A stretch of 63,898 nt of DNA, the filler included, from Reclinomonas americana ATCC 50394 (Eukaryota): the NCBI GenBank assembly GCA_048213135.1. It is 5 parts of 3 records of this genome, joined end to end, with 100 filler letters (N's around TTAATTAATTAA, not from the genome) between each part and the next. Parts side by side here need not be neighbours in the genome. Positions count along the whole stretch, not along the records: positions 1 to 25,941 come from PS015357.1; positions 26,042 to 42,476 come from PS015359.1; positions 42,577 to 57,211 come from PS015359.1; positions 57,312 to 62,205 come from PS015359.1; 1 more part is not named here. One strand, 5' to 3'. Below, piece after piece: positions 1 through 63,898 of the stretch. Numbering within the stretch: the stretch's first letter is position 1; each line of letters begins with the position of its first letter. Position numbers and translations under genes: made by a program. Under the pieces are notes generated by a model that saw only the letters and a program-made list of their open reading frames with translations, did not search any database and was not told the origin of the DNA.

Positions 1-20
1 AGAAGCACGGCGTCGCGGCG

Positions 21-1076
21 GTGGAAGCCGTGCTCGACGCCGCCCATGCCCTGATGGACCAGGGCGTGTTCCGCTATCGCCGACCGCCCCGTCTCTCCTC
101 CGAGAAGCAGCGCGAAGGCCTGCGCGAGCGGCTGGAATATGAGGAGCGGACCTACAACGATCTCTGGCGCACGCTCCCGCGCCCGGCGGACGGCGCCAAG
201 GCGGCGGCGGAGAACGCGGACCTGATCGCCGAGCGCAAGAAGGCGCTCAACCTGCCCGAGGAGAACCTGCTCTATTTCCTGGAGAAGACCAGCCTGATCC
301 TCGAACCCTGGCAGCGCGAGATCCTCCGGATCGTCCGGGTCATCGCCCAGTATTTCTACCCGCAGCGGCAGACGCAGGTGATGAACGAGGGCTGCGCCAC
401 CTTCGTGCACTACACCGTGATGAACGCGCTGTTCGATCGCGGCCGGATCGGCGAAGGCGCCATGCTGGAAATCCTGCGCAACCATTCGAACGTCATCTTT
501 CAGCCCGGCTTCGACGATCCGCGCTTTTCCGGCATCAACCCCTATGCGCTCGGCCTCGACATGATGCAGGATATCCAGCGCATCGCGACCGAGCCGACGG
601 CGGAGGATCGCGACTGGTTTCCCGAGATCGCCGGCAGCGGCGACTGGCGCACGATCCTGCTCGACGCCTGGGCCAACCACCGCGACGAATCCTTCATCCG
701 GCAATATCTGAGCCCGGCGCTGATCCGGAAATGGCGGCTGTTCACGCTCTCCGACGCGGCGAACGAGTCGTTCTACGGCGTCGCCTCGATCCATAACGAG
801 CGCGGCTATCAGAAGATCCGGTCCGCGCTCGCCCAGAGATACGACATCGGGACCAACAACACCGACATCCAGGTCGTCGATGTCGACCTGCTCGGCCAGC
901 GGCATTTGCGCCTGCAGCACAAGGTCCGCGACGGTATCGTGCTGGACGGCGGCAGCTGCGATGCGACGTTGCGCCATGTCCAGCGGCTCTGGGGCTACGA
1001 GGTCAGCCTGCAGGGCATCGACGCGCAGACCGGCGCGACGGTCTATGAGCGCTCCAGCAGCCAGCTGACGCAATGA
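21..1076 (+). CDS. spoVR: SpoVR family protein (5'-truncated by window edge)
   Basis: Motifs ENLLYFLEK, AQYFYPQRQTQVMNEGCATF and NPYALG are typical of SpoVR/YcgB; the frame is open to the window start. Confidence 0.9.
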   Translation: MEAVLDAAHALMDQGVFRYRRPPRLSSEKQREGLRERLEYEERTYNDLWRTLPRPADGAKAAAENADLIAERKKALNLPEENLLYFLEKTSLILEPWQREILRIVRVIAQYFYPQRQTQVMNEGCATFVHYTVMNALFDRGRIGEGAMLEILRNHSNVIFQPGFDDPRFSGINPYALGLDMMQDIQRIATEPTAEDRDWFPEIAGSGDWRTILLDAWANHRDESFIRQYLSPALIRKWRLFTLSDAANESFYGVASIHNERGYQKIRSALAQRYDIGTNNTDIQVVDVDLLGQRHLRLQHKVRDGIVLDGGSCDATLRHVQRLWGYEVSLQGIDAQTGATVYERSSSQLTQ

Positions 1077-1168
1077 CCGGCAGCACGGGTCGCGTGGGCA
1101 ATGGGAGCGGGCTGGCGATACCGCCCGGACGGCAGGCGCCGCGATCGGCCGATCTTAAAAGGGGTGGT

Positions 1169-1243
1169 TGGAGCGGGCGATCGGGATCGAACCGACGACA
1201 TTCAGCTTGGGAAGCTGACGTTCTACCACTGAACTACGCCCGC
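1169..1243 (-). tRNA. tRNA-Gly (anticodon CCC)
   Basis: Reverse complement folds as a cloverleaf: GCGGGCG acceptor stem, AGTGGTA D-loop, TCAGC-TTCCCAA-GCTGA anticodon arm, GGTTCGATCC T-arm, encoded 3' CCA. Confidence 0.97.
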
Positions 1244-2228
1244 ATGCCTGTCCGTATAGCCGGGNNNNNNNNNNNNNNNNNNNNNNNNNNNNNNNNNNNN
1301 NNNNNNNNNNNNNNNNNNNNNNNNNNNNNNNNNNNNNNNNNNNNNNNNNNNNNNNNNNNNNNNNNNNNNNNNNNNNNNNNNNNNNNNNNNNNNNNNNNNN
1401 NNNNNNNNNNNNNNNNNNNNNNNNNNNNNNNNNNNNNNNNNNNNNNNNNNNNNNNNNNNNNNNNNNNNNNNNNNNNNNNNNNNNNNNNNNNNNNNNNNNN
1501 NNNNNNNNNNNNNNNNNNNNNNNNNNNNNNNNNNNNNNNNNNNNNNNNNNNNNNNNNNNNNNNNNNNNNNNNNNNNNNNNNNNNNNNNNNNNNNNNNNNN
1601 NNNNNNNNNNNNNNNNNNNNNNNNNNNNNNNNNNNNNNNNNNNNNNNNNNNNNNNNNNNNNNNNNNNNNNNNNNNNNNNNNNNNNNNNNNNNNNNNNNNN
1701 NNNNNNNNNNNNNNNNNNNNNNNNNNNNNNNNNNNNNNNNNNNNNNNNNNNNNNNNNNNNNNNNNNNNNNNNNNNNNNNNNNNNNNNNNNNNNNNNNNNN
1801 NNNNNNNNNNNNNNNNNNNNNNNNNNNNNNNNNNNNNNNNNNNNNNNNNNNNNNNNNNNNNNNNNNNNNNNNNNNNNNNNNNNNNNNNNNNNNNNNNNNN
1901 NNNNNNNNNNNNNNNNNNNNNNNNNNNNNNNNNNNNNNNNNNNNNNNNNNNNNNNNNNNNNNNNNNNNNNNNNNNNNNNNNNNNNNNNNNNNNNNNNNNN
2001 NNNNNNNNNNNNNNNNNNNNNNNNNNNNNNNNNNNNNNNNNNNNNNNNNNNNNNNNNNNNNNNNNNNNNNNNNNNNNNNNNNNNNNNNNNNNNNNNNNNN
2101 NNNNNNNNNNNNNNNNNNNNNNNNNNNNNNNNNNNNNNNNNNNNNNNNNNNNNNNNNNNNNNNNNNNNNNNNNNNNNNNNNNNNNNNNNNNNNNNNNNNN
2201 NNNNNNNNNNNGATTCCGGCCATAAATG

Positions 2229-2263
2229 AAAAAACCGCGCCGGGCCCCTGTCGCCCGACGCGG
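2229..2263 (-). terminator. Rho-independent terminator of the lipoprotein gene
   Basis: Minus strand CCGCGTCGGGC-GACAGGG-GCCCGGCGCGG hairpin followed by T6, about 20 bp after the stop codon. Confidence 0.75.
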
Positions 2264-2285
2264 CTTGGCTCAGACGCGAAGCGTC

Positions 2286-2582
2286 TTACCAGCAGCCGTA
2301 ATAGCCGCAGCCATAGTAGCCGTAGTGGCGGCGCGAGGAAGCGGCGATGACCGCGCCACCGACCGCACCGGCGACGACGCCAGCCGCGACCGCGTTGCTG
2401 GCCTGGGCGTTGGAGCGGCGGAAGCTCTGGAACACCTCGCTGCGGCAACGCTCGAAGGCGCGGGTGCCGGGGCGGTGACCGGCATCGAGGCAGACCTGAT
2501 CCGACTCGGCTGCCGACTGCTCGACGCTCTGGCAGCCGCCGAGGGCGGCGGCGAGAACGCCGGCGATGATGAGGGCGCGCAT
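2286..2582 (-). CDS. Small glycine-zipper-like lipoprotein
   Basis: MRALIIAGVLAAALGGC lipobox, AGVVAGAVGGAVIAA segment, Tyr/Gly/Cys-rich tail; ATG at 2582 with AAGGA upstream. Confidence 0.8.
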   Translation of the reverse strand: MRALIIAGVLAAALGGCQSVEQSAAESDQVCLDAGHRPGTRAFERCRSEVFQSFRRSNAQASNAVAAGVVAGAVGGAVIAASSRRHYGYYGCGYYGCW

Positions 2583-2828
2583 GAGAAATCCTTTCCCTGT
2601 AGACGTTTGGCCACGAAAGCCATGAAGCGGAAGGCGGTCGAAGCCTCCCGCCGGTGACACAAGCATGAACACGTCGCCGGCCAGCGGCCGGCAACGCCAT
2701 CGGCGCTTGCTGCCATCTGACACGGAATCGCCATTTTGTCGCCCCGTAGCTTGCCTTCCGGGCAAGCTTCCTGCGTGCGTTGCGGATTTGCAGCTAAGGA
2801 AAAGTTGAGCCGGCCGCCGATTCACCGC

Positions 2829-2996
2829 TCACGCCGGGCGGAAATGCTTGGAGAGCTTCAGCGCCCGGCCCTGGGAGTTCGAGGTGCCGATCGTGCCATA
2901 GAGCACGTCAGGCTCGGCCGCTATGCGCTCCAAGGCAAGGCGGCCGACCACCTGCCCATCCTCGAGCAGGAACGGCACTTCATGGCTCCTGACCTC
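2829..2996 (-). pseudogene. dcd: 3' relic of dCTP deaminase
   Basis: Manual translation EVRSHEVPFLLEDGQVVGRLALERIAAEPDVLYGTIGTSNSQGRALKLSKHFRPA* resembles the C-terminus of the alphaproteobacterial long dCTP deaminase; no 5' part is present. Confidence 0.7.
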
Positions 2997-3042
2997 GTCC
3001 GGGCAGTAGGGTCACGTGATCCGTGTGACGGAGCAGAGCCAT

Positions 3043-3047
3043 ACTCC
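3043..3047. repeat. 5-bp target-site duplication ACTCC (left copy)
   Basis: Immediately precedes TGT at 3048; identical to 61649-61653. Confidence 0.85.
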
Positions 3048-3182
3048 TGTAGCGTCTCAATAAAGTTGAATCCGGCCTAGCTCTAACTCGTTGATTTTCC
3101 TAAGAGCAGATTTCTGAAATTAAGAATCTAAATTCAGAAAAGTAGCCTTAAAAAACGCCATTCTCAAAAATCGCGAGTCTAG
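3048..3182 (+). repeat. Transposon left end with three spaced putative TnsB sites
   Basis: TCTCAATAAAGTTGAATCC (3055-3073), TCTGAAATTAAGAATCT (3113-3129), TCTCAAAAATCGCGAGTCTAG (3162-3182). Confidence 0.8.
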
Positions 3183-3379
3183 CGCGCTTCCAGATTACGA
3201 GTATCGCAGCGAAAGCAGCGGTGCAACATTTTGTTTACTATCTTGGAGCGGGCGGGTGAGCGGGCAATCTGGACCATGCGCCTTCTCCGCGTCCGCTATT
3301 CGGGGGATGCCACGTCGCTAACCAATGTTGTGCCGCGGATAGTGGGTGCGCAGGCGCCAGCTCCAGGCCGATTGCGCAT

Positions 3380-4747
3380 TCACTCCGTGGCTGGTCGCAA
3401 GTGCTGATCACGCAGGTGAACCGTGGTCTGATCGATGCTCGGATAGACAGTGGTCGCGTTGATGTTGATGGCATCCAACTGCGCCAGAATATGCTCCTTG
3501 TTACCCACGGTTACCCGCGAAACCTCGATCCCGTCGTTGCCCCACTCCGGCAACGTTGCCTCATGACCGAAGAGAAGGAACGCCCCCGATTGGGACTTGA
3601 TCCGGCTATTGGTCCTTTTTGCCTTGACACACACGACAGAGCCGAGATCGTCGGGCTTGATCCGACCTTCGAAATAGCTCTTTTCCGACTTGATATGGTG
3701 GAGCAGTTTACGAGCGACATCAGTCTCGTTGAACTGCACGGCATCCAGGCGAAGGTCGATCAGGCTCTTTTGGGAATGAGGCAGGTTCGAGAGGTTCGCT
3801 AGGCAGCTGACCGTATCGGAGTCGAAGTACTTCACCTTGTCGCGCGCAAGGCGAAAGACAATCACCTCCCCTTTCGTCTCCATGAGCTCCGGCTTGCAGT
3901 GACAGGCGAAGAACAAGGCGACGAGAGGATTGCCCGAGATATCGAGCAAGCGGGTGGGAAGGCCATAGTGCTGCATTCTCACCAAGCGATCGAAGCAGTA
4001 CTGGTCGCCTTGGAACTCGTCGTAGTGAGCGATCAGCACTTCCTTGCAGAGCCGGTCCTCGTCCGGCATGTATTTCCACGATCCGTTCGGCCACTTTCTG
4101 AGCAGCGACGGCGTTAGTTCGAACGTGCCATCCTCATGGCCGCGGTAAAAACTTTCCGCTGTCGGGTCCTTTTCGACGTCGAAGAGCACCTTGAGAAAGC
4201 TCTCGACGCTGTCGGCCTCGCCAATCTCATTCTTTCGGCGCTCGGGCGGCTCAGCCGCCACTCCGGCTCGTCCGTCGCCGTAGCGCGCCATGGCTTCCCG
4301 CCCACCGGCACTGAAGTCAGCAAGGTTCGTCAATACGTCCCGGTAATTGCCAGGCCGCACCGCCCAATGGGTTCGATAAAGCTGGAAGTTGACGATTCCG
4401 AACGCCTTGCGAGCCGCCTCGACGCTTGGAAACTGGACTTCGCCAAAATTGACTGCGGTGCTGAATTGCGCAGCGACCACCTTCTTGTCGGCGCGGATTT
4501 GCCGCAGGTGTCCGAACCGGACGAGCATCGTCGGCTGGTCAGGGCCGGTGTCGATCTCGCTGCAGAGAAAGGTCGGCAACTTTTCCAGGAAGGCCAACGC
4601 CGGCCCGTCCAAACCGACCAGTCGCTGTTCTGTGTCTGTCGGGGTATGCTCGAACATGCGGCCCCGGCCCATCTCGATCAACGTATCGTCCTCGGCAAGC
4701 CAGGAGCGGTTGCCAAACGAGATGTAGTTGAAGTTTTCGAGCATCAT
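3380..4747 (-). CDS. FRG domain-containing protein
   Basis: FYRGH...LTPSLLR and MQHYGLPTRLLDISGNPLVALFFAC, plus NSRIKSQSGAF; extra uncharacterised N-terminal domain. Confidence 0.9.
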   Translation of the reverse strand: MMLENFNYISFGNRSWLAEDDTLIEMGRGRMFEHTPTDTEQRLVGLDGPALAFLEKLPTFLCSEIDTGPDQPTMLVRFGHLRQIRADKKVVAAQFSTAVNFGEVQFPSVEAARKAFGIVNFQLYRTHWAVRPGNYRDVLTNLADFSAGGREAMARYGDGRAGVAAEPPERRKNEIGEADSVESFLKVLFDVEKDPTAESFYRGHEDGTFELTPSLLRKWPNGSWKYMPDEDRLCKEVLIAHYDEFQGDQYCFDRLVRMQHYGLPTRLLDISGNPLVALFFACHCKPELMETKGEVIVFRLARDKVKYFDSDTVSCLANLSNLPHSQKSLIDLRLDAVQFNETDVARKLLHHIKSEKSYFEGRIKPDDLGSVVCVKAKRTNSRIKSQSGAFLLFGHEATLPEWGNDGIEVSRVTVGNKEHILAQLDAININATTVYPSIDQTTVHLRDQHLRPATE

Positions 4748-4817
4748 TCCTCGAAGCGGCTAGTGACGTCTTTCGCAACACAATTTGGAAAGGTTGCAGC
4801 TCACGGCCCTCGTTCCC

Positions 4818-7256
4818 TCACGTCTCAATCGTCAGCGGCACTCGGGTCTTCAGGGTAGCAATCGACGCTTCGGTCTCAGTGGCGAGGTCGACGTCAATCC
4901 GCGCGGTCTCGATCGAGGCGATCAGGGAAAATCGTACGGTTTCCAACGGGTCTCCCGCGCCACTGTTGTTCCGCCACCATCCATATTGAGGATAAATGGC
5001 GATGGCGCCCATTTGGCTCAGATCGCTTGCGCGGCCTGTCCAAATGTCCTGCCGGATCGAGCCGTTGGAGCGCTTTTTGTCGCCTAGGAGCCAGGTTCCC
5101 ACCGGTTGCCTCGTCGGAAGCTTCTTGCCCGGCTCTCGGGCCAGCTTGTTGATCCTCGCAATTGCAAGCTCGTCGTGGTCGTCGGGATCTTTGATATCGA
5201 ATTTGAGGTGATGAGAATGATAGTTTTGAGCCCTTTGAGCGTTGAGTGCGAGAGGGGCAGGGTCGGTAAAATAAGAAAGTGTGATCCTTAAACTAACGTC
5301 CGCTGTCCCGAGTGCCTCAAGCGCATCGATTGGCCAAGGAAGGCGATAATATCGCATAAGGGCGTGCTGCCACTTTTTGTTTTTATTTTGCAAGAGCTGA
5401 AGCTCGTCCTGGATAATCATCGTGAGCGCATTGTTCGCACTCTCAAAGACGCGCTTTTCATTGGGCACGCCCCACCCGAAGCGGTGGAGCAAATTATCCA
5501 CGGTGGACCGACTCACGCGACCGGCGCGAGCTTCCATCGCCGGGGTCCAACGCGCGGCGTGGACGACAAGCCCGCGAACCGTCTCCGGCCAGAACTCGGG
5601 ATATGCGGCCATCACCCGCGTGCAGAGACCGGCGGCCGCTGCCGTCGCAATGCTCGTGTCCGTGCCGGCGGCAAAGGGCCGATTGGGCAGCTCGTGGTGC
5701 GTTGTGAGGACAGATAGCTTGTCTGCTTTTCCTAGGGTCAGCCCTTCGTCGTCAGCAAATAGATTTCCACCCTCCATCACAATATCAGGCTTGTGACCCA
5801 AGCGGTGTTCCCAGCTGATGCTCGTCCGGGCGGTCGGACATAAATCCCCCGCAGGCGCGTGACCCAGCGTTGGCTTCTGTCCGCTGATTGCCGTGTATGC
5901 TCCCACCGTCAGCGCATTGACCGACTGCCCGGGCGACTGGATCCCCGCTTCATCATTGGCTGTGGTGTATCCTGCTACCTCGGCGGGAAGAGTGTCGATA
6001 TTGCCGGCGGCGATGCAGAACAGTCTCTTCGGGTTGTCGCGGCCGAAGCTTAGCCTGTCGACCAAGGATGACAGAGCGCCGGGAGATCCGTTGCAGGGAT
6101 CTGCGGGAAGGCTGAATGAGAGCGAGTAGACGCGTTCCGAACGCTGCTTCTCGTTCAGCCTGAACGCAGCAATGAGTGCCTCTGCGGCGCTTTTGAAGGG
6201 AGCGCCGTGGCTGTTGAATATCGCCACAGACTCCAGGGCAGTCGTCAATTTTATCGGCCCGGTTGATCCGTTAATCCAGCGCGTAAGGTCGCCGAACAGG
6301 GCCGCGCCAGCCATTTGTGTGCCGTGACCATGTGCGTCTTCGGCTTGAAGTCCTGTGGCAATCGCGTGCGCGCGACTTTCTGGGAGGGAGCCCGCAAGCA
6401 ACGGATGATTGTGGCGGACGCCAGTGTCTATGACCGCTGTGCGAGGAGCATTTGACCCGGCAAGCTCCAGGCGCCCTTGCAGCGAACGCGTGAGGTCGAC
6501 CCGCTCGCGGGGTGTCAACGAGGTTGGCGGGATTCCGATTGTCGAAGCGGGCCGAATTTCGACGGCCGCGGCGGTCGCCTCGAGGAGTGCCTTGAGATTG
6601 TTGAATGTGCCGGTGAGGACAACCACTATTGCGTTGGGGAAGCTGATGGGCTCGCTATTTTGTTGCAACGAGAATTCACGAGCCAGTCTGCTGACGGTCT
6701 CGAAAGCCTCGGGCCTGAGCCAGATCTCCCAATCCTGCTGACCGGTCGCTTTGGCACGAAGACTCATCCCGGGAGGTCCGGCCCAGAGCGGCTCGATGCC
6801 TGTCGGAGCGACGGACCTTATCTGCTCAAAAAAGGAAAAATGCCTGGGGCGGTTCCCTTCCTCGTTCCAATCGCCATAACGCTCGACAGCCGTCGTAAGC
6901 TTCTTGAGAGAGCTTTCGGAGGCGTAGGCGTGAACCTTTTGATTCAGCCCCTTTCCGACCGATTTGAGCAGCGTTATCCCGTGCGTGGCTTGAAAGAATT
7001 GAAGATCAATGCCGACGTCTGTCCGGGCGTCGAACCGCATCAGCGCGCCACGCTCGTCTTTCCTCAACTCATTCCTGATTGCCGCACGTCGTTCTGCGTA
7101 TGCGGTGACGACGCCTGCAACGTTCTCGGTCAGCTTTGAAGCATGAGCGGGCCGATTGTGTACGGGCGGCGTCGGCACTGGTTCGAGCGGTGCAGTGACG
7201 GGGGAGAAAGCCCGATCTAGGCCAATCTTCTTGCGAACGATCAGGTGCTGCGCCAA
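4818..7256 (-). CDS. ietS: S8 subtilisin-like serine protease (IetS-like)
   Basis: Catalytic D (VIDTG), H (HGHGTQMAG), oxyanion N (AAGN), S (DTSIAT); HKPDIVMEGGN and WPETVRGLVVHAARW; no signal peptide; directly follows an AAA ATPase. Confidence 0.85.
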   Translation of the reverse strand: MAQHLIVRKKIGLDRAFSPVTAPLEPVPTPPVHNRPAHASKLTENVAGVVTAYAERRAAIRNELRKDERGALMRFDARTDVGIDLQFFQATHGITLLKSVGKGLNQKVHAYASESSLKKLTTAVERYGDWNEEGNRPRHFSFFEQIRSVAPTGIEPLWAGPPGMSLRAKATGQQDWEIWLRPEAFETVSRLAREFSLQQNSEPISFPNAIVVVLTGTFNNLKALLEATAAAVEIRPASTIGIPPTSLTPRERVDLTRSLQGRLELAGSNAPRTAVIDTGVRHNHPLLAGSLPESRAHAIATGLQAEDAHGHGTQMAGAALFGDLTRWINGSTGPIKLTTALESVAIFNSHGAPFKSAAEALIAAFRLNEKQRSERVYSLSFSLPADPCNGSPGALSSLVDRLSFGRDNPKRLFCIAAGNIDTLPAEVAGYTTANDEAGIQSPGQSVNALTVGAYTAISGQKPTLGHAPAGDLCPTARTSISWEHRLGHKPDIVMEGGNLFADDEGLTLGKADKLSVLTTHHELPNRPFAAGTDTSIATAAAAGLCTRVMAAYPEFWPETVRGLVVHAARWTPAMEARAGRVSRSTVDNLLHRFGWGVPNEKRVFESANNALTMIIQDELQLLQNKNKKWQHALMRYYRLPWPIDALEALGTADVSLRITLSYFTDPAPLALNAQRAQNYHSHHLKFDIKDPDDHDELAIARINKLAREPGKKLPTRQPVGTWLLGDKKRSNGSIRQDIWTGRASDLSQMGAIAIYPQYGWWRNNSGAGDPLETVRFSLIASIETARIDVDLATETEASIATLKTRVPLTIET

Positions 7257-7292
7257 GAATCACTCCCTCACCCAAGCGAAGAAGTGAACTTA

Positions 7293-8300
7293 TCAATGAT
7301 CGTGGCGTCGTTCCGCAATTGCCCCAAGGATTAATTCTGAGGACATTACACCGCCGTGCTCCAGAACGGCATCTCTGGCGGCATCTTGAGCGGCGGATGC
7401 AAGATCTGCCGGGCTCATTCCTTCTGCCGCCTGGAGGATCTCGGGCCAGTTGAGGCCATCCAGTTCAAAAGCCAGCAGGTGCATTTCGAACAGTGGCTGA
7501 ATCAGGTCTCGCTCGGGCAGTTCAAATTTGAGCTGCGTGTCAAATCGGCGGAAAACCGCCCGGTCCAGCAACTCGGGATGATTGGTTGCCGCGAGGATTA
7601 AGCTGGAGCTCTTATCCTCGTCGAGAAACTGAAGCAGGGAATTCAAAACACGACGAGCTTCGCCGACGTCATTCCCGACGACACGGGACGTCGCCAGGGC
7701 ATCGACCTCATCAAAGAAATACACGCCGCGCGTCGATGTCATGGCGTCGAAAACCAGGCGCAGTTTCGCGGCGGTTTCGCCCATGAACTTCGTGATCAGT
7801 CCGTCCAACTGGATCGTGAACAACGGATAGTTCAACTCGCCCGCGATGGCCGCCGCCGTCATCGTCTTCCCGGTACCCGGCGGCCCGGAGAGGAGGATCT
7901 TTCGGCGCGGAGACAATCCAAAATCTCCGAGGCGCGCTCTTTCGAGCTGCTCCCTAACGAGCTTGGCGAGGCGGGCAGCCAGCCGCGGCGGCAGCACCAG
8001 GTCGTTGAGTTTTAGACGCGGGAAAGACGCTGACAATATGCCGGCCAGCTCACCCCTCGGCTTCGCCAGCGGAATTGGGTCGCGCGAAAGCTCCAATGCA
8101 CCAATCTGCGAACGGGCCTCGGCTATAAGATCGCGCATTTCCTGGGCGACGCGTATGTGGCCCTTTTTTACAGCCTCCTCAGCCAGCTGCGTGGCCACTG
8201 ACAGAAATCGCCGGTCGTCGCGCGCATTATGGCTCCGCAGCAGAGACAAAATCTGCTGCGCATTGCCTACCGGCCCATTTTTTCCTGCCGACCCGGTCAT
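7293..8300 (-). CDS. ietA: AAA+ ATPase (IetA-like)
   Basis: Walker A GPPGTGKT, Walker B FFDEVD, AATNHPELLDRAVFRRFD; paired with the S8 protease. Confidence 0.85.
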   Translation of the reverse strand: MTGSAGKNGPVGNAQQILSLLRSHNARDDRRFLSVATQLAEEAVKKGHIRVAQEMRDLIAEARSQIGALELSRDPIPLAKPRGELAGILSASFPRLKLNDLVLPPRLAARLAKLVREQLERARLGDFGLSPRRKILLSGPPGTGKTMTAAAIAGELNYPLFTIQLDGLITKFMGETAAKLRLVFDAMTSTRGVYFFDEVDALATSRVVGNDVGEARRVLNSLLQFLDEDKSSSLILAATNHPELLDRAVFRRFDTQLKFELPERDLIQPLFEMHLLAFELDGLNWPEILQAAEGMSPADLASAAQDAARDAVLEHGGVMSSELILGAIAERRHDH

Positions 8301-8632
8301 TTGCTGCGCCCGATATCCTCATCGAGCTTATTGCAGAGAAGTTCAATATTCGTCAACCATTTTTGCATATTTTCCATAATAATCTTGCCTTGCCGCAGCA
8401 GTTCGGCCGCGGGCTCGATTGCGCCCAACTTGCCGGCGAGGGCTGGGTTGGCTTGAACCATGTAATCATGGATTTTTTGGCGACTTTTGGCCGCAAGATG
8501 CACTTCACTGTTCAGGATCTTGCTTAAGTGGCCCTGGTCCATTTTCAGCTCGCGCGCGAGCCGAGACTGCGTCAGGTGCGCCTGAGACATGTGTTCCTTC
8601 AAGGCCACAATCAAGAAATCGTCATCGAGCAT
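8297..8632 (-). CDS. XRE-family HTH protein
   Basis: LTQSRLARELKMDQGHLSKILNSE HTH; stop codon overlaps the ATPase start (ATGA). Confidence 0.8.
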   Translation of the reverse strand: MLDDDFLIVALKEHMSQAHLTQSRLARELKMDQGHLSKILNSEVHLAAKSRQKIHDYMVQANPALAGKLGAIEPAAELLRQGKIIMENMQKWLTNIELLCNKLDEDIGRSK

Positions 8633-8665
8633 GACGATGGGTTTATGGATTTTATGGATTTATGT

Positions 8666-8977
8666 CTAGGGTTGAATGGAAACCAAGAAGGAAATGCGGG
8701 AGGCGGCGTCGTTCTCCCAGGGCGCACGCAATTCGAACGTGAGCTCGCCAGTTCCAACTCTCTCTGCCTTGAGCCGAAAGAGGACAGTGCCGTCGGCACC
8801 TGGTGTTACAGATGCCTGCCGGGTGACCGATACCAGAGAAACAAGATCTGCCGGGAGCACCGGATCAAACAGGTATCCGGAAGCGCCCGGCTCATGGAGA
8901 GAAATCAGGAATTCCTCCCCGATGGAGACGCTGATGCTATCCCCAGCTTGGAACGCAGGGCGTGCAGTTTCACCCAT
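8666..8977 (-). CDS. Chagasin-family (I42) cysteine peptidase inhibitor
   Basis: Loop motifs EPGASGY (NPTTGY-like), PGADG (GxGG-like) and RAPWE (RPW-like) in a 103-aa beta-rich protein; start overlaps the protease stop. Confidence 0.8.
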   Translation of the reverse strand: MGETARPAFQAGDSISVSIGEEFLISLHEPGASGYLFDPVLPADLVSLVSVTRQASVTPGADGTVLFRLKAERVGTGELTFELRAPWENDAASRISFLVSIQP

Positions 8978-9834
8978 CAGAGTGCTTCAACGCTCAGCCC
9001 ATAAGATGGAAAGGCATCGTCAATGCAGCATTGCCCATACTTGATACGGAGGTACCCCATTTCTCCCCACTTTGCGCTCCAGCTGTTTTTCACGATCCAG
9101 CAGCCGTCTGTGTCATCGTAGCCGACGACGCAGACTGCATGATGGCCGACCAATTGCCCCTGAACGTGCTCGTAGATGCCCGACTTGTAGACGCGGAGAT
9201 CCTCAAACACCTGCATCTGAGCTATGATCGGCCCGTCCTCGTAGATCGCCTGCTTTCGCTGCGATTGAGAAACCAAATGATGCCAACTCTGGACGCGGTA
9301 GGCGGGCGGGATCGCTCTATGCAAGGTCATCCGCGGATCGTAAGGAAGATCTTTCTCCCACCCGACTCCATTCGCCTGAGCCCGGCGTAGGGCATCTTCG
9401 ACCAGCATACCCGATTGGCAAGTTGCTGCGCTGCCGAAGAACAGGTCGGCTTCGGAAAGGTCGATGTCTTTCAGAGCCTCGTCTGCGATCCGGGCCGCGG
9501 CCTCCATGGCGCCCAGCACGGCAAAGGACACGCAGCTTCCGCAAGGGCCCTGGTTGCGAACATCCGTGACCCGGCAGGCGCCATCGACATTCCGCCAATC
9601 GTGAGCGGGAGGCAAATTCGAAGCCGGCAGTCCCCATGCCCGTGTGCTGGCGGCTGCGATATCGGCCAGATTTCCGCTGCTGGGAGTGCTGCCGAGCATC
9701 GCTGCGAACACGGAGTCGGGCAGCTGTGACAGCTCATTCTCCTCCGCCTGCCAGGCAGCCTTGCGTGACTGGATGCTTTGCTCGACGGACTTCAGGTCAA
9801 TCATGTAGATCTCCGGAGAGGTGAACTCGGCCAA
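8977..9834 (-). CDS. Papain-family (C1) cysteine peptidase
   Basis: DWRN, NQGPCGSCVSF (catalytic Cys), GHHAVCVVGY (His), KNSWSAKWGEMGY (Asn); no signal peptide; start may be the ATG at 9804. Confidence 0.92.
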   Translation of the reverse strand: MAEFTSPEIYMIDLKSVEQSIQSRKAAWQAEENELSQLPDSVFAAMLGSTPSSGNLADIAAASTRAWGLPASNLPPAHDWRNVDGACRVTDVRNQGPCGSCVSFAVLGAMEAAARIADEALKDIDLSEADLFFGSAATCQSGMLVEDALRRAQANGVGWEKDLPYDPRMTLHRAIPPAYRVQSWHHLVSQSQRKQAIYEDGPIIAQMQVFEDLRVYKSGIYEHVQGQLVGHHAVCVVGYDDTDGCWIVKNSWSAKWGEMGYLRIKYGQCCIDDAFPSYGLSVEAL

Positions 9835-10043
9835 TCTGGTCCGTCAGCAATGGGTTTGGTTAGGAATAAACCGTTGTGGCTGGAACGGAAGGCTTGAGAG
9901 TGCGAGGGGCCGCGAGCCCTGGTTTGTCGCTTCCAGCCGCGGTAGTCGATCTTCGACACCGGCGCGTCGAGATAATTGTAATGTCGCGCTGCCAGGGCTG
10001 CGGCAGACTGCGCGGACTCGCCCCGGCGACGCGTCGGAGCCGA

Positions 10044-13001
10044 TTATTTCCGATTGGCGCCCTCGACCCATTTGAGGCCCAAGCCCTTCAGCATCGTCCC
10101 AATTGAGTGAACGCTATAGTCGGCGCCGAAATTCTCCGAAATGTAATTGACGACGTCGGTCTGGTTATACGTTCCCGCTCCGCTAGCGTTCGCCATGATC
10201 AGCGTTTGCGCAAAATCGTGAACGGACCGGCGCTGTCCAGGGTTTAGGACAGCCTTGTTAGCATACAATCTAAGTCCATCGATGCCATCACGATTGAAGT
10301 CATTGATCAGAAGTTTCACAGCTTTGCGCGTGGTCTTCATTCCGTTCAAAACATCATTCAGCGGGATTCCTTGAATCAACTGCGCCGCGATGTCAAAGCG
10401 CTTGCGTTCCAGAGAGCGGGCGGTTTTGTATTTGGATAGCGTATCGGCTGGTATGTCCGTTCGTATCTGAGGGAAAACTTTGTTATATGAATCTCTTACG
10501 ATCACCCCGCTGGCCGATTTCCATCTAAATCCCGCTTCGGTGAGCATGATCCTTAGTTTTCCCTGACCGACTCTGTGACCACAGACGCTTTTCGCGAACG
10601 CCTGAAGATCATCGATCCGCCATCCTCCCTTTTTGGATGAGACGTCATCCACCATCTCACGGGCGCGTCGAACGATCGCGGCTCGCTGCTCAGCAGTGAT
10701 GACGGCGACCTCTCTCGGCGGGCGCTCTGCCGCGACCAGTGCAGCCAAGCCACCTCGCCGATAGCGGAGCGAAAAGATGTATAGACTGTTCGCCGCAACG
10801 CCGTACCTATGCGCAGCTTCGTCGAGAGGTGCGCCATCGATAAGGTCGGCGACGGCCAGAAGCCGACGTTTCTCGCGGGCTTGACGACTGGCGGCTGCCT
10901 GCCTGCGGAGTGGCTCCGCATCAGCCGACGGTCCGAACCGAATGACCTTGGCATTCAGGATGCGCAAAATCTCTTCGCGATCGGACTCGGCGAATGGGCG
11001 GTTTAGCAAGGTAATGCCAGGATCACGCTCGCCATCGATTGCCAGGCCTCGGGGCCCGAGCTTCTCATTCAGTTCCCCTCTTTTGGCGAATAGAGGGGCA
11101 TAGCCGATCTCGATGAGCTCTACGCCGATGTCGGTCAGCAGTCCCTTCAACGTGCGGGTCACCATACCCAGCTTCGTGGCAAGAAATTTGACGAAGACGT
11201 ACTCGGAGTGAAATCGGTCGATATCACCACGTTGGATGATATATTTTCGCGAATACCTGACGTCCGGGTCGTCCGGCCGCTCTTGTGCGCTAATAATCCC
11301 TGCTCTGACCAGCTCGCGCAGATGCTCAAACGATATCCGTAATTCAATAGCGACGGCCTCCGCGCCGATTTCGGAATAGGGAGTAGCGCTAGCGAGGTTG
11401 TCTATGAGCTCCTTCGCGTCCTCGTAATCGATAACCAAGCGCGCTCCGATGCTGGTGGCATCTGGCACCAAGGCTCTCAGCCGGATAGAGCCCGCTTGGA
11501 TGCCGGAAAATATATCGGCCAGCGATGTGAGGCGCCGCCGTCCCGCTATCGAAAGAGCGTCGCACAACCTGATCGACTTCCGGTCAGGGTCTGGGGCGAG
11601 ACGCGCCTCCAGGTCACGCTTGGTGGCATCCCAGGCACTTTGCCTCCAGGCGAGTTCTTCAATGCCGGCCAACCGGCGTGCGACGTCTGTGGCTGCAACG
11701 AGAAAGTCACCCTGCTCCAACGCCTCGATTGTCGCATCGCTGACCCTCTCCTGGCTTTTGAGCGAGGTGACCGTCAGCAGGTCGCGAGACTCGTCGATGA
11801 CCTGAAGGGCGAGCTCCTTGTTGACGAGCGACAGTTCGCCCGTTCCACCGCCACCAGCCACGACAATCCCAGGGTGATCAATGATCCTCTTGAAGCGATC
11901 ATAGGCTGTTTTTCGCAGTTTCAGCACGGTCTGGAGACTGCAGATGCGTGTAGACCAACGCTGGATGACGGCGAGTGGGTATCTTGCGACCTCCTCGTCC
12001 GGGACGGCATCGAGATGCCTGCGCAGCAGCGACTGGAAATAAGCGGCGCGGGTTTCCCCGACGCGCCAAGGCTCGATCAGGTCGGCCAGCGGTCCGAGCA
12101 TTTCCCGTGTCTTGTCCGAGTACGTCGACGTGACCGGCCGTGATCGCATTTCCTCGACCAGCTGAAAGAACCCGTTTGGCCAGTCCAGGAGCGTGCTCAT
12201 TCCCGAAGACAGAAACTCCGGCGTCCATGACTCTCGTTTGCGGTGGGATAGCTCTCGGCGCAACGAGTCGGTTCCCGCGGATTCCATCGACACTGCGCCA
12301 AAGAGCGCCGCAAGGCTGATGATCTCACCAGGGCCAAAACGTGCCAGGTCCGGCGCGAAACACTGGATCGCCCGCTCGCGTGTCGAGGGATCTGCATCGA
12401 CCAGGGCAGCGGCTAGCTTAATGTTGGCCAGCACGGTCTCGTCGCGGACAACAGCATCTGCTTTGGCATCGCGCAGGTCGATCTGGCATTCGGCGCAATG
12501 CACGATCGATGGATAACTCCAACCGAGCGTCGCTTTGCAGTTCGGGCATTCGGTCAGGAGGACCTCTCCCGTCTCGGCCGAGGCGTTGATCGCAACGATG
12601 TCCCACTCGGCACGATGGATAGGCGATATACGCAATGCAGCGGGAGAAACGGCTCGAACGTGCGACGTCAGCAGCCTCGTGCGAAACGGGAGGCCTCTGA
12701 AGTTGCAAAACTCGCGCTCGCCATCGCCGGGCAAGCTCGTGTATGCGCGTCTCGCTATTTCCGCGCGCGGCAGCCCGCACAGATCAGCGAGCGCGGTCAT
12801 CGCGTCATCTTGATCCTTGGCTCCGGGCGCTAATAGTTTTGCTGCTCCAGTAGCCTTCAGGACCACATGTTCGGCGACCCCATTGGCCGCCGCGAAGCGT
12901 GCCAGCAGCCCGCGTAAGCTCTCGCTGGGATGTGGTGCTACGCGGTCCGGCGCTGTCGTGGCGCTGATCTCGAAGCAGAAATCCGGCCGATCATTCGACA
13001 T
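10044..13001 (-). CDS. tniQ: TniQ/TnsD-family target selector, ~985 aa, with several HTHs and two C-terminal IS630-like HTH modules
   Basis: PHPSESLRGLLARFAAANG and CPNC...CAEC TniQ motifs; ATG at 13001 just after the tnsC stop. Confidence 0.85.
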   Translation of the reverse strand: MSNDRPDFCFEISATTAPDRVAPHPSESLRGLLARFAAANGVAEHVVLKATGAAKLLAPGAKDQDDAMTALADLCGLPRAEIARRAYTSLPGDGEREFCNFRGLPFRTRLLTSHVRAVSPAALRISPIHRAEWDIVAINASAETGEVLLTECPNCKATLGWSYPSIVHCAECQIDLRDAKADAVVRDETVLANIKLAAALVDADPSTRERAIQCFAPDLARFGPGEIISLAALFGAVSMESAGTDSLRRELSHRKRESWTPEFLSSGMSTLLDWPNGFFQLVEEMRSRPVTSTYSDKTREMLGPLADLIEPWRVGETRAAYFQSLLRRHLDAVPDEEVARYPLAVIQRWSTRICSLQTVLKLRKTAYDRFKRIIDHPGIVVAGGGGTGELSLVNKELALQVIDESRDLLTVTSLKSQERVSDATIEALEQGDFLVAATDVARRLAGIEELAWRQSAWDATKRDLEARLAPDPDRKSIRLCDALSIAGRRRLTSLADIFSGIQAGSIRLRALVPDATSIGARLVIDYEDAKELIDNLASATPYSEIGAEAVAIELRISFEHLRELVRAGIISAQERPDDPDVRYSRKYIIQRGDIDRFHSEYVFVKFLATKLGMVTRTLKGLLTDIGVELIEIGYAPLFAKRGELNEKLGPRGLAIDGERDPGITLLNRPFAESDREEILRILNAKVIRFGPSADAEPLRRQAAASRQAREKRRLLAVADLIDGAPLDEAAHRYGVAANSLYIFSLRYRRGGLAALVAAERPPREVAVITAEQRAAIVRRAREMVDDVSSKKGGWRIDDLQAFAKSVCGHRVGQGKLRIMLTEAGFRWKSASGVIVRDSYNKVFPQIRTDIPADTLSKYKTARSLERKRFDIAAQLIQGIPLNDVLNGMKTTRKAVKLLINDFNRDGIDGLRLYANKAVLNPGQRRSVHDFAQTLIMANASGAGTYNQTDVVNYISENFGADYSVHSIGTMLKGLGLKWVEGANRK

Positions 13002-13003
13002 CG

Positions 13004-13996
13004 TCAGTCCAGTATTTCTTCCCAAGGGCCCTTCCAGACTTGCTGCGGCAGGAGCGGCCTGTCCGAGGTGAAGGGATTCAGCGCCACGGCATTCGAGAAC
13101 TTCCATAGGCGGTCGAATGCAGAGGCCAGGATCGCGTTGTCGATGACGTTGCTGCCCTGCATGATGGCATCTGTCGCGGCGATCTGCAGGAGTTTTGCCG
13201 TGGCGCCGGGGTAGCCCAGCGAAGCAGCATGGATTCGAGCCGCAACATCAGGCTTGGCAAAATTGCTTCGCGAAAAATCTGCGACCGTCACGAACTGGTG
13301 GTCGAAATTGGCCAGGTACGCCCTGTAGAGCTCCCAGTCTTTCTTCTGTTGCGGGTTGCGTTGGTAAGGCTCGACTTCCCAGTGGAAGTCATTGCGGCCG
13401 ATCAGATGCCCGTTCTTCGCAAAGACCGAGCGTGCGCGCGTCGTGCCGACCAGGAGGACGGCGCATATTCCGCGGCAATTGTTGATCAGATTCTGGATCC
13501 AGTCCGAAACGTTCTTGGATACCTTCCCTCGGTCCTTCTCGACCAGACGCTGAAGCTCGTCAAAAATGATGAGGGTTGTGCCGCGCCGGCGAAGGGTCGC
13601 CACGAGCTCGACTCTTTTGAAATCACCGTCCCCCTTTTCGGGGTTGAGATGATTGAGGGCCGTCAAGGCGGCGCGACCCAACGTTTTGGTCGTGGCGCCT
13701 GACGGAACCTCCACATAGACCACTGGCACGCGATCGGCCGCCCCCTCTCTGATGGGTGGATGCTTCGACATGAAAGTGTCGATGATCGTCGTCTTTCCGC
13801 CACGGGTCGGCGCGGTCAGCGACGCCGATGCGGACTCGCCTCCTCCCAGGGCCGTGTCTTTGAACAACTGGATCTTCTTCACCAGATCAATTGTCCGATC
13901 GTTCTCAATCCGAATGCCTTTTATCGCATTGATGCGAGATGCGTGGCGATCGGACAGCTCCATATGATTGGAGCTCATTAAAACCGTCTGCAGCAT
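13004..13996 (-). CDS. tnsC: TnsC/TniB AAA+ ATPase
   Basis: Walker A APTRGGKTT, PVVYVEVP, Walker B LIIFDELQRL, VLLVGT; between tnsB and tniQ. Confidence 0.9.
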   Translation of the reverse strand: MLQTVLMSSNHMELSDRHASRINAIKGIRIENDRTIDLVKKIQLFKDTALGGGESASASLTAPTRGGKTTIIDTFMSKHPPIREGAADRVPVVYVEVPSGATTKTLGRAALTALNHLNPEKGDGDFKRVELVATLRRRGTTLIIFDELQRLVEKDRGKVSKNVSDWIQNLINNCRGICAVLLVGTTRARSVFAKNGHLIGRNDFHWEVEPYQRNPQQKKDWELYRAYLANFDHQFVTVADFSRSNFAKPDVAARIHAASLGYPGATAKLLQIAATDAIMQGSNVIDNAILASAFDRLWKFSNAVALNPFTSDRPLLPQQVWKGPWEEILD

Positions 13997-13998
13997 AC

Positions 13999-16164
13999 TT
14001 AAGCCTTGTGAATCGTATTGAATGAATATTTTGCCAAGAGCGCGTCGGTATCGTCTTCGTCTTCGAATTCCGACGAGGGCTCCGTGGGGTTCGATTTGGG
14101 TGCTGCCGATGTGATGGCAGGGAGCGGCGCCGTGCTTGCTACCCCTTGCGTCGAAGCATCGCCCTCACGCGTTTCTTCGTCGTCGAGCTTTTGGGATGAA
14201 GCGACCTGCATCGGCACGGTGCCCACGGAAATTGGCCGGGTCGTTGAGCCATTGTCGCTTTGAACCACGGCGATGGTTGTGGATTTCTGCGATCCAATAC
14301 CTTGAAAGCGGGCATCAGCCGCCTTTCCGCGGCCTTCGCGGATGGCTTGTGCGGTTTCCTCGATCAATTCGGCTCGGGTGATCATCAGATCGCGGAAATC
14401 TTTGGGGTTCCGCTCTCTGCGGCGATTTTCGTCGCGAATAAGCCCGTGCTGCCAAAGCGAAAGCCCCTTGGCATAATCGAATTCGTCGCAGCGCATCGGC
14501 CCCAGATACTGGCCAGTCTGTGGCTCTCGTACGTAGATGCAGCCGAGATCCGTGGGGTCGAAGCGCACGTCGACATCAACGCGAGGGGCGCGAGCAGAGG
14601 CCAGGATCGTCCGAACGACGTTGTCGTTTCGATATGTCAGGCCTTTAAATCTGATGCCTTCACGGGAGATGGACCGGCTGGCGTATCGCGATAGCGAATG
14701 GGCGAGATCTCCCATCCGCGCCGGCAGTTCCACACGATGGCGCTGCGTTCCCTCGATCCAGCGCTTTTCCGGTGTGGTTCCCATAGAACGATTGCGGGAA
14801 CGCGCGTAATCCTTCACCAACCACCGTAAGAACATGCTCTCGAAGGTGAGAAACGAGATGCACATTTCCTGTTGAGGGTTCAGTTCGAGAGCCTTCAACT
14901 TCCGTGCATCGCCAAAGGTGGTTCCCGGTAGCCGGTGGATAAAACGCGTGTTCATCGTGCCGAAGAAGCGCTCGATGATACCCTTGTAGTGAGGCGTTCG
15001 GACGGGCGATGTCTCCAGTTCGATGCCGAGTTCCGCGCACGCGTTCGGCAAGGAATAGCCGACCATTTCTTTGCCGTTGTCGGCGATCAGCTTGAACGGC
15101 ACGCCCATGGCGAGCCAATCGTCTGCAACGCCTGCCTTTCTGCGGGCGAGATCGAGCTTCGGCGCAATGGCCTGCCGCAGGCACATCATCACCGAATAGA
15201 CGCTCGGCGGTTCGAAGCCGATGTAATAGCCGAGCGGATAGCGCGAATAGGCATCCAGGGCTATCGTGAGCCAAGGGCGCCCACCGCAGGGCAAGCCAGT
15301 CGCGTCGTCGAAAAAGAGCCAGCTGTCGATCTTGGTGTGATCGATGATGATTGCTTCCAGTGGAGCATCATGCTGCGGGGCGGCTTTCAGCGGGCGCAAA
15401 AGCCTATCGGCTTGCCGTCCGAGCCGAAGCCGCATCGTCCGATAATAGTCGCTGTCACGAACACGCCGAAAAACCGTGGCCTGGCTGGGCTCCGGCAATT
15501 CCTGCCCGGCTGGCGCCGGCTCGCCGCTGCAATCGTCAAGGAGCCCGGCGTTCCGCTTGGCGATCTGGCCAATGACGTGTTCGTAGACGGCGCTTGGCGG
15601 CAGGTTGCCTCGATTCTGATACACAGATGCGATGCTTTCGCTGATGATCAGCTCGACATCAGCATCGATCCCCTTTTTGCGCCCCTTCTTGTCATGGAAG
15701 GAGCGCATTGCCCGTAAATTGCGCCGGCCGGAAACCCCTCGGGTCCTCAGCCACCGGCAGAGGGTTCTCCAATCGGGCTTGTGGGTGTGGCCTTCTCGGG
15801 CGGCGACAGCATCGATGAGTGCGGACAAATCCTGCTCATTCTTCCGCGGCCGCGGGTCAGCTTGATCAAATGCGACGCAATAGCAGTGACGCCAAAGTGC
15901 CTCCTGCGGAAACTTCGCCGGGAGAGCATCGAGCGCGCGTTCCGCCGCGACCCGGTATTTTTCAGGCAAGCGCGACCAGGATGGCACCGCAATGCGATCG
16001 GCGAGGTAGAGCTCGATGAACCCGTTCTCGTCGAGCACACGGCGACGCCCATTCTCTTCATCGTCGAAGGCCATCCGGCCGTCTTGGAGCAGCCGGGCGA
16101 ATTGAAATGCCCGCTGGTCGATCATGACGGTCGTGTCGACCTTGAGCCTCAGGTTCGCGTTCAA
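13999..16164 (-). CDS. tnsB: TnsB DDE transposase with Mu-like C-terminal domain
   Basis: IDHTKID, RPWLTIALDAYSR, ADNGKEM, KGIIERFFGT, VRFDPTDLGCIYV. Confidence 0.93.
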   Translation of the reverse strand: MNANLRLKVDTTVMIDQRAFQFARLLQDGRMAFDDEENGRRRVLDENGFIELYLADRIAVPSWSRLPEKYRVAAERALDALPAKFPQEALWRHCYCVAFDQADPRPRKNEQDLSALIDAVAAREGHTHKPDWRTLCRWLRTRGVSGRRNLRAMRSFHDKKGRKKGIDADVELIISESIASVYQNRGNLPPSAVYEHVIGQIAKRNAGLLDDCSGEPAPAGQELPEPSQATVFRRVRDSDYYRTMRLRLGRQADRLLRPLKAAPQHDAPLEAIIIDHTKIDSWLFFDDATGLPCGGRPWLTIALDAYSRYPLGYYIGFEPPSVYSVMMCLRQAIAPKLDLARRKAGVADDWLAMGVPFKLIADNGKEMVGYSLPNACAELGIELETSPVRTPHYKGIIERFFGTMNTRFIHRLPGTTFGDARKLKALELNPQQEMCISFLTFESMFLRWLVKDYARSRNRSMGTTPEKRWIEGTQRHRVELPARMGDLAHSLSRYASRSISREGIRFKGLTYRNDNVVRTILASARAPRVDVDVRFDPTDLGCIYVREPQTGQYLGPMRCDEFDYAKGLSLWQHGLIRDENRRRERNPKDFRDLMITRAELIEETAQAIREGRGKAADARFQGIGSQKSTTIAVVQSDNGSTTRPISVGTVPMQVASSQKLDDEETREGDASTQGVASTAPLPAITSAAPKSNPTEPSSEFEDEDDTDALLAKYSFNTIHKA

Positions 16165-16177
16165 GGTATTGCCCCCC

Positions 16178-16945
16178 TCAAGCCGCTTCTTGGACTGATG
16201 GCATTGCGCTCAGCCGTGTCTCGTAACCGGCCTTGAGCCGAACTCTCGTCTGGCCGTTCACGGGCCTGGAAAGGTCCACCGAGATGATCCTGCGGGCGAT
16301 CAGAGCGAGGACGCGATCTTCCGCCCGTTCCTGCCCGACGAGCACCCGAGCGCAGTCGTGCATGGTCGACTCTGAACGTGCCTCGAGGTGCTGGATGAGC
16401 GCCGCGAGCTCAAACGGGCCTGGGCAAAGCCGGCGCGTCTTCTCGACCATTCGAGCATTGTTGTGCCAGACCGGGAACATGCGAAAGCGCATGTCGGAAA
16501 CGATCTGAAAGTTGATTCCAACGGAACGATAGAGGTGCCGCGCATGGTGGATCTTCGCGCGGTACAAAGGATCGAGCTTGCGCAAATCGTCCCGGTATTT
16601 GCATTCGACGATGCGCGTTACGCCGTCCTCCTGCTCCACCTCAAAGTCGGGAGTGTATCGGACCTTTCGGCCACCGAGCCTGAAGGACAGCGTGTGCGGC
16701 TGCTCTCTGTAGCTCACGACAGATTCGTCCACTTCGAACCATCGGATTGCCTTCCGCTCAAGCCGCGATTCCCAAGCGATCATCCGTCTGGATTTGACGC
16801 TAGGGACCAATCCGACGGGCATGTGTCGTCGGCCATTGAAGATCTTACGAACCGGAGAGCCGTCGTCTCGTTGTTCGATCACCGCGTCTGCCTGTGAAAG
16901 CAGATCGTCGAGGCGCTGTTTGGCATCCCTGTCATTCACAAGCAT
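16178..16945 (-). CDS. tnsA: TnsA endonuclease
   Basis: WESRLER, YREQP, RYTPDFEV and IVECKY (PD-(D/E)xK); first gene of the tns operon. Confidence 0.9.
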   Translation of the reverse strand: MLVNDRDAKQRLDDLLSQADAVIEQRDDGSPVRKIFNGRRHMPVGLVPSVKSRRMIAWESRLERKAIRWFEVDESVVSYREQPHTLSFRLGGRKVRYTPDFEVEQEDGVTRIVECKYRDDLRKLDPLYRAKIHHARHLYRSVGINFQIVSDMRFRMFPVWHNNARMVEKTRRLCPGPFELAALIQHLEARSESTMHDCARVLVGQERAEDRVLALIARRIISVDLSRPVNGQTRVRLKAGYETRLSAMPSVQEAA

Positions 16946-17724
16946 GGAACCTATTCGCCGATGCCTCCCAGATCCTGGGCTGGCAAGGAAAGCCGAAGTT
17001 GATTTCTTGGATCAGCGGAAATCATGCGCGGATGGCGAAGACAAAACTGTCTAAGGACTGTGGTTTCGGCTTCTGTCGATCCCCGCTAAAGTCAAACAGG
17101 TGGGGTCAGATCGCAAAATTGCATGGCCCTGCTGCGAGCGAGGAATTGAAATTGAAGCACGATTGTCACGTTCCTGCGCGATTATTTGGTGACGACCTAC
17201 CATCGCCATTCTGCCCAGAATGTTAATGAGGCCCCTCTGCGCGCCGCTTCCTTGGCGAGAAGCGTAGGTATCGTTTCTCAATCCTTATGCGCTGGCATAT
17301 CGCCCAAGGATTTCGCTATGATTCCTTGAAGAGCGAGGCAGGCCGGCCGGACAACGAGACAAGGGGCGCATTAGGTCGCCATGCTGTGTGAGCTCAGACG
17401 CAGGGACTGTCGACAAGCAGCAAACTTTGCGATCCTTATCTGATGAAGGACTGTTCGACCGGACGGACGGAAGCGAGTTGGTCAGAAGCGCACGAACTTG
17501 AAGATGAGAGGACCTGGCGCCGCTGGATGCCGCTTGCAACGGCAAATCGTGATGTGTGAATGAAGGGTATCGGCTTGAACAGCGCGGCTGCGCAGGAGAA
17601 TGCAGTGGCGAGCCTTGAAGCTCCGCCGAGCTTGGCGGAACCCTGGTATTATAGCAGTGCTATCAAAATATTTCACCTGGAAAATTCGGAGCCTGCTCCT
17701 TTGGCGGGAATCGCGCTTCTTCCC

Positions 17725-18012
17725 ATGCGCCGCGAAACCCTGATCGCGGGGTACCTATGCCAAGCCGCACGGTCGTTGCTGAACGTGTCCCAGGCTTGGC
17801 TTTGGGAGCAAGCGAAGGTTTCCAGGAAAACCATCAACGACTTCGAGAACGGGTTTTCTCAGCCCAAGCCGGCCTTGGTTGCGCGCATTCGACAGGCGCT
17901 TGAAGAAGAAGGCGCCCGATTTGTCTCGGGCGATCGGGTGGTCGGCGTTGTCGTCTATTCGTCGCCGCTTACTGCAGCTCAAAGGTCGCGGTCAGAAAAG
18001 CTGCGGAGCTGA
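17725..18012 (+). CDS. XRE-family transcriptional regulator
   Basis: CQAARSLLNVSQAWLWEQAKVSRKTINDFENG...IRQALEEEGARF; divergent from tnsA; start uncertain. Confidence 0.8.
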   Translation: MRRETLIAGYLCQAARSLLNVSQAWLWEQAKVSRKTINDFENGFSQPKPALVARIRQALEEEGARFVSGDRVVGVVVYSSPLTAAQRSRSEKLRS

Positions 18013-18582
18013 TGGTCGTGTCGTTAACCATATTTATTTAAAATTCTAACGATATTTTCATATCACTGATATATTGATTGTCGGGCGGATGGTCTCGACG
18101 GCTCCCGGGGTCAACCGATTTCTCCGGCAGCGCTCTGCCAAGCCACCTCCCATACCGACTGCTCCTCGACATCTCTGGCGATCCGGCTCTTGCCGGCCAT
18201 GTTGCTCATCGTGATGTGGCCGGTCGGTGGCTTCATCAGTCCAGCAACGGAGTCTCTTATGAGAGCACAACGGCGCTTCAAGCTGGCCTATCCGCGTTCT
18301 CTGGCCTCCACGGCCCTTCGACGCCTTGATAGAACCTCCGGTCGAAAAACGGCCCGCCGTCTGGCCCCAAGGACACCAGTCACCGCTTGGCATGAGACCG
18401 AGGACCTGGACGTCCTGCTTGATGACGATTTCGATGAACTCCTCTGGGACCCGAGAATTCTCCTGCAGCTTGCCAATCAAAATTGAAGGGATGATCGGCG
18501 CGCTCAAGGCCCGCCTCGAAACTCGATCAGCATCCAGCGGCTTCAGATTTCTCGTTCTATGTCGACACAAGAAGGAGCCAAT

Positions 18583-20700
18583 ATGCACCATCGCAAATCC
18601 GGCTCGTCCGCCAATAAGCGCCAGCCCGCCAGCGACCTCCTGGCGCGAGCTTACCTTGAAAGCCTCGCAAAGGAGGCAGGCGCGAAGATCAAACCAATGC
18701 TTCGTGGTGAATATTCCGATGATGCGCTGGAGCGCCTGATAGACGAGCTCGACGATGACGTCGCCGATCCCAGCATTGCGATACTCCGCGCGGATCTGGC
18801 AGCTGTCGCGATTTTGATGGCTCGCGCGATCGAAGGGGAACCCGGTCTAGCGCGCGGATTGCGTCGGGAAGCTCCCATCGTGGTGTTGACCGCCCATAAT
18901 CCGAGCTTCATCGAGATGGCGAAGGAAGTAGCTCAAACCTGCGTGTTGCCGACCGGCTCGCGCGTCCTGGAGGTCGGCGGCCTTAGTATCGGATTCCATA
19001 CCAGGGGAATGCTCGTCGCTCGCGACGGGACTGCGAAAGACGATCGGCCGGAAAAAGGTAATCGTGAAGTCACTGCTGCACTGCAGCGCCGAATTCCTGT
19101 GCTGGGAATCGCGCCAGATCCCATTCGCCACCTCCCGCAGGCTCTGATGCGGACTGCGGAGTATGAGCTCGCGCTGCCGGCGCTCGACCAGAGTGCGATT
19201 GCCCTGGTCATCGAAGCGGTGACCGGGCAGACGCCAACTCGCGATATGGATCCAGATTTGATCCGGCTGATCGATATCGACGATCTTCCGCTGGCATTCA
19301 GATCTGGCCGCGCAGGAAACGACTGTCTCAACGCCATCGAAGACGTGGTGCGGAAAAAGGGCGACTACCTGATCAGCGGGCCCTCGCTGGAACAACTTCC
19401 CGGATATGGCGCGGCCAAGGAGTGGGGTCTCCAGTTGGCCGAAGACTTGGCGGAGTACAAGGCAGGCCGGCTCAGTTGGGCTGACATCGACAACAAGGGG
19501 TTGCTCGTTTCGGGGCCGCCTGGCACAGGAAAAACGCAGTTTGCGCGCGCGTTGGCTAAAACCGCTCGGGTTCCATTGATTTCGACGTCCGTAGCGCAAT
19601 GGAATGCGGCCACATACCTCTCCGGTACTTTGCAAGCTATCCGCGGAGCGTTCGCTCAAGCCCGACGTCAGGCGCCGTGCATTCTATTTATCGACGAAAT
19701 GGACGGTATCTCTGATCGCGCGAAGCTTCGTGGTGATTATGTCGAGTACTGGACCCAGATCGTAAACCTCCTGCTTGAACAGCTTGCTGGCATCGAGGAA
19801 CGACCCGGGGTCGTGGTCATCGGCGCGACAAATCATCCGGACCGGATCGACGCGGCAGTAAAACGGGCAGGCAGACTCGATCGGGAAATCGAGATTCCAA
19901 AACCGGACACGCTCACCCTTGCCGACATTTTCCGCTTTCACATCGGCTCGGAGCTCTTGCCCGATGCAGATCTTGTTCCCTTGGCGCTGGCGTCACGTGG
20001 GGCCACCGGAGCGGATGTTGAGGCGCTCGTCAGGCGTGCGAAAGGTACCGCCAGGCGTTCTCGTCGCGCGCTGATGCTCGACGACGTCATGGCGGCCATA
20101 GCGGCCGACGCGCCAGCCATTCCGGCTCAAGCTCGGTGGCGCATTGCCGTGCATGAGAGCGGTCATGCGTTAGCCGCCCACGCGCTGGAGACTGGAACTG
20201 TCTGCGGGATTTCGATCCATACGCGGGGCGGCTTCTTTGAATTCGAGAGCAATCTGTCTGGCTCAGCAACGTTCGACCGCCTTCAGCGGGAAATGGCCGT
20301 GTTATTGGCCGGCCGCTCGGCAGAGCGTCTAATCTTGGGCGATGTGAGCGCTGGGGCTGGGATGCAACCCGCCTCCGATCTGGGGCGTGCGACGGCATTC
20401 GCCATGCTGATCGAGACGCAATGCGGGATGGGTCATTCCGGAGGCGCCTACCTGGAGGAGGTCAAGGAGCTCGCCCAAGTTCCAGCCCTGCACCTCGCCG
20501 TCAATGCGCAGCTCAAAGACGCGGAAGCCAAGGCAGCGCAAATTCTTGAGCCGAGACGCGCCACATTGTTGGAACTGGCAACGACGCTCGACCAACGAGG
20601 CTATCTTTCGGGAGGCGAGATCGAAGGCATCATCGGCCAAACTAGGATGGAAGCGGCTAAGTGGGACCGGGCTCCTGCGCAAGTCGCGAGGTCCGCATGA
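18583..20700 (+). CDS. Soluble FtsH-like AAA+ ATPase / M41 zinc protease
   Basis: GPPGTGKT, LFIDEMD, GATNHPDRIDAAVKRAGRLDR, HESGH zinc motif, LLAGRSAE; no transmembrane segments; AAGGAG RBS before ATG 18583. Confidence 0.88.
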   Translation: MHHRKSGSSANKRQPASDLLARAYLESLAKEAGAKIKPMLRGEYSDDALERLIDELDDDVADPSIAILRADLAAVAILMARAIEGEPGLARGLRREAPIVVLTAHNPSFIEMAKEVAQTCVLPTGSRVLEVGGLSIGFHTRGMLVARDGTAKDDRPEKGNREVTAALQRRIPVLGIAPDPIRHLPQALMRTAEYELALPALDQSAIALVIEAVTGQTPTRDMDPDLIRLIDIDDLPLAFRSGRAGNDCLNAIEDVVRKKGDYLISGPSLEQLPGYGAAKEWGLQLAEDLAEYKAGRLSWADIDNKGLLVSGPPGTGKTQFARALAKTARVPLISTSVAQWNAATYLSGTLQAIRGAFAQARRQAPCILFIDEMDGISDRAKLRGDYVEYWTQIVNLLLEQLAGIEERPGVVVIGATNHPDRIDAAVKRAGRLDREIEIPKPDTLTLADIFRFHIGSELLPDADLVPLALASRGATGADVEALVRRAKGTARRSRRALMLDDVMAAIAADAPAIPAQARWRIAVHESGHALAAHALETGTVCGISIHTRGGFFEFESNLSGSATFDRLQREMAVLLAGRSAERLILGDVSAGAGMQPASDLGRATAFAMLIETQCGMGHSGGAYLEEVKELAQVPALHLAVNAQLKDAEAKAAQILEPRRATLLELATTLDQRGYLSGGEIEGIIGQTRMEAAKWDRAPAQVARSA

Positions 20701-20915
20701 TCCGCCTCGGCCAAGCCCTGCATGAAGACGAAGGGTCGGGTTCTCTGCCGGAGGTCGAGGCTCTTTTGCTCCAGGCAACCCACGACCTTGCCGCCACCCT
20801 AGGCGTCGAGCCTGAGCAGGCATTGCGCGCCCTCGCGGTTGTCATACGGCGGCGCGCTGATTTCGAGCGCCTCAAAGGCGCGGCCAAGGCAACCTCAGGT
20901 CGCATCCTCCGCTGA
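20697..20915 (+). CDS. Small helical hypothetical protein
   Basis: ATGA overlap with the stop of the FtsH-like gene. Confidence 0.55.
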   Translation: MIRLGQALHEDEGSGSLPEVEALLLQATHDLAATLGVEPEQALRALAVVIRRRADFERLKGAAKATSGRILR

Positions 20916-21010
20916 GCGCACCGCGGTTCTGAGAATCTACGATTGCCTGCCAGCCGGCTCTCGCCGGTTGGGTGCGCTTTTGACCGAAATCGCCCCGAAG
21001 GAGGTTCGCC

Positions 21011-21364
21011 ATGAAAGAACTGGCAGAGAAGATCATGTCGGCGGCCGCTGACCTTCGCCGTCTCGAAGCGGGCTGGCGCCCAACAGAGGTCGACCTGGAA
21101 GAAGCTGTTGGACTCGATGATTGGCTGCAAGGGATCGATTGCGAGACTAAGCAGCATGTTCTCATTGGACAGTCGGTCGGCCACCCAATTCTCGGCGATC
21201 AGCTTATTACCACCAGCCCTGTATTGTGGATCAGTCAGGATCGTAAAATTGCCCGGACACTGAGCCGCTGGTACCGCCTACGGAAGCCTGCTGCATTGGT
21301 GACCGCGCATCAGACTTCCGCGGATCGGGCGAAACCGGAGGACCCAGGGCCGCTTCGTGGCTGA
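21011..21364 (+). CDS. DUF6634-like protein
   Basis: LIGQSVGHPILG...TTSPVLWI...ARTLSRWYRL pattern; AAGGAGG RBS. Confidence 0.7.
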   Translation: MKELAEKIMSAAADLRRLEAGWRPTEVDLEEAVGLDDWLQGIDCETKQHVLIGQSVGHPILGDQLITTSPVLWISQDRKIARTLSRWYRLRKPAALVTAHQTSADRAKPEDPGPLRG

Positions 21365-21432
21365 CCGGGGCGGCAAGTCCGTCTGCAGCGCCTCCTCGCG
21401 TATTCATCGAAATAGCCCGAGGATCCTGACCG

Positions 21433-21804
21433 ATGGCTGAACCGTTGACCAGATCGGAGGAGCTCGTGCTCATTCGCACAGTCATCTCCTTGCTCAAAAA
21501 CTGGTCCGCCAATGATGGCGAAGCGCGAACAATTCTGAATCTGTCGCCGACAACATATGCCGAATGGAGGCGGAACAACGTTGGCTACGTCTCCTCGGAG
21601 CAGGTTTATCGCTCGACCCTTCTTTTGCAGATCCATGCAGCGCTGAGAATGCGCTTCAGCAATGCAAGTCGCGCGGCGGGATGGATGAACCGTCCGAACG
21701 ACATCTTTTCAGGACGAACCCCACTTGCGCTGATCGCCGGCGGCGAGCTCTCATCGCTTGAGCGTCTCCTGGCGTATTTGGCCGCTGACCTTTCGCCGTG
21801 GTGA
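21433..21804 (+). CDS. Xre/MbcA/ParS-type antitoxin (orphan)
   Basis: LLLQIHAALRMRF...WMNRPNDIFSGRTPLALI...LAYL. Confidence 0.8.
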   Translation: MAEPLTRSEELVLIRTVISLLKNWSANDGEARTILNLSPTTYAEWRRNNVGYVSSEQVYRSTLLLQIHAALRMRFSNASRAAGWMNRPNDIFSGRTPLALIAGGELSSLERLLAYLAADLSPW

Positions 21805-21907
21805 ACCGGTCCCCGACGTGCACGCGCTTGGAGCTCGACTTTGTCGGTGGACCGAAGTGGCAAGATTGGCCGATCCGGCTTTTGCGCCCTATTACAGGCT
21901 GGCATGC

Positions 21908-23017
21908 TCACGGCGCACTGACGAAACGCTCCAACTCTTCGTCACTGATCCGTGTCAATGGCAGACCAAAGGTCTCGCGCAGCCGCATCACGAGCGATTG
22001 CGCCCAGAGCGCGTTCCACACCAGACCGGCGTGATCATCAGCGAGGATCGCATTGTTCGGCTCATCTCCGATGGTGTTCGTGACCCGCAGCTCCTCGCCT
22101 ACGACAACCGCCTTGTATTTTGGCGTGCCGTCGAGCTCGCGCATTCCCCAAAGATTACGAAACCAGATCCCCAGATCGAAAAAGCCGAGGCGGGCATCAG
22201 AGCCGGCCAATCCGCGTAATCGGGCGTTGAAATCGTCAAAAGCGGTTTGGATGTTGGCGATGGCGACAGCAGAGCGGTATTTGTCGAAGGCTCCCGGTTC
22301 ATTCATCTCGTTGTCGACGCCCACCAACAACATGCGGGTGTTTGGATGCCTAGCATGGATCAATCTTATGGCCGCGGCGATCTTTTCCACGCAATAGGCC
22401 GCCGCAGCCCGGACCTTAGGCGCCTTGGGATCGCGTGCCTGATCGTCCAGAACCGCTGACCAATCATTGTTGCCGATACGGATGACGACGATACCGCTGC
22501 GCCAGCGCCCAGGGTCAAGGTCCATCAGCTCCACCAACTGCGATGCCTGGCCGGGTTTTTGTAGTGTCCCTCCGATCAAATTGCCGCAAGAGGCGCCGGA
22601 ACTGGCGAAATTATAGAGGTAATCCTCTTTTCTTGGCGTACGACCGGCGTCCAGCCCGATGGCGCGGCGCAACCAGGCCGCTTGGCCGGATCTCCCCCAC
22701 AGTACCCAGGGCCCCAAGTTCAGCTCATTGCCGCGCACGCGCGCCAACACCTCAGTCCACTGGAAGGTACGGGCGCGAAAAGCGCCGCCACGATCGGCGG
22801 AACCTGGTGGAAAGCTCAGGCTGTCTTGATAGGAGTGGCTGCTGGAATCACCTAGAACCGCGAGCGCGATTGTCGTTGGCCGCGAGTTGTCGGCGGGAAC
22901 GTCGCCTTCTCGCAGCACTACAATCGCTATACCCAACGCGACAAACCCAATCAGCGCAGCGATGACTCGCTTTAAGCTGCGGGCGCGGATGTTAGCCCGA
23001 TCGATGTCCATGGACAT
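21908..23017 (-). CDS. SGNH/GDSL hydrolase with N-terminal membrane anchor
   Basis: VLGDSSS (block I), IGNND (block III), ADDHAG (block V); hydrophobic N-terminus. Confidence 0.8.
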   Translation of the reverse strand: MSMDIDRANIRARSLKRVIAALIGFVALGIAIVVLREGDVPADNSRPTTIALAVLGDSSSHSYQDSLSFPPGSADRGGAFRARTFQWTEVLARVRGNELNLGPWVLWGRSGQAAWLRRAIGLDAGRTPRKEDYLYNFASSGASCGNLIGGTLQKPGQASQLVELMDLDPGRWRSGIVVIRIGNNDWSAVLDDQARDPKAPKVRAAAAYCVEKIAAAIRLIHARHPNTRMLLVGVDNEMNEPGAFDKYRSAVAIANIQTAFDDFNARLRGLAGSDARLGFFDLGIWFRNLWGMRELDGTPKYKAVVVGEELRVTNTIGDEPNNAILADDHAGLVWNALWAQSLVMRLRETFGLPLTRISDEELERFVSAP

Positions 23018-23487
23018 GCTTCCTCGAGGTCCCTCCACGTTGATTTGGAGGACTCCGTAGCTGCGATTTGCGCACAATTGACCGGCAGCTTCGAACGAAA
23101 CCTCACCACGCGATACGGCGCTTTGGAGGGATACGGTGCTCATTTTCGTCGTTGAACGACCCGGTCGACGCTGCTTGCTCGCAGGCAGCGACGGAGGCGG
23201 CGTGAGATCAGGCGGAATTCCGTGAAAGACAAGGCCGACCTCACCCGGGGAGCGGCTGAGGCTCGCCGGTATCCTGCTCGATCTTGTCCCCATCGAGGAG
23301 GATGAAATCGATTTAGCTCGGCGCGCCGTGGATCGCTTTTTCAAGGCGCCGCCGAAGTCACGTCCGCTAAACGGCGAACTCCTCCACGACTGCTTTGTTA
23401 CCGTTTGTTTCAGCCGGGAACAGCCAATCGCCACCTGCGTCTTATTCGAGGAACGACAATTGTCGTTCGATGAACAGGAGGCCGATC

Positions 23488-23820
23488 ATGCACCATCTCG
23501 ACGCCGCCATGCAGTCCTGCATCGACGAATGCCTGCGCTGCTATCAAACCTGCCTCGGCATGAGCACAAGCCATTGCCTTAAGCTCGGCGGAGCGCACGC
23601 TGCCCCGGAGCACATCCAGCTGATGCAGGCTTGCGCCGAGATCTGCCGAGCCAGCGCCCAGGTGATGATCATCGGCTCCGCGCACCATAAGCATCTCTGC
23701 GCCGAATGCGCCGACATCTGCGAAGATTGCGCCAACGAATGCGAGCGGATTGGAGACATGGACGATTGTGTCCAGGCGTGCCGCAGTTGCGCGGATAGCT
23801 GCCGGAAAATGGCGGCGTAG
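23488..23820 (+). CDS. Cys-rich four-helix-bundle copper storage protein (Csp3/DUF326-like)
   Basis: Repeated CxxxC/CxxC (CAEICRAS, CAECADICEDCANEC, CVQACRSCADSC); AGGAGG RBS. Confidence 0.85.
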   Translation: MHHLDAAMQSCIDECLRCYQTCLGMSTSHCLKLGGAHAAPEHIQLMQACAEICRASAQVMIIGSAHHKHLCAECADICEDCANECERIGDMDDCVQACRSCADSCRKMAA

Positions 23821-23851
23821 CGACTCCTGTCCTCGTTTCGTGGAGATTCCG

Positions 23852-24235
23852 ATGATGCGCTTCATTCTGACCGCCGGTCTCGCAGCCTCGATGATGACCG
23901 CGGCATTTGCCCAGCCAGCGCCCAAGCCTCAGATGGGCGACAGCATGCCCATGAAAATGATGATGCCGGAGGCTTCCGATTCCGCATCAACGAAGGAATA
24001 CAAGGCGGCGATGATGCGGATGATGCAGGCGATGCCGCCGAAATTTACCGGCGACGCCGACATCGATTTCATGATGCAGATGAAAGCCCATCATCAAGGT
24101 GCGATCGATATGGCCAAGGTTGCCCTCGCCCATGGCAAGGACCCGACCGTCAAGAAACTCGCCACCGAAATCGTCAGCGCCCAGGAAAAGGAGATCAAAA
24201 CGATCGATCAGTGGCTGAAGGCCAAGGGCAAATAG
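23852..24235 (+). CDS. DUF305/CopM-like periplasmic Met-rich metal-binding protein
   Basis: Signal peptide, Met-rich; DIDFMMQMKAHHQGAIDMAK...IVSAQEKEI. Confidence 0.85.
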   Translation: MMRFILTAGLAASMMTAAFAQPAPKPQMGDSMPMKMMMPEASDSASTKEYKAAMMRMMQAMPPKFTGDADIDFMMQMKAHHQGAIDMAKVALAHGKDPTVKKLATEIVSAQEKEIKTIDQWLKAKGK

Positions 24236-24282
24236 CTGCGGGTTGGGACGTCCCGGGCAAACCTGAGCGTTAGGAGGCTGCC

Positions 24283-24753
24283 ATGGAGCATGGCAATCAC
24301 CATAAAGGCCAGAACCACTACGGCCGGCTAGCGATCGAACTGACGCTGGACTTCATCGTGATGTACCTCGTCATGTACACGATGATCGCGGCGCTTGGGC
24401 ATTTCCATCTTAATCTCAACAACGTCTACATGACGCTGATGATGGTGGCGCCGATGACGCTCATCATGCTCGTCTCGATGCGTTCCATGTTCCCGTCGCA
24501 GCGCCTGAACATGATCATCGGCGCCGGCGCCCTTGCTGTGTTTGTCGGCGGTTTCATAGCCATGCGAACCCAAGCTGGTATTGGCAACGCCGAGTTCCTG
24601 CGCTCGATGATCCCGCATCATTCCGGCGGGATCCTGATGTGCGAAAAGGCCAACATCACCGATCCGGAGATCGTCGCGCTTTGCCGCGAGATCATCAAAT
24701 CGCAGAGCCAGGAAATCGCGCAGATGGAGGCGATCCTCGCTCGGCAGAGGTGA
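24283..24753 (+). CDS. Membrane DUF305-domain protein
   Basis: Three hydrophobic helices, then FLRSMIPHHSGGILMC...IIKSQSQEIAQM. Confidence 0.8.
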   Translation: MEHGNHHKGQNHYGRLAIELTLDFIVMYLVMYTMIAALGHFHLNLNNVYMTLMMVAPMTLIMLVSMRSMFPSQRLNMIIGAGALAVFVGGFIAMRTQAGIGNAEFLRSMIPHHSGGILMCEKANITDPEIVALCREIIKSQSQEIAQMEAILARQR

Positions 24754-24846
24754 AACACTTCACATCCGAAGTCGACATCCCCATTTCAAGCTTAGGTCCT
24801 CAAGCCCCGACCGGGTTGCCCTCGGGGCAAGCCAGAGGAGGCTACG

Positions 24847-25194
24847 ATGAGGATGGTCCGCCAAATCGCCGTGTCGGCGACCTGCTTGCTTTTCGTGTCT
24901 CAGCTTGAACCTGCGGTCGCCCATCGTGCCAACGTGGTCCTGGGGATGAAAGAGCTCACCAGCGCGATCAACGGCAAGGTCTGCGCGACAGCGGGAGGAG
25001 CACGCTTCACCTTCGATCATGATGGGCGCTTCTCATATGACGGCCTCTGGCAAAGTAGCGGGAACTTCACGCTTGGCGACAGCGCTGTGGTCGTCACGTT
25101 CGATAGCGGCCTTCAGCGCGCGTTTGAAATTTCCAGACGAAACGGCGCGCTCTATATGGAGCAAACACGCGTCGTGTGCGCGGCAAAGGAATAG
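24847..25194 (+). CDS. Secreted hypothetical protein
   Basis: GAGGAGG RBS, signal-like N-terminus. Confidence 0.6.
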   Translation: MRMVRQIAVSATCLLFVSQLEPAVAHRANVVLGMKELTSAINGKVCATAGGARFTFDHDGRFSYDGLWQSSGNFTLGDSAVVVTFDSGLQRAFEISRRNGALYMEQTRVVCAAKE

Positions 25195-25462
25195 AGCCAG
25201 CTCGGAAGGGTATTGCCCCAGGCGCTGCGGTTTGATGCTCGTTTAGCTAAAGGCGCTTCGCGTGGTTGTCGGCGCCTCCTTCAGACGTTCCATCATAGCC
25301 ACGCAGGCTCATTTGAGCGCATGGAGTGGACCGCTCGCCGGTGAAGCCTCGCCGGCAGTGGCCATGAAGCCTGAGCCCCTAAACACAACGAAACATCCAC
25401 CTTTCGGGGCGGATTCTATTGACTTTTTCGGTGCATCGACCGACATTTTAGGTGAGGCTATC

Positions 25463-25663
25463 ATGCAAGTCGGACCTTCATATAGCGTCGCAGAGCGACG
25501 TGAAGCCAAGCGCGCCTCGCGAGAGCGAGATGCCGAGCGGCTACGCAATGGGAAAATCAGCGCCTCTGAGCTGAACGAGCGTAACGGCTTTTTCTCAGCG
25601 CTCGATCGCTCCAAAGCCCGTGTCATCGTTTGGCGTGGCCGCGTCAAACTTGATGGCAAGTGA
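25463..25663 (+). CDS. Small basic protein (66 aa), possible antitoxin
   Basis: GGTGAGG RBS; KRASRERDAERL...ELNERNGFF; overlaps the start of the next gene. Confidence 0.6.
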   Translation: MQVGPSYSVAERREAKRASRERDAERLRNGKISASELNERNGFFSALDRSKARVIVWRGRVKLDGK

Positions 25664-25941
25664 CGCCGACGAGCCTCGATTTGGGGCTGAGGATGTCATT
25701 CTGGTCGCGTCGAAGCTGACGCTAGATGACGCGACTTTTGTGGTCGGTGGGCAAGCTACTAATCTGTGGGCTTGGTGGTATCAGGGACGCGATCCAGCAC
25801 TGAGCCCAAACGATCCACTGACAAGTCGGGATATCGATTTCTTCGGATCGTTCAAGGCCGCCCGGGCATTTGCCGAGGCCTTAGGTGGGACGGTCAGTTC
25901 ACCAGATTCCGACACTATGAACAGTCCGAGTACGGCACTGG
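25653..25941 (+). CDS. Pol-beta-like nucleotidyltransferase, truncated at scaffold end
   Basis: VVGGQATNLW and TSRDIDFFG motifs. Confidence 0.6.
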
Positions 25942-26041
25942 NNNNNNNNNNNNNNNNNNNNNNNNNNNNNNNNNNNNNNNNNNNNTTAATTAATTAANNN
26001 NNNNNNNNNNNNNNNNNNNNNNNNNNNNNNNNNNNNNNNNN
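25942..26041. other. Artificial scaffold linker
   Basis: N44-TTAATTAATTAA-N44 (stop codons in all six frames). Confidence 0.95.
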
Positions 26042-26661
26042 CCGCCTTCGCATCCATCTTCCGCGAGACGGCGGTCGCGCATCCCGATTTCGGCGAGGTC
26101 CGGCGCGTCTACGAGATCCTGCGCGCCGTGAACTATATCGGCATGTTCGCAGACCGCCAGAAGGACAAGCCCAGGCAATGGGGACCGCTCGTTCAGCAGA
26201 ACCTGGACCATGCCGCGCGCTTCTCCCTGGAGGACGCTTCGCTGGCCTTCATCGAGCAGAACCGCATCTACCAGCGCGTGCAGGCTTTCTTCCGCGAGTT
26301 CGACCTGCTGATCACGCCGACCGTCGGAGCCTATCCCTGGCCCAAGCACGACATGTATCCCGCCGAGATCGGGGGCGAGCCGATTGCCAACTATTTCGAC
26401 TGGGTCGGGCTGACCTACGCGATCACGCTGATCAATCACCCCTGCATCTCGATTCCGTGCGGGCGCGATGATCGGGGCCTGCCCTTCGGCCTCCAGATCA
26501 TCGGTCGCAGGAACGCGGACCTGCATCTGGTGCGTGTCGCCGAGGCGATCGAGAAGGTTCTCGCGCCGTCGCCCGCGCTGGCGAGGCCGCTGCCCGACCT
26601 GAGCTATGTGCGGACGGTACAGGTGAACGACCGCATGCAGCCCGTCGTCGCGGCCGGCTGA
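26042..26661 (+). CDS. Amidase-signature family protein, C-terminal part
   Basis: FDLLITPT, NHPCISIPCG, GLPFGLQIIG. Confidence 0.85.
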
Positions 26662-26721
26662 TGTGAGCGGCACTGACGACCGGCAGCGGAGCCGGTCCCG
26701 TGCCGAGCGGGGGGAGCCAGG

Positions 26722-28235
26722 ATGCTTCGACATATCGCAGGACGAGTTCTGGGAGCCGTTCCGGTCGTCCTCCTCGTCGCATTGGGGATCTTCGCCCTCG
26801 TCAGGCTCGCTCCCGGCGACGCGGCGANNNNNNNNNNNNNNNNNNNNNNNNNNNNNNNNNNNNNNNNNNNNNNNNNNNNNNNNNNNNNNNNNNNNNNNNN
26901 NNNNNNNNNNNNNNNNNNNNNNNNNNNNNNNNNNNNNNNNNNNNNNNNNNNNNNNNNNNNNNNNNNNNNNNNNNNNNNNNNNNNNNNNNNNNNNNNNNNN
27001 NNNNNNNNNNNNNNNNNNNNNNNNNNNNNNNNNNNNNNNNNNNNNNNNNNNNNNNNNNNNNNNNNNNNNNNNNNNNNNNNNNNNNNNNNNNNNNNNNNNN
27101 NNNNNNNNNNNNNNNNNNNNNNNNNNNNNNNNNNNNNNNNNNNNNNNNNNNNNNNNNNNNNNNNNNNNNNNNNNNNNNNNNNNNNNNNNNNNNNNNNNNN
27201 NNNNNNNNNNNNNNNNNNNNNNNNNNNNNNNNNNNNNNNNNNNNNNNNNNNNNNNNNNNNNNNNNNNNNNNNNNNNNNNNNNNNNNNNNNNNNNNNNNNN
27301 NNNNNNNNNNNNNNNNNNNNNNNNNNNNNNNNNNNNNNNNNNNNNNNNNNNNNNNNNNNNNNNNNNNNNNNNNNNNNNNNNNNNNNNNNNNNNNNNNNNN
27401 NNNNNNNNNNNNNNNNNNNNNNNNNNNNNNNNNNNNNNNNNNNNNNNNNNNNNNNNNNNNNNNNNNNNNNNNNNNNNNNNNNNNNNNNNNNNNNNNNNNN
27501 NNNNNNNNNNNNNNNNNNNNNNNNNNNNNNNNNNNNNNNNNNNNNNNNNNNNNNNNNNNNNNNNNNNNNNNNNNNNNNNNNNNNNNNNNNNNNNNNNNNN
27601 NNNNNNNNNNNNNNNNNNNNNNNNNNNNNNNNNNNNNNNNNNNNNNNNNNNNNNNNNNNNNNNNNNNNNNNNNNNNNNNNNNNNNNNNNNNNNNNNNNNN
27701 NNNNNNNNNNNNNNNNNNNNNNNNNNNNNNNNNNNNNNNNNNNNNNNNNNNNNNNNNNNNNNNNNNNNNNNNCGACAGCCTTCTGCAGGGCCAGGTCGGC
27801 CTCTTCCGCCAAGGGCTCCAATACATCCTGCTGCCGGCCACGACGCTAGCCTTCGGCATGATCGGCATCATCGCGCGCATCTCGCGCTCGGCGGTGATCG
27901 ACGTCGGACAGGAAGAATTCGTCGTCACCGCCGTCGCCAAGGGGCTGAAGCGGCGGGAGGTCGTCCGCAGCCATCTGCTGCCGAATGCCACGGTGCCGAT
28001 CATCACCATCATCGGCCTCGAGCTCGGGACCCTTATCAGCGGCAGCATCGTGGTCGAGGTCGTCTTCTCCTGGCCCGGACTCGGCTCGCTGCTCTACTCG
28101 GCCGTCACCTCGCGCGACATCCCGCTGACCACCGGGATCGTCGTCTCCTACACGTTCATCTTCATCTTCCTGAACGTTCTCGTCGATCTGGTCTATGTCC
28201 TGATCGACCCCCGCCTCAGGGTCGGGAGGACCTGA
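26722..28235 (+). CDS. Dpp/Opp ABC permease B (interrupted by an N gap)
   Basis: VRLAPGDAA before the gap; ILLPATTL, TAVAKGL, VEVVFSWPGLG and DPRLR after it. Confidence 0.85.
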
Positions 28236-28237
28236 CC

Positions 28238-29077
28238 ATGCAGGCCTGGCGCTTCCTCGAACTCAAATTCATCGTCGGCGTGGTCTGTCTCGGCAGCATC
28301 GTCGTGCTGGCGCTTTTCGGCGGCCTCATTGCCGGGCACGACCCCAATGAGCAGAACCTGCTGTTTGCGCTCGAACCGCCTTTTGGCACGGAAGGCGGTT
28401 ACCTTCTCGGCACGGACCATCTCGGGCGCGACCTCTTATCGCGCATGACGTCGGGAGCGCGGGTATCGCTGGCCATCGCCGGTTCGGTCGTCGTGCTCTC
28501 CGGCGTGGTGGGCGTGCTGGTCGGAGCTCTTTCGGGCTACCTCTCGGGAACACGCGACATCCTCATCCAGAAAGTCGTCGAGACGTTCTGGGCGTTTCCT
28601 CCGATCCTGCTCGCGATCGCGATCCTCGCCTTCTTTGGACCCAGCTTGACCAATGTCATCATTGCGCTGACGATCCAGCGCTGGATCCCTTACTGCCGGA
28701 TCGCGCGGGCCCAGGCGCTGATGCTGCGCTCGCGGGAATACATCTCCGCCGCCAAGATCATGGGAGGCGGCACGATCTGGGTGCTGCGTCATCATGTCCT
28801 GCCGAACCTGCTCGCCTCGGCCATCATCATCGGCACCTTCACGATGGCGACCGCGATCCTGGCGGAATCGAGCCTGAGCTTTCTGGGGCTGGGCGTTCCG
28901 CCCAGCGTCCCGACCTGGGGCGGCATGCTGGCGGAGGGACGCTCCTACATCACGCGCGCCTGGTGGCTCGCGGTCCTGCCGGGGCTGGGCATCTTCCTGA
29001 CCGTGCTCGGCCTCAACCTGCTCGGCGACTGGCTGCGCGACCAGCTCGACCCCAAGGCGGCGCTGAATCTGTCCTGA
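28238..29077 (+). CDS. Dpp/Opp ABC permease C
   Basis: LLGTDHLGRDLLSR, SLSFLGLG, NLLGDWLRDQLDP. Confidence 0.92.
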   Translation: MQAWRFLELKFIVGVVCLGSIVVLALFGGLIAGHDPNEQNLLFALEPPFGTEGGYLLGTDHLGRDLLSRMTSGARVSLAIAGSVVVLSGVVGVLVGALSGYLSGTRDILIQKVVETFWAFPPILLAIAILAFFGPSLTNVIIALTIQRWIPYCRIARAQALMLRSREYISAAKIMGGGTIWVLRHHVLPNLLASAIIIGTFTMATAILAESSLSFLGLGVPPSVPTWGGMLAEGRSYITRAWWLAVLPGLGIFLTVLGLNLLGDWLRDQLDPKAALNLS

Positions 29078-29087
29078 GGAACGCGGC

Positions 29088-30074
29088 ATGCATGATACAT
29101 CCCGGACGGCCGGTGCGGTTCTCGAAGCGGAGGAGCTCTCGCTGTTCCTGCGGGCGGGACACGGCGCCCAGCTGAAGATCGTCGACGGCGTCAGCTTTTC
29201 GATCGCACGGGGCGAATTCTACGCGCTCGTGGGCGAAAGCGGCTCGGGCAAGACCGTGATTGCCCGCTCGCTGATGCGGCTCTTCCCGCCGAACACGCTG
29301 CGCATGGAAGGTCGTCTCGTTCTGGACGGCGTCGACCTGACTACGGCGCCTGCGAACCGCGTGCAGCAGATGCGGGGCCGCAGCGTCAGCATGATCTTCC
29401 AGGAGCCGATGACGTCGCTCAACCCGTTGATGACGGTGGAGCGGCAGATCGACGAGGCGATCGCCGTCGCAGGCGGACTGGGCAGGCGCGAACGTCGCGA
29501 GCGGGTCGTCGAGCTGCTGGCGGACGTCCAGTTCGCGAATCCCGAAAGCGTGAGGGGCATGTATCCCCACGAGCTCAGCGGCGGCATGCGGCAGCGCGCG
29601 ATGATCGCGATGGCGCTCGCCAACAATCCCTCCCTGCTGATCGCCGACGAACCGACGACCGCCCTCGACGTGACGATCCAGCAGGAGATCCTGCAGTTGC
29701 TGCTGCGGCTGCGCGATCAGCACGGGCTGTCGATCCTGTTCATCTCGCACGATCTTTCGCTGGTGCGCCGCTTCGCCGATCGCATCGGCGTCCTCTATGG
29801 CGGGGTGCTCATGGAAACGGGCCCGGCGCATGGGCTGATCGATCACCCGACGCATCCCTATTCGCGCGCATTGATCGGCTGCATCCCGCGCCGGCGCGAA
29901 GCCGGCAGACGGCAGGCCGGCATCGAAGGTCTGGTGCCGGGCGTCGCCGACTGGTTCGACGGCTGCCGTTTTGCCCCGCGCTGCCCGCGCGTGGGCGAGG
30001 ATTGCCGGCACGGCCGGATCGAGATGACATCCACCCGGCCCGCCCAGACCGCGCGATGCCTGTATCCGCTATGA
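29088..30074 (+). CDS. Dpp/Opp ABC ATPase D
   Basis: GESGSGKT, YPHELSGGMRQR, ADEPTTALD, C-terminal GCRFAPRC. Confidence 0.93.
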   Translation: MHDTSRTAGAVLEAEELSLFLRAGHGAQLKIVDGVSFSIARGEFYALVGESGSGKTVIARSLMRLFPPNTLRMEGRLVLDGVDLTTAPANRVQQMRGRSVSMIFQEPMTSLNPLMTVERQIDEAIAVAGGLGRRERRERVVELLADVQFANPESVRGMYPHELSGGMRQRAMIAMALANNPSLLIADEPTTALDVTIQQEILQLLLRLRDQHGLSILFISHDLSLVRRFADRIGVLYGGVLMETGPAHGLIDHPTHPYSRALIGCIPRRREAGRRQAGIEGLVPGVADWFDGCRFAPRCPRVGEDCRHGRIEMTSTRPAQTARCLYPL

Positions 30075-30874
30075 CAGTCCCTTCGGCCCCCGTCCTGCGC
30101 GCCGAGCATATCGGCAAGACCTACCAGGGGCGCAGCAGGCTGTTCGCCCAGGGGACCGGCGTCACGGCTCTCACCGACGTCTCCTTCGAAGTGCGACCGG
30201 GAGAGATCCTCGGCATCGTCGGGGAATCGGGCTGCGGGAAATCGACCCTGGCGCGCATCATCGTCGGGCTGGAACAGGCGAGCGTCGGCCGCCTCGTCAC
30301 AGGCGACGCCACGCTCGTCGACGTGGCCGAGGGCGTCTTCGTTCCGCCGGCGGCGCGGCGCATCCAGATGGTGTTCCAGGACCCGTATTCGTCGCTCAAC
30401 CCGAGGATGAAGGTGGGCGATGTCGTCAGCGAGGGACTGAGGATCGCCGGCGAGACGAATCGAGGACTTCTGGCCGACCGCGTGGCCGAGATGCTGCGGC
30501 TCGTCGGGCTGCCGGCCGAGGCAGCCTCTCGCTATCCGTTCCAGTTCAGCGGCGGCCAGCGGCAGCGGATCGGCATCGCCCGCGCGCTGATCACCGAGCC
30601 GCGCATCCTGATCGCGGACGAAGCAGTTTCCGCGCTCGACGTCTCGGTTCAGATGCAGATCCTGAACCTGCTGCTCGATATCCGGGATCGACTCCGGATT
30701 GCCGTGCTGTTCATCAGCCATGACATCGGGGTCATCGAATATCTTTGCGACAAGGTCATTGTTCTCGCGCAAGGCAAGATAGTCGAATCCGGTGCTGCTG
30801 GCGCGGTAATCTCAGAACCTTCTCATGCCTACACGAAGAAGCTCATCGAGGCCGTGCCCAGAATCCAGGATTGA
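30071..30874 (+). CDS. Dpp/Opp ABC ATPase F
   Basis: GESGCGKS, FSGGQRQR, ADEAVSALD. Confidence 0.92.
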   Translation: MTVPSAPVLRAEHIGKTYQGRSRLFAQGTGVTALTDVSFEVRPGEILGIVGESGCGKSTLARIIVGLEQASVGRLVTGDATLVDVAEGVFVPPAARRIQMVFQDPYSSLNPRMKVGDVVSEGLRIAGETNRGLLADRVAEMLRLVGLPAEAASRYPFQFSGGQRQRIGIARALITEPRILIADEAVSALDVSVQMQILNLLLDIRDRLRIAVLFISHDIGVIEYLCDKVIVLAQGKIVESGAAGAVISEPSHAYTKKLIEAVPRIQD

Positions 30875-30922
30875 ATTGCGTAACACATCGCCAACACATT
30901 GACCCATGTCGGAGGACCGAAG

Positions 30923-32539
30923 ATGATTGACTGCCGAAAGCCTTCGCTTCGAATGGCCGTTCTCGCCGCCGCACTCGCATCGGCCTTTTCGGCATCCGCT
31001 CAGACGGACAATGACACGCTCGTTGTCACGACCACGGACACGTTGGTCACGCGGCATCCCTATGCCGAAAGCAGCGCGCAAATGTATTCTGTATGGTGCC
31101 AAGTCTACGGCTGCCTTGGTCGCTACAACTATGCCGCGCGCAAATTCGAGGGCTTGCTTGCCGAGCGCTGGGAGCAGCTCGACGACCTGACCTGGCGCTT
31201 TCACCTCCGGCGCGATCTCATCCGGCATGATGGCGGCCCCGGCCCGACGACCGCGGACGTCCTGCATTCCTACAATCAGGTCATGACCGATCCGCAAAGC
31301 CAGGGACGCTTCTATCTGTCCAGCGTCAAGGAAATCAGGCGGGTCGACGACCACGCCTTCGATGTCATCACGAAAGAACCCGCCTCGTCTCTGCTCGGCC
31401 AGCTCTTCGACAAGTTCACGATCACGAGCGAGGAGATCTTCAAGAAAGAGGGCGGCGTCGCCAGCTACAACACCGCACCGATCGGCTGGGGCCCCTACAA
31501 GCTCCGCAATTTCGCGATCAGCGAGCGCATCACGCTGGACCGCAACGAGGCTTATCCGGCAAAGGTCGAGACCGCGCCGCGCACGGTCGTCTTCCGCCGT
31601 ATCCAGGAGCCGGACCAGCGCGTCACCGNNNNNNNNNNNNNNNNNNNNACGACCGCGCCGCGCACGGTCGTCTTCCGCCGTACTCCGAGGACGCCGACCA
31701 GCGCGTCCACCCGCCCTCGCTACCGAACGGACGGAACGTCCACATCCGCCCGGCTCATTCCCCCGCAGCTCGTCGGCCGGCTCGACAACGTTCCGGCCGT
31801 GGAGGTGCGGCGCGCGCCTTCCAACGAGCCGATGTTCATCGGTTTCAATGCAAAGATTAAGCCGTGGGACGATCCCCGCGTGCGCCGAGCCGCCGCGATG
31901 GCGATCAACAAGGACATCATCATCCAGCGCATTCTGTTCGGCATGGCCAGTCGGCTCGACGGCCCGGTCGGGACCGAGCAGGTCTGCTACACCGCCCCGA
32001 TTGCGAACAAGACGCCCTACGACGTGCAGGGCGCACGCAAGCTGCTGGCGGAGGCCGGCTACGCCAATGGCGGCCCGGCGGTCGACTTCTACACCGCGGC
32101 TGGACGCTACATTTCCGACCGGCAGGTCGGCGAGGCGATCACCCAGATGTTGAACCAGGCTGGTTTCAAGGTCACGCTGCACACTCCGGAGTTCGCAAGC
32201 CTGTGGGCGAATGTGCGAACCGGGAAAGCGCCGATGTACTATATGGGCCGCGGGCTGGCGCTCGAGCCGTCGGAGTGGCTGTCCCAGTATTTCGAAACGG
32301 GCGTCACGCCGCGCATCAGCTACTCCAATCCGCAGCTCGACGCCCTGTTCGACAGAGAGAGGAAGACCTTCGCCTTCGAAGAGCGCTGCAAGATCATCCG
32401 GGACATCAGCCAGCTCATCGACACCGAGGCGCCAGCCATCTTCCTGTGGAATCACCAATACGTCAGCGGCGTCCGCAAGAGCGTCCGCTTCGTGCCCGAC
32501 GCTTCGGGAGAACTCTGGCTGCCGGATGTCGGCCTATGA
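30923..32539 (+). CDS. Family-5 ABC substrate-binding protein (local mis-assembly at about 31629-31745)
   Basis: Signal peptide, LAERWE, GWGPYKL, DDPRVRRA, ARKLLAEAGY. Confidence 0.85.
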   Translation: MIDCRKPSLRMAVLAAALASAFSASAQTDNDTLVVTTTDTLVTRHPYAESSAQMYSVWCQVYGCLGRYNYAARKFEGLLAERWEQLDDLTWRFHLRRDLIRHDGGPGPTTADVLHSYNQVMTDPQSQGRFYLSSVKEIRRVDDHAFDVITKEPASSLLGQLFDKFTITSEEIFKKEGGVASYNTAPIGWGPYKLRNFAISERITLDRNEAYPAKVETAPRTVVFRRIQEPDQRVTXXXXXXXTTAPRTVVFRRTPRTPTSASTRPRYRTDGTSTSARLIPPQLVGRLDNVPAVEVRRAPSNEPMFIGFNAKIKPWDDPRVRRAAAMAINKDIIIQRILFGMASRLDGPVGTEQVCYTAPIANKTPYDVQGARKLLAEAGYANGGPAVDFYTAAGRYISDRQVGEAITQMLNQAGFKVTLHTPEFASLWANVRTGKAPMYYMGRGLALEPSEWLSQYFETGVTPRISYSNPQLDALFDRERKTFAFEERCKIIRDISQLIDTEAPAIFLWNHQYVSGVRKSVRFVPDASGELWLPDVGL

Positions 32540-32583
32540 GACGCCCCGATACGTTCCAATTGCACTACAAGGATTGTGAGCTC

Positions 32584-34119
32584 ATGAACGAGGATCTCAT
32601 CCGGAAGCCGTCACGGCGGACCGTATTGCAGGTGGCCGCCACCTCTCTGCTGGCCTCGTCGGCCCTGCCCAGGCCCGGCGCGGCGCAGACCAGGGCGTTG
32701 ACGATCACGACGACCGGCATCCTGAACAATGCGAATCCGTACGCGCATTCCAGCATTCATCTCTATTACATCTGGAGCCAGGTCTACGGCAGCCTGGGTC
32801 GCTACAATTACGGCCGCAAGGCCTATGAGGGCGTGCTCGCCGAGAGCTGGGAGGTCGTGGAGCCGACGCGCTGGCGGTTCAGGCTGCGCAGCGATCTCAA
32901 ACGCCATGATGGCGGCCCCGGCCCGACGGCACGGGACGTCGTGCATTCGTGGCGGCGCATCCTCAGCGACGCTGCCAGCCAGCAGGCGTTCTATCTGACC
33001 GAAGTCGAGAAATTCGAGGCGGTGGACGATCGCACGGTGGATATCGTGACGAAGCGGCCGGTTGCGCAGCTTCTCTCGTTCCTTTTCGACCGCTTCGTCG
33101 TGACGAGCGCGGACCTCTACGAGAAACATGGTGGCGATGCCGACAAGATCGCGGCCTTCGGCTGGGGACCCTACAAGCTGGAGCGCTTCGACATCGACCG
33201 CAGCGTCATCGTGGCCCGCAATCCCTTCTGGCCGAACATGCCCGCGGCAGCGCCCGAGACGGTGGTTTACCGGCTGATCCTCGAGCCCGAGCAGCGTGTG
33301 ACGGCGCTGCTCAACAACGAGGTCCAGATCGCCCGGCTGATCCCCCCGCAACTGGTCGATCGCTTGAAGTCCAATAGCGGCGTCAGGCAAATCGAGACCG
33401 GCTCGCTGGAGTGGATGTTCCTCGGGGTGAACACCGCCATAAAGCCTTTCGACGACCCGCGCGTGCGGCGGGCCGTCGCCCATGCGATCGACGCCGACCT
33501 GATCATCAAGCGGCTCCTGTTCGGCCTCGCCGACCGCATGCAGGGCGCCATCGGCAATTTCCAGGACTGTTTCGGCCCCAGCGCGAACCGCCCGGCCTAC
33601 GATCCGGGCCGGGCCAAGGCGCTGCTGGCGGAGGCGGGCTTCCCGAACGGTTTCGACGTCGAATTCTCGACGGCAAACGGGCGTTACGTCTCCGATCGTC
33701 AGATCGGCGAAGCGCTTGCGCAGATGCTGCGTCAGGTCGGCATCAGGGCCAAGCTGAACACCCCGGATTACGCCAACTTCACCAATGATATCCGGCAGGG
33801 CAAGCTGCCGCTCTACTATACCGGCCGGGCTGCGAGCAACGACCAGATCGAGGCGCTGGCGCAGTACTTCGAGACGGGCGGCTCGCGGCGAACCAACTAT
33901 TCCGACCCGGAGGCGGACCGCCTGTTCAAGGACGTCCGCTCGGCCTTCGACGTCGAGAAGCAGTGCGCGCTCCAGCGGACGCTGAGCGACAAGCTCTCGC
34001 AGGACTCGCCCGTCGTCTTCCTCTGGACACACCGCCTGGTGAACGGCGTGCGCACCAATGTCGATTGGCCGGCCGACGCGACCGGCGAGCCGTGGCTGAC
34101 CGACATATCAGTCCGTTAG
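32584..34119 (+). CDS. Family-5 ABC substrate-binding protein with Tat signal
   Basis: SRRTVLQ twin-arginine motif; paralogous to the preceding SBP (shared RHDGGPGPT). Confidence 0.9.
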   Translation: MNEDLIRKPSRRTVLQVAATSLLASSALPRPGAAQTRALTITTTGILNNANPYAHSSIHLYYIWSQVYGSLGRYNYGRKAYEGVLAESWEVVEPTRWRFRLRSDLKRHDGGPGPTARDVVHSWRRILSDAASQQAFYLTEVEKFEAVDDRTVDIVTKRPVAQLLSFLFDRFVVTSADLYEKHGGDADKIAAFGWGPYKLERFDIDRSVIVARNPFWPNMPAAAPETVVYRLILEPEQRVTALLNNEVQIARLIPPQLVDRLKSNSGVRQIETGSLEWMFLGVNTAIKPFDDPRVRRAVAHAIDADLIIKRLLFGLADRMQGAIGNFQDCFGPSANRPAYDPGRAKALLAEAGFPNGFDVEFSTANGRYVSDRQIGEALAQMLRQVGIRAKLNTPDYANFTNDIRQGKLPLYYTGRAASNDQIEALAQYFETGGSRRTNYSDPEADRLFKDVRSAFDVEKQCALQRTLSDKLSQDSPVVFLWTHRLVNGVRTNVDWPADATGEPWLTDISVR

Positions 34120-34227
34120 TGGGCCTTCACCGTATCCGGCGCCACGCTTGCGGCCTGATCCGCAGCGTTTCGCGGCACGCAGACCATACCATCCGGCCGA
34201 TGAAGCCGGCACGCGATCGAGGACCTG

Positions 34228-35631
34228 ATGAGCAACAGACAAAGCGCGCTCGAACGCGCGCGAGGCTATATCGACGACGGCAGCTTCCTGCAGCGCCTGA
34301 CGCGGCTGGTGGCCTATCAGACGGAAAGCTACCCCCCCGGCCGCAAGAAGGAATTGGAGCACTACTGCGCCGAGGGCCTCGGGCCGATCGTCTCAACGCT
34401 CGGCTTCGAAACCGAAATCCTGCCGAACCCTCTCGACGAGCATGGGCCTGTCCTGATCGCCTCTCGTCACGAGGGCGCCGGTCTGCCGACGCTGCTGATC
34501 TACGGGCACGGCGACGTCGTGAGAGCGATGCCCGAGCGCTGGAGATCGGATCTGGATCCGTGGATCCTCAAGGTCGAGGGCGATCGCGTCTACGGCCGCG
34601 GCGTCGTGGACAACAAGGGGCAGCACCTTCTGGCGATCGAGGCGCTGCGCGCTGTTCTGGAGGAACGGGGATCGCTCGGCTTCAATGTGAAGATATTCGT
34701 CGAGACCGGCGAGGAAGCGGGCTCCCCGGGGTTGAAGCGCTTCCTGGAACTTCACCGGGAGCGCTGCGCGGCCGACGTTTTCATCGGGCTCGACGGTCCC
34801 CGTCAAAGCATGTCGGTGCCGGATATCACGCTCGGAACGCGCGGCGGGCTGGCGCTGGACCTCGTCGTCAACCTGCGGGAGGGCTCGCACCATTCGGGAC
34901 ACTGGGGCGGACTGCTCAAGGATCCGACCGTCATCCTGGCCCATGCGATCTCGGCCATCATCTCGCGGGACGGCCGCATTCTGGTGCCCGGCTGGACGCC
35001 TGCCTCGGTGCCCGCTTCGGTGACTCAGGCCAGCCGGGCGGTCGTGATCGACGACGCGCCGGGTGCGCTGAAGCCGGACGAGGGATGGGGCGAGCCCGGC
35101 CTGACCCGTCCGGAGAAGATCTATGCATGGAGCAGCGCGATCGTGCTGGCTTCCATCAGCGGACAGCCTGAGGCTCCCGTTCCCGCCGTTCCCGGCTTCG
35201 CCAAAGCGCGCATACAGTTGCGGCACACCGTCGACGTCGCCGCCGAGGATGTGGCGCCTGCGTTGCGGCGACACCTGGACAAGCTGGGCTTTACGGAGGT
35301 CGAGGTCGTCCCGGTGGTCGAGCGCGACATGTTCCCGCCCTCGAGAACCGACCCGGAAGACGTCTGGGTACGCCGGATCGCGGATTCCATGACGGAGACG
35401 GTCGGGCATGCCCCGAACATTATCCCGAACATCGGCGCCTCCGGCCCGTCCGAATTCTTCCGGAAGACGCTGGGCGTCCCCGTCCTGTGGATCCCGCATT
35501 CCTATGGCGGCTGCGGCCAGCACGGGCCCGACGAGCATGGCCTGATTCCGCTTTTCCGGGACGGTCTTGGCATCATGGCCGGGGTGTTCTGGGACATCGG
35601 TCTCAGCCCCGCTGCACGCGCGGAGGCCTGA
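34228..35631 (+). CDS. M20 family metallopeptidase
   Basis: YGHGDV, GRGVVDNKGQH, GEEAGS, HSGHWGG, QHGPDEH. Confidence 0.92.
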   Translation: MSNRQSALERARGYIDDGSFLQRLTRLVAYQTESYPPGRKKELEHYCAEGLGPIVSTLGFETEILPNPLDEHGPVLIASRHEGAGLPTLLIYGHGDVVRAMPERWRSDLDPWILKVEGDRVYGRGVVDNKGQHLLAIEALRAVLEERGSLGFNVKIFVETGEEAGSPGLKRFLELHRERCAADVFIGLDGPRQSMSVPDITLGTRGGLALDLVVNLREGSHHSGHWGGLLKDPTVILAHAISAIISRDGRILVPGWTPASVPASVTQASRAVVIDDAPGALKPDEGWGEPGLTRPEKIYAWSSAIVLASISGQPEAPVPAVPGFAKARIQLRHTVDVAAEDVAPALRRHLDKLGFTEVEVVPVVERDMFPPSRTDPEDVWVRRIADSMTETVGHAPNIIPNIGASGPSEFFRKTLGVPVLWIPHSYGGCGQHGPDEHGLIPLFRDGLGIMAGVFWDIGLSPAARAEA

Positions 35632-35686
35632 TGGTCTTCGCTGTGATCGCAGACAGACTGACGATTGCCTCAGGTCGGCTTTGAGA

Positions 35687-35792
35687 CTAGATCGTCTTCG
35701 AGCGAAGTGGAATCCGGTTCGCTCGAAGACAATATGCTTGAACAACAAGCTAGTGCAATTCCGAAATTCGGATGATTGCGGAACTGCTCCAG
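35687..35792. repeat. RIME/Bru-RS-like palindromic intergenic element
   Basis: CTAG...TCTTCGAGCGAA-GTGGAATCCGG-TTCGCTCGAAGA hairpin plus a second imperfect hairpin; resembles rhizobial ~105-bp repeats. Confidence 0.65.
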
Positions 35793-35859
35793 CTGGAAAA
35801 AGCTGCCGCACATGATTGAGATGGCATTGCATCACCGCGCGCCCGAGGCTGGAGCCGAC

Positions 35860-36567
35860 ATGCCGCAACCGTCTTCGCTCAAGGTCGTGCAGGATACCCT
35901 CAGCCTGCGCGATCGGACCACGGCAGTCCTACGCAATGCTATCCTGACGATGCGGTTCAAGCCCGGTCAGCGCATCGTCGAGCGGCAGCTCTGCGTCGAG
36001 ACGGGGGTCAGCAGAACCTGCATTCGCGAATCGATGCGGCATCTTGAGGCGGAGGGTCTCGTAAGGCGCGAGCACAACAAAGGCATCTTTGTATCGAGCA
36101 TCACGCCGACGGAGGCGGCCGAGATTTACGAGGTGCGCAAGATCCTCGAGCCGAAGATGATGGAAAAGATGATCGGCAACATCGACCCGCTGTTCGTTCA
36201 AACCATGAACACTGCGCTGCGGCGAGCTGAATCGTGCATAAAGCTGCCAATGGAATACGTTGCAGTGATCGGAGATGTCATTAAAATTCTCTGGAGCGGC
36301 TACAACAATGATACTGCAAAGAACCTCCTGAGCTCAATTTTTGACCGGATTTCCTACATCCGGATCATTCTAAGTTTTTCAACGACCGCCGAGCAGAAGA
36401 TTGAGACTATTAAGATTCTCGAAGGTGTAATTGATGCCATCGGCCGGCGCGATACTGTTGCCGCACAGGAACGGTACATTCATTATCTCTCTCGTGCGCA
36501 GGATACAGTGATCCAAATCATCGAATCGAATACCGAGGCTGACACCTTATGGCCTGCCGTCGGCTGA
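35860..36567 (+). CDS. GntR family regulator
   Basis: FKPGQRIVERQLCVETGVSRTCIRESMRHLEAEGLV, EIYEVRKILE. Confidence 0.9.
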   Translation: MPQPSSLKVVQDTLSLRDRTTAVLRNAILTMRFKPGQRIVERQLCVETGVSRTCIRESMRHLEAEGLVRREHNKGIFVSSITPTEAAEIYEVRKILEPKMMEKMIGNIDPLFVQTMNTALRRAESCIKLPMEYVAVIGDVIKILWSGYNNDTAKNLLSSIFDRISYIRIILSFSTTAEQKIETIKILEGVIDAIGRRDTVAAQERYIHYLSRAQDTVIQIIESNTEADTLWPAVG

Positions 36568-36827
36568 ATCTTGAAGAAGCGGTCGAACTTTTTTCCAGTT
36601 CCGGGGGCACGGGCGGAGCGCGCAGTGGCAGGACCTAGCCGGCCAGATGCCTTGCCTGCTCCGATTCTTCGGATGAATCACATTGACGTCAGGCAAAATA
36701 GCTTTATTGAGAACAGTTCTTTACATATGTTTCCGTCAGTTCTAAGATACAGTATTTAACACTGAAATAATCTGATCTATTTTTTCATTTTGTTTTAAGA
36801 GTCGCGGTGCTCGCTCGTTAAATTCGT

Positions 36828-37100
36828 TCACACATTGTTCAATCGTCGATCTTGAGGTCCGCGCCTTTTCTCTGAGCTATACATAGCGACACGCAAATCA
36901 CTCTCGCTTTCTACGGGGCGGGAAAGGCCGGCTCTTTCCAACTGGTTCACCGCACTCACGACGGATGGGCCGACCGCCTTGACCAGCGACCAAGCACGAT
37001 CTGCGAAATGCCGCCCTGAAGATACAGCGCCCATAGATAGGGCCACATTCCTATAATGCGCCTTGCTCCGCGAGCAGCTCCTTGATCTGGTCCCAGGCGC
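36828..37100 (-). pseudogene. Probable MarR regulator relic
   Basis: GPSVVSAVNQLERAGLSRPVESESDLR resembles a MarR wing; degraded, boundaries approximate. Confidence 0.4.
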
Positions 37101-37561
37101 GCCGATTGATGGTCTGAACGAGAAGCCGACGTTCCAAGCTCCGGAATAGAACGAGTATCTGCCCTCGTCATCCAGCCTCGTCCGGCGCTCCCTGCCGGGA
37201 CTTACCCAAAGCCCGGCCCCGTTCTTCTTCATCATCTGTCGTCCTCTCGCCGCCGCCGAATCCGGTTCGCGTATCTACCAAGCTATTCGGAACATTCAGC
37301 TTTATTGAAGCCCGGCGCCGAGGTCTCCTCATCTGAAACCGAAACGGCGGCCTCGTGCCAAAACGCTGGAGCAGCATGGTTGACAATGCTCCATTCGCCA
37401 ATAACTTAGCTAGTATAGCTAAGTTATTGGCCCTCGGCGCGAAATGTAGGATGGATAGGTCCTGCGCCGCCAATCGGCCCAGCCCCTGGCTTTCACACAG
37501 CGCTGAATACGCGCCTCGTTGAACGATTGTAATTGAAACAAGAATTGATCGGGAGGAGCGC

Positions 37562-38881
37562 ATGAAAAAATTAATATCCGCCGCTATCGGATCAGTTCTA
37601 TGGCTTGGCCTGACTGCGACAGGCGTCACTTCTCAGGAGAATAGGACATACTTTGCACTCGGACCGGCGCGTGCGGTCTACGCCACTCCTGCAAGTTCGG
37701 CCAGGATTGCCTTTCTCGTCATCCATCGAACGGCCGATTTCACCACCCATATCGCGTGCCAGGAGTTGCCGAAGCGCGGCTTCGCGGCGCTGTGCATGAG
37801 CACCCGCTTCACGAACAATGAATTCCAGGTGGATTGGGACCGCGTCGCCCTCGACGTGAAAGCAGGAGTCGAGTTCCTGAGGAAACAGGCCGGGATCGAG
37901 AAAGTCATCCTCTTCGGCCACAGCGGCGGCGGGCCGACCACGAGTTTCTTCCAGGCGGTCGCGGAAAACGGACTCGCCTTCTGTCAAGATCCCAAGAAGA
38001 TCCTACCATGTCGCGACGACCTCGCCGGTCTGCCGAAAGCCGATGCGCTTGTTCTCGCAGACGCGCATCCAGGCGTGCCGGTCATCCTCCTGCGCAGCCT
38101 GAACGGCTCCGTGATAGACGAAACGCCCGGCCGATTCGACCCTGCGCTCGATCCGTATAATCCCGCCAACGGCTATAGCCCTGCCGGATCATCCTCTTAT
38201 TCGGAAGACTTTCAGAAGCGCTATTTCGCGGCGCAATCGGCGCGCATGAATGCGCTCATCGAGTCGGCACGATCGCGGCTCAAGGCCATCCGGGAGGCGC
38301 GCGGTCCTTATCCGGACAACGACCTTTTTGCGATTCCGCATGGCGGCAATCCCGGTGCGGGCCCTGGTGGCGCATCCCAGCTCCACAGCCTCGACACATC
38401 GATCGCTTTACGGAAAACCCGCGAGCCGCAGAAGCTGCTGCGCAATGACGGTTCGATCGTGAGAGAGATCGTCACCTCGGTGAGTCCTCCCGAGCTTGAA
38501 ACCAAGGACTCGACGATGCGCTTCAATACCGGCACGAAGATACTGTCCTTGCAGTCCTTCCTGGGCACGCAAGCTGTCCGTTCCAGCAATTCCCTGGATG
38601 GCATCGATCACTGCAGCAGCAACAATTCCACTGTCTGTGCCGTTCGATCGATCCGTGTGCCATTGCTGATCGCCGGCATGGGAGGGTACCTCTTCATTCG
38701 TGATTCCGAAGAGGAATACGAGAATGCCGCGAGCGTCGATAAGGACCTTATCTTTATCGAAGGCGCTACGCATGGCTTCACCCCATGCGTAACCTGCGCG
38801 AGCACTCCCAATGCCTACGGCAACAGCCTGCGCAATTTCTTCGATTATGTAAAGAAATGGGTCGACGACCGGAAATTTTAA
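37562..38881 (+). CDS. Secreted alpha/beta hydrolase
   Basis: Signal peptide, GHSGGG nucleophile elbow, IEGATHG. Confidence 0.85.
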   Translation: MKKLISAAIGSVLWLGLTATGVTSQENRTYFALGPARAVYATPASSARIAFLVIHRTADFTTHIACQELPKRGFAALCMSTRFTNNEFQVDWDRVALDVKAGVEFLRKQAGIEKVILFGHSGGGPTTSFFQAVAENGLAFCQDPKKILPCRDDLAGLPKADALVLADAHPGVPVILLRSLNGSVIDETPGRFDPALDPYNPANGYSPAGSSSYSEDFQKRYFAAQSARMNALIESARSRLKAIREARGPYPDNDLFAIPHGGNPGAGPGGASQLHSLDTSIALRKTREPQKLLRNDGSIVREIVTSVSPPELETKDSTMRFNTGTKILSLQSFLGTQAVRSSNSLDGIDHCSSNNSTVCAVRSIRVPLLIAGMGGYLFIRDSEEEYENAASVDKDLIFIEGATHGFTPCVTCASTPNAYGNSLRNFFDYVKKWVDDRKF

Positions 38882-38998
38882 ATAGCAGGAAAACTTATGG
38901 CTGAAGCAATTCTTCCGCTGGGGCGCTGCAGAACGGCCCCGCCCGGCGGTCGAAGAATGAAGCGTCGGGGAAAGAGCGTTTCGTGACGGGTCCGCGTC

Positions 38999-39739
38999 TC
39001 AAGCCGCGCCATGGCGAAGGCGTTTGTCGACAGCCAGCAGCGCCATGCTCGCCGTGATCGCGAAGGCCACGATCAGGAGCGTCAGGGCCATGATCACGTC
39101 CGTGTCGTGCAGCCCGATGGCTTGCATGAGAAGAAACCCGATGCCGCGCTGGGACGCGAACATCTCGCCGAGCAAGGTGCCGATCAGCGTCAGGGAGAAA
39201 CCCAGCCGTAGCCCGGTGAAGATCTCCGGCCGGGCCGCGGGCAGGAGCACCGTCCACGCGCTTTGCCAGCGGTTCAGGCGCAATGCGCGGGACGTCCGGC
39301 CGAGCACCGGGGGAAGGTTGCGCAAGGCGCCGAGGGTGAAGATCGCGATCGGCATGATCCCGTGGATCGCGCCGAACGCGATCTTGGAAGGCATCCCGAT
39401 GCCGAAGATCAGCAGGACGATGGGGTAGAGGGTGATCTTCGGCAGGGAGTAGAAGGATACCAGCAAGGGCTCTCCCACCTCCCCGGCGAGCCGGCTCATG
39501 CCGAGGCAGAATCCGAGGCCGACCCCGACGACCACGGCGATGCCGAGCGCGAGGGCGAAGGCCCGCATCGTCTCGGCCAGATGGGCCGTGAAGCCCTCCG
39601 AGGCGATCAGGGCGGCCGCCTTGCACAGCGTGTCGAGCGGAGGCCGCAGGGCCAGGTCCCCGATCGCCCAATAGGCCAGCTGCCAGAGCGCGATCAGTGC
39701 GAGGATGACGAGGAGGTTGTTCCTGGCGCTCGTCATCAC
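38999..39739 (-). CDS. Nitrate/sulfonate-type ABC permease
   Basis: SLPKITLYP, VLLPAARPEIFTGLRLG, GEMFASQRGIG. Confidence 0.88.
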   Translation of the reverse strand: MMTSARNNLLVILALIALWQLAYWAIGDLALRPPLDTLCKAAALIASEGFTAHLAETMRAFALALGIAVVVGVGLGFCLGMSRLAGEVGEPLLVSFYSLPKITLYPIVLLIFGIGMPSKIAFGAIHGIMPIAIFTLGALRNLPPVLGRTSRALRLNRWQSAWTVLLPAARPEIFTGLRLGFSLTLIGTLLGEMFASQRGIGFLLMQAIGLHDTDVIMALTLLIVAFAITASMALLAVDKRLRHGAA

Positions 39740-40488
39740 GACCGGCTCCTGCGGCTCAAGAGGCGCTTTTCCCAGGCGTAGAAGAGACCGTTGACGGTTC
39801 CGGCCACGAGCAGGACGAACAGGATCAGCGGATACATGATCTCGTTCTCGAAGTTGTTGTAGGCGAAGACGATCTCGTGCCCGATGCCGACGCGGGACAT
39901 GATGAACTCGGCTCCGATCACCCCGATGAAGGAGTAGGAGACCGCGAGCTTGACGCCCGTCGCGAGATAGGGCCCCGCATGGGGCAGGTAGATGCGCCTG
40001 GCGGCTTCCAGCGGGCTCATGCCGTAGACCGCCGCCGTCTTGTGCAGCACGCGCGGGATGCGGTCCAGCGCGTTGATCGTGTTCACCACGACCGCGACGA
40101 CCGCGAGCATGAAGCCGATGACGACCTGGGGCGCCTCCCCCACGCCGAAGATGGCGATCATCAGCGGATAGAACGCATAGACCGGCACGGCGTAATAGGC
40201 CGTGAAGAACGGCGCCATCGCGTCGGCCACGGCGCGCGAGCGCTGGACCGCGACCCCTACCGCGCTGCCGACGACGATCGCCGAGGCGCAGGCGATCGCG
40301 ATCTTGCCCAATGTCTGGGCGATCGCGGGCTGGACGCGACCGGAAAGCAGCAGGCGCCAGAGCCCGGCGACCATCTCGCTCGGAGGCGGCGCCACGAAAC
40401 GCGCGATGACGCCGGTGCGGGTGAGGAGTTCCAGCGCCAGGACGATCGCTGCAATCAGTGCGAGCCTTATGGCTGTCGCCCGCTTCAT
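39736..40488 (-). CDS. Nitrate/sulfonate-type ABC permease
   Basis: APPPSEM, IYLPHAGPYLATGVKLA, GAEFI. Confidence 0.88.
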   Translation of the reverse strand: MKRATAIRLALIAAIVLALELLTRTGVIARFVAPPPSEMVAGLWRLLLSGRVQPAIAQTLGKIAIACASAIVVGSAVGVAVQRSRAVADAMAPFFTAYYAVPVYAFYPLMIAIFGVGEAPQVVIGFMLAVVAVVVNTINALDRIPRVLHKTAAVYGMSPLEAARRIYLPHAGPYLATGVKLAVSYSFIGVIGAEFIMSRVGIGHEIVFAYNNFENEIMYPLILFVLLVAGTVNGLFYAWEKRLLSRRSRS

Positions 40489-40489
40489 G

Positions 40490-41332
40490 TCAGCCGGCCT
40501 TCTGCGAGAGCGCCGACATCGACTCGTCGCGCAGGCGGGTCCAGAGCCTCGCGGTGATCTCGCCGAAGCGCGGATCCGCGACGACGCGGCTGTCGCGATC
40601 CTTGCCCCAGGGCGTTTCGACGAGGTCGATGATCCTGCCCGGACGGGCCGACATGACGCCCACACGGTCGGCGAGCATCGCAGCCTCGTCCAAGGCATGG
40701 GTGATGAGCAGCACCGTCGCCCCGGTTTCCCGCCAGAGCTTGAGGAGTTCCTCGCCCATGATCAGGCGCGTCTGCTGGTCGAGCGCCCCGAAAGGCTCGT
40801 CGAGCAGGATCAGGCGCGGGCGCTGGACGAGGGTCCGGGCGATGCAGACCCTCTGGCGCATGCCGCCGGAGAGCTGGGCGGGATAGGCGGCGGCGAAGTC
40901 GCGCAGCCCCATGAAGGCCAGGGTGTCGTCGACCCGGCGCTTGACCTCGGCCGCGCCGAGCCCGGCCCGCCGGATGCCGAAGGCGACGTTGTCCGCGACG
41001 GTCAGCCAGGCGAAGGAGGCGTCCTCCTGGAAAACGACGCCCACTCCCTCGGGGACGGTCCGGCCGTCGAGCGGCCGCCCCTCGAAGGTGGCGGGCCGAG
41101 ACTGCCAAGGCACACAGGGGNNNNNNNNNNNNNNNNNNNNCCCGGCCACGATGTCGAACAATGTCGACTTGCCGCAGCCCGACGGGCCGACGACGGCGAA
41201 GAACTCTCCCCTGCGCAGGTCGAGGTCGATGGGTCCCAGGGCATTGACCCGGGTCCTGGGATCGGTTCCGAAGATCCGGGTCACTCCGCGCAATCCGATA
41301 TGGACGGCGGCGTCGGTCGCCGCGACGTTCAT
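40490..41332 (-). CDS. Nitrate/sulfonate-type ABC ATPase (small gap with adaptor inside)
   Basis: GPSGCGKST, LSGGMRQR, LDEPFGALD. Confidence 0.9.
   Translation of the reverse strand: MNVAATDAAVHIGLRGVTRIFGTDPRTRVNALGPIDLDLRRGEFFAVVGPSGCGKSTLFDIVAGXXXXXXXPCVPWQSRPATFEGRPLDGRTVPEGVGVVFQEDASFAWLTVADNVAFGIRRAGLGAAEVKRRVDDTLAFMGLRDFAAAYPAQLSGGMRQRVCIARTLVQRPRLILLDEPFGALDQQTRLIMGEELLKLWRETGATVLLITHALDEAAMLADRVGVMSARPGRIIDLVETPWGKDRDSRVVADPRFGEITARLWTRLRDESMSALSQKAG
41098..41120 (+). other. Untrimmed 454 adaptor B
   Basis: GAGACTGCCAAGGCACACAGGGG at a contig edge. Confidence 0.85.
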
Positions 41333-42316
41333 TTCAGGACGCGCTCGCCTTCGGGAAGGAAGCTCTCGTCGATCATCCGGCTCCAGTCGATGTCGCCATC
41401 CGCAGCTCCGACGAGGATCTGGGTCCGCCACATCTCCTTCAGCCCGACGAGATCGAACTTGCCCGTGCTCCAGTAGGGCAGCGCCCCCTTCGCGTCGTTC
41501 AGGTTCCTGACCGCCTGAAGCGCGACCGGCTGCTCCAGCTTGTAGACCTTCGCCACGATCGCCGCCGCCTCCTCCGGCCGCTCCTTCATGAAGGCGACGG
41601 CCTTCGCGCGGCCCGCGATGATCGCACGGAGGAAATCGCCGCGCTTGCCGGCCGCGGCCTGGGTCGTGACGCCGACGACGTTGCTCATCGGGGGGGAAGA
41701 GCTCGCTGGCCGTCGCGATGACCCGGTATTTTTCGCGATACTTGGAGAGCAGCGGCTCCGTCGCCGGGGCCACGTCGATGGCGCCGAGGTCGAGCGCGAC
41801 GAGGGCCTCGCCGAGCCCGCCGGTCATGACCAGCTCGACATCGGACGGCTTCAGGCCCGCCTTCTCCACGACCAGCATCGCGAGAGCCTGGCTGACGGAT
41901 CGCGGGCTGGAATAGCCGAGCTTGCGGCCCTTGATGTCCGCGATCGTCTTGATGGGGGAATCGGTCTTCACCATCCAACCGAATTCGGAGACGGTCTGGA
42001 CATTGTTGCTGATGATCTTCAAGGCCGCGCCCTGCCGGATCGCCGTCGCGACGGCGATGGGGCTCACCTCGGCATAGGCGATGTCCCCGGCCAGAAGGTT
42101 GCGCACGGTCGTGCCCCCGCCCTGCGAGGACAGGATTCCCGTGACCTTGCCTTCGAAGAAGCCCTTCTCCATCGCCACGGCGAAGGGCATGCCGCTGGCG
42201 GAGACGCCGTAGTTGCTGACGACGATCTCCTCGGCGCGCGCCGAGACCGCGCCGAGGGCGCATGCGGCCAGGGCCAGGGACAGGCATCGCCTGCGTAGTC
42301 TGCTCATGAAATGCAT
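41329..42316 (-). CDS. NMT1/SsuA-like ABC substrate-binding protein, frameshifted at the G7 run 41690-41696
   Basis: Signal peptide, AVAMEKGFF, IADIKGRKLG; removing one G joins the two ORFs (FPPMSNVVG). Confidence 0.8.
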
Positions 42317-42476
42317 CTTTTCCTCCCAGAGTTTCTTGTTTGAAGGCTTGCCGGCCGGCGTCAGATCTGGTCCGACCAGTACTCCCAGATGCGGGCGATG
42401 ACGGCTTCTGTCAGGTTGCTCCGGCTGGAAAGCTCGATCTCGCCGCTCGTCAGCGGCGACAGGGGCGCGATGCTTG

Positions 42477-42576
42477 NNNNNNNNNNNNNNNNNNNNNNNN
42501 NNNNNNNNNNNNNNNNNNNNTTAATTAATTAANNNNNNNNNNNNNNNNNNNNNNNNNNNNNNNNNNNNNNNNNNNN
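42477..42576. other. Artificial scaffold linker
   Basis: N44-TTAATTAATTAA-N44. Confidence 0.95.
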
Positions 42577-42921
42577 AACGGAAAGGTCGCGACCGCGACG
42601 CTGGACGACACGCCCGCCGCCCGCGACTTCGCGTCCTTGCTACCGCTGTCCCTCACCCTGACCGATTATGCCTCGACCGAGAAGGTCAGCAGCCTCCCAC
42701 GACGCCTGTCGCAAGAGGATGCGCCGGCCGGCCACGATCCTGCGGCCGGCGACATCACCTACTACGCGCCATGGGGAAACCTTGCGATCTTCTATCGCGA
42801 TTTCGGCTATTCGCCCAGCCTGATCAGGCTCGGAACCATCGATAGCGGAATCGAGGCGCTGCACCAGTCCGGCTCTCTCCAGACGACGATCGAGGTCGTC
42901 GCACCGCGGAGAGGCCGCTGA
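42577..42921 (+). CDS. Cyclophilin-like fold protein (5'-truncated)
   Basis: TLDDTPAARDFASLLPL, GDITYYAPWGNLAIFY. Confidence 0.8.
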   Translation, partial: NGKVATATLDDTPAARDFASLLPLSLTLTDYASTEKVSSLPRRLSQEDAPAGHDPAAGDITYYAPWGNLAIFYRDFGYSPSLIRLGTIDSGIEALHQSGSLQTTIEVVAPRRGR

Positions 42922-43307
42922 TGACATGGGTGAAGGACGACATCGAGAAGATCGCCACGACGGATGACCTGCACATCGCGCCGTTCCGCGAGGATGGCAG
43001 GACCCATGGCACGCCGACCTGGATCTGGTCGGTCGTGGTGGACGGCGGGCTCTATGTGCGCGCCTATAATGGCCGGAATTCGCGCTGGTACAAGGCGGCG
43101 GTGAAGCAAAGGGCCGGCCGGATCGCCGCCGCCGGCATGACCAGGGATGTCGCCTTCGAGCCCGTCGACGGACCGATCGGCGGGCGCATCGACGACGCCT
43201 ACAGGGCCAAATATGCCGGCAGCTCGTATCTCGGTTCGATGGTCTCGGAGCGCGCCCGCGCGGCCACCATAAGGATCATGCCGCGCGGGGACATTGAAAA
43301 GGACTGA
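42921..43307 (+). CDS. DUF2255 family protein
   Basis: [30 protein letters not shown]. Confidence 0.8.
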
Positions 43308-43309
43308 AC

Positions 43310-44047
43310 ATGGCACAGGGTATCGAAAACAAGATCGTCGTCATCACCGGCGCCAGCAGCGGGCTGGGAGCCGAGACCGCCCGCCATCTGAAGAAAGGTG
43401 GAGCGAAGGTCGTGCTCGGCGCGCGTCGCCTCGACCGGCTCAAGGGACTCGCCAGCGAATTGGGCCTCGACGCGAAGGCGGTTCTCAAGACCGACGTTAC
43501 GGATCGCGATCAGGTCAAGGCGCTCGTCGATCGCGCCATCGAGCTGCATGGCCGCATCGACGTGATCCTCAACAATGCCGGCCTGATGCCGAGCTCGATG
43601 CTTGACAAGCTTAAGATTGACGAATGGGACCAGATGGTCGACGTCAACATCAAAGGCGTGCTCTACGGCATTGCCGCGGTTCTGCCCCACATGCAGAAGC
43701 AGAAGTCCGGCCAGATCATCAACGTCTCGTCGGTGGCCGGCCACAAGGTCGGCCCGGGCGGCTCGGTCTACGCCGGCACGAAATGGGCGGTGCGGGCGAT
43801 CTCGGAGGGACTGCGCCAGGAGGTCAAGCCCTGGAACATCCGCACCACGATCGTCTCCCCCGGCGCGGTCGCGACGGAGCTGACGGAGACGATCACCGAC
43901 CAGGATGTCGCAGCCGGCATGAAGCAGGTCTATGAGGAGGCGATCCCGGCGAGTTCCTTCGCCCGTGTCGTGGCCTTCGCCATCAGCCAGCCCGACGACG
44001 TGGATATCAACGAAATCCTCTTCCGCCCCACCAGCCAGCTCTACTGA
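43310..44047 (+). CDS. SDR oxidoreductase
   Basis: [17 protein letters not shown]. Confidence 0.92.
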
Positions 44048-44135
44048 GCAGCGCTCGTTTCGGCGCGGAATAGCCTGTGCGGCTTGCCCATCGCAGGCGG
44101 CGTCGGCACGGATATCTTCGTAGGAGAGATCGCGT

Positions 44136-45380
44136 ATGAAGACTCGGCTTCTGGCGGCGGCCGTGTCGCTTCTGACGATCGGCGGCTCCGCTCCCGCGCC
44201 CCTATGGGCTCAGGACGCCACGCCGATCCGCGATCGCGGCCAGCGGGGCTGGACGCACAGCGTCGTGGCCGACGAGCTGGACTATCCGTGGGACATTGTG
44301 CGCGACGGGGACCAGCTGATCCTGACCGAAAAGGCGGGCTCGATCGTCATGCTGGGAGCCGGCGGGCCGAGGCGTTTCAGGCTCGATACCTCCGTGGCGC
44401 TGCGCAACGATGGCGGCGCCGGGCTTCTCGGCATTGCGCTCGCTCCGGATTTTGCCGGAACGGGCCGCGCCTTCCTCTACTATTCCTATGCGAACGGCAC
44501 GGCGCCCCTAAACCGGGTCATCGCGGCGCACTTCGATGGCAATGCTTGGCGCGAAACCGGCGTGCTCGTCGACGCCATCCCCGGTCATCGTCTCTACAAC
44601 GGCGGGCGTATCGCGATCGGACCGGATGGGTACCTTTATGTGACGACGGGCTGGACGGAGAACCGCGCGCGGCCGCAGGATCTGTCCAGCCTCGCGGGCA
44701 AGGTTCTGCGGCTCGCCCTCGACGGAACGGCCCCTGCCGACAATCCCTTCGGCAGCTCGCTCGTCTACTCCTATGGCCATCGCAATCCGCAAGGGCTCGC
44801 CTGGAACGAAGCCGGAGAACTCTTCGTCGCCGAGCACGGCCAATCGGGCCTCGACGAGATCAACATCGTTCGCGCCGGCGGCAATTACGGCTGGCCGGCG
44901 ATTTCCGGAGACGAGACCCGCGAGGGCATGGAGCCGCCCTTCCTGCATTCCGGCAGCGCCACATGGGCGCCCGCCGGCATCGCCTTTGCTGGCGGGGAAC
45001 TGCTGCTGACGGCTCTTCAAGGTCGCGGGCTCTATGTGCTCGATCGTGCGGGCAGACGGCTGTCGCCAGTCTTCGACACCGGAGAGCGCTACCGCCACGT
45101 GCTTCCCGTTGACGGCGACCTCTATGTGATCACCACCAACCGCTCGCCGCGGGGGCAAGGACCGTCGAAGGACAGGCTGCTCAGGCTGTCCCGGCCTCGT
45201 GAGAGGCGACATGCCGCCAGCGATCCGGCAAGTCCTTCACGATGGCCGTCAGGTCGAGATGGCCCGCGGCCGAGCGGAACGTCACCTCTGTCGCGGACTG
45301 CATTGATGAAAAGACCTCATAGGTTCATGCGGGATTCCCTATCTAATCTCACGGAGTTCTCGATGATAGTTGTTTCATAA
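44136..45380 (+). CDS. PQQ-dependent sugar dehydrogenase (GSDH family); true 3' end may be near 45200
   Basis: LDYPWD, GLLGIALAPDF, NGGRIAIGPDG, YGHRNPQG, GGNYGWP. Confidence 0.85.
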   Translation: MKTRLLAAAVSLLTIGGSAPAPLWAQDATPIRDRGQRGWTHSVVADELDYPWDIVRDGDQLILTEKAGSIVMLGAGGPRRFRLDTSVALRNDGGAGLLGIALAPDFAGTGRAFLYYSYANGTAPLNRVIAAHFDGNAWRETGVLVDAIPGHRLYNGGRIAIGPDGYLYVTTGWTENRARPQDLSSLAGKVLRLALDGTAPADNPFGSSLVYSYGHRNPQGLAWNEAGELFVAEHGQSGLDEINIVRAGGNYGWPAISGDETREGMEPPFLHSGSATWAPAGIAFAGGELLLTALQGRGLYVLDRAGRRLSPVFDTGERYRHVLPVDGDLYVITTNRSPRGQGPSKDRLLRLSRPRERRHAASDPASPSRWPSGRDGPRPSGTSPLSRTALMKRPHRFMRDSLSNLTEFSMIVVS

Positions 45381-45574
45381 ATATTCTCCGGAGATTCGAA
45401 AATTAGTGTCACGCTTGGGGTAAATAGATCTATTCCAGAAAGAATATAGTTATTTACCTTCGATAATTTCCAACTTGTTGAATTTATTTTAATTGAGTTG
45501 GGCCGACAGTAATTCATTCGCTGCCGGCAAAGAAGAGACGCTTCACGCTTTCCGTGATTTTGAAAGGAAACACG

Positions 45575-46045
45575 ATGAAGGACAGCATCGCCGCGGCCAT
45601 CGCATCTCTTGTGCTCCTGAGCGGCGTATCCGCCCATGCCCAGAGCATCCGGATCACGCCGAACGGCTCGACACCCTCGGCTATCGGGGCGCCCGCGAAT
45701 TTTTCGGGCCATGTCGTCGTCGATCCGCTCTTTCCGGCGACCGACGAGACGCGCGCGACGACCGGCCTTGTCGCCTTCGCGCCGGGTGCGCGGACCGCGT
45801 GGCATACCCATCCGGCAGGCCAGTTGCTGATCGTCGCCGTCGGCAAGGGCTGGGTCCAGGAGGAAGGCCAGCCGCGCCGCGAGATCAATCCGGGCGACGT
45901 CGTCTGGATCCCCGCCGACGTCAAGCACTGGCACGGCGCGACCGACAGCAACGGCATGAGTCATATCGCGGTTTCGTATATGCGCGACGGCAAGAACGTC
46001 GACTGGATGGAGCTGGTCACCGACGAGCAGTACAACGCTCGATAG
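45575..46045 (+). CDS. Secreted cupin domain protein
   Basis: FAPGARTAWHTHPAGQ, PGDVVWIPADVKHWHGA. Confidence 0.9.
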   Translation: MKDSIAAAIASLVLLSGVSAHAQSIRITPNGSTPSAIGAPANFSGHVVVDPLFPATDETRATTGLVAFAPGARTAWHTHPAGQLLIVAVGKGWVQEEGQPRREINPGDVVWIPADVKHWHGATDSNGMSHIAVSYMRDGKNVDWMELVTDEQYNAR

Positions 46046-46057
46046 CAGGGTCGACCG

Positions 46058-46191
46058 ATGCTCCATATCGTCATCAAGATGATTTCCGGCCGTTCGAACG
46101 ACCAGAAGCACGAGGCTGCCGGAGCGCCAGCGCGCTCGTAAGCGCGCCGGGGATCGACGAGACGACCGTCTCTCTGGCGGTCGAGGAATAA
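46058..46191 (+). pseudogene. 4-oxalocrotonate tautomerase family relic
   Basis: MLHIVIKMISGRSNDQK...(shift)GIDETTVSLAVEE; the catalytic Pro-1 is absent. Confidence 0.55.
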
Positions 46192-46715
46192 GCCAAGGCC
46201 GTCGATCTCTCTGGTCGGGCGGCGCTCGCTACCACCTTGAACGAACTGGAGCCGCTGGTCCGTCCATGCCACCGATGCCCGCCGCGTCGAGCGTCTTGGG
46301 GGGCTCGATATCGACAACGCACGAGATGCGGCGGGCTGCACGTCGATCCGGCCGAGCAGATCGCCGAGGCGATGGTGCTCTTCCTTCCCGAGGGAACGTG
46401 CATCGTTCTGCTCGGCAGCCGCACAGCGGCGGGTTCGCCGGGTTGCGCGCAGTACGCCGCGACCAGGGCCGTCGTGTAGGCATGGAGCGCTCCTTCGCGA
46501 TCGAACCGGCTCTCCGGACACTGGCAATGGCACCACGATCAGCCATGGCACCTGGACGCACAAAATTGGCACCTGACGCGCGTTAAGTGGCTGCATTTTG
46601 GGAAGATATTAGCGGGATAACGAGCATCTGGATCGTAGAAGGCCCCTTTCGCACCGCATGTGGTCGCTTCAGACCGGACCGCAAAGGTGGGCCGACGCGG
46701 AATTGCGAGAGGCCG

Positions 46716-48218
46716 CGGATTCCACCGGAACCGGCCGTCAAGCGCGTCGCGCTTTGGCGGAAGCTCAAGGCCACGGGCTCGATCTATCTCCAGAGCGGCG
46801 TCTGCCTGCTGCCGAGGACCGACGATCATCTGCGCAGCCTGAAGGTCGTCGAGAACGAGATCGAGGCGGCTGGCGGAGAGGCGGTGCTGCCGGAAACCGT
46901 CGGCCTCGACCGGGCCCAGGAGGACAAGGTCGTCGGCCGCTTCACGGCCGATCGCGACGAGGCCTATCGTGAGCTCATCGACAAATGCGCGGATTTCGAA
47001 GCGGAGATCGCCAAGGAAACCGCGGCCGAGCACTTCACCTANNNNNNNNNNNNNNNNNNNNNNNNNNNNNNNNNNNNNNNNNNNNNNNNNNNNNNNNNNN
47101 NNNNNNNNNNNNNNNNNNNNNNNNNNNNNNNNNNNNNNNNNNNNNNNNNNNNNNNNNNNNNNNNNNNNNNNNNNNNNNNNNNNNNNNNNNNNNNNNNNNN
47201 NNNNNNNNNNNNNNNNNNNNNNNNNNNNNNNNNNNNNNNNNNNNNNNNNNNNNNNNNNNNNNNNNNNNNNNNNNNNNNNNNNNNNNNNNNNNNNNNNNNN
47301 NNNNNNNNNNNNNNNNNNNNNNNNNNNNNNNNNNNNNNNNNNNNNNNNNNNNNNNNNNNNNNNNNNNNNNNNNNNNNNNNNNNNNNNNNNNNNNNNNNNN
47401 NNNNNNNNNNNNNNNNNNNNNNNNNNNNNNNNNNNNNNNNNNNNNNNNNNNNNNNNNNNNNNNNNNNNNNNNNNNNNNNNNNNNNNNNNNNNNNNNNNNN
47501 NNNNNNNNNNNNNNNNNNNNNNNNNNNNNNNNNNNNNNNNNNNNNNNNNNNNNNNNNNNNNNNNNNNNNNNNNNNNNNNNNNNNNNNNNNNNNNNNNNNN
47601 NNNNNNNNNNNNNNNNNNNNNNNNNNNNNNNNNNNNNNNNNNNNNNNNNNNNNNNNNNNNNNNNNNNNNNNNNNNNNNNNNNNNNNNNNNNNNNNNNNNN
47701 NNNNNNNNNNNNNNNNNNNNNNNNNNNNNNNNNNNNNNNNNNNNNNNNNNNNNNNNNNNNNNNNNNNNNNNNNNNNNNNNNNNNNNNNNNNNNNNNNNNN
47801 NNNNNNNNNNNNNNNNNNNNNNNNNNNNNNNNNNNNNNNNNNNNNNNNNNNNNNNNNNNNNNNNNNNNNNNNNNNNNNNNNNNNNNNNNNNNNNNNNNNN
47901 NNNNNNNNNNNNNNNNNNNNNNNNNNNNNNNNNNNNNNNNNNNNNNNNNGTCCAATTTTGGAAAATATCTCTGCTGTACCGTACATCCGCCTTGGCCTAT
48001 GCCGAGCTCGAGGAAAACGACGAGAATCTCGAAAAGCTGAAAAGCCGGCTCGCCAAGATCCGCAGGCTCGATTTCTACCACGCCCCCCTGTTGGCCGAAA
48101 CGGCCACCCGCCACGCCCATCGCGCAGCGCTGCTCGAAGACTACGCCAGCGCGTATTCGACGCTCACGAGGAAAATCGCTCCTCAGCCCCGGCGCGCAAT
48201 CCCAAGAATCCGCCATGA
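46716..48218 (+). pseudogene. chrB: ChrB-like (chromate resistance) protein split by a probably spurious gap, 5' end missing
   Basis: PPEPAVKRVALWRKLKATGSIYLQSGVCLLP...EHFT before the gap continues as YAELEENDENLEKLKSRLAKIRRLDF after it. Confidence 0.7.
47971..47997 (+). other. SOLiD/Ion mate-pair internal adaptor
   Basis: CTGCTGTACCGTACATCCGCCTTGGCC; the preceding 21 bp are identical to 50979-50999. Confidence 0.85.
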
Positions 48219-48800
48219 CCGCTGTACCGCCCGGCCTGCGACGCGCCGTTCTGATCGTCGCGCCGCTGAATCTTGCCTATTTCGGCGTCGAATTCGCCGT
48301 GGCGCTTGCCATCGGCTCGGTCTCGCTGTTCGCCGAGAGCGCCGACTTCCTCGAGGACGCCGCCATCAACCTCCTGATCGTCGTTGCGCTCGGCTGAAGC
48401 GCGGTGCGCCGGGCACAGGTCGGCATGGTCCTGTCGGCCATCCTGCTGATGCCGTCGCCTTGCTTTGGACGCTCTGGCAGAAGTTCAATGTGCCAGCCCC
48501 CTCCCGCGGCTGTTCCGCTCATGGTGACGGGGCCTCGGCGCGCTCGCCCTCAGCCTGATCTCGGCGTTTCTGCTGGCGAGCTACCGTCATCACAGCGGCA
48601 GCCTGACCAAGGCAGCCTTCCTGTCGGCGCGCAACGATGCCCTCGCCATCGTCATCGCCGGCATCGCGACGCTCTATCTGAATTCGATCTGGCCCGGCGT
48701 CATCGGCCTTGGCATCGCCTTCATGAATCTCGACGCCGCGCGTGAGGTCTGGGCCGCCGGGCGTGACGAGCATCGTCTCGCCCGGACAGAAGCCTAGGAG
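48215..48800 (+). pseudogene. Cation-efflux (CDF-like) transporter pseudogene
   Basis: LNLAYFGVEF..GSVSLFAESADFLEDA, in-frame TGA at 48395, later AAFLSARNDAL in a shifted frame. Confidence 0.75.
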
Positions 48801-48807
48801 CGCGCCG

Positions 48808-49060
48808 ATGATCCGAGTCATGAGCCACAATACCTTGTTCGGCGGCTTCGATGGCGATCACGGGCGGCGCTTCGACCTGCAGGTCAGCTCATCCGCGATG
48901 CCGATCCCGACGTGCTGCTGGCTTCGCGCCCTTCCGCTGCGACTATCTCATGTCGACGGCCGCACTGGTTGATCGGGTTCGGCAAATGAGGTGCTACGAT
49001 GCACGCGCCGACGAAGCCTCGGATCACTATCCGATGCTTGCGAGATCCTGGATATGCATA
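48808..49060 (+). pseudogene. Endonuclease/exonuclease/phosphatase relic with internal deletion
   Basis: MIRVMSHN, DADPDVLL, RCDYL and ASDHYP motifs compressed into about 250 bp. Confidence 0.6.
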
Positions 49061-49554
49061 GTCAAGTCTGGCAAAAAACGGCCTCTTGACCCTGCCTTAT
49101 CCTGATTGCGGACGTCATTCAATTGCTCTTCCCCAAAGCGATTGGACGCTATCGATGAAGACGTGCCTTGAGCCAGCGCTGAGATGTCGGACCGACGAAA
49201 CCTGTCAGCTGGCTTTCCGACACCGTCCTTTGGTTTTCTGTGAAGCCATCTTTCTTGCTTCATCCGAATGAAGTCAGCCCTTTACGACTACTTCCCGATT
49301 AAACTGGCGAGCTTCATCCGATAGATGGACTGGACTGCTTTGGCGCTTATCGTGTTTGCCGGCACCGTTGCCATTATTGCCCCGGCTCGTTCTGCGCGGG
49401 GTCCAGATCGTGTCCATCGCGGTGAGTGACATCCTGCCGCGATCGCCGCCCGAACATAGCCGAAACCAACCGGCAAATTTTCGAATGTCTGCCGTCCGAT
49501 TTGTCCGGCAGACATTCGGGTCTTCCTTTTATCGCCGAAGATCGAGCGCGACAG

Positions 49555-50816
49555 TCAGGCCAGAAGCCGTTTACGCCTCGCCCAGTCGATCACGGCATTA
49601 ACGGCTTGCTGCGATTTTTCGGGTTGTTGCGCGTAGTAGTGGCTGGCGCCCTCGATCAGGACGTACTCCTTGTCGGGCGTTTTGAGAGCAGCCCTGACCG
49701 TCTTGATGTGAGTCGTCGGCACGGCGTCGTCAGCACCGTTCTCGACTTGCAGGACCGGCACCTGACCGATCAGAGGGGCGTTCACGGTCGCCTTCGTCTG
49801 GGTTCGGTCATAGCTCCACTGACTCAGCCACGAGCGCAGCGAGGTATAGCGCGCGAGGCCGTTCACCCCGACGTTCACGGTGCGCGGATCACCCTGATAG
49901 GACCAGTTCAGCGGACGGCCGTTCGGATCAATCGTCGTATCGATCCAGCGCACGTCGCACATGGTGCGATGGACGATGAACCCGCGCTCGAGTTCGGCGC
50001 CGCCCCGCTTCCTGAGCGTGTCGAGCCATTCGTCCGCATAGGCCGTGATGCGGGCGTTGCGTGCGCGCTGAGCCGCTCTGAACGCTTTGACAAAATCCGG
50101 CGTGAAAGGTGGCTTGTTGGGACAGTCGGGATTGTAGATGTCGAATTCCAGGTCCCGCGCGTCCGGATTCGTCTCGTCTTTGACGGACGGGTCGAGCCAC
50201 TCGGTCAGAACCTCGGCCCGGGACATGTGCGCCGCGATGAAGACGATGCCGTCGGCCTTCGGGAGATTGGCCTCCGCAAGGTTGACCTTGTCACCGGCCG
50301 GAGTCTGGCGGATCGACGGATTTTCCGCCTGGGCCTGGTAGAAGAGCGACAGCGAGCCACCGCCCGACCAACCGACGAGGATCACCTTCTCGTAGCCCGC
50401 CGAATGGGCCCAATCGACCCACGCTCCCATATCGAGAGCAACCTTCTCCATGATGAGAGCCGTGTCGTTCTGCGGGTACCGGCTGGCGCCACACAGGACA
50501 TGAACTCCCGCATCGGCCAAGGCTGCCGGGAAGGGCAGGTATTGCAGGAGACCTGCCGGATGCATGGGTGAGGAATACGGTACCGGGACTTGGCGCCCGT
50601 CGGCGCCAGGAGCTGGCCGTATAGTTCGATCGTCTTTCCGGCCTGGAAGTTATACGTTTCCTTGAAGGGCGAATCGTCGGCTACGCGGGCGACGACGGGC
50701 TGCCTTTGCCACTTGGATGGAGGGGGCGAGGTCTGGGCTCCAGCCCGGCCGAAAAGCGGGGCGGCTGAAGCCAGTAGACCGCCTCCAAGCAGAATGCGTC
50801 TCCGATTCTCAAGCAT
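49555..50816 (-). CDS. Tat-exported alpha/beta hydrolase, frameshifted near 50565-50590
   Basis: NRRRILLGGG Tat signal in ORF 50382-50816; GWSGGG and IEGASHY in ORF 49555-50565. Confidence 0.8.
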
Positions 50817-51265
50817 CGTGTTCCTCCTTCTTGCTCATGACGCTCCTCCATAGTTTTGATTATTTCGTAGTTTGTAAACATTCTAGTGATTATCTGTATT
50901 TACATATGAAAATCAAACATAATTCCATCTTTACTCGATGTATTCAGAAATGAATGCGGATTGAAAATTGTTAATACCGTCCAATTTTGGAAAATATCTT
51001 AACACTCTGTCAAGAATAGCTTTCTTTGCGGGCACAGGTCCTCAACAACGATGAAAAACGCTTGTTTGACCAGGATTTGGTCTCAAGCACTTTCCGCGCG
51101 CTTCGCAGCTTATGGCAACCATGCAATCCTTGCGCGATCCGCACAAAGACTTCCTCGGCATGGGAGGGAGATGCCAACTGTTTAGTCTAGCCAGTGGACG
51201 GGTACTCCGCCCGCACCGGTACAAACCCGGCGCTTCACTGGATGGGTTTCTCACCACCGTGCACA

Positions 51266-51445
51266 CGCCTTGGGGCGCGGCTTGACGCTGACCAGCGGGG
51301 CGACGGCGGCTGCGCGGTTTCCCGGCGCTTACTACCGGCCGATCGTCGGCGAGTTGCTTCCTTTCAGCACCGTATGGTCGTCGAAGAACGCTAATCCGAC
51401 CTGCCAGCGGCTTCTCTGTATGGCGCGGTCCATGGCTCGATCAAG
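51266..51445 (+). pseudogene. LysR substrate-binding domain 3' relic
   Basis: ALGRGLTLTS...FPGAYYRPI...FSTVWSSKNANP. Confidence 0.5.
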
Positions 51446-51706
51446 CCAAGGAGATGTCCTCAGCTCTCCGTCTTCGAAGCGGAAGTCCCGCGCCTCGCTC
51501 TCGCAAAGCCGCGATCCGTCGCCATGAAGCGTTTCAGCATGGGCATGATTAGGCGCACGGGATCGGTGTGCGTGTGGCTGTTCTCGCGGGCAAGGATTTC
51601 CCATAGGCGACAAGATCGCGGTGGAGAGCGAGGGTATAACAGCAATCGCGCCGAGCTCATCGCAGCCCACCTAGTCTAAAGACTGAAAGGAAGGCCGGTG
51701 CCAACC

Positions 51707-52306
51707 TCAAAAGGTAAGCACGGCCTTGCCGCTAAAGCGCCGCATGACGAGGTCGGCGGCGACGCGGGGAATTTCCGAGATCTGCGCCTCGATGGCGATT
51801 TTAGGCTTGAGGCGGCCCGACGCAACGAGCCGGGCGAGGCGCAGGAGCCCGGTCGTCGCGCCGCCTTCCACGGCAAGATCCGCGAAGAATTGCATCGTCT
51901 GCAGGCTGGCGGAGGTCGAGAGGTAGAGCCGGCGTCCGTCGAAGGTGGTGAGGTCGCCCTGCGAGAAGCCGAGGCTAACGCAGACGCCATGCGGGCGGAG
52001 GAGGCCAAGCGCGTCCCCAAGCTGTTCGCCTCCGAGGCTTTCCACAATGAGGTCGAAACGCCGTTCGCCGCAGGCGGCTCCAAGACGCTCGCCGACCGCG
52101 ATGTCGTCGGCGCCGGACTGGCGCGCCGCATCGCCCTGCTCGGACCGGCGGAGATGCGCCGTCACCGGCATCGCGCCGGCTATCCGTGCGAGCTGCAAGG
52201 CGAAGTCGCCGACCCCGCCGCTCGCGCCGGTTATCAGGACTGATTTGCCGAGAAGCAGCCCGCCGCGGGCGAGCGCACAAAGCGCGGTGAGACCGGCGAC
52301 CGGAAG
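51707..52306 (-). CDS. Zinc-binding dehydrogenase/quinone oxidoreductase, C-terminal part
   Basis: LPVAGLTA, VLITGASGGVG, RRFSGKAVL; 5' part lost in the gap. Confidence 0.8.
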   Translation of the reverse strand, partial: LPVAGLTALCALARGGLLLGKSVLITGASGGVGDFALQLARIAGAMPVTAHLRRSEQGDAARQSGADDIAVGERLGAACGERRFDLIVESLGGEQLGDALGLLRPHGVCVSLGFSQGDLTTFDGRRLYLSTSASLQTMQFFADLAVEGGATTGLLRLARLVASGRLKPKIAIEAQISEIPRVAADLVMRRFSGKAVLTF

Positions 52307-53189
52307 NNNNNNNNNNNNNNNNNNNNNNNNNNNNNNNNNNNNNNNNNNNNNNNNNNNNNNNNNNNNNNNNNNNNNNNNNNNNNNNNNNNNNNNNNNNNNN
52401 NNNNNNNNNNNNNNNNNNNNNNNNNNNNNNNNNNNNNNNNNNNNNNNNNNNNNNNNNNNNNNNNNNNNNNNNNNNNNNNNNNNNNNNNNNNNNNNNNNNN
52501 NNNNNNNNNNNNNNNNNNNNNNNNNNNNNNNNNNNNNNNNNNNNNNNNNNNNNNNNNNNNNNNNNNNNNNNNNNNNNNNNNNNNNNNNNNNNNNNNNNNN
52601 NNNNNNNNNNNNNNNNNNNNNNNNNNNNNNNNNNNNNNNNNNNNNNNNNNNNNNNNNNNNNNNNNNNNNNNNNNNNNNNNNNNNNNNNNNNNNNNNNNNN
52701 NNNNNNNNNNNNNNNNNNNNNNNNNNNNNNNNNNNNNNNNNNNNNNNNNNNNNNNNNNNNNNNNNNNNNNNNNNNNNNNNNNNNNNNNNNNNNNNNNNNN
52801 NNNNNNNNNNNNNNNNNNNNNNNNNNNNNNNNNNNNNNNNNNNNNNNNNNNNNNNNNNNNNNNNNNNNNNNNNNNNNNNNNNNNNNNNNNNNNNNNNNNN
52901 NNNNNNNNNNNNNNNNNNNNNNNNNNNNNNNNNNNNNNNNNNNNNNNNNNNNNNNNNNNNNNNNNNNNNNNNNNNNNNNNNNNNNNNNNNNNNNNNNNNN
53001 NNNNNNNNNNNNNNNNNNNNNNNNNNNNNNNNNNNNNNNNNNNNNNNNNNNNNNNNNNNNNNNNNNNNNNNNNNNNNNNNNNNNNNNNNNNNNNNNNNNN
53101 NNNNNNNNNNNNNNNNNNNNNNNNNNNNNNNNNNNNNNNNNNNNNNNNNNNNNNNNNNNNNNNNNNNNNNNNNNNNNNNNNNNNNNNNN

Positions 53190-54187
53190 TCTTGCCGCGC
53201 GCCTTCCGCTTCGATGACGGCATGGGCGCGGGTCAGATTCGCGGCCGTGACCGGGCCGAACCGCTCCGAAAGTGTCGTGCGCAGCGTCCCGGCATCCATC
53301 AGGCGAGCCACTTCGTCGAGCAGTTCGGCCTGGCGTTCCATGTCAGCGGTCTGGAATGTCGAGCGTGCGAACATGGCCTCCCAATGCACCGAGAGGGATT
53401 TGCGCTTGAGCGCGACGATGTCGAGGCTTTTCGGGTCGTCGATGAGGGCCAGGCGTCCCGGCGGCGCGATCAGGTCGACGATCTGCGACAGGCGCTCGGC
53501 CGTATGGCTGGTGGACAGCACGAAACCTGGCGCCTCCAGTTCCAGTCCGGCGATTTCCTCGGACAGCGAGCGCGAATGATCGAGGACATGATGGGCGCCC
53601 AGATCCATGATCCATGCGCGCGTCTCGGCGCGCGAAGCCGTGCCGATCACTGTCAGGTCGGTCAATTGCCGTGCAAGCTGAACGGCGATGGAGCCGACGC
53701 CACCTGCTGCTCCGATGATCAGGATGCTCGACGCCCCCGGGACCGGGCGCCTGACCTCCAGGCGATCGAACAGCGCTTCCCAGGCGGTGATCGTGGTGAG
53801 CGGCAGCGCCGCGGCGCCCGCCCAGTCGAGCGATCGCGGCTTGCGGCCGACGATCCGTTCGTCGACGAGGTGGAACTCGGAATTGGCTCCGGGCCGTGTG
53901 ATATCCCCGGCGTAGTAGACCTCGTCGCCCACCTTGAAGCGTGTCACATCGGCGCCCGCCCCGACCACCACCCCGGCAGCATCCCAGCCGAGGACTTTCC
54001 ATCCGCTCCGGGATGGCGGCGTGGTCATGCGCAACTTGGTGTCCACGGGATTGACCGAGATAGCCCGCACCTCAACCAGGAGGTCGCGGGCCGAGGGCAC
54101 GGGTATCGGCAGATCGACGTCAACGAGAACCTGCGCTCCCTCGACCGGACCCGGAACCCTGTAGGCTACAGCGCGCATGCGCGGCAC
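53190..54187 (-). CDS. Zinc-binding alcohol dehydrogenase family (quinone-oxidoreductase-like) protein, 3' end at gap
   Basis: AISVNPVDTK, LGWDAAG, LPLTTITAWEALFDRL, GAAGGVG. Confidence 0.88.
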
Positions 54188-54209
54188 CTTTCCCGATCGT
54201 TCGGTGGAA

Positions 54210-55109
54210 TCAGAAGATCAGGACGCGCTTTCCGCGCGTGTGTCCCTTCAGGACAGCAGCGAAGCCGTCCCGGGCGCTGGCAAACGGGTAGGTCTCGCTG
54301 ACTTCCCATTTGATCCGGCCGTCGGCGACCCGGTCCACGACATATTGGAGATTGGCGGGACTGGGCTTGTTGCCCGTCGCGCGGACCCGCTCCGATGGGG
54401 CGGGGATACCCGTGGTGGAAGCGATATCCCCGTCCGGCTTCACCGTGGCGAGCGAGGCGTGCGTGGCTTCCTCGGTGCCGGCCAGGATGATCGCCGCGTC
54501 GAACGGAGCGGGATGGACCGTCCCGATACGCTCGACCAGGCCAGGACCATAAGCGACGGGCGTTGCGCCGAGCGCGCGGAGATAGTCGTGGTTGGCCCCC
54601 GAATCCGTCGCCACGATCTCGATGCCCTTCTCGCGGGCAAGCTGGACCAGCACGGTGCCGACCCCGCCCGCGCCGCCATGGACCAGCAGCGATCCGATAT
54701 CGCCAAGCTCATGGAGAACCGCCATCGCGGTCTGGGAGGTTCCGGCCAGGGAGCCGGCCACGGCCCAATCGATCGTGGATGGACGCCGGATGAGGTTGCC
54801 GATCGGCACGTCGATGATCGTGGCGTGCGTAAAGCCGCCGCCGGAGCCGAGAACCTCCTCGCCAACGGCCCATGGCCCGGCGTCGGCGGGCAGTTCGACG
54901 ATGAGCCCGGCGAACTCGGTGCCGAACCTCAAAGGCAGGGGACCGAACCGGATTTCGCCCGTCATCCGGCGCGCGTCGATCGGGTTGAGGCCGGCCGCCT
55001 TGACCTCGATCCGGGCGTGACCCGGCGCCAGGGGAGGAAGCTCCTCCTCGACGAACTCGAGGACATCGGATTGACCGTAACGGTCGGCGACCAGGATTCT
55101 GCTTTTCAT
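54210..55109 (-). CDS. NADP-dependent MDR oxidoreductase
   Basis: KAAGLNPID, VHGGAGGVG, GHTRGKRVL. Confidence 0.88.
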   Translation of the reverse strand: MKSRILVADRYGQSDVLEFVEEELPPLAPGHARIEVKAAGLNPIDARRMTGEIRFGPLPLRFGTEFAGLIVELPADAGPWAVGEEVLGSGGGFTHATIIDVPIGNLIRRPSTIDWAVAGSLAGTSQTAMAVLHELGDIGSLLVHGGAGGVGTVLVQLAREKGIEIVATDSGANHDYLRALGATPVAYGPGLVERIGTVHPAPFDAAIILAGTEEATHASLATVKPDGDIASTTGIPAPSERVRATGNKPSPANLQYVVDRVADGRIKWEVSETYPFASARDGFAAVLKGHTRGKRVLIF

Positions 55110-55175
55110 ATCGTCATGCTCCTGTCCCGGCACAAAGCGACATCGGCCTTGCGTCCCGAGGCGTTGCCCTGAAGG

Positions 55176-56003
55176 TCAGGACAGAACCGAAATGCCTGTC
55201 TTGGCCGTCGCGCCGCCGTCCACCGTGAGGTTCGCGCCGGTGATGTAGGCGGATTCGTCCGAGGCAAGGAAAAGACCGGCATAGGCGACGTCGACGGGGC
55301 GCCCCGATCGCTTGAGCAGCGGCATGCCTTCGAATAGCTTACGAAAGTCAGGGCTGGCGGCAACGACAGCTTCCGACGCGGGCGTCACGATCGGCCCCGG
55401 CGAGATCGCGTTGACCCGGATCCCGTGGACCCCGCCCTCCGTCGCCAGCTGGCGCGTAAAGCTGATCACGCCGCCCTTCCCGGTGGCGTGCGCGGCTGCG
55501 CCGGCGCTGCCGATGACCTCGCCGCCCATCATCCCCGCGATCGAGGCGATGTTGATAATCGACCCGCCGCCCCTTGCGATCAGATGCGGCCAAGCCGCCT
55601 TCGACGGTATGAACACCGTGTCGAGTTCCAGCCGCAGCGTGTCATGCCATTGCGCGAGCGTCATGTCGCCGAACGGCACGAAATGGGCGCCGGCGCCGTT
55701 GTTATAGAGGATGTCGATCCCACCATGTCGCGCCGCGACATCGTCCACCCAGGACACGACCTTCGCTTCGTCGGACGCATCGACCTGCGCCAGATCAAGC
55801 TTGACGTCGCGCGCGGCGGCAAGCGCCTCGGTGCCCTTGAGGCCTTCGGGATTGATGTCGCAGCCCGCGACAATGGCGCCGGCTTCCGCGAAGAGGAGTG
55901 CGACCTCCCGGCCTTGACCGCTGCCGACCCCGGTCACCAAAGCGACCTTCCCGGTCAGGCGCCCCTTCACCGGGCCATGGCTCAAAAGTTCAGTTGTCGA
56001 CAT
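55176..56003 (-). CDS. SDR oxidoreductase (His in place of the catalytic Tyr)
   Basis: TGVGSGQG, HATGK, RVNAISPG, ITGANLTVDGG. Confidence 0.88.
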   Translation of the reverse strand: MSTTELLSHGPVKGRLTGKVALVTGVGSGQGREVALLFAEAGAIVAGCDINPEGLKGTEALAAARDVKLDLAQVDASDEAKVVSWVDDVAARHGGIDILYNNGAGAHFVPFGDMTLAQWHDTLRLELDTVFIPSKAAWPHLIARGGGSIINIASIAGMMGGEVIGSAGAAAHATGKGGVISFTRQLATEGGVHGIRVNAISPGPIVTPASEAVVAASPDFRKLFEGMPLLKRSGRPVDVAYAGLFLASDESAYITGANLTVDGGATAKTGISVLS

Positions 56004-56029
56004 AATAGTTCTCCAATCAAGCGGCGGCG

Positions 56030-56766
<737 letters not shown>

Positions 56767-56801
56767 TTCGAAATTTCTCTGGTTTGCGATGCTGGAAGTC
56801 T

Positions 56802-57068
56802 TCAGGCCGCCATCTTGTTGGCGAGGTTGATGATCTTGGCCTGGGTGAATTCCTTCATGCCCTCGAGCCCCGATTCACGGCCGATGCCTGACTGGGTCAG
56901 GGATGCCCAGGCCGGGAAGGCGCGCTTGGCGGCGGCAATCGCCTGTTCGAGTTGCGCCTCGTCGGCGCATGCACAGGTCTCGAAGATAGCCCCGGTGGCG
57001 GGATTGATCACTTCAAGGGTCGAAGCGCCGTCCACGAGTTTTCCATCGATCAAAAGACGGTAAGCCAT
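56802..57068 (-). pseudogene. Aldehyde dehydrogenase with large in-frame internal deletion
   Basis: N-terminus LIDGK..VINPATG..AAKRAFPAW fused directly to C-terminus QSGIGRESGLEGMKEFTQAK. Confidence 0.85.
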
Positions 57069-57211
57069 GGTCCGGTTTCTCCTGCGGATGCGGTGCTGCC
57101 AGAAGGACGTGATGGCGCTGGGCGCGAGGCCTTTACCGCGACAAGCGCTTCCGCCCCTTGGGCTGGTCGATTGTGGTGCAGCTTCACTGGTTCCTCCGAA
57201 AGTTGGGCTGC

Positions 57212-57311
57212 NNNNNNNNNNNNNNNNNNNNNNNNNNNNNNNNNNNNNNNNNNNNTTAATTAATTAANNNNNNNNNNNNNNNNNNNNNNNNNNNNNNNNN
57301 NNNNNNNNNNN
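57212..57311. other. Artificial scaffold linker
   Basis: N44-TTAATTAATTAA-N44. Confidence 0.95.
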
Positions 57312-57803
57312 GGACTGGTGACCAGGAAACTCGGACAAGCGCGCCGCGTGCTGGTGGCCAGCCCCGGCTATCTGGATGCCGCCGGGCGGCCCCGGACGCC
57401 GCAGGATCTTGCGCGGATGGATACGTTCAGCAGGCCCGGCGACGTGCATGACGGCCAGGCGCGGTGGGCACTCGCCGGCCCGTCGGGCCAGGCCGCCGTG
57501 ATAACGCACACGCCCAGGCTGTCGACCGACGATCTGCGCATGCAGCTCCAGGCCGCCGTCAACGGCATCGGCGTCGCATTGCTGCCAGAACCTATCGTGT
57601 CCGCATCCGTCCGCAGCGGCGTTCTCGAAACGGTGCTTCCGCACTGGTCCGCCGAGACTCATATGATCCATTTGCTCTATCCGACCCCACGGGGAATGCT
57701 GCCGTCGGTGCGCAGCCTGATCGACTATCTGGCGGTGCATCTGCCCGCCTGTATCCAGGAGCGAAGCGTCGAGCTGGAGGATGACCACGACCAGACACGA
57801 TAG
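57312..57803 (+). CDS. LysR regulator, C-terminal part
   Basis: LVASPGYL..GRPRTPQDL, AAVNGIGVALLP, VRSLIDYL. Confidence 0.85.
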   Translation, partial: GLVTRKLGQARRVLVASPGYLDAAGRPRTPQDLARMDTFSRPGDVHDGQARWALAGPSGQAAVITHTPRLSTDDLRMQLQAAVNGIGVALLPEPIVSASVRSGVLETVLPHWSAETHMIHLLYPTPRGMLPSVRSLIDYLAVHLPACIQERSVELEDDHDQTR

Positions 57804-57849
57804 GCGGCCCGGGTCGAGCGCCTCTTTGCAGGCTTTCCGAGATATCCTC

Positions 57850-58488
57850 TCACAGAGCCCGATCAGGCGCGAACCAGGACGGGTACATCGCCTCGATGGC
57901 GGCCAGCAGCATCCGTTCATCGCGAGGCGCGGGAAGACGCAGCCAGGCCTCGACAGCGCCGGCGGCGCCATGGGCGAGCTGAGCCGCATAGAGCGCGGCG
58001 GCTTCCGGTCCCGGCATCGGCGGGTTCACAAAGCCTTCGCGAAATATGGTCAGCATGGATTGCTCGATATGCTCGGCGAGCACCACGCGCAGGGCAAACT
58101 TTGCCGAGGCGCGGCCGACACCGCCATAGACATCCTCATGCTTGAGGACATGCGCCAGAATTGCGTGCAGCGTGCTGCGGGTCAGGTCGCGCAGCAGAAG
58201 GCCGTCGCGTTCGAGCTGGTCCATCCCGCGCCGCCGCACCATATCCAGCTCGCAGGAGAGGACGCGGGTCAGCAGTTCCACGGGCGTTCGGGCATGTTCG
58301 TAAAAGGTGCTGCGGTTTATGCCCGCGCGGCGCGTTAGCTCCGAAACCGACGCGCTCGTGATGTCCCGCTCGGCCGCCAGCGAAAGCACCGCGGCGGCGA
58401 GCCGGGCACGGGTGCGCTCTATCCGCACATCCTCGGCCTCGGCGCCGTCGCCAAAGCCCTTGTCCGCCGCTTGTGAATGCACCGTCAT
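57850..58488 (-). CDS. TetR family regulator
   Basis: DVRIERTRARL, SVSELTRRAGINRSTFYEH. Confidence 0.9.
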   Translation of the reverse strand: MTVHSQAADKGFGDGAEAEDVRIERTRARLAAAVLSLAAERDITSASVSELTRRAGINRSTFYEHARTPVELLTRVLSCELDMVRRRGMDQLERDGLLLRDLTRSTLHAILAHVLKHEDVYGGVGRASAKFALRVVLAEHIEQSMLTIFREGFVNPPMPGPEAAALYAAQLAHGAAGAVEAWLRLPAPRDERMLLAAIEAMYPSWFAPDRAL

Positions 58489-58512
58489 CTGCCGCCTCGA
58501 TCAAGGCTGGTT

Positions 58513-58533
58513 AATCCAACACCTGTCGGTTAT
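58513..58533. promoter_or_regulatory. Putative TetR operator 1
   Basis: AATCCAACACCTGTCGGTTAT, imperfect palindrome in the divergent promoter region. Confidence 0.65.
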
Positions 58534-58605
58534 CATGCTAAGAGAGCGGCGCTTCGATCGTCAAGCCGGACCGGCGGCGGCATTGGGATAGAGGACGGAA
58601 AACAG

Positions 58606-59672
58606 ATGAAAGACCTCACGGCATTGGTGCTGGGCGGCACCGGCGACGTTGGCGAAGGCATTGTCCGCAGCTTTCTGAAGCACGGCGCAACCGTTATCGT
58701 GCCTTCCCGAAGCCAGGTGAAACTCGACGGCCTGCGCGACTATGTCGGGGACATCCAGGCAGGCACGCTGAAAACCGTCACGGGCCTTTTCGATACGCCG
58801 GCGGAGGCGGAAGCACTGCGGGACAGGATCGGCCAGCTCGCAATCCGGGTCGATATCGTCGTAGCGGCGCTGGGCGGCTGGTCNNNNNNNNNNNNNNNNN
58901 NNNNNNNNNNNNNNNNNNNNNNNNNNNNNNNNNNNNNNNNNNNNNNNNNNNNNNNNNNNNNNNNNNNNNNNNNNNNNNNNNNNNNNNNNNNNNNNNNNNN
59001 NNNNNNNNNNNNNNNNNNNNNNNNNNNNNNNNNNNNNNNNNNNNNNNNNNNNNNNNNNNNNNNNNNNNNNNNNNNNNNNNNNNNNNNNNNNNNNNNNNNN
59101 NNNNNNNNNNNNNNNNNNNNNNNNNNNNNNNNNNNNNNNNNNNNNNNNNNNNNNNNNNNNNNNNNNNNNACGCCGGCGGAGGCGGAAGCACTGCGGACAG
59201 GATCGGCAGCTCGCAAGTCCGGGTCGATATCGTCGTAGCGGCGTTGGGCGGCTGGTCGCAGGGCTTTGCCCTTACCGATCTCGGCTTCGATCAATGGGAA
59301 CAGATCGTCCGGAACAACCTGACGACTCACTTCCTTGCGATGAAGACGTTCGTGCCCCTGCTGGCGGCCGGGAGCGGCGTCTATGTCCACATCAACGGGC
59401 AGAGCGCCGAAGGCCCGCATCCTGGCGCGGGGCCAGTGGCGGCCATGTCGGCCGCGCAGAGGTCGCTGGCATTGACGCTCGCCGAAGAGCTTCGCCCTTC
59501 CGAAGTGCGGGTGCACGAGCTTCTCCTGCCGCCGGTCAACACGCGCAGGCGCATCAGCCGCCACCATGACCGCCCCGAATGGCCGACCGCCGAGGAGGTC
59601 GGCGACTATGTCGCGACGCTGATTGAGCGGAACGATCAGACGGTCGTTCATTGGATCGAGCCGAAGAAATGA
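58606..59672 (+). CDS. SDR oxidoreductase (gap flanks overlap, so the gene is probably contiguous)
   Basis: LGGTGDVGEG; about 88 bp are repeated on both sides of the gap. Confidence 0.8.
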
Positions 59673-59777
59673 CCCTCGGCCTTGGCCTTCCTTCCGGTCG
59701 AACGGAGGCCGAGCATGGCAGCGGCGTTGCCGTCAACCGACCGCGCCGGCGCGCCCCGCTCACGGTAGAGGCTAGAA

Positions 59778-59798
59778 AATCCGACACCTGTCGCTTAT
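59778..59798. promoter_or_regulatory. Putative TetR operator 2
   Basis: AATCCGACACCTGTCGCTTAT, 19/21 identical to operator 1; upstream of the NmrA-like gene. Confidence 0.65.
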
Positions 59799-59889
59799 TC
59801 TCGCAACGCGGCGGCGTGACAGCCGTCCAACCGAATAAAGCGCCCGATCGATGCGTTCGGGCGCACCGCTTCGAGCAAAAGGGATCGCA

Positions 59890-60810
59890 ATGACCGAACA
59901 GAACAAGATCGTCGTCCTGGCCGGCGCGACGGGCAATCTGGGCTCCCTCATCGCTCACGCTTTGCTGAACAAGCCGGAGGTGCGGTTGCGGGCTCTGGTG
60001 CGCCCGGCGAGCGCCGGAAAGCTAGCGGCTCTGCGGGAGAAGGGCGTCGAGATCGTGGAGATCGATCTCGATGACGAGACGCAAGGCGAAAAGCTCGCGA
60101 CGGCGCTGAACGGAGCGTTCTCGGTGGTTTCCGCCATCCAGGGCGGTCCGGACGTGATCGTCGGTGACCAGTTGCGGCTGCTCGATGCGGCCAGCCGGAC
60201 AAAGGTCCGTCGCTTCATCCCGTCCAGCTTCTCCTACAACATTTTCGGCCTCGACGACGGCGAGAATATCAACACCGACGACCGCCGCGCCTTCGCCCGT
60301 GAGGCGGAAAAAGCTCGCGGCGCGGTCGAGGTCGTTCACATCAACATCGGCGCGTTTCTCGATCGGCGCGTCCTGTTCGGCTTCCTCGGGGCATTCGACC
60401 TCGACGCGGGACAGGCTTTCCTTTGGGGAGACGGCCAGACCGCGATGGACTTCACGACCTATGAGGACACCGCGCGGTTCACAGCCGAAGTGGCAGTCGA
60501 CGAGGGGCAGGTTCCCAGCGTGTTCGAGGTCGCCGGCGATACGCTGACATTCCACGAACTGGTGAGGGCCTACGAAGAGGCGTCCGGAAAATCCATTGCC
60601 GTCGTGAAGAAGGGAAGCCTCGCCGATCTCGATCGCGAGATCGAGCAGCGCAGGCAGGCCGAACCGCAGAACGTGTACGGCTGGCTGCCGCTGATGTACT
60701 GGCGCGGCATGCTGTCGGGCAAGGGCAAGCTCCACGCGATCGCGAACGACCGCTATCCGTGGATCAAGCCGCAGACCGTTCGGGACTATGTCCGTCAGGA
60801 AGGGCTTTGA
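59890..60810 (+). CDS. NmrA/isoflavone-reductase-like NAD(P)-binding protein
   Basis: LAGATGNLG, VRRFIPSSF, WGDG..MDFTTYEDTA. Confidence 0.88.
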   Translation: MTEQNKIVVLAGATGNLGSLIAHALLNKPEVRLRALVRPASAGKLAALREKGVEIVEIDLDDETQGEKLATALNGAFSVVSAIQGGPDVIVGDQLRLLDAASRTKVRRFIPSSFSYNIFGLDDGENINTDDRRAFAREAEKARGAVEVVHINIGAFLDRRVLFGFLGAFDLDAGQAFLWGDGQTAMDFTTYEDTARFTAEVAVDEGQVPSVFEVAGDTLTFHELVRAYEEASGKSIAVVKKGSLADLDREIEQRRQAEPQNVYGWLPLMYWRGMLSGKGKLHAIANDRYPWIKPQTVRDYVRQEGL

Positions 60811-60987
60811 CCGAGATCCTTCCATGAGCAGACATGGCTGCTCCCCGGCACGGGAGAAAAGCTCTCATGCGAGTCTGGCGTCAGGGCGACGCCGCTCTGC
60901 TTCGCTGCGGCATGCCAGACGGAGGCGCTGATGATCCCGAAGAATGTCGGGCGACCGCTCCAAGACGCTCCATATGACCTGATATCT

Positions 60988-61101
60988 GCCGACCGCCTCT
61001 TCCTCGACGGAGAGTACCGTCGACCGCGGCTCCTTCGGTCCAGTCGGCAGGTCGGCGGCAGAGGGCCGCTTCTTCCACTTCGCCACGGTCTTTGGATTGA
61101 T
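60988..61101 (-). pseudogene. IS481-family transposase fragment
   Basis: INPKTVAKWKKRPSAADLPTGPKEPRSTVLSVEEEAV. Confidence 0.7.
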
Positions 61102-61386
61102 CCAGGACCGAAGTTCTACGGCGCCTTTCTCGCAGCGCTGAAGGAGGCGACAGAAATAGTGAGCAATGACAAGGGGGCGGCGGCGGAAGCCTATCTGCGC
61201 TTCACCAAGGACCGCTCCTCCAAGGAAGAGCTCGTTTCGATCCTTACCGATAAGACCACGCGCATTCACTACCGACGTGCTCAACCTCGGCTCCTTCACG
61301 GAGTTCATGGGCAAGGTCGGCCGTCTGAAAAACCCGCCTGCAGATTGGAAAAAGAGATGCTCTTTCCTGAAGCAACGGCTCAATAA
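61102..61386 (+). pseudogene. ABC substrate-binding protein 3' relic
   Basis: PKFYGAFLAALKEA..AAAEAY, then FMGKVGRLKNPPADWK in a shifted frame. Confidence 0.6.
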
Positions 61387-61589
61387 TCCGATATCAGACA
61401 CCATCGGGGGCTTGAGCGCCTATTGCGCCAAGCCTTCTAGGACCAGCAACAAGCGAATGCGTCCTAGGTCGGGTCGACAACGGCCCGTAAATCAATCTGT
61501 CGTCGTCAACACCTCATACGTAGGGACAAGCCCTCATGCGATGGGAGACATCTGCCTTGAGCGGCGTGGGCGCGACTATTTGCGCTGTT

Positions 61590-61648
61590 CTCCAATTGAT
61601 CCAGACTCAGCAATTCAGACCTAGACTCATTCTTTCTGAGATACGACA
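61590..61648 (-). repeat. Transposon right end with adjacent putative TnsB sites
   Basis: Minus strand TGTCGTATCTCAGAAAGAATGAGTCTAGGTCTGAATTGCTGAGTCTGGATCAATTG; AGACTCA recurs at a 20-bp period (61603, 61623). Confidence 0.82.
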
Positions 61649-61653
61649 ACTCC
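61649..61653. repeat. 5-bp target-site duplication ACTCC (right copy)
   Basis: Directly follows terminal ACA; identical to 3043-3047. Confidence 0.85.
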
Positions 61654-61658
61654 TCCGC

Positions 61659-62205
61659 TCAGGTGTCGACCGTCGCGTTCAGCGCGTTGCTCTGGATGAA
61701 TTCGCGGCGCGGCTCGACCACGTCGCCCATCAGCTTGACGAAGAGGTCGTCGGCCTCGTCGTTCTGGTCGTTCTTGACGCGCAGCAGCGAGCGCACATCG
61801 CGGTCGAGCGTCGTCTCCCAGAGCTGGTCCGGGTTCATCTCGCCGAGACCTTTGTAGCGCTGCAGCGAGACGCCCTTCTTGCCGATCGCGTTGACCGCAT
61901 CGAACAGGTCGCTCGGGCCGTTGACGATGTGGTCGTCGCCCTTGCGGCTGAGCACGCCCGGCTTGGCATAGGCTTCCTGCAGCGACGAGGCGGCAGCGTC
62001 GAGCTTGCGGGCCTCGGCGCTGGCGAGCAGGCCGGCATCGAGCGCCACCACCTGCTTCACGCCGCGCACCAGCCGCGAGAAGGTGAAGCCGCCATCGGCT
62101 GCCTTGCCCTCCCAGCCGCGCTCGATCTCGTCCGAGATCGCATCGAGTCGGCGCGCGACAGTAAGCTGCGGACCTCGGCGAGCTCGGCCTCGCTGCGCTC
62201 GCCCG
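61659..62205 (-). CDS. gyrB: DNA gyrase subunit B, 3' portion
   Basis: [20 protein letters not shown]...[18 protein letters not shown], preceded by proteobacterial GyrB insert sequence, which ParE lacks. Confidence 0.93.
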
Positions 62206-62305
62206 NNNNNNNNNNNNNNNNNNNNNNNNNNNNNNNNNNNNNNNNNNNNTTAATTAATTAANNNNNNNNNNNNNNNNNNNNNNNNNNNNNNNNNNNNNNN
62301 NNNNN
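62206..62305. other. Artificial scaffold linker
   Basis: N44-TTAATTAATTAA-N44. Confidence 0.95.
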
Positions 62306-63860
62306 TTTCTTGTCGTAGTCGTGCGACGCACCAAAGTCCAACAGCAACAGCTGTACAGCCGCGAGACGTGAATCAACAGTCGATACAGAAGCGTGTCGGT
62401 ATTAACGGCCACAGCACACACACCTTGGTCGTGGAGGGGTCGTAGAAGAAGTTTGACCAGTTTGGATCGGTCTGCATGAAGCGCCACTCAAACAACTCAC
62501 GCAGACACAGCTTGAGGAGGCGACGAGCCACCTGCATCATCGAGGTGATGTTAGCGAGGGAGGGAGAGAGAGAGGATTGTGTGTGCGTGTGTACCAAGTG
62601 GCGATCGGGGCACGTACCACGTTTCGTGTGTTTTGGTCCAGCGAGGCCACCTGATCGACAGAGAGGCCCTTGACAAATTCCGTCGTCAGCACTCGCTTCG
62701 TGCTCAGCTCGCCAATGACCTGTTCCCGACAGTGAGCAATAGTACTGTGACCACCCAGCCAGTGCAACGTACATCGGGGACAATAAAGTCGGGATCGTCG
62801 GCCACCAATCGCTTGAAGCGGAGCTGGTGGGCAGCTTCGCGCTCGTAGTCACACTCCAGCGACAACTCGCGCTTCGCCGCATCCATCGCCTCGTCCACGT
62901 ACAAACCGCGCGGAAGAACTGAAATCATGGAGAGTACACGGCGCAGGTTGTTCAAGTCGCTGTCGATGCTCTCCGCCACTCCCGGATACTGAATCTTCAT
63001 GGCCACCACTCGACCATCGTGCAGCACGGCGCGGTGCACTTGGCCGATCGACGCCGCTGCAATGGGTCGCTCGTCGAACGACTTCAATCGCGATCGCCAG
63101 TTCGCGCCCAGCTCCTGCACCAGCACGCCCTCCAGCTGCTTCCTCGGCATCACATCGGCACTGTCGCGTACTCGCTGCAGGACTTGCGAGACCTGCGGCG
63201 GAATGATACTCTCATCTTGAATGGACAGCATTTGACCGAGTTTCAGCGCGGCGCCACGCATGCGACACAACACCAAGGCCAGCCTCTCCGCATTGGCCTC
63301 GGTGAGGAACGCATTATAGGTGGGAGTACTGGCACTTGCTGCGGGTTTCGGAGCTGCAGTCGCGGACGGCCTGCGCCACACGGAAACTCGTCAGCAATGC
63401 ACGAGCTGTCGACCACAGTACACGGAGGACGTCGTAACTTTCTGCTGCTGGGGGAGTCACTGGGCGAGGGCGTGGGTGTTGGTGGTGGTGAAGGAGGCAA
63501 CGGCGGCGGCGAGGACGTCGTAGGAGACGACGCTGCTGCTGCAGCAGTTGCCATGACCAGCGTCGGCGCCGGCACCTCTCCTGTGGCCACCGAGGTCTCC
63601 AAGCCGGCGGCGACTGGAGCCTCGCTGATGGCCTCCTGTGAGCCGCGGAACAGATTCTGCCACTTCTGCTTCACCATATCCTTCACCACGCCAAAGCCAA
63701 GCGACACGCCCAGCGCTACTCGCCACGTCAATCAGCACAATGCACAAAGAAAGGAGAAGCAGCAGCAGCACCACGCACCACCGAATCGCGCCGCTCGCCC
63801 AATCGGCGTGCTCGGCACCGCCACTTCCCGCGGTTCCTGCGACCAGAACAGAGCACATCA
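62306..63860 (-). CDS. COQ8: Eukaryotic COQ8/ABC1 (ADCK3/4-like) atypical kinase, spliced and partial; contaminant
   Basis: [52 protein letters not shown] introns at 62772-62720, 62617-62532 and 62423-62351 restore the frame; 5' boundary approximate. Confidence 0.9.
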
Positions 63861-63898
63861 GCCGGAGAGAGTGTGGTGGAGAGACAACGCAAAGACGC

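Follow-up and report, generated by a model that had tools for sequence, protein, structure and literature searches.

This analysis showed that the two transposon ends found in the window (the whole stretch of DNA analysed, 63,898 nucleotides) most probably belong to one Tn7-like insertion, which encodes TnsA, TnsB, TnsC and a target selector, lies 5 bp past the gyrB stop codon with ACTCC duplicated, and represents a family that homes to the 3' end of gyrB. We assign this reading a probability of about 0.9. Observed features are the ends, the duplications, the empty sites in relatives, a constant orientation of the ends, and the joint presence of selector and occupied site.

Elements of the Tn7 type are prized for placing large DNA into one predictable, harmless chromosomal site, and each new pair of selector and site adds to the natural safe harbours and programmable integration tools. 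Our results suggest that the gyrB attachment site forms such a new pair, none having been found in the literature searched. All bacteria have gyrB, and its final codons are strongly conserved, so a selector that homes to it could serve many hosts. It is unlikely that gyrB is an already described Tn7-like attachment site and the present element a known case. Large censuses of Tn7-like elements exist, the supplements of which were covered in part, but gyrB was not found named as such a site in full-text literature searches, in line with the preliminary description, which did not place it among the described sites. The terms "gyr" and "gyrase" are absent from the main text of PMC10293859, PMC8649781, PMC11406308 and the preprint 10.1101/2025.07.27.667033, and from those supplement files of PMC10293859 and PMC8649781 that were examined.

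The family resembles Tn7 in its heteromeric TnsA/TnsB, its TnsC adaptor and its TniQ-family selector with a predicted C-terminal DNA-binding extension. It also shares the TGT...ACA ends, where multiple TnsB sites are packed on one side of the element and spaced on the other, the 5-bp duplication, and insertion in a single orientation directly downstream of the stop codon of a conserved, essential gene, which the packed-site end faces. It differs from Tn7 in its target, which is glmS for Tn7 (TnsD, attTn7) and gyrB here, in that no TnsE was seen in the window element, in the location of tnsA tens of kb from the gene-proximal end, and in an insertion point that shifts by up to 15 bp. According to PMC11406308, I-F3 CASTs of the Tn7017 type use a TniQ-targeted parE attachment site and here too the gene targeted on its 3' side encodes the B subunit of a type II topoisomerase, parE and gyrB being paralogues. 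Among solved structures, the window TnsB and TnsC are closest to I-F3-type proteins. However, the window element has no Cas domain in the scanned ORFs, and its target scores as gyrB rather than parE. Table 1 of the same source lists yhiN as the attachment site of Tn6230 and comM as that of Tn6022/AbaR; these are also Tn7-like, with a dedicated chromosomal site and large cargo islands, but their target genes are not gyrB. Furthermore, insertion of Tn6022 takes place within comM and involves TniQ together with a second protein; the gyrB-homing family, by contrast, spares its target gene.

The left terminus of the window element starts with TGT at 3048 (TGTAGCG...), and the right terminus ends with ACA at 61648. 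Comparison of the left end with the reverse complement of the right end gave 17 identical positions in the terminal 28 nt; among 200,000 random pairs of 28-mers from the window, the mean was 7.4 matches, and 17 or more were reached in a fraction of 3.1e-4. The right end carries two abutting repeats of ~20 bp (61601-61641) that resemble TnsB sites, and the left end contains a related repeat at 3162-3182 (5 mismatches in 21), with its sites spaced. Judged by this similarity, the element has the hallmarks of Tn7-like termini, with multiple internal repeats arranged differently at each end. The same right-end architecture is present in the homologous ends of G001, G016, G039, G224 and L075. ACTCC abuts both termini (Table 1), and the right copy is followed by TCCGC and then by TCA (61659-61661), which is the stop codon of gyrB read on the opposite strand; duplication and stop codon are 5 bp apart, and gyrB is intact. 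The adjacent ORF, of which the window contains only the last 182 codons (the scaffold stops at 62205), is GyrB, with 141 bits for NCBIfam NF011501 ("DNA gyrase subunit B") versus 48-65 bits for parE models. The preliminary description had reported the end positions, the degree of match between the ends, their shared internal repeats, and the ACTCC copies, the right one 5 bp after an intact gyrB; all of these were reproduced.

Table 1. Features of the gyrB-associated Tn7-like element and its flanks, in window coordinates.
Feature	Position	Strand	Evidence or remark
Truncated dCTP deaminase gene (dcd), 3' fragment cut off at 2997	2830..2997	-	Native flank, outside the element
Left copy of the duplication, ACTCC	3043..3047	.	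Sequence; single copy in the G126 empty site
Left (distal) end, terminal site and 3162-3182 repeat	3048..3185	+	98% identical to G016 and G001 left ends
FRG-domain protein, candidate defence gene PDC-S15	3380..4747	-	Pfam FRG 3e-17; PADLOC PDC-S15 5e-98
IetS subtilase	4818-7256	-	Pfam Peptidase_S8; PADLOC IetS 3e-29
IetA AAA ATPase, defence pair with IetS	7293-8300	-	Pfam AAA; PADLOC IetA 3e-73
Small HTH protein, cargo	8297-8632	-	Within the 8297..9834 block
Papain-family C1 peptidase, cargo	8977-9834	-	Within the 8297..9834 block
TniQ/TnsD-type selector, 985 aa	10044..13001	-	Pfam TniQ, HTH_23, HTH_32, HTH_33
TnsC (TniB-type AAA+ adaptor)	13004..13996	-	Pfam TniB 1.5e-18; PDB VchTnsC 6e-13
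Predicted TnsB (DDE transposase, Mu/retroviral integrase type)	13999..16164	-	Pfam rve and Mu-transpos_C
TnsA (endonuclease subunit)	16178..16945	-	Pfam PF08722 Tn7_TnsA-like_N 1.5e-10; PDB PseTnsA 2e-6
Interior upstream of tnsA, to scaffold end	16946..25941	.	No end-like site after tnsA; Pfam
FtsH-like AAA+/M41 protease gene	18559-20700	+	Pfam
Scaffold joint (44 N + TTAATTAATTAA + 44 N)	25942..26041	.	Three further joints of the same make
Right-end scaffold interior	57312..61600	.	Cargo-like: LysR fragment, SDR fragments, NmrA-like, 179-aa ORF (Pfam)
Right (gyrB-proximal) end	61601..61648	-	Reverse complement TGTCGTA, then two abutting TnsB-site-like repeats
Right copy of the duplication, ACTCC	61649..61653	.	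Sequence; G126 empty site
gyrB 3' end	61659..62204	-	Last 182 codons; 98.7% identical to G126

The insertion is further documented by relatives of the host (comparison set G001-G127). The closest of them, G126, contains the empty site (L066), in which the counterpart of window 2212-3048 (99.6% identity) is directly joined to that of 61649-62204 (98.7%) with a single ACTCC; the predicted uninterrupted arrangement, ...GAGCAGAGCCAT-ACTCC-TCCGCTCA-gyrB, occurs there verbatim. G126 also has the identical dcd truncation beside gyrB without a transposon, which shows that this arrangement is native to the lineage and predates the insertion; an origin of the truncation by transposon-caused inversion or deletion was rejected on the same ground. 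Because the truncated dcd-gyrB arrangement is particular to this lineage, the left flank is not beside gyrB in more distant relatives. The expectation that the flank at 3043 adjoins gyrB in related genomes was thus borne out in the closest relative and not in the more distant ones. In six relatives the dcd homologue extends beyond the point corresponding to window 2997, full-length dcd in L007 matches Pfam DCD_N and DCD_C, and G020 has an inverted dcd at a distance of 30 kb from gyrB. When the final 50 bp of the left flank were aligned locally with the sequence that follows gyrB in G003 and G020, the similarity was at chance level (score 22 versus 20.7 +/- 3.2 for shuffles), a comparison superseded by the exact empty site.

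Two other copies of the element are each flanked by a 5-bp duplication of their own. The near-finished genome G016 (two contigs) contains a contiguous 57,460-bp copy that begins 15 bp past the gyrB stop codon, with the layout gyrB TGA-10 nt-GTGGG/TGTCGT...57,460 bp...GCTACA/GTGGG. The G001 copy reads ACGACA/TCGCG/ACGA-TCA at gyrB and TCGCG/TGTAGCG at its left end, and the uninterrupted counterpart of its site is present in G017 and G025. Since the duplications differ among the copies (ACTCC, GTGGG, TCGCG), the insertions are independent. TnsB and the selector are 99% and 98% identical to those of G001, whereas the gyrB 3' ends are 88% identical, so that the element is far more alike between hosts than the hosts themselves. 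Within the genus, the selector is present in 2 of 111 genomes, and the motif "ACGACA-N5-20-gyrB end" was found in the same two.

These copies also bear on the idea that the two termini come from different elements, for instance members of a tandem array, with no single transposon spanning them. The ends do sit on different scaffolds, and tandem occupancy exists, as an end of another type (TGTAGGGGCACCC...) is located 42 bp beyond the left-end duplication of G016. However, successive insertions at different points would leave unlike outer 5-mers, and the window has the same 5-mer on both outer sides and the empty site a single copy of it. In addition, the same pair of ends bounds the contiguous 57.5-kb segment of G016 with matching GTGGG. 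We therefore consider two separate elements very improbable and retain the reading of a single insertion.

The length of this insertion is a separate matter. Linkers of the form 44 N + TTAATTAATTAA + 44 N are located at 25942-26041, 42477-42576, 57212-57311 and 62206-62305; they are artificial scaffold joints, and spans that cross one cannot be read as contiguous DNA. The interval 3043-61661, which the preliminary description had taken for one element, has its two termini on different scaffolds, and its 58.6 kb are an artefact of scaffold concatenation, not a measured length. The parts attributable to the element are restricted to 3048-25941 and 57312-61648; they add up to 27.2 kb, a lower bound for its true length. 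Of the intervening scaffolds, B as a whole and C over its first 3,187 nt show 100% identity to G001:C35, and the flanks are G126-like; the assembly mixes lineages. The copy in the window resembles a mosaic of those in G016 and G001. The unassembled interior may contain one or more nested elements.

All four core proteins of a Tn7-like element were recognised (Table 1). The element type and the family attachment site proposed at the outset are supported. Compared with solved structures, the predicted TnsB matches PseCAST TnsB (9e-50) and Tn6677 TnsB (5e-45), followed by Tn7 TnsB (4e-22). TnsA also matches the NCBIfam TnsA-like model at 2e-20, with 73 bits, under its 110-bit cutoff. In the selector (Pfam TniQ 1e-6), the TniQ core is N-terminal and includes a set of zinc-finger cysteines, of which C152, C169 and C172 are invariant and C155 is near-invariant. 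A helix-turn-helix (HTH) array forms the C-terminal part, where residues 712-830 match an NCBIfam IS630-type N-terminal HTH region below cutoff. In its AlphaFold model (mean pLDDT 72), the N-terminal ~400 aa match solved TniQ chains (E 1e-5) and, more weakly, a TnsD-TnsC-DNA complex (E 2.5e-3); the C-terminal half gave no informative structural match, and a sequence search found no solved relative. An exhaustive protein search returned 1,138 hits at E<=1e-3, only 10 of them at E<=1e-30; the yield of a word-indexed search was limited to 4 close and 2 weak homologues, and the nearest clusters outside the selector's own are 26-27% identical. A right end sought just upstream of tnsA (16946-17620) was not found. 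A Pfam scan of 67 window ORFs detected no Cas families. CAST elements, including the parE-homing I-F3 branch, have transposon-borne Cas effector genes and a CRISPR array, and as far as Cas genes in the assembled sequence go, the window element does not conform to them.

More distant relatives of the selector follow gyrB at 0-15 bp in further loci, the titles of which name Methylopila, Chenggangzhangella, Inquilinus and an Acetobacteraceae MAG. The selectors of G039, G224 and L075 are colinear with that of the window over >800 aa (25-27% identity) and lie beside gyrB, with TGT 6, 1 and 1 nt past the stop codon. Those of L078 and L084 share 612 and 132 residues with it, and Tn7-like ends are located 11 and 0 nt past the stop. 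Taken together, eight copies have their TGT 0, 1, 1, 6, 9, 10, 11 and 15 nt downstream of the gyrB stop codon, as expected from the earlier proposal that homologous elements abut gyrB. The family thus shows orientation-specific insertion past one conserved gene in independent hosts, with a 15-bp spread; the insertion point of Tn7 at glmS is tighter. In six copies, of the window and Methylopila types, the end with two abutting sites faces gyrB. With respect to gyrB, the direction of the tns operon is outward in four cases (window, G016, G001, L078) and towards the gene in three (G039, G224, L075), and tnsA is at least 13 kb from the gyrB-proximal end in the window and 41 kb in G016. The Tn7-like polarity that had been proposed therefore applies to the architecture of the ends, but not to the position of tnsA or the direction of the operon.

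A pattern scan with a 4-sequence selector alignment yielded 13 loci, six of which have no gyrB within 10 kb; these six share the N-terminal part of the selector only, and two of them are short. The order-wide search covered 401 genomes, with 2 candidates scored per genome and limited sensitivity. The distal end of the G039 element was not found within 40 kb, and a candidate extent for G224 (L063:1683-12243, duplication GTGAT) is of a kind that the 20 kb searched should contain about once by chance alone.

It is also very improbable that mobile DNA of any kind collects after gyrB, for instance owing to local topology or a replication feature, without sequence-specific recognition by this selector. 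In other genomes of the genus (G023, G006, G019), gyrB is indeed followed by Tn7-like ends of two or more further kinds and by one odd repeat-bearing sequence, and the G006 selector is barely similar to that of the window (E 2e-4, local only). However, the clade's eight insertions all fall within 15 nt of the stop codon, six with the abutting-site end facing gyrB, selector and occupied site coincide in the genus, and the other Tn7-like lineages at this spot fit convergent homing as well as a passive hotspot.

For homing to gyrB by a dedicated selector, we propose the following mechanism. The C-terminal HTH array of the selector would bind a conserved stretch, the final ~70 bp of coding sequence in gyrB, while the TniQ core would recruit TnsC, and TnsC would direct TnsA/TnsB to insert right after the stop codon, with the end carrying two abutting TnsB sites always placed towards gyrB. 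As insertion takes place past the stop codon, the essential gyrB gene stays intact. Selector DNA binding and the order of assembly are suggested by domain content and by a roughly constant distance from the codons for EPRREFIQ, since the insertion points lie 67, 66, 72, 66 and 61 nt from the start of this motif. These distances would fit a selector that gauges its insertion point from conserved codons.

A broader scenario is more tentative, and as a whole we would sooner doubt than accept it. It holds that the gyrB 3' end is a widely used safe harbour in Alphaproteobacteria, like glmS for Tn7, that convergence has brought unrelated TniQ/TnsD selectors to it, at least two and perhaps three of them, that elements stack there in tandem, and that the FtsH-like gene is a new accessory factor. 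The selector types concerned would be an IS630-like HTH type (window), an HTH_17/MerR type (G006) and an HTH_17/wHTH type (L078). The FtsH-like AAA+/M41 protease gene adjoins tnsA in most gyrB-site elements.

The cargo of the element includes the FRG-domain, IetAS, small HTH and peptidase genes of Table 1. The region upstream of tnsA also encodes GDSL-like hydrolase, DUF305 and DUF326 proteins (Pfam), and G001:C12, which extends 7 kb further, matches window 9991-25941 with 98.2% identity. The interior of the right-end scaffold had no match at E<=1e-20 in G126, G001 or G016. The islands reach 57 kb in G016 and at least 63 kb in G001 and carry defence (IetAS, PDC-S15), metal-resistance and metabolic genes, which makes the gyrB-homing family an example of very large islands built and exchanged at a single site.

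Sequence comparison confirmed that TGT starts at 3048 and ACA runs up to 61648. The two ends agree at 17 of their first 28 positions; when 28-mers drawn at random from the window are paired, a fraction of 3.1e-4 agree at 17 or more. Both ends carry ACTCC on their outer side, and the right copy is followed by TCCGC and the complement of a stop codon, which places it 5 bp from the gyrB stop. The target ORF is indeed GyrB: against the NCBIfam model "DNA gyrase subunit B", its C-terminal 181 residues reach 141 bits, versus 48–65 bits against parE models. With 966 bits, the full-length homologue in the related genome G001 clears the gyrB equivalog cutoff of 882 bits, and its product has the GyrB insert domain.

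The empty site was found by comparing the final 63 nt of the left flank with 111 genomes of the genus, which returned one perfect match, in genome G126. As the preliminary description had predicted, this genome joins window positions 2212–3048 directly to 61649–62204 with a single ACTCC (...GAGCAGAGCCAT-ACTCC-TCCGCTCAGGTGTCGAC), and the two window ends therefore bound one insertion event. The further expectation that the left flank adjoins gyrB in relatives held for G126 and failed for more distant relatives, because such adjacency is a native feature of this lineage. The flanking sequence is a truncated dcd (dCTP deaminase) gene, of which the last ~56 codons remain; G126 shares this truncation next to gyrB, so it is older than the transposon, and dcd is whole and located away from gyrB in six other relatives (cf. 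locus L007).

These results support a gyrB-homing Tn7-like element, with its size and contiguity corrected. The window consists of several pieces of DNA separated by four identical artificial joints, and scaffolds B, C, and D become shorter in that order, which suggests sorting by size rather than synteny, so adjacent scaffolds need not adjoin in the genome; no continuation of gyrB was found on scaffold E after the end of scaffold D. Since the two ends lie on scaffolds A and D, the 58.6-kb span proposed earlier is no measured length. On scaffold A, no end-like sequence was found beyond tnsA, and the element thus runs on to the scaffold end. The remaining N runs behave like scaffold gaps: the 947-N run at 1265–2211 corresponds to 32 bp in G126, and a 945-N run within scaffold B to 442 bp in G001.

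Features of the window; each scaffold joint reads 44 N + TTAATTAATTAA + 44 N
Feature	Position or length	Strand	Scaffold	Remark
Scaffold A	1-25941		A	left end and flank
Scaffold B	26042-42476 (16,435 bp)		B	
Scaffold C	14,635 bp		C	
Scaffold D	4,894 bp		D	right end and gyrB
Scaffold E	62306-63898		E	to window end
Artificial joint	25942-26041			
Artificial joint	42477-42576			
Artificial joint	57212-57311			
Artificial joint	62206-62305			
Truncated dcd	2830-2997		A	
Defence cargo	selector to left end		A	PDC-S15/FRG protein, IetS/IetA pair, small HTH protein, papain-like peptidase
TniQ-family selector	10044-13001	minus	A	985 aa; TniQ core and several helix-turn-helix domains
tnsC	13004-13996	minus	A	
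tnsB	13999-16164	minus	A	
tnsA	16178-16945	minus	A	
FtsH-like AAA+/M41 protease gene	18559-20700	plus	A	within a few kb of tnsA
ABC1-kinase domain, two frames	62373-62882 and 62704-63381	minus	E	

The transposon flanks match G126 at 99.6% and 98.7% identity and G001 at just 78–88%, but a G001 contig (G001:C35) is 100% identical to scaffold B and to positions 42577–45763, the initial 3,187 nt of scaffold C. This combination would follow either from a draft assembled from two lineages of the same genus or from very recent mobile DNA in common with G001. On scaffold E, an ABC1-kinase domain is split across two reading frames and adjoins low-complexity GA/GT-rich sequence; the split could reflect an intron or a frameshift, possibly in non-bacterial DNA.

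The same element was found in two further genomes. In the near-finished, two-contig genome G016, 10 nt separate the gyrB stop from GTGGG, after which comes TGTCGTATGCC, and the left end (...GCTACA) lies 57,460 bp on, again followed by GTGGG; its tnsB is split by an IS66-family element, and its selector gene contains a stop. In G001, whose TnsB and selector are 99% and 98% identical to those of the window, the right end (ACGACA-TCGCG-ACGA-TCA, the last triplet being the stop) and the left end (TCGCG-TGTAGCG) lie on different contigs, the element measures at least 63.4 kb, and the insertion site is uninterrupted in G017 and G025 (...TCGCGACGATCA). The three copies thus carry three different 5-bp duplications, and the transposition proteins are 82–99% identical (up to 99% for the window versus G001), compared with 87–88% for the hosts' gyrB 3' ends, which points to recent and independent insertions. 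Within the genus, the selector is present in 2 of 111 genomes, the same two that have the motif in which an end of this type is linked to the terminus of gyrB.

The copies differ in cargo. The left-end cargo of the window (3048–9815) is 98.5% identical to G016, the tns genes (within 9943–16913) just 88%; positions 9991–25941 are 98.2% identical to G001, though the left-side cargo of G001 is different. The window copy therefore looks mosaic, which suggests that elements have recombined at their shared site. The G001 copy carries the chromate-resistance genes ChrA and ChrB beside the gyrB-proximal end (L006:4032-7986) and, upstream of tnsA, a metal-efflux set of the RND/HlyD type (L056:13572-18590). 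In G016, two IS21-family copies in inverted orientation lie just inside the gyrB-proximal end and just past the left end (L049:3157-5525 and L052:463-2705), and the 41 kb between end and tnsA have mostly host-like codon GC and include metabolic genes. The FtsH-like gene recurs near tnsA in four relatives' gyrB-homing elements, a second lineage included (L053:14196-16388; L063:9516-11786; L061:6722-8836; L075:2885-4498), often accompanied by a DUF6634 gene (G006, G016), and may belong to this transposon clade as a conserved accessory gene.

An exhaustive, profile-free search for selector homologues yielded 1,138 TniQ-family matches, just 10 of them at E<=1e-30; the nearest TniQ proteins outside the selector's own cluster are 26–27% identical. 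Among 401 sampled genomes of the order (E<=1e-25, two candidates scored per genome), four matched: G001, G039, G224, and G465, the last with the TniQ core only and with no gyrB found within the 3.8 kb of its locus. Scanning 185,579 species genomes by pattern yielded 13 loci, four of which coincide with places already known here. Five have gyrB within ±10 kb (L074, L075, L076, L078, and L084) and are recorded under the names Methylopila (two species), Chenggangzhangella, Inquilinus, and an Acetobacteraceae MAG. Two (L072 and L073) are window-type elements with gyrB known to lie farther off, and the six in whose ±10-kb loci gyrB was not seen (L077 and L079–L083) share just the N-terminal part of the selector.

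As anticipated, homologous elements abut gyrB: wherever an element adjoins gyrB, an end that starts with TGT and bears repeated sites lies 0–15 nt past the stop (L084, 0; G224 and L075, 1; G039, 6; G001, 9; window, 10; L078, 11; G016, 15). In five copies, the insertion point falls 61–72 nt from where the codons for the conserved EPRREFIQ motif begin. In all six window-type and Methylopila-type copies, it is the end with two abutting sites that is turned toward gyrB, matching Tn7, whose packed right end is turned toward glmS. tnsA lies far from the gyrB-proximal end: the interval, filled with different cargo in every copy, measures 41 kb in G016, 24 kb or more in G001, 13 kb or more in the window, and 5.5 kb in L078. 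In G039, G224, and L075, the tns operon is directed toward gyrB and the selector gene is next to the gyrB-proximal end; within this clade, the operon has thus reversed its direction with respect to the ends.

The solved structures closest to the window proteins are TnsA/TnsB of a type I-F3 CAST, TnsB and TnsC of Tn6677, and TnsB of Tn7. No solved relative of the selector was found by sequence. In its predicted structure (10-sequence alignment, mean pLDDT 72), the first ~400 residues match solved TniQ chains and, more weakly, a TnsD-TnsC-DNA complex. By NCBIfam profile, the HTH array partly resembles, below cutoff, the bipartite DNA-binding region of IS630-family transposases. The ends, the duplications, the empty sites, the orientation, and the co-occurrence of selector and site come directly from the sequences. 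Homing at glmS by TnsD is established for Tn7. By analogy, we infer that the C-terminal HTH array of the selector would read conserved coding sequence at the 3' end of gyrB, that the TniQ core would then bring in TnsC, and that TnsA/TnsB would excise the element and insert it just beyond the stop codon with a 5-bp duplication.

The gyrB-homing element would represent a new attachment site for a well-known kind of transposon. Neither gyrB nor gyrase was found as a Tn7-like (TnsD, TniQ, tnsA) attachment site in the openly accessible full-text literature searched. The text and Table 1 of PMC11406308 name glmS, yhiN, comM, parE, tRNA genes, guaC, yciA, ffs, rsmJ, and resolution sites; in the available text of PMC12452197, gyrB appears only as a phylogenetic marker. 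The string "gyr" does not occur in the available text of PMC10293859, PMC8649781, PMC11406308, or the preprint 10.1101/2025.07.27.667033, nor "gyrB" or "gyrase" in one supplement file of PMC8649781 and two of PMC10293859.

The site is also used by a second Tn7-like lineage, found after gyrB in G006 (L061 = G006:C2:128401-148400) and G023 (L022); in G016, its remnant lies behind the first element, forming a tandem array (start of L052). Its ends read TGTAGGGGCACCC with GAGTC repeats, its 830-aa TnsB-like protein is 31% identical, its TnsC is split, and it has two TniQ genes (629 aa and 980 aa), the longer with HTH_17/MerR domains. In G019 (L024), sequence with repeated TTTTTTGGT motifs directly follows the gyrB stop and could mark one end of a further mobile element at this site.

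Follow-up and report, generated by a model that had tools for sequence, protein, structure and literature searches.

The closest described systems are the IetAS modules, to which the literature attributes both plasmid stabilisation and phage block. According to PMC13069673, IetS of other members is a protease toxin, IetA is its antitoxin and phage protection is recorded, and the anti-phage mechanism is reported as unknown. The same source describes a variant, ietHAS (Liu-DS4), in which an accessory SNF2 helicase is essential (PMC13069673). According to PMC12642450, defence systems commonly use latent effectors that linked proteases activate, and for the inhibitor Cip1 PMC5014320 states that the NPTTG motif matters for inhibition.

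The window, that is, the whole stretch of 63,898 nucleotides analysed here, comes from an assembly of Reclinomonas americana that, at 108 Mb and 16,441 contigs, looks eukaryotic with bacterial contigs scaffolded in. Positions 1–25941 are such a bacterial contig, and 62373–63898 hold an exon-like ABC1-kinase fragment. The features relevant to the present study are as follows.

8977..9804, minus strand: C1A papain-like cysteine protease, predicted zymogen, leaderless, short form (275 aa, PF00112)
9616..9804, minus strand: predicted protease propeptide, procathepsin-B-type, residues 1–63 (structural alignment of the predicted model)
8666..8977, minus strand: chagasin-fold (I42) inhibitor, leaderless (103 aa, PF09394)
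8297..8632, minus strand: XRE-like small HTH protein (weak Pfam HTH matches under the cut-off)
7293..8300, minus strand: IetA-like AAA+ ATPase (PADLOC IetA, E 3e-73)
4818..7256, minus strand: IetS-like S8 subtilase (PF00082, E 5e-45; PADLOC IetS, E 3e-29)
3380..4747, minus strand: FRG-domain protein (PADLOC PDC-S15, E 5e-98)
9805..10043, no strand: tniQ-to-cargo spacer, variable, swapped in related elements
10044..16945, minus strand: tnsA-tnsB-tnsC-tniQ, Tn7-like transposition genes (context)
3048..3068, plus strand: probable element end, beginning with TGT (homology with related elements ends there)

The arrangement is the one originally predicted, with the protease–inhibitor pair between tniQ and the genes for HTH, IetA, IetS and FRG on one strand, as seen from Pfam and PADLOC profile matches, and with the protease stop overlapping the start of the I42-like inhibitor (8977–8666) by one nucleotide (TGATG, at 8977). 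The chagasin and HTH genes are 33 bp apart, IetA and IetS 36 bp, and the HTH and IetA genes overlap by 4 nt. The start of the protease had been placed at a TTG (9834), which is probably wrong in view of the recorded form of 275 aa and of homology with related elements, which begins at 9804–9807 (at 9807 for a 96.6% identical element, L082; another run carries other letters in place of 9804–10019), so that the ATG at 9804 is the most likely start of an ORF ending at 8977. A scan for promoters and terminators gave chance level only, and RNA run X6 was rejected as expression evidence because its coverage is even, spacers included, and it is probably DNA.

Since a variable spacer of 239 bp separates the protease from tniQ on the upstream side, the pair is a member of the cargo block and stands outside the tns operon. 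L082 has ~1.1 kb with a Phd-type antitoxin gene in place of this spacer and run X15 has 248 other letters; X15 also shows greater divergence on the tns side than in the cargo. Taken together, these differences indicate a cargo block that moves as a unit from the ATG at 9804. In L082 positions 8951–9682, between tniQ and the protease, hold the Phd/YefM antitoxin gene together with a partner that bears no annotation, and the spacer is therefore an insertion site for further toxin–antitoxin genes. Homology with L082 (blastn) and with contigs of runs X6 and X15 stops at 3048, where the sequence starting with TGT resembles a Tn7 end; the opposite element end and a target duplication were not found in 3100–25900. 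The different flank of L082 at 3048 was rejected as proof of a separate transposition, since its flanking genes appear from translations to recur 6–9 kb before the start of the window. Near the tns genes, window positions 18559–21804 specify an FtsH-like AAA+M41 protein without a membrane anchor, a DUF6634 protein and an Xre/MbcA antitoxin-like protein, which are probably further cargo of the element.

The protease matches Peptidase_C1 (PF00112) with an E-value of 8e-39 and 134 bits (curated cut-off 20.7), and its catalytic residues are intact, as had been claimed: Q85, C91, H222 and N240, together with W242, are invariant in an alignment of 28 homologues. Likewise, a hydropathy heuristic detects no hydrophobic leader on either protein of the pair, and no twin-arginine motif or lipobox (best 9-residue Kyte–Doolittle mean 0.56 for the protease and 1.29 for the inhibitor), although the cytoplasmic location ascribed to the protease would be based on that absent leader alone. 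The original prediction overlooked a propeptide. The best structural matches of the protease model (pLDDT 93) are zymogens; its residues 1–275 superimpose on 7P–254 of human procathepsin B (1pbh) with Z 31.0 and an rmsd of 2.5 over 266 aligned residues, and the match to the mature domain begins at residue 64. Because the model aligns with procathepsin B, propeptide included, residues 1–63 are predicted to be a cathepsin-B-type propeptide and the protein a zymogen, which would then be locked twice, by propeptide and by chagasin. At the sequence level, PF08127 was matched by only one of 28 family members (E 0.003). The protease has neither a C-terminal extension nor a sensor domain, is under purifying selection (dN/dS 0.14 against L082), and retrieved only Peptidase_C1 clusters in an Atlas search.

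The main caution comes from its cysteines. The pairs C88–C129 and C235–C259 are kept in nine of nine IetAS-linked proteases, and a third pair in seven of the nine, having been lost in the lineage of the window. The conserved pairs sit where papain-family disulfides form, and are more in line with an oxidising compartment than with the cytoplasm, which argues against a simple cytoplasmic toxin. As a separate observation, the protein P0282 (440 aa) joins a TIR_2 domain to a C1A zymogen of the short form and of the same protease family; its catalytic Cys and His appear to have been replaced (CGAAV, GLNA), and it is a possible inactive decoy.

The small protein matches Inhibitor_I42 (PF09394; E 9e-11, 42.4 bits, cut-off 27.2), and structure prediction assigns it to the chagasin fold, its ten best fold matches being chagasin and amoebiasin chains (TM 0.65–0.77), with a Foldseek match to EhICP2 at E 5e-7. 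The loops PGASGY, PGADG and RAPW stand where NPTTG, GxGG and RPW are expected; G34–Y35, G60/G63 and P86–W87 are kept, with the first loop reading PGASG and the third RAPW. Of the 102 paired chagasins, only 39 contain the exact NPTTG motif. Selection on the gene is purifying (dN/dS 0.13 against L082), and no other gene of the block has diverged as far in that comparison (86% identity versus 94–99.6%).

Across the wider family, the best 80 loci each were taken from genomes, metagenomes and viral contigs, with more than 500 matches in each collection. Of the 160 prokaryotic loci (best 80 genome plus best 80 metagenome), 101 have a chagasin gene within about 1 kb after the protease, and a viral origin was rejected given the absence of chagasin from all 80 viral C1 loci (75 with none and 5 too short, from the best 80 of more than 500). 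Distance matrices of protease and chagasin are correlated (rho 0.62, compared with at most 0.21 in 500 permutations), as co-inheritance predicts, and hydrophobic leaders occur in none of the 101 chagasin-paired C1 proteases versus 20 of the 59 unpaired ones. The idea of a protease checked by its own inhibitor thus stands in so far as this is a cognate, leaderless pair, and the layout is that of type II toxin–antitoxin systems: two small genes, translationally coupled, co-inherited and without export signals. The accompanying idea of a stand-alone toxin is doubtful, given a zymogen with disulfide-type cysteines. Most paired loci are of a long form with a tail of ~80 residues, often with a middle gene as well (46 loci), and the protease of the window belongs to a short-form branch in which the tail is absent (tree support 96). 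Long relatives, leaderless, carry FG-GAP, BTRD1, DUF346, PASTA or Ig-like domains (46 of 150 matches scanned, picked by length).

A general tendency of the pair to lie close to defence genes was not borne out. PADLOC matches were found for 22 of 279 near and 10 of 150 far genes (p 0.70; the scan took in all but one of the 280 near genes and 150 of the 217 far genes drawn at random, with a rough gene caller), many of them, near and far alike, to generic domains, and six of the 22 near matches come from L004, L082 and L112, where they are IetA, IetS or TnsB genes. Most C1–I42 loci lie among ordinary genes, and a defence-gene neighbourhood holds only for the IetAS-linked branch. Neither protein matched PADLOC 2.0.0 (E 0.01) or NCBIfam, in keeping with the view that the pair is not a named defence system. 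Plasmid pairs adjoin caspase-family genes (Deinococcus) or genes for a zeta toxin, an HNH nuclease and a helicase (Bacillus), which a third plasmid locus does not. On the Deinococcus aetherius plasmid (L265, 5938–12786), a long-form cassette is followed by two caspase-family genes on the same strand, and at L017 (7150–8619) an MBL-fold plus trypsin-like protein, reminiscent of the MBL defence modules that a protease activates, adjoins a long-form cassette.

With the protease of the window as query, a search of 400 Alphaproteobacteria genomes gave no match but the window's own, and matches were found in two of 301 Acetobacteraceae genomes, one of 96 relatives of genome G1353 and two of 96 relatives of G1252. 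A locus titled Sphingomonas paucimobilis (L067, genome G003) groups with Nocardioides in the protease tree, making its label doubtful; a genus search from G003 gave actinobacterial-type loci, one of them L019, from Nocardioides, and was uninformative for Sphingomonas.

C1–I42 adjoins IetA(S) in eight loci: the window, L082, L004, L083, L112, L268, L300 and L301. In L004 (Komagataeibacter xylinus K2G30) the order C1–I42–IetA–IetS lies beside tni genes, in L083 the pair is followed by the start of IetA only, and in L112 it is convergent with IetA–IetS, so that the four are not one transcript. The linked proteases form four sub-branches, 35–45% identical, whose separation from stand-alone short proteases is weakly supported (87/61). 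Short pairs without IetAS were found in ordinary contexts in L002, L003, L090 and L311, and L097, L102 and L139 were left unscored because the sequence ends too soon after the pair. At L262 (6523–9180) a C1 gene is followed by a chagasin that continues, with frameshifts, into another kind of S8 protease, short and ending in a TPR-like tail, a second, independent meeting of C1–I42 with a subtilase.

A tree built from 121 IetS-like proteins puts the window, L004 and L112 members on separate sub-branches of one 13-row clade (support 94), outside of which lie eight Acetobacteraceae IetS proteins from genomes without the window's type of protease. A search with IetS only, covering 26 loci of the viral collection and six matches among 391 Rhizobiales-order genomes (wider DNA being taken for five of these six and for three Acetobacteraceae loci), added three in-clade loci (L268, L300 and L301); all three have the order C1–I42–IetA–IetS, and the clade then reached 17 rows with support 100. 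C1 and I42 were absent from all 31 other IetS loci, 21 of which are well flanked (at least 1.8 kb upstream and at least 1.5 kb downstream; one of the 21 too short for the tree). The contrast of three of three in-clade loci with none of 21 others is significant if relatedness is ignored (Fisher p 0.0005), and across nine systems, three of them joined by inference, the identity of C1 rises and falls with that of IetS (rho 0.85; p 0.0008 by permutation). Matches on equal-sized records (9944, 7562, 7070 and 5164 bases) suggest four more co-occurrences of C1 and IetS, and locus tags three apart suggest that K. nataicola likely has the same arrangement.

The carriers of the linked loci vary, and include a Tn7-like element, a tni transposon, a resolvase element and a locus (L300) adjoining a TIR-nSTAND1 gene. 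At L301 a calcineurin-like metallophosphoesterase gene (3940–5301) lies directly upstream of the four genes on the same strand. The genomic coupling of C1–I42 with one IetAS-like clade is thus well supported, and is far stronger than the original prediction, which had also associated the pair with FRG, could know. The latter association is not supported: FRG stands beside the pair only in the window and L082, the same element, and a link of the pair to FRG or to tniQ as such was rejected for this reason. FRG is separate cargo outside the conserved four-gene unit, and tniQ likewise.

The adjacent genes are IetAS-like and not curated equivalogs, the ATPase scoring 213 bits with NCBIfam IteA (cut-off 510) and the subtilase 65 bits with IteS (cut-off 900), both below equivalog level. 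Residues D277, H311, N419 and S535 of the subtilase are invariant in the alignment. The HTH protein is a probable regulator. L301 has an HTH gene at the same place (HTH_31, E 2e-4), for which BLAST gave no alignment with that of the window, and L004, L268 and L300 have none there.

The four-gene unit is real and conserved, and is apparently an undescribed variant of an IetAS-like system, comprising a C1A zymogen (as modelled), a chagasin, an optional HTH protein, an IetA-like ATPase and an IetS-like subtilase on alphaproteobacterial mobile DNA. Our preferred reading, held tentatively and with a likelihood just short of even, is that the pair is the second module of this variant, the latent C1A being a second effector that is probably activated by proteolysis. 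Chagasin would bind any C1A matured by leak and so set a threshold; infection or loss of the element would lift the restraint imposed by IetA and free IetS, which could then cut the propeptide, the chagasin or both, and the released cysteine protease would act as an added effector or amplifier leading to cell arrest. A direction from subtilase to zymogen is preferred because C1A needs processing and is without a sensor, and IetAS elsewhere works without C1A. Support comes from the clade co-occurrence, the tracking identities, the propeptide, purifying selection, operon-like spacing and the TIR-nSTAND1 gene beside L300. By analogy, the essential accessory module that IetAS takes in ietHAS (PMC13069673) may serve as a precedent. 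The preferred reading is weakened by the lack of PADLOC enrichment across the family, the extracellular-type domains of longer relatives and the disulfide-type cysteines. Also counted against it are the absence of NPTTG from every IetAS-linked chagasin, the convergent orientation in L112, and the short pairs without IetAS, which show that the pair persists with no need of IetS. The fully specified version, a two-protease immune or addiction cascade in which IetS freed from its ATPase processes a procathepsin-B-like zymogen checked by chagasin, is a minority possibility, though a serious one; if true, prokaryotes would have an execution step of the cathepsin type, complete with its dedicated protein inhibitor, and IetS would gain a named direct substrate.

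Alternatively, C1–I42 may be a self-contained cassette, similar to a toxin–antitoxin system, that joined an IetAS ancestor once and has travelled with it since, with no biochemical contact between the two. Co-inheritance could stem from one such ancient co-integration, which also counts against the preferred reading, as linked C1s and linked IetSs may each have a single ancestor. The short pairs without IetAS point the same way, and so do the plasmid pairs whose neighbours are unrelated conflict genes (caspase-family in one case; zeta toxin, HNH nuclease plus helicase in another), as do the dS values between the window and L082, which at 0.22 for C1 and 0.50 for I42 exceed those of IetA, IetS and FRG (0.03–0.11) and look like separate allele exchange. 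However, the linkage has been kept at 33–37% IetS identity, across carriers and through the inversion in L112, while other neighbours all change, and mere joint travel is considered unlikely.

The opposite direction of activation, in which C1A is an upstream activator of IetAS, is possible, had been proposed originally as a second option, and draws on the same evidence of co-inheritance as the preferred reading. A phage product would displace chagasin or process the zymogen, and active C1A would destroy IetA or mature IetS. Chagasin, as the fastest-diverging gene and with non-canonical loops, behaves as a sensing part might, and in one relative (P0282) a TIR domain is fused to the window's protease family. 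Against this, IetS-like systems outside the clade manage without the pair, so that activation of IetS is generally independent of it; plasmid records with IetS-like matches (417) far outnumber those with a C1 match (29, mostly from other genera); and the protease is short and has no sensor domain. Such a guard role therefore appears quite unlikely. Least probable of all is a protease that acts outside the cytoplasm after leaderless export or lysis, in nutrition or against competitors or predators, with chagasin protecting the producer and no anti-phage role, for although the conserved cysteine pairs, the domains of leaderless long relatives and the ordinary surroundings of most family loci fit it, it leaves unexplained why the pair is retained exclusively beside one IetAS clade, the short form lacks a targeting domain, and secretion genes are not conserved beside the linked loci.

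From a clade that keeps C1A and its inhibitor by IetAS, a concrete candidate emerges for a substrate or partner of IetS, the linked pair is a natural cognate set for testing bacterial chagasin function, and Komagataeibacter xylinus K2G30 carries all four genes, so that a direct test is feasible. The openly readable full-text literature searched had no mention of C1A and chagasin beside IetAS, and a supplement of PMC13069673 had no Peptidase_C1 or Inhibitor_I42 entry. Bacterial C1–chagasin pairs as toxin–antitoxin or anti-phage systems gave no full-text match; an earlier mention in Rigden 2002 (PMC2373688) is possible.

Among known systems, procathepsin B zymogens are the closest in structure to the protease, the whole predicted model superimposing on them, propeptide included (Z 31.0–31.6, rmsd 2.2–2.5), but the window protease is bacterial, leaderless, only 22–24% identical and on mobile DNA. 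The inhibitor shares with chagasin and ICP proteins (T. cruzi chagasin–cruzipain, Pseudomonas ICP, Cip1) its fold, three recognisable loops and a papain-family partner in the same cell. PMC5014320 describes signal peptides on Pseudomonas chagasins and inhibition of host proteases by Cip1, whereas the chagasin of the window is leaderless, translationally coupled to a cognate protease and without NPTTG. The long three-gene cassette of C1A, small domain and chagasin has the same leaderless protease family and a chagasin partner; the window form lacks its C-terminal domain of ~80 residues and its middle gene, and is tied to IetAS. With the protease-activated effectors (MBL, alpha/beta-hydrolase, Pepco as well as EACC1) there is a proposed likeness, in that a linked protease would free a latent effector, but in the window the effector would itself be a protease, and the available text of PMC12642450 describes neither a papain-type effector nor a protein inhibitor ('papain' having 0 occurrences). 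IetAS itself is matched by the customary succession of an IetA-like ATPase and an IetS-like S8 protease with intact catalytic motifs, and differs in that the clade of the window adds a C1A zymogen, as modelled, and a chagasin, and has profile scores far under the NCBIfam equivalog cut-offs. The likeness to ietHAS (PMC13069673) lies in an IetAS core with an accessory module upstream; in the window the putative accessory module is not a helicase but a second protease with its own dedicated protein inhibitor.
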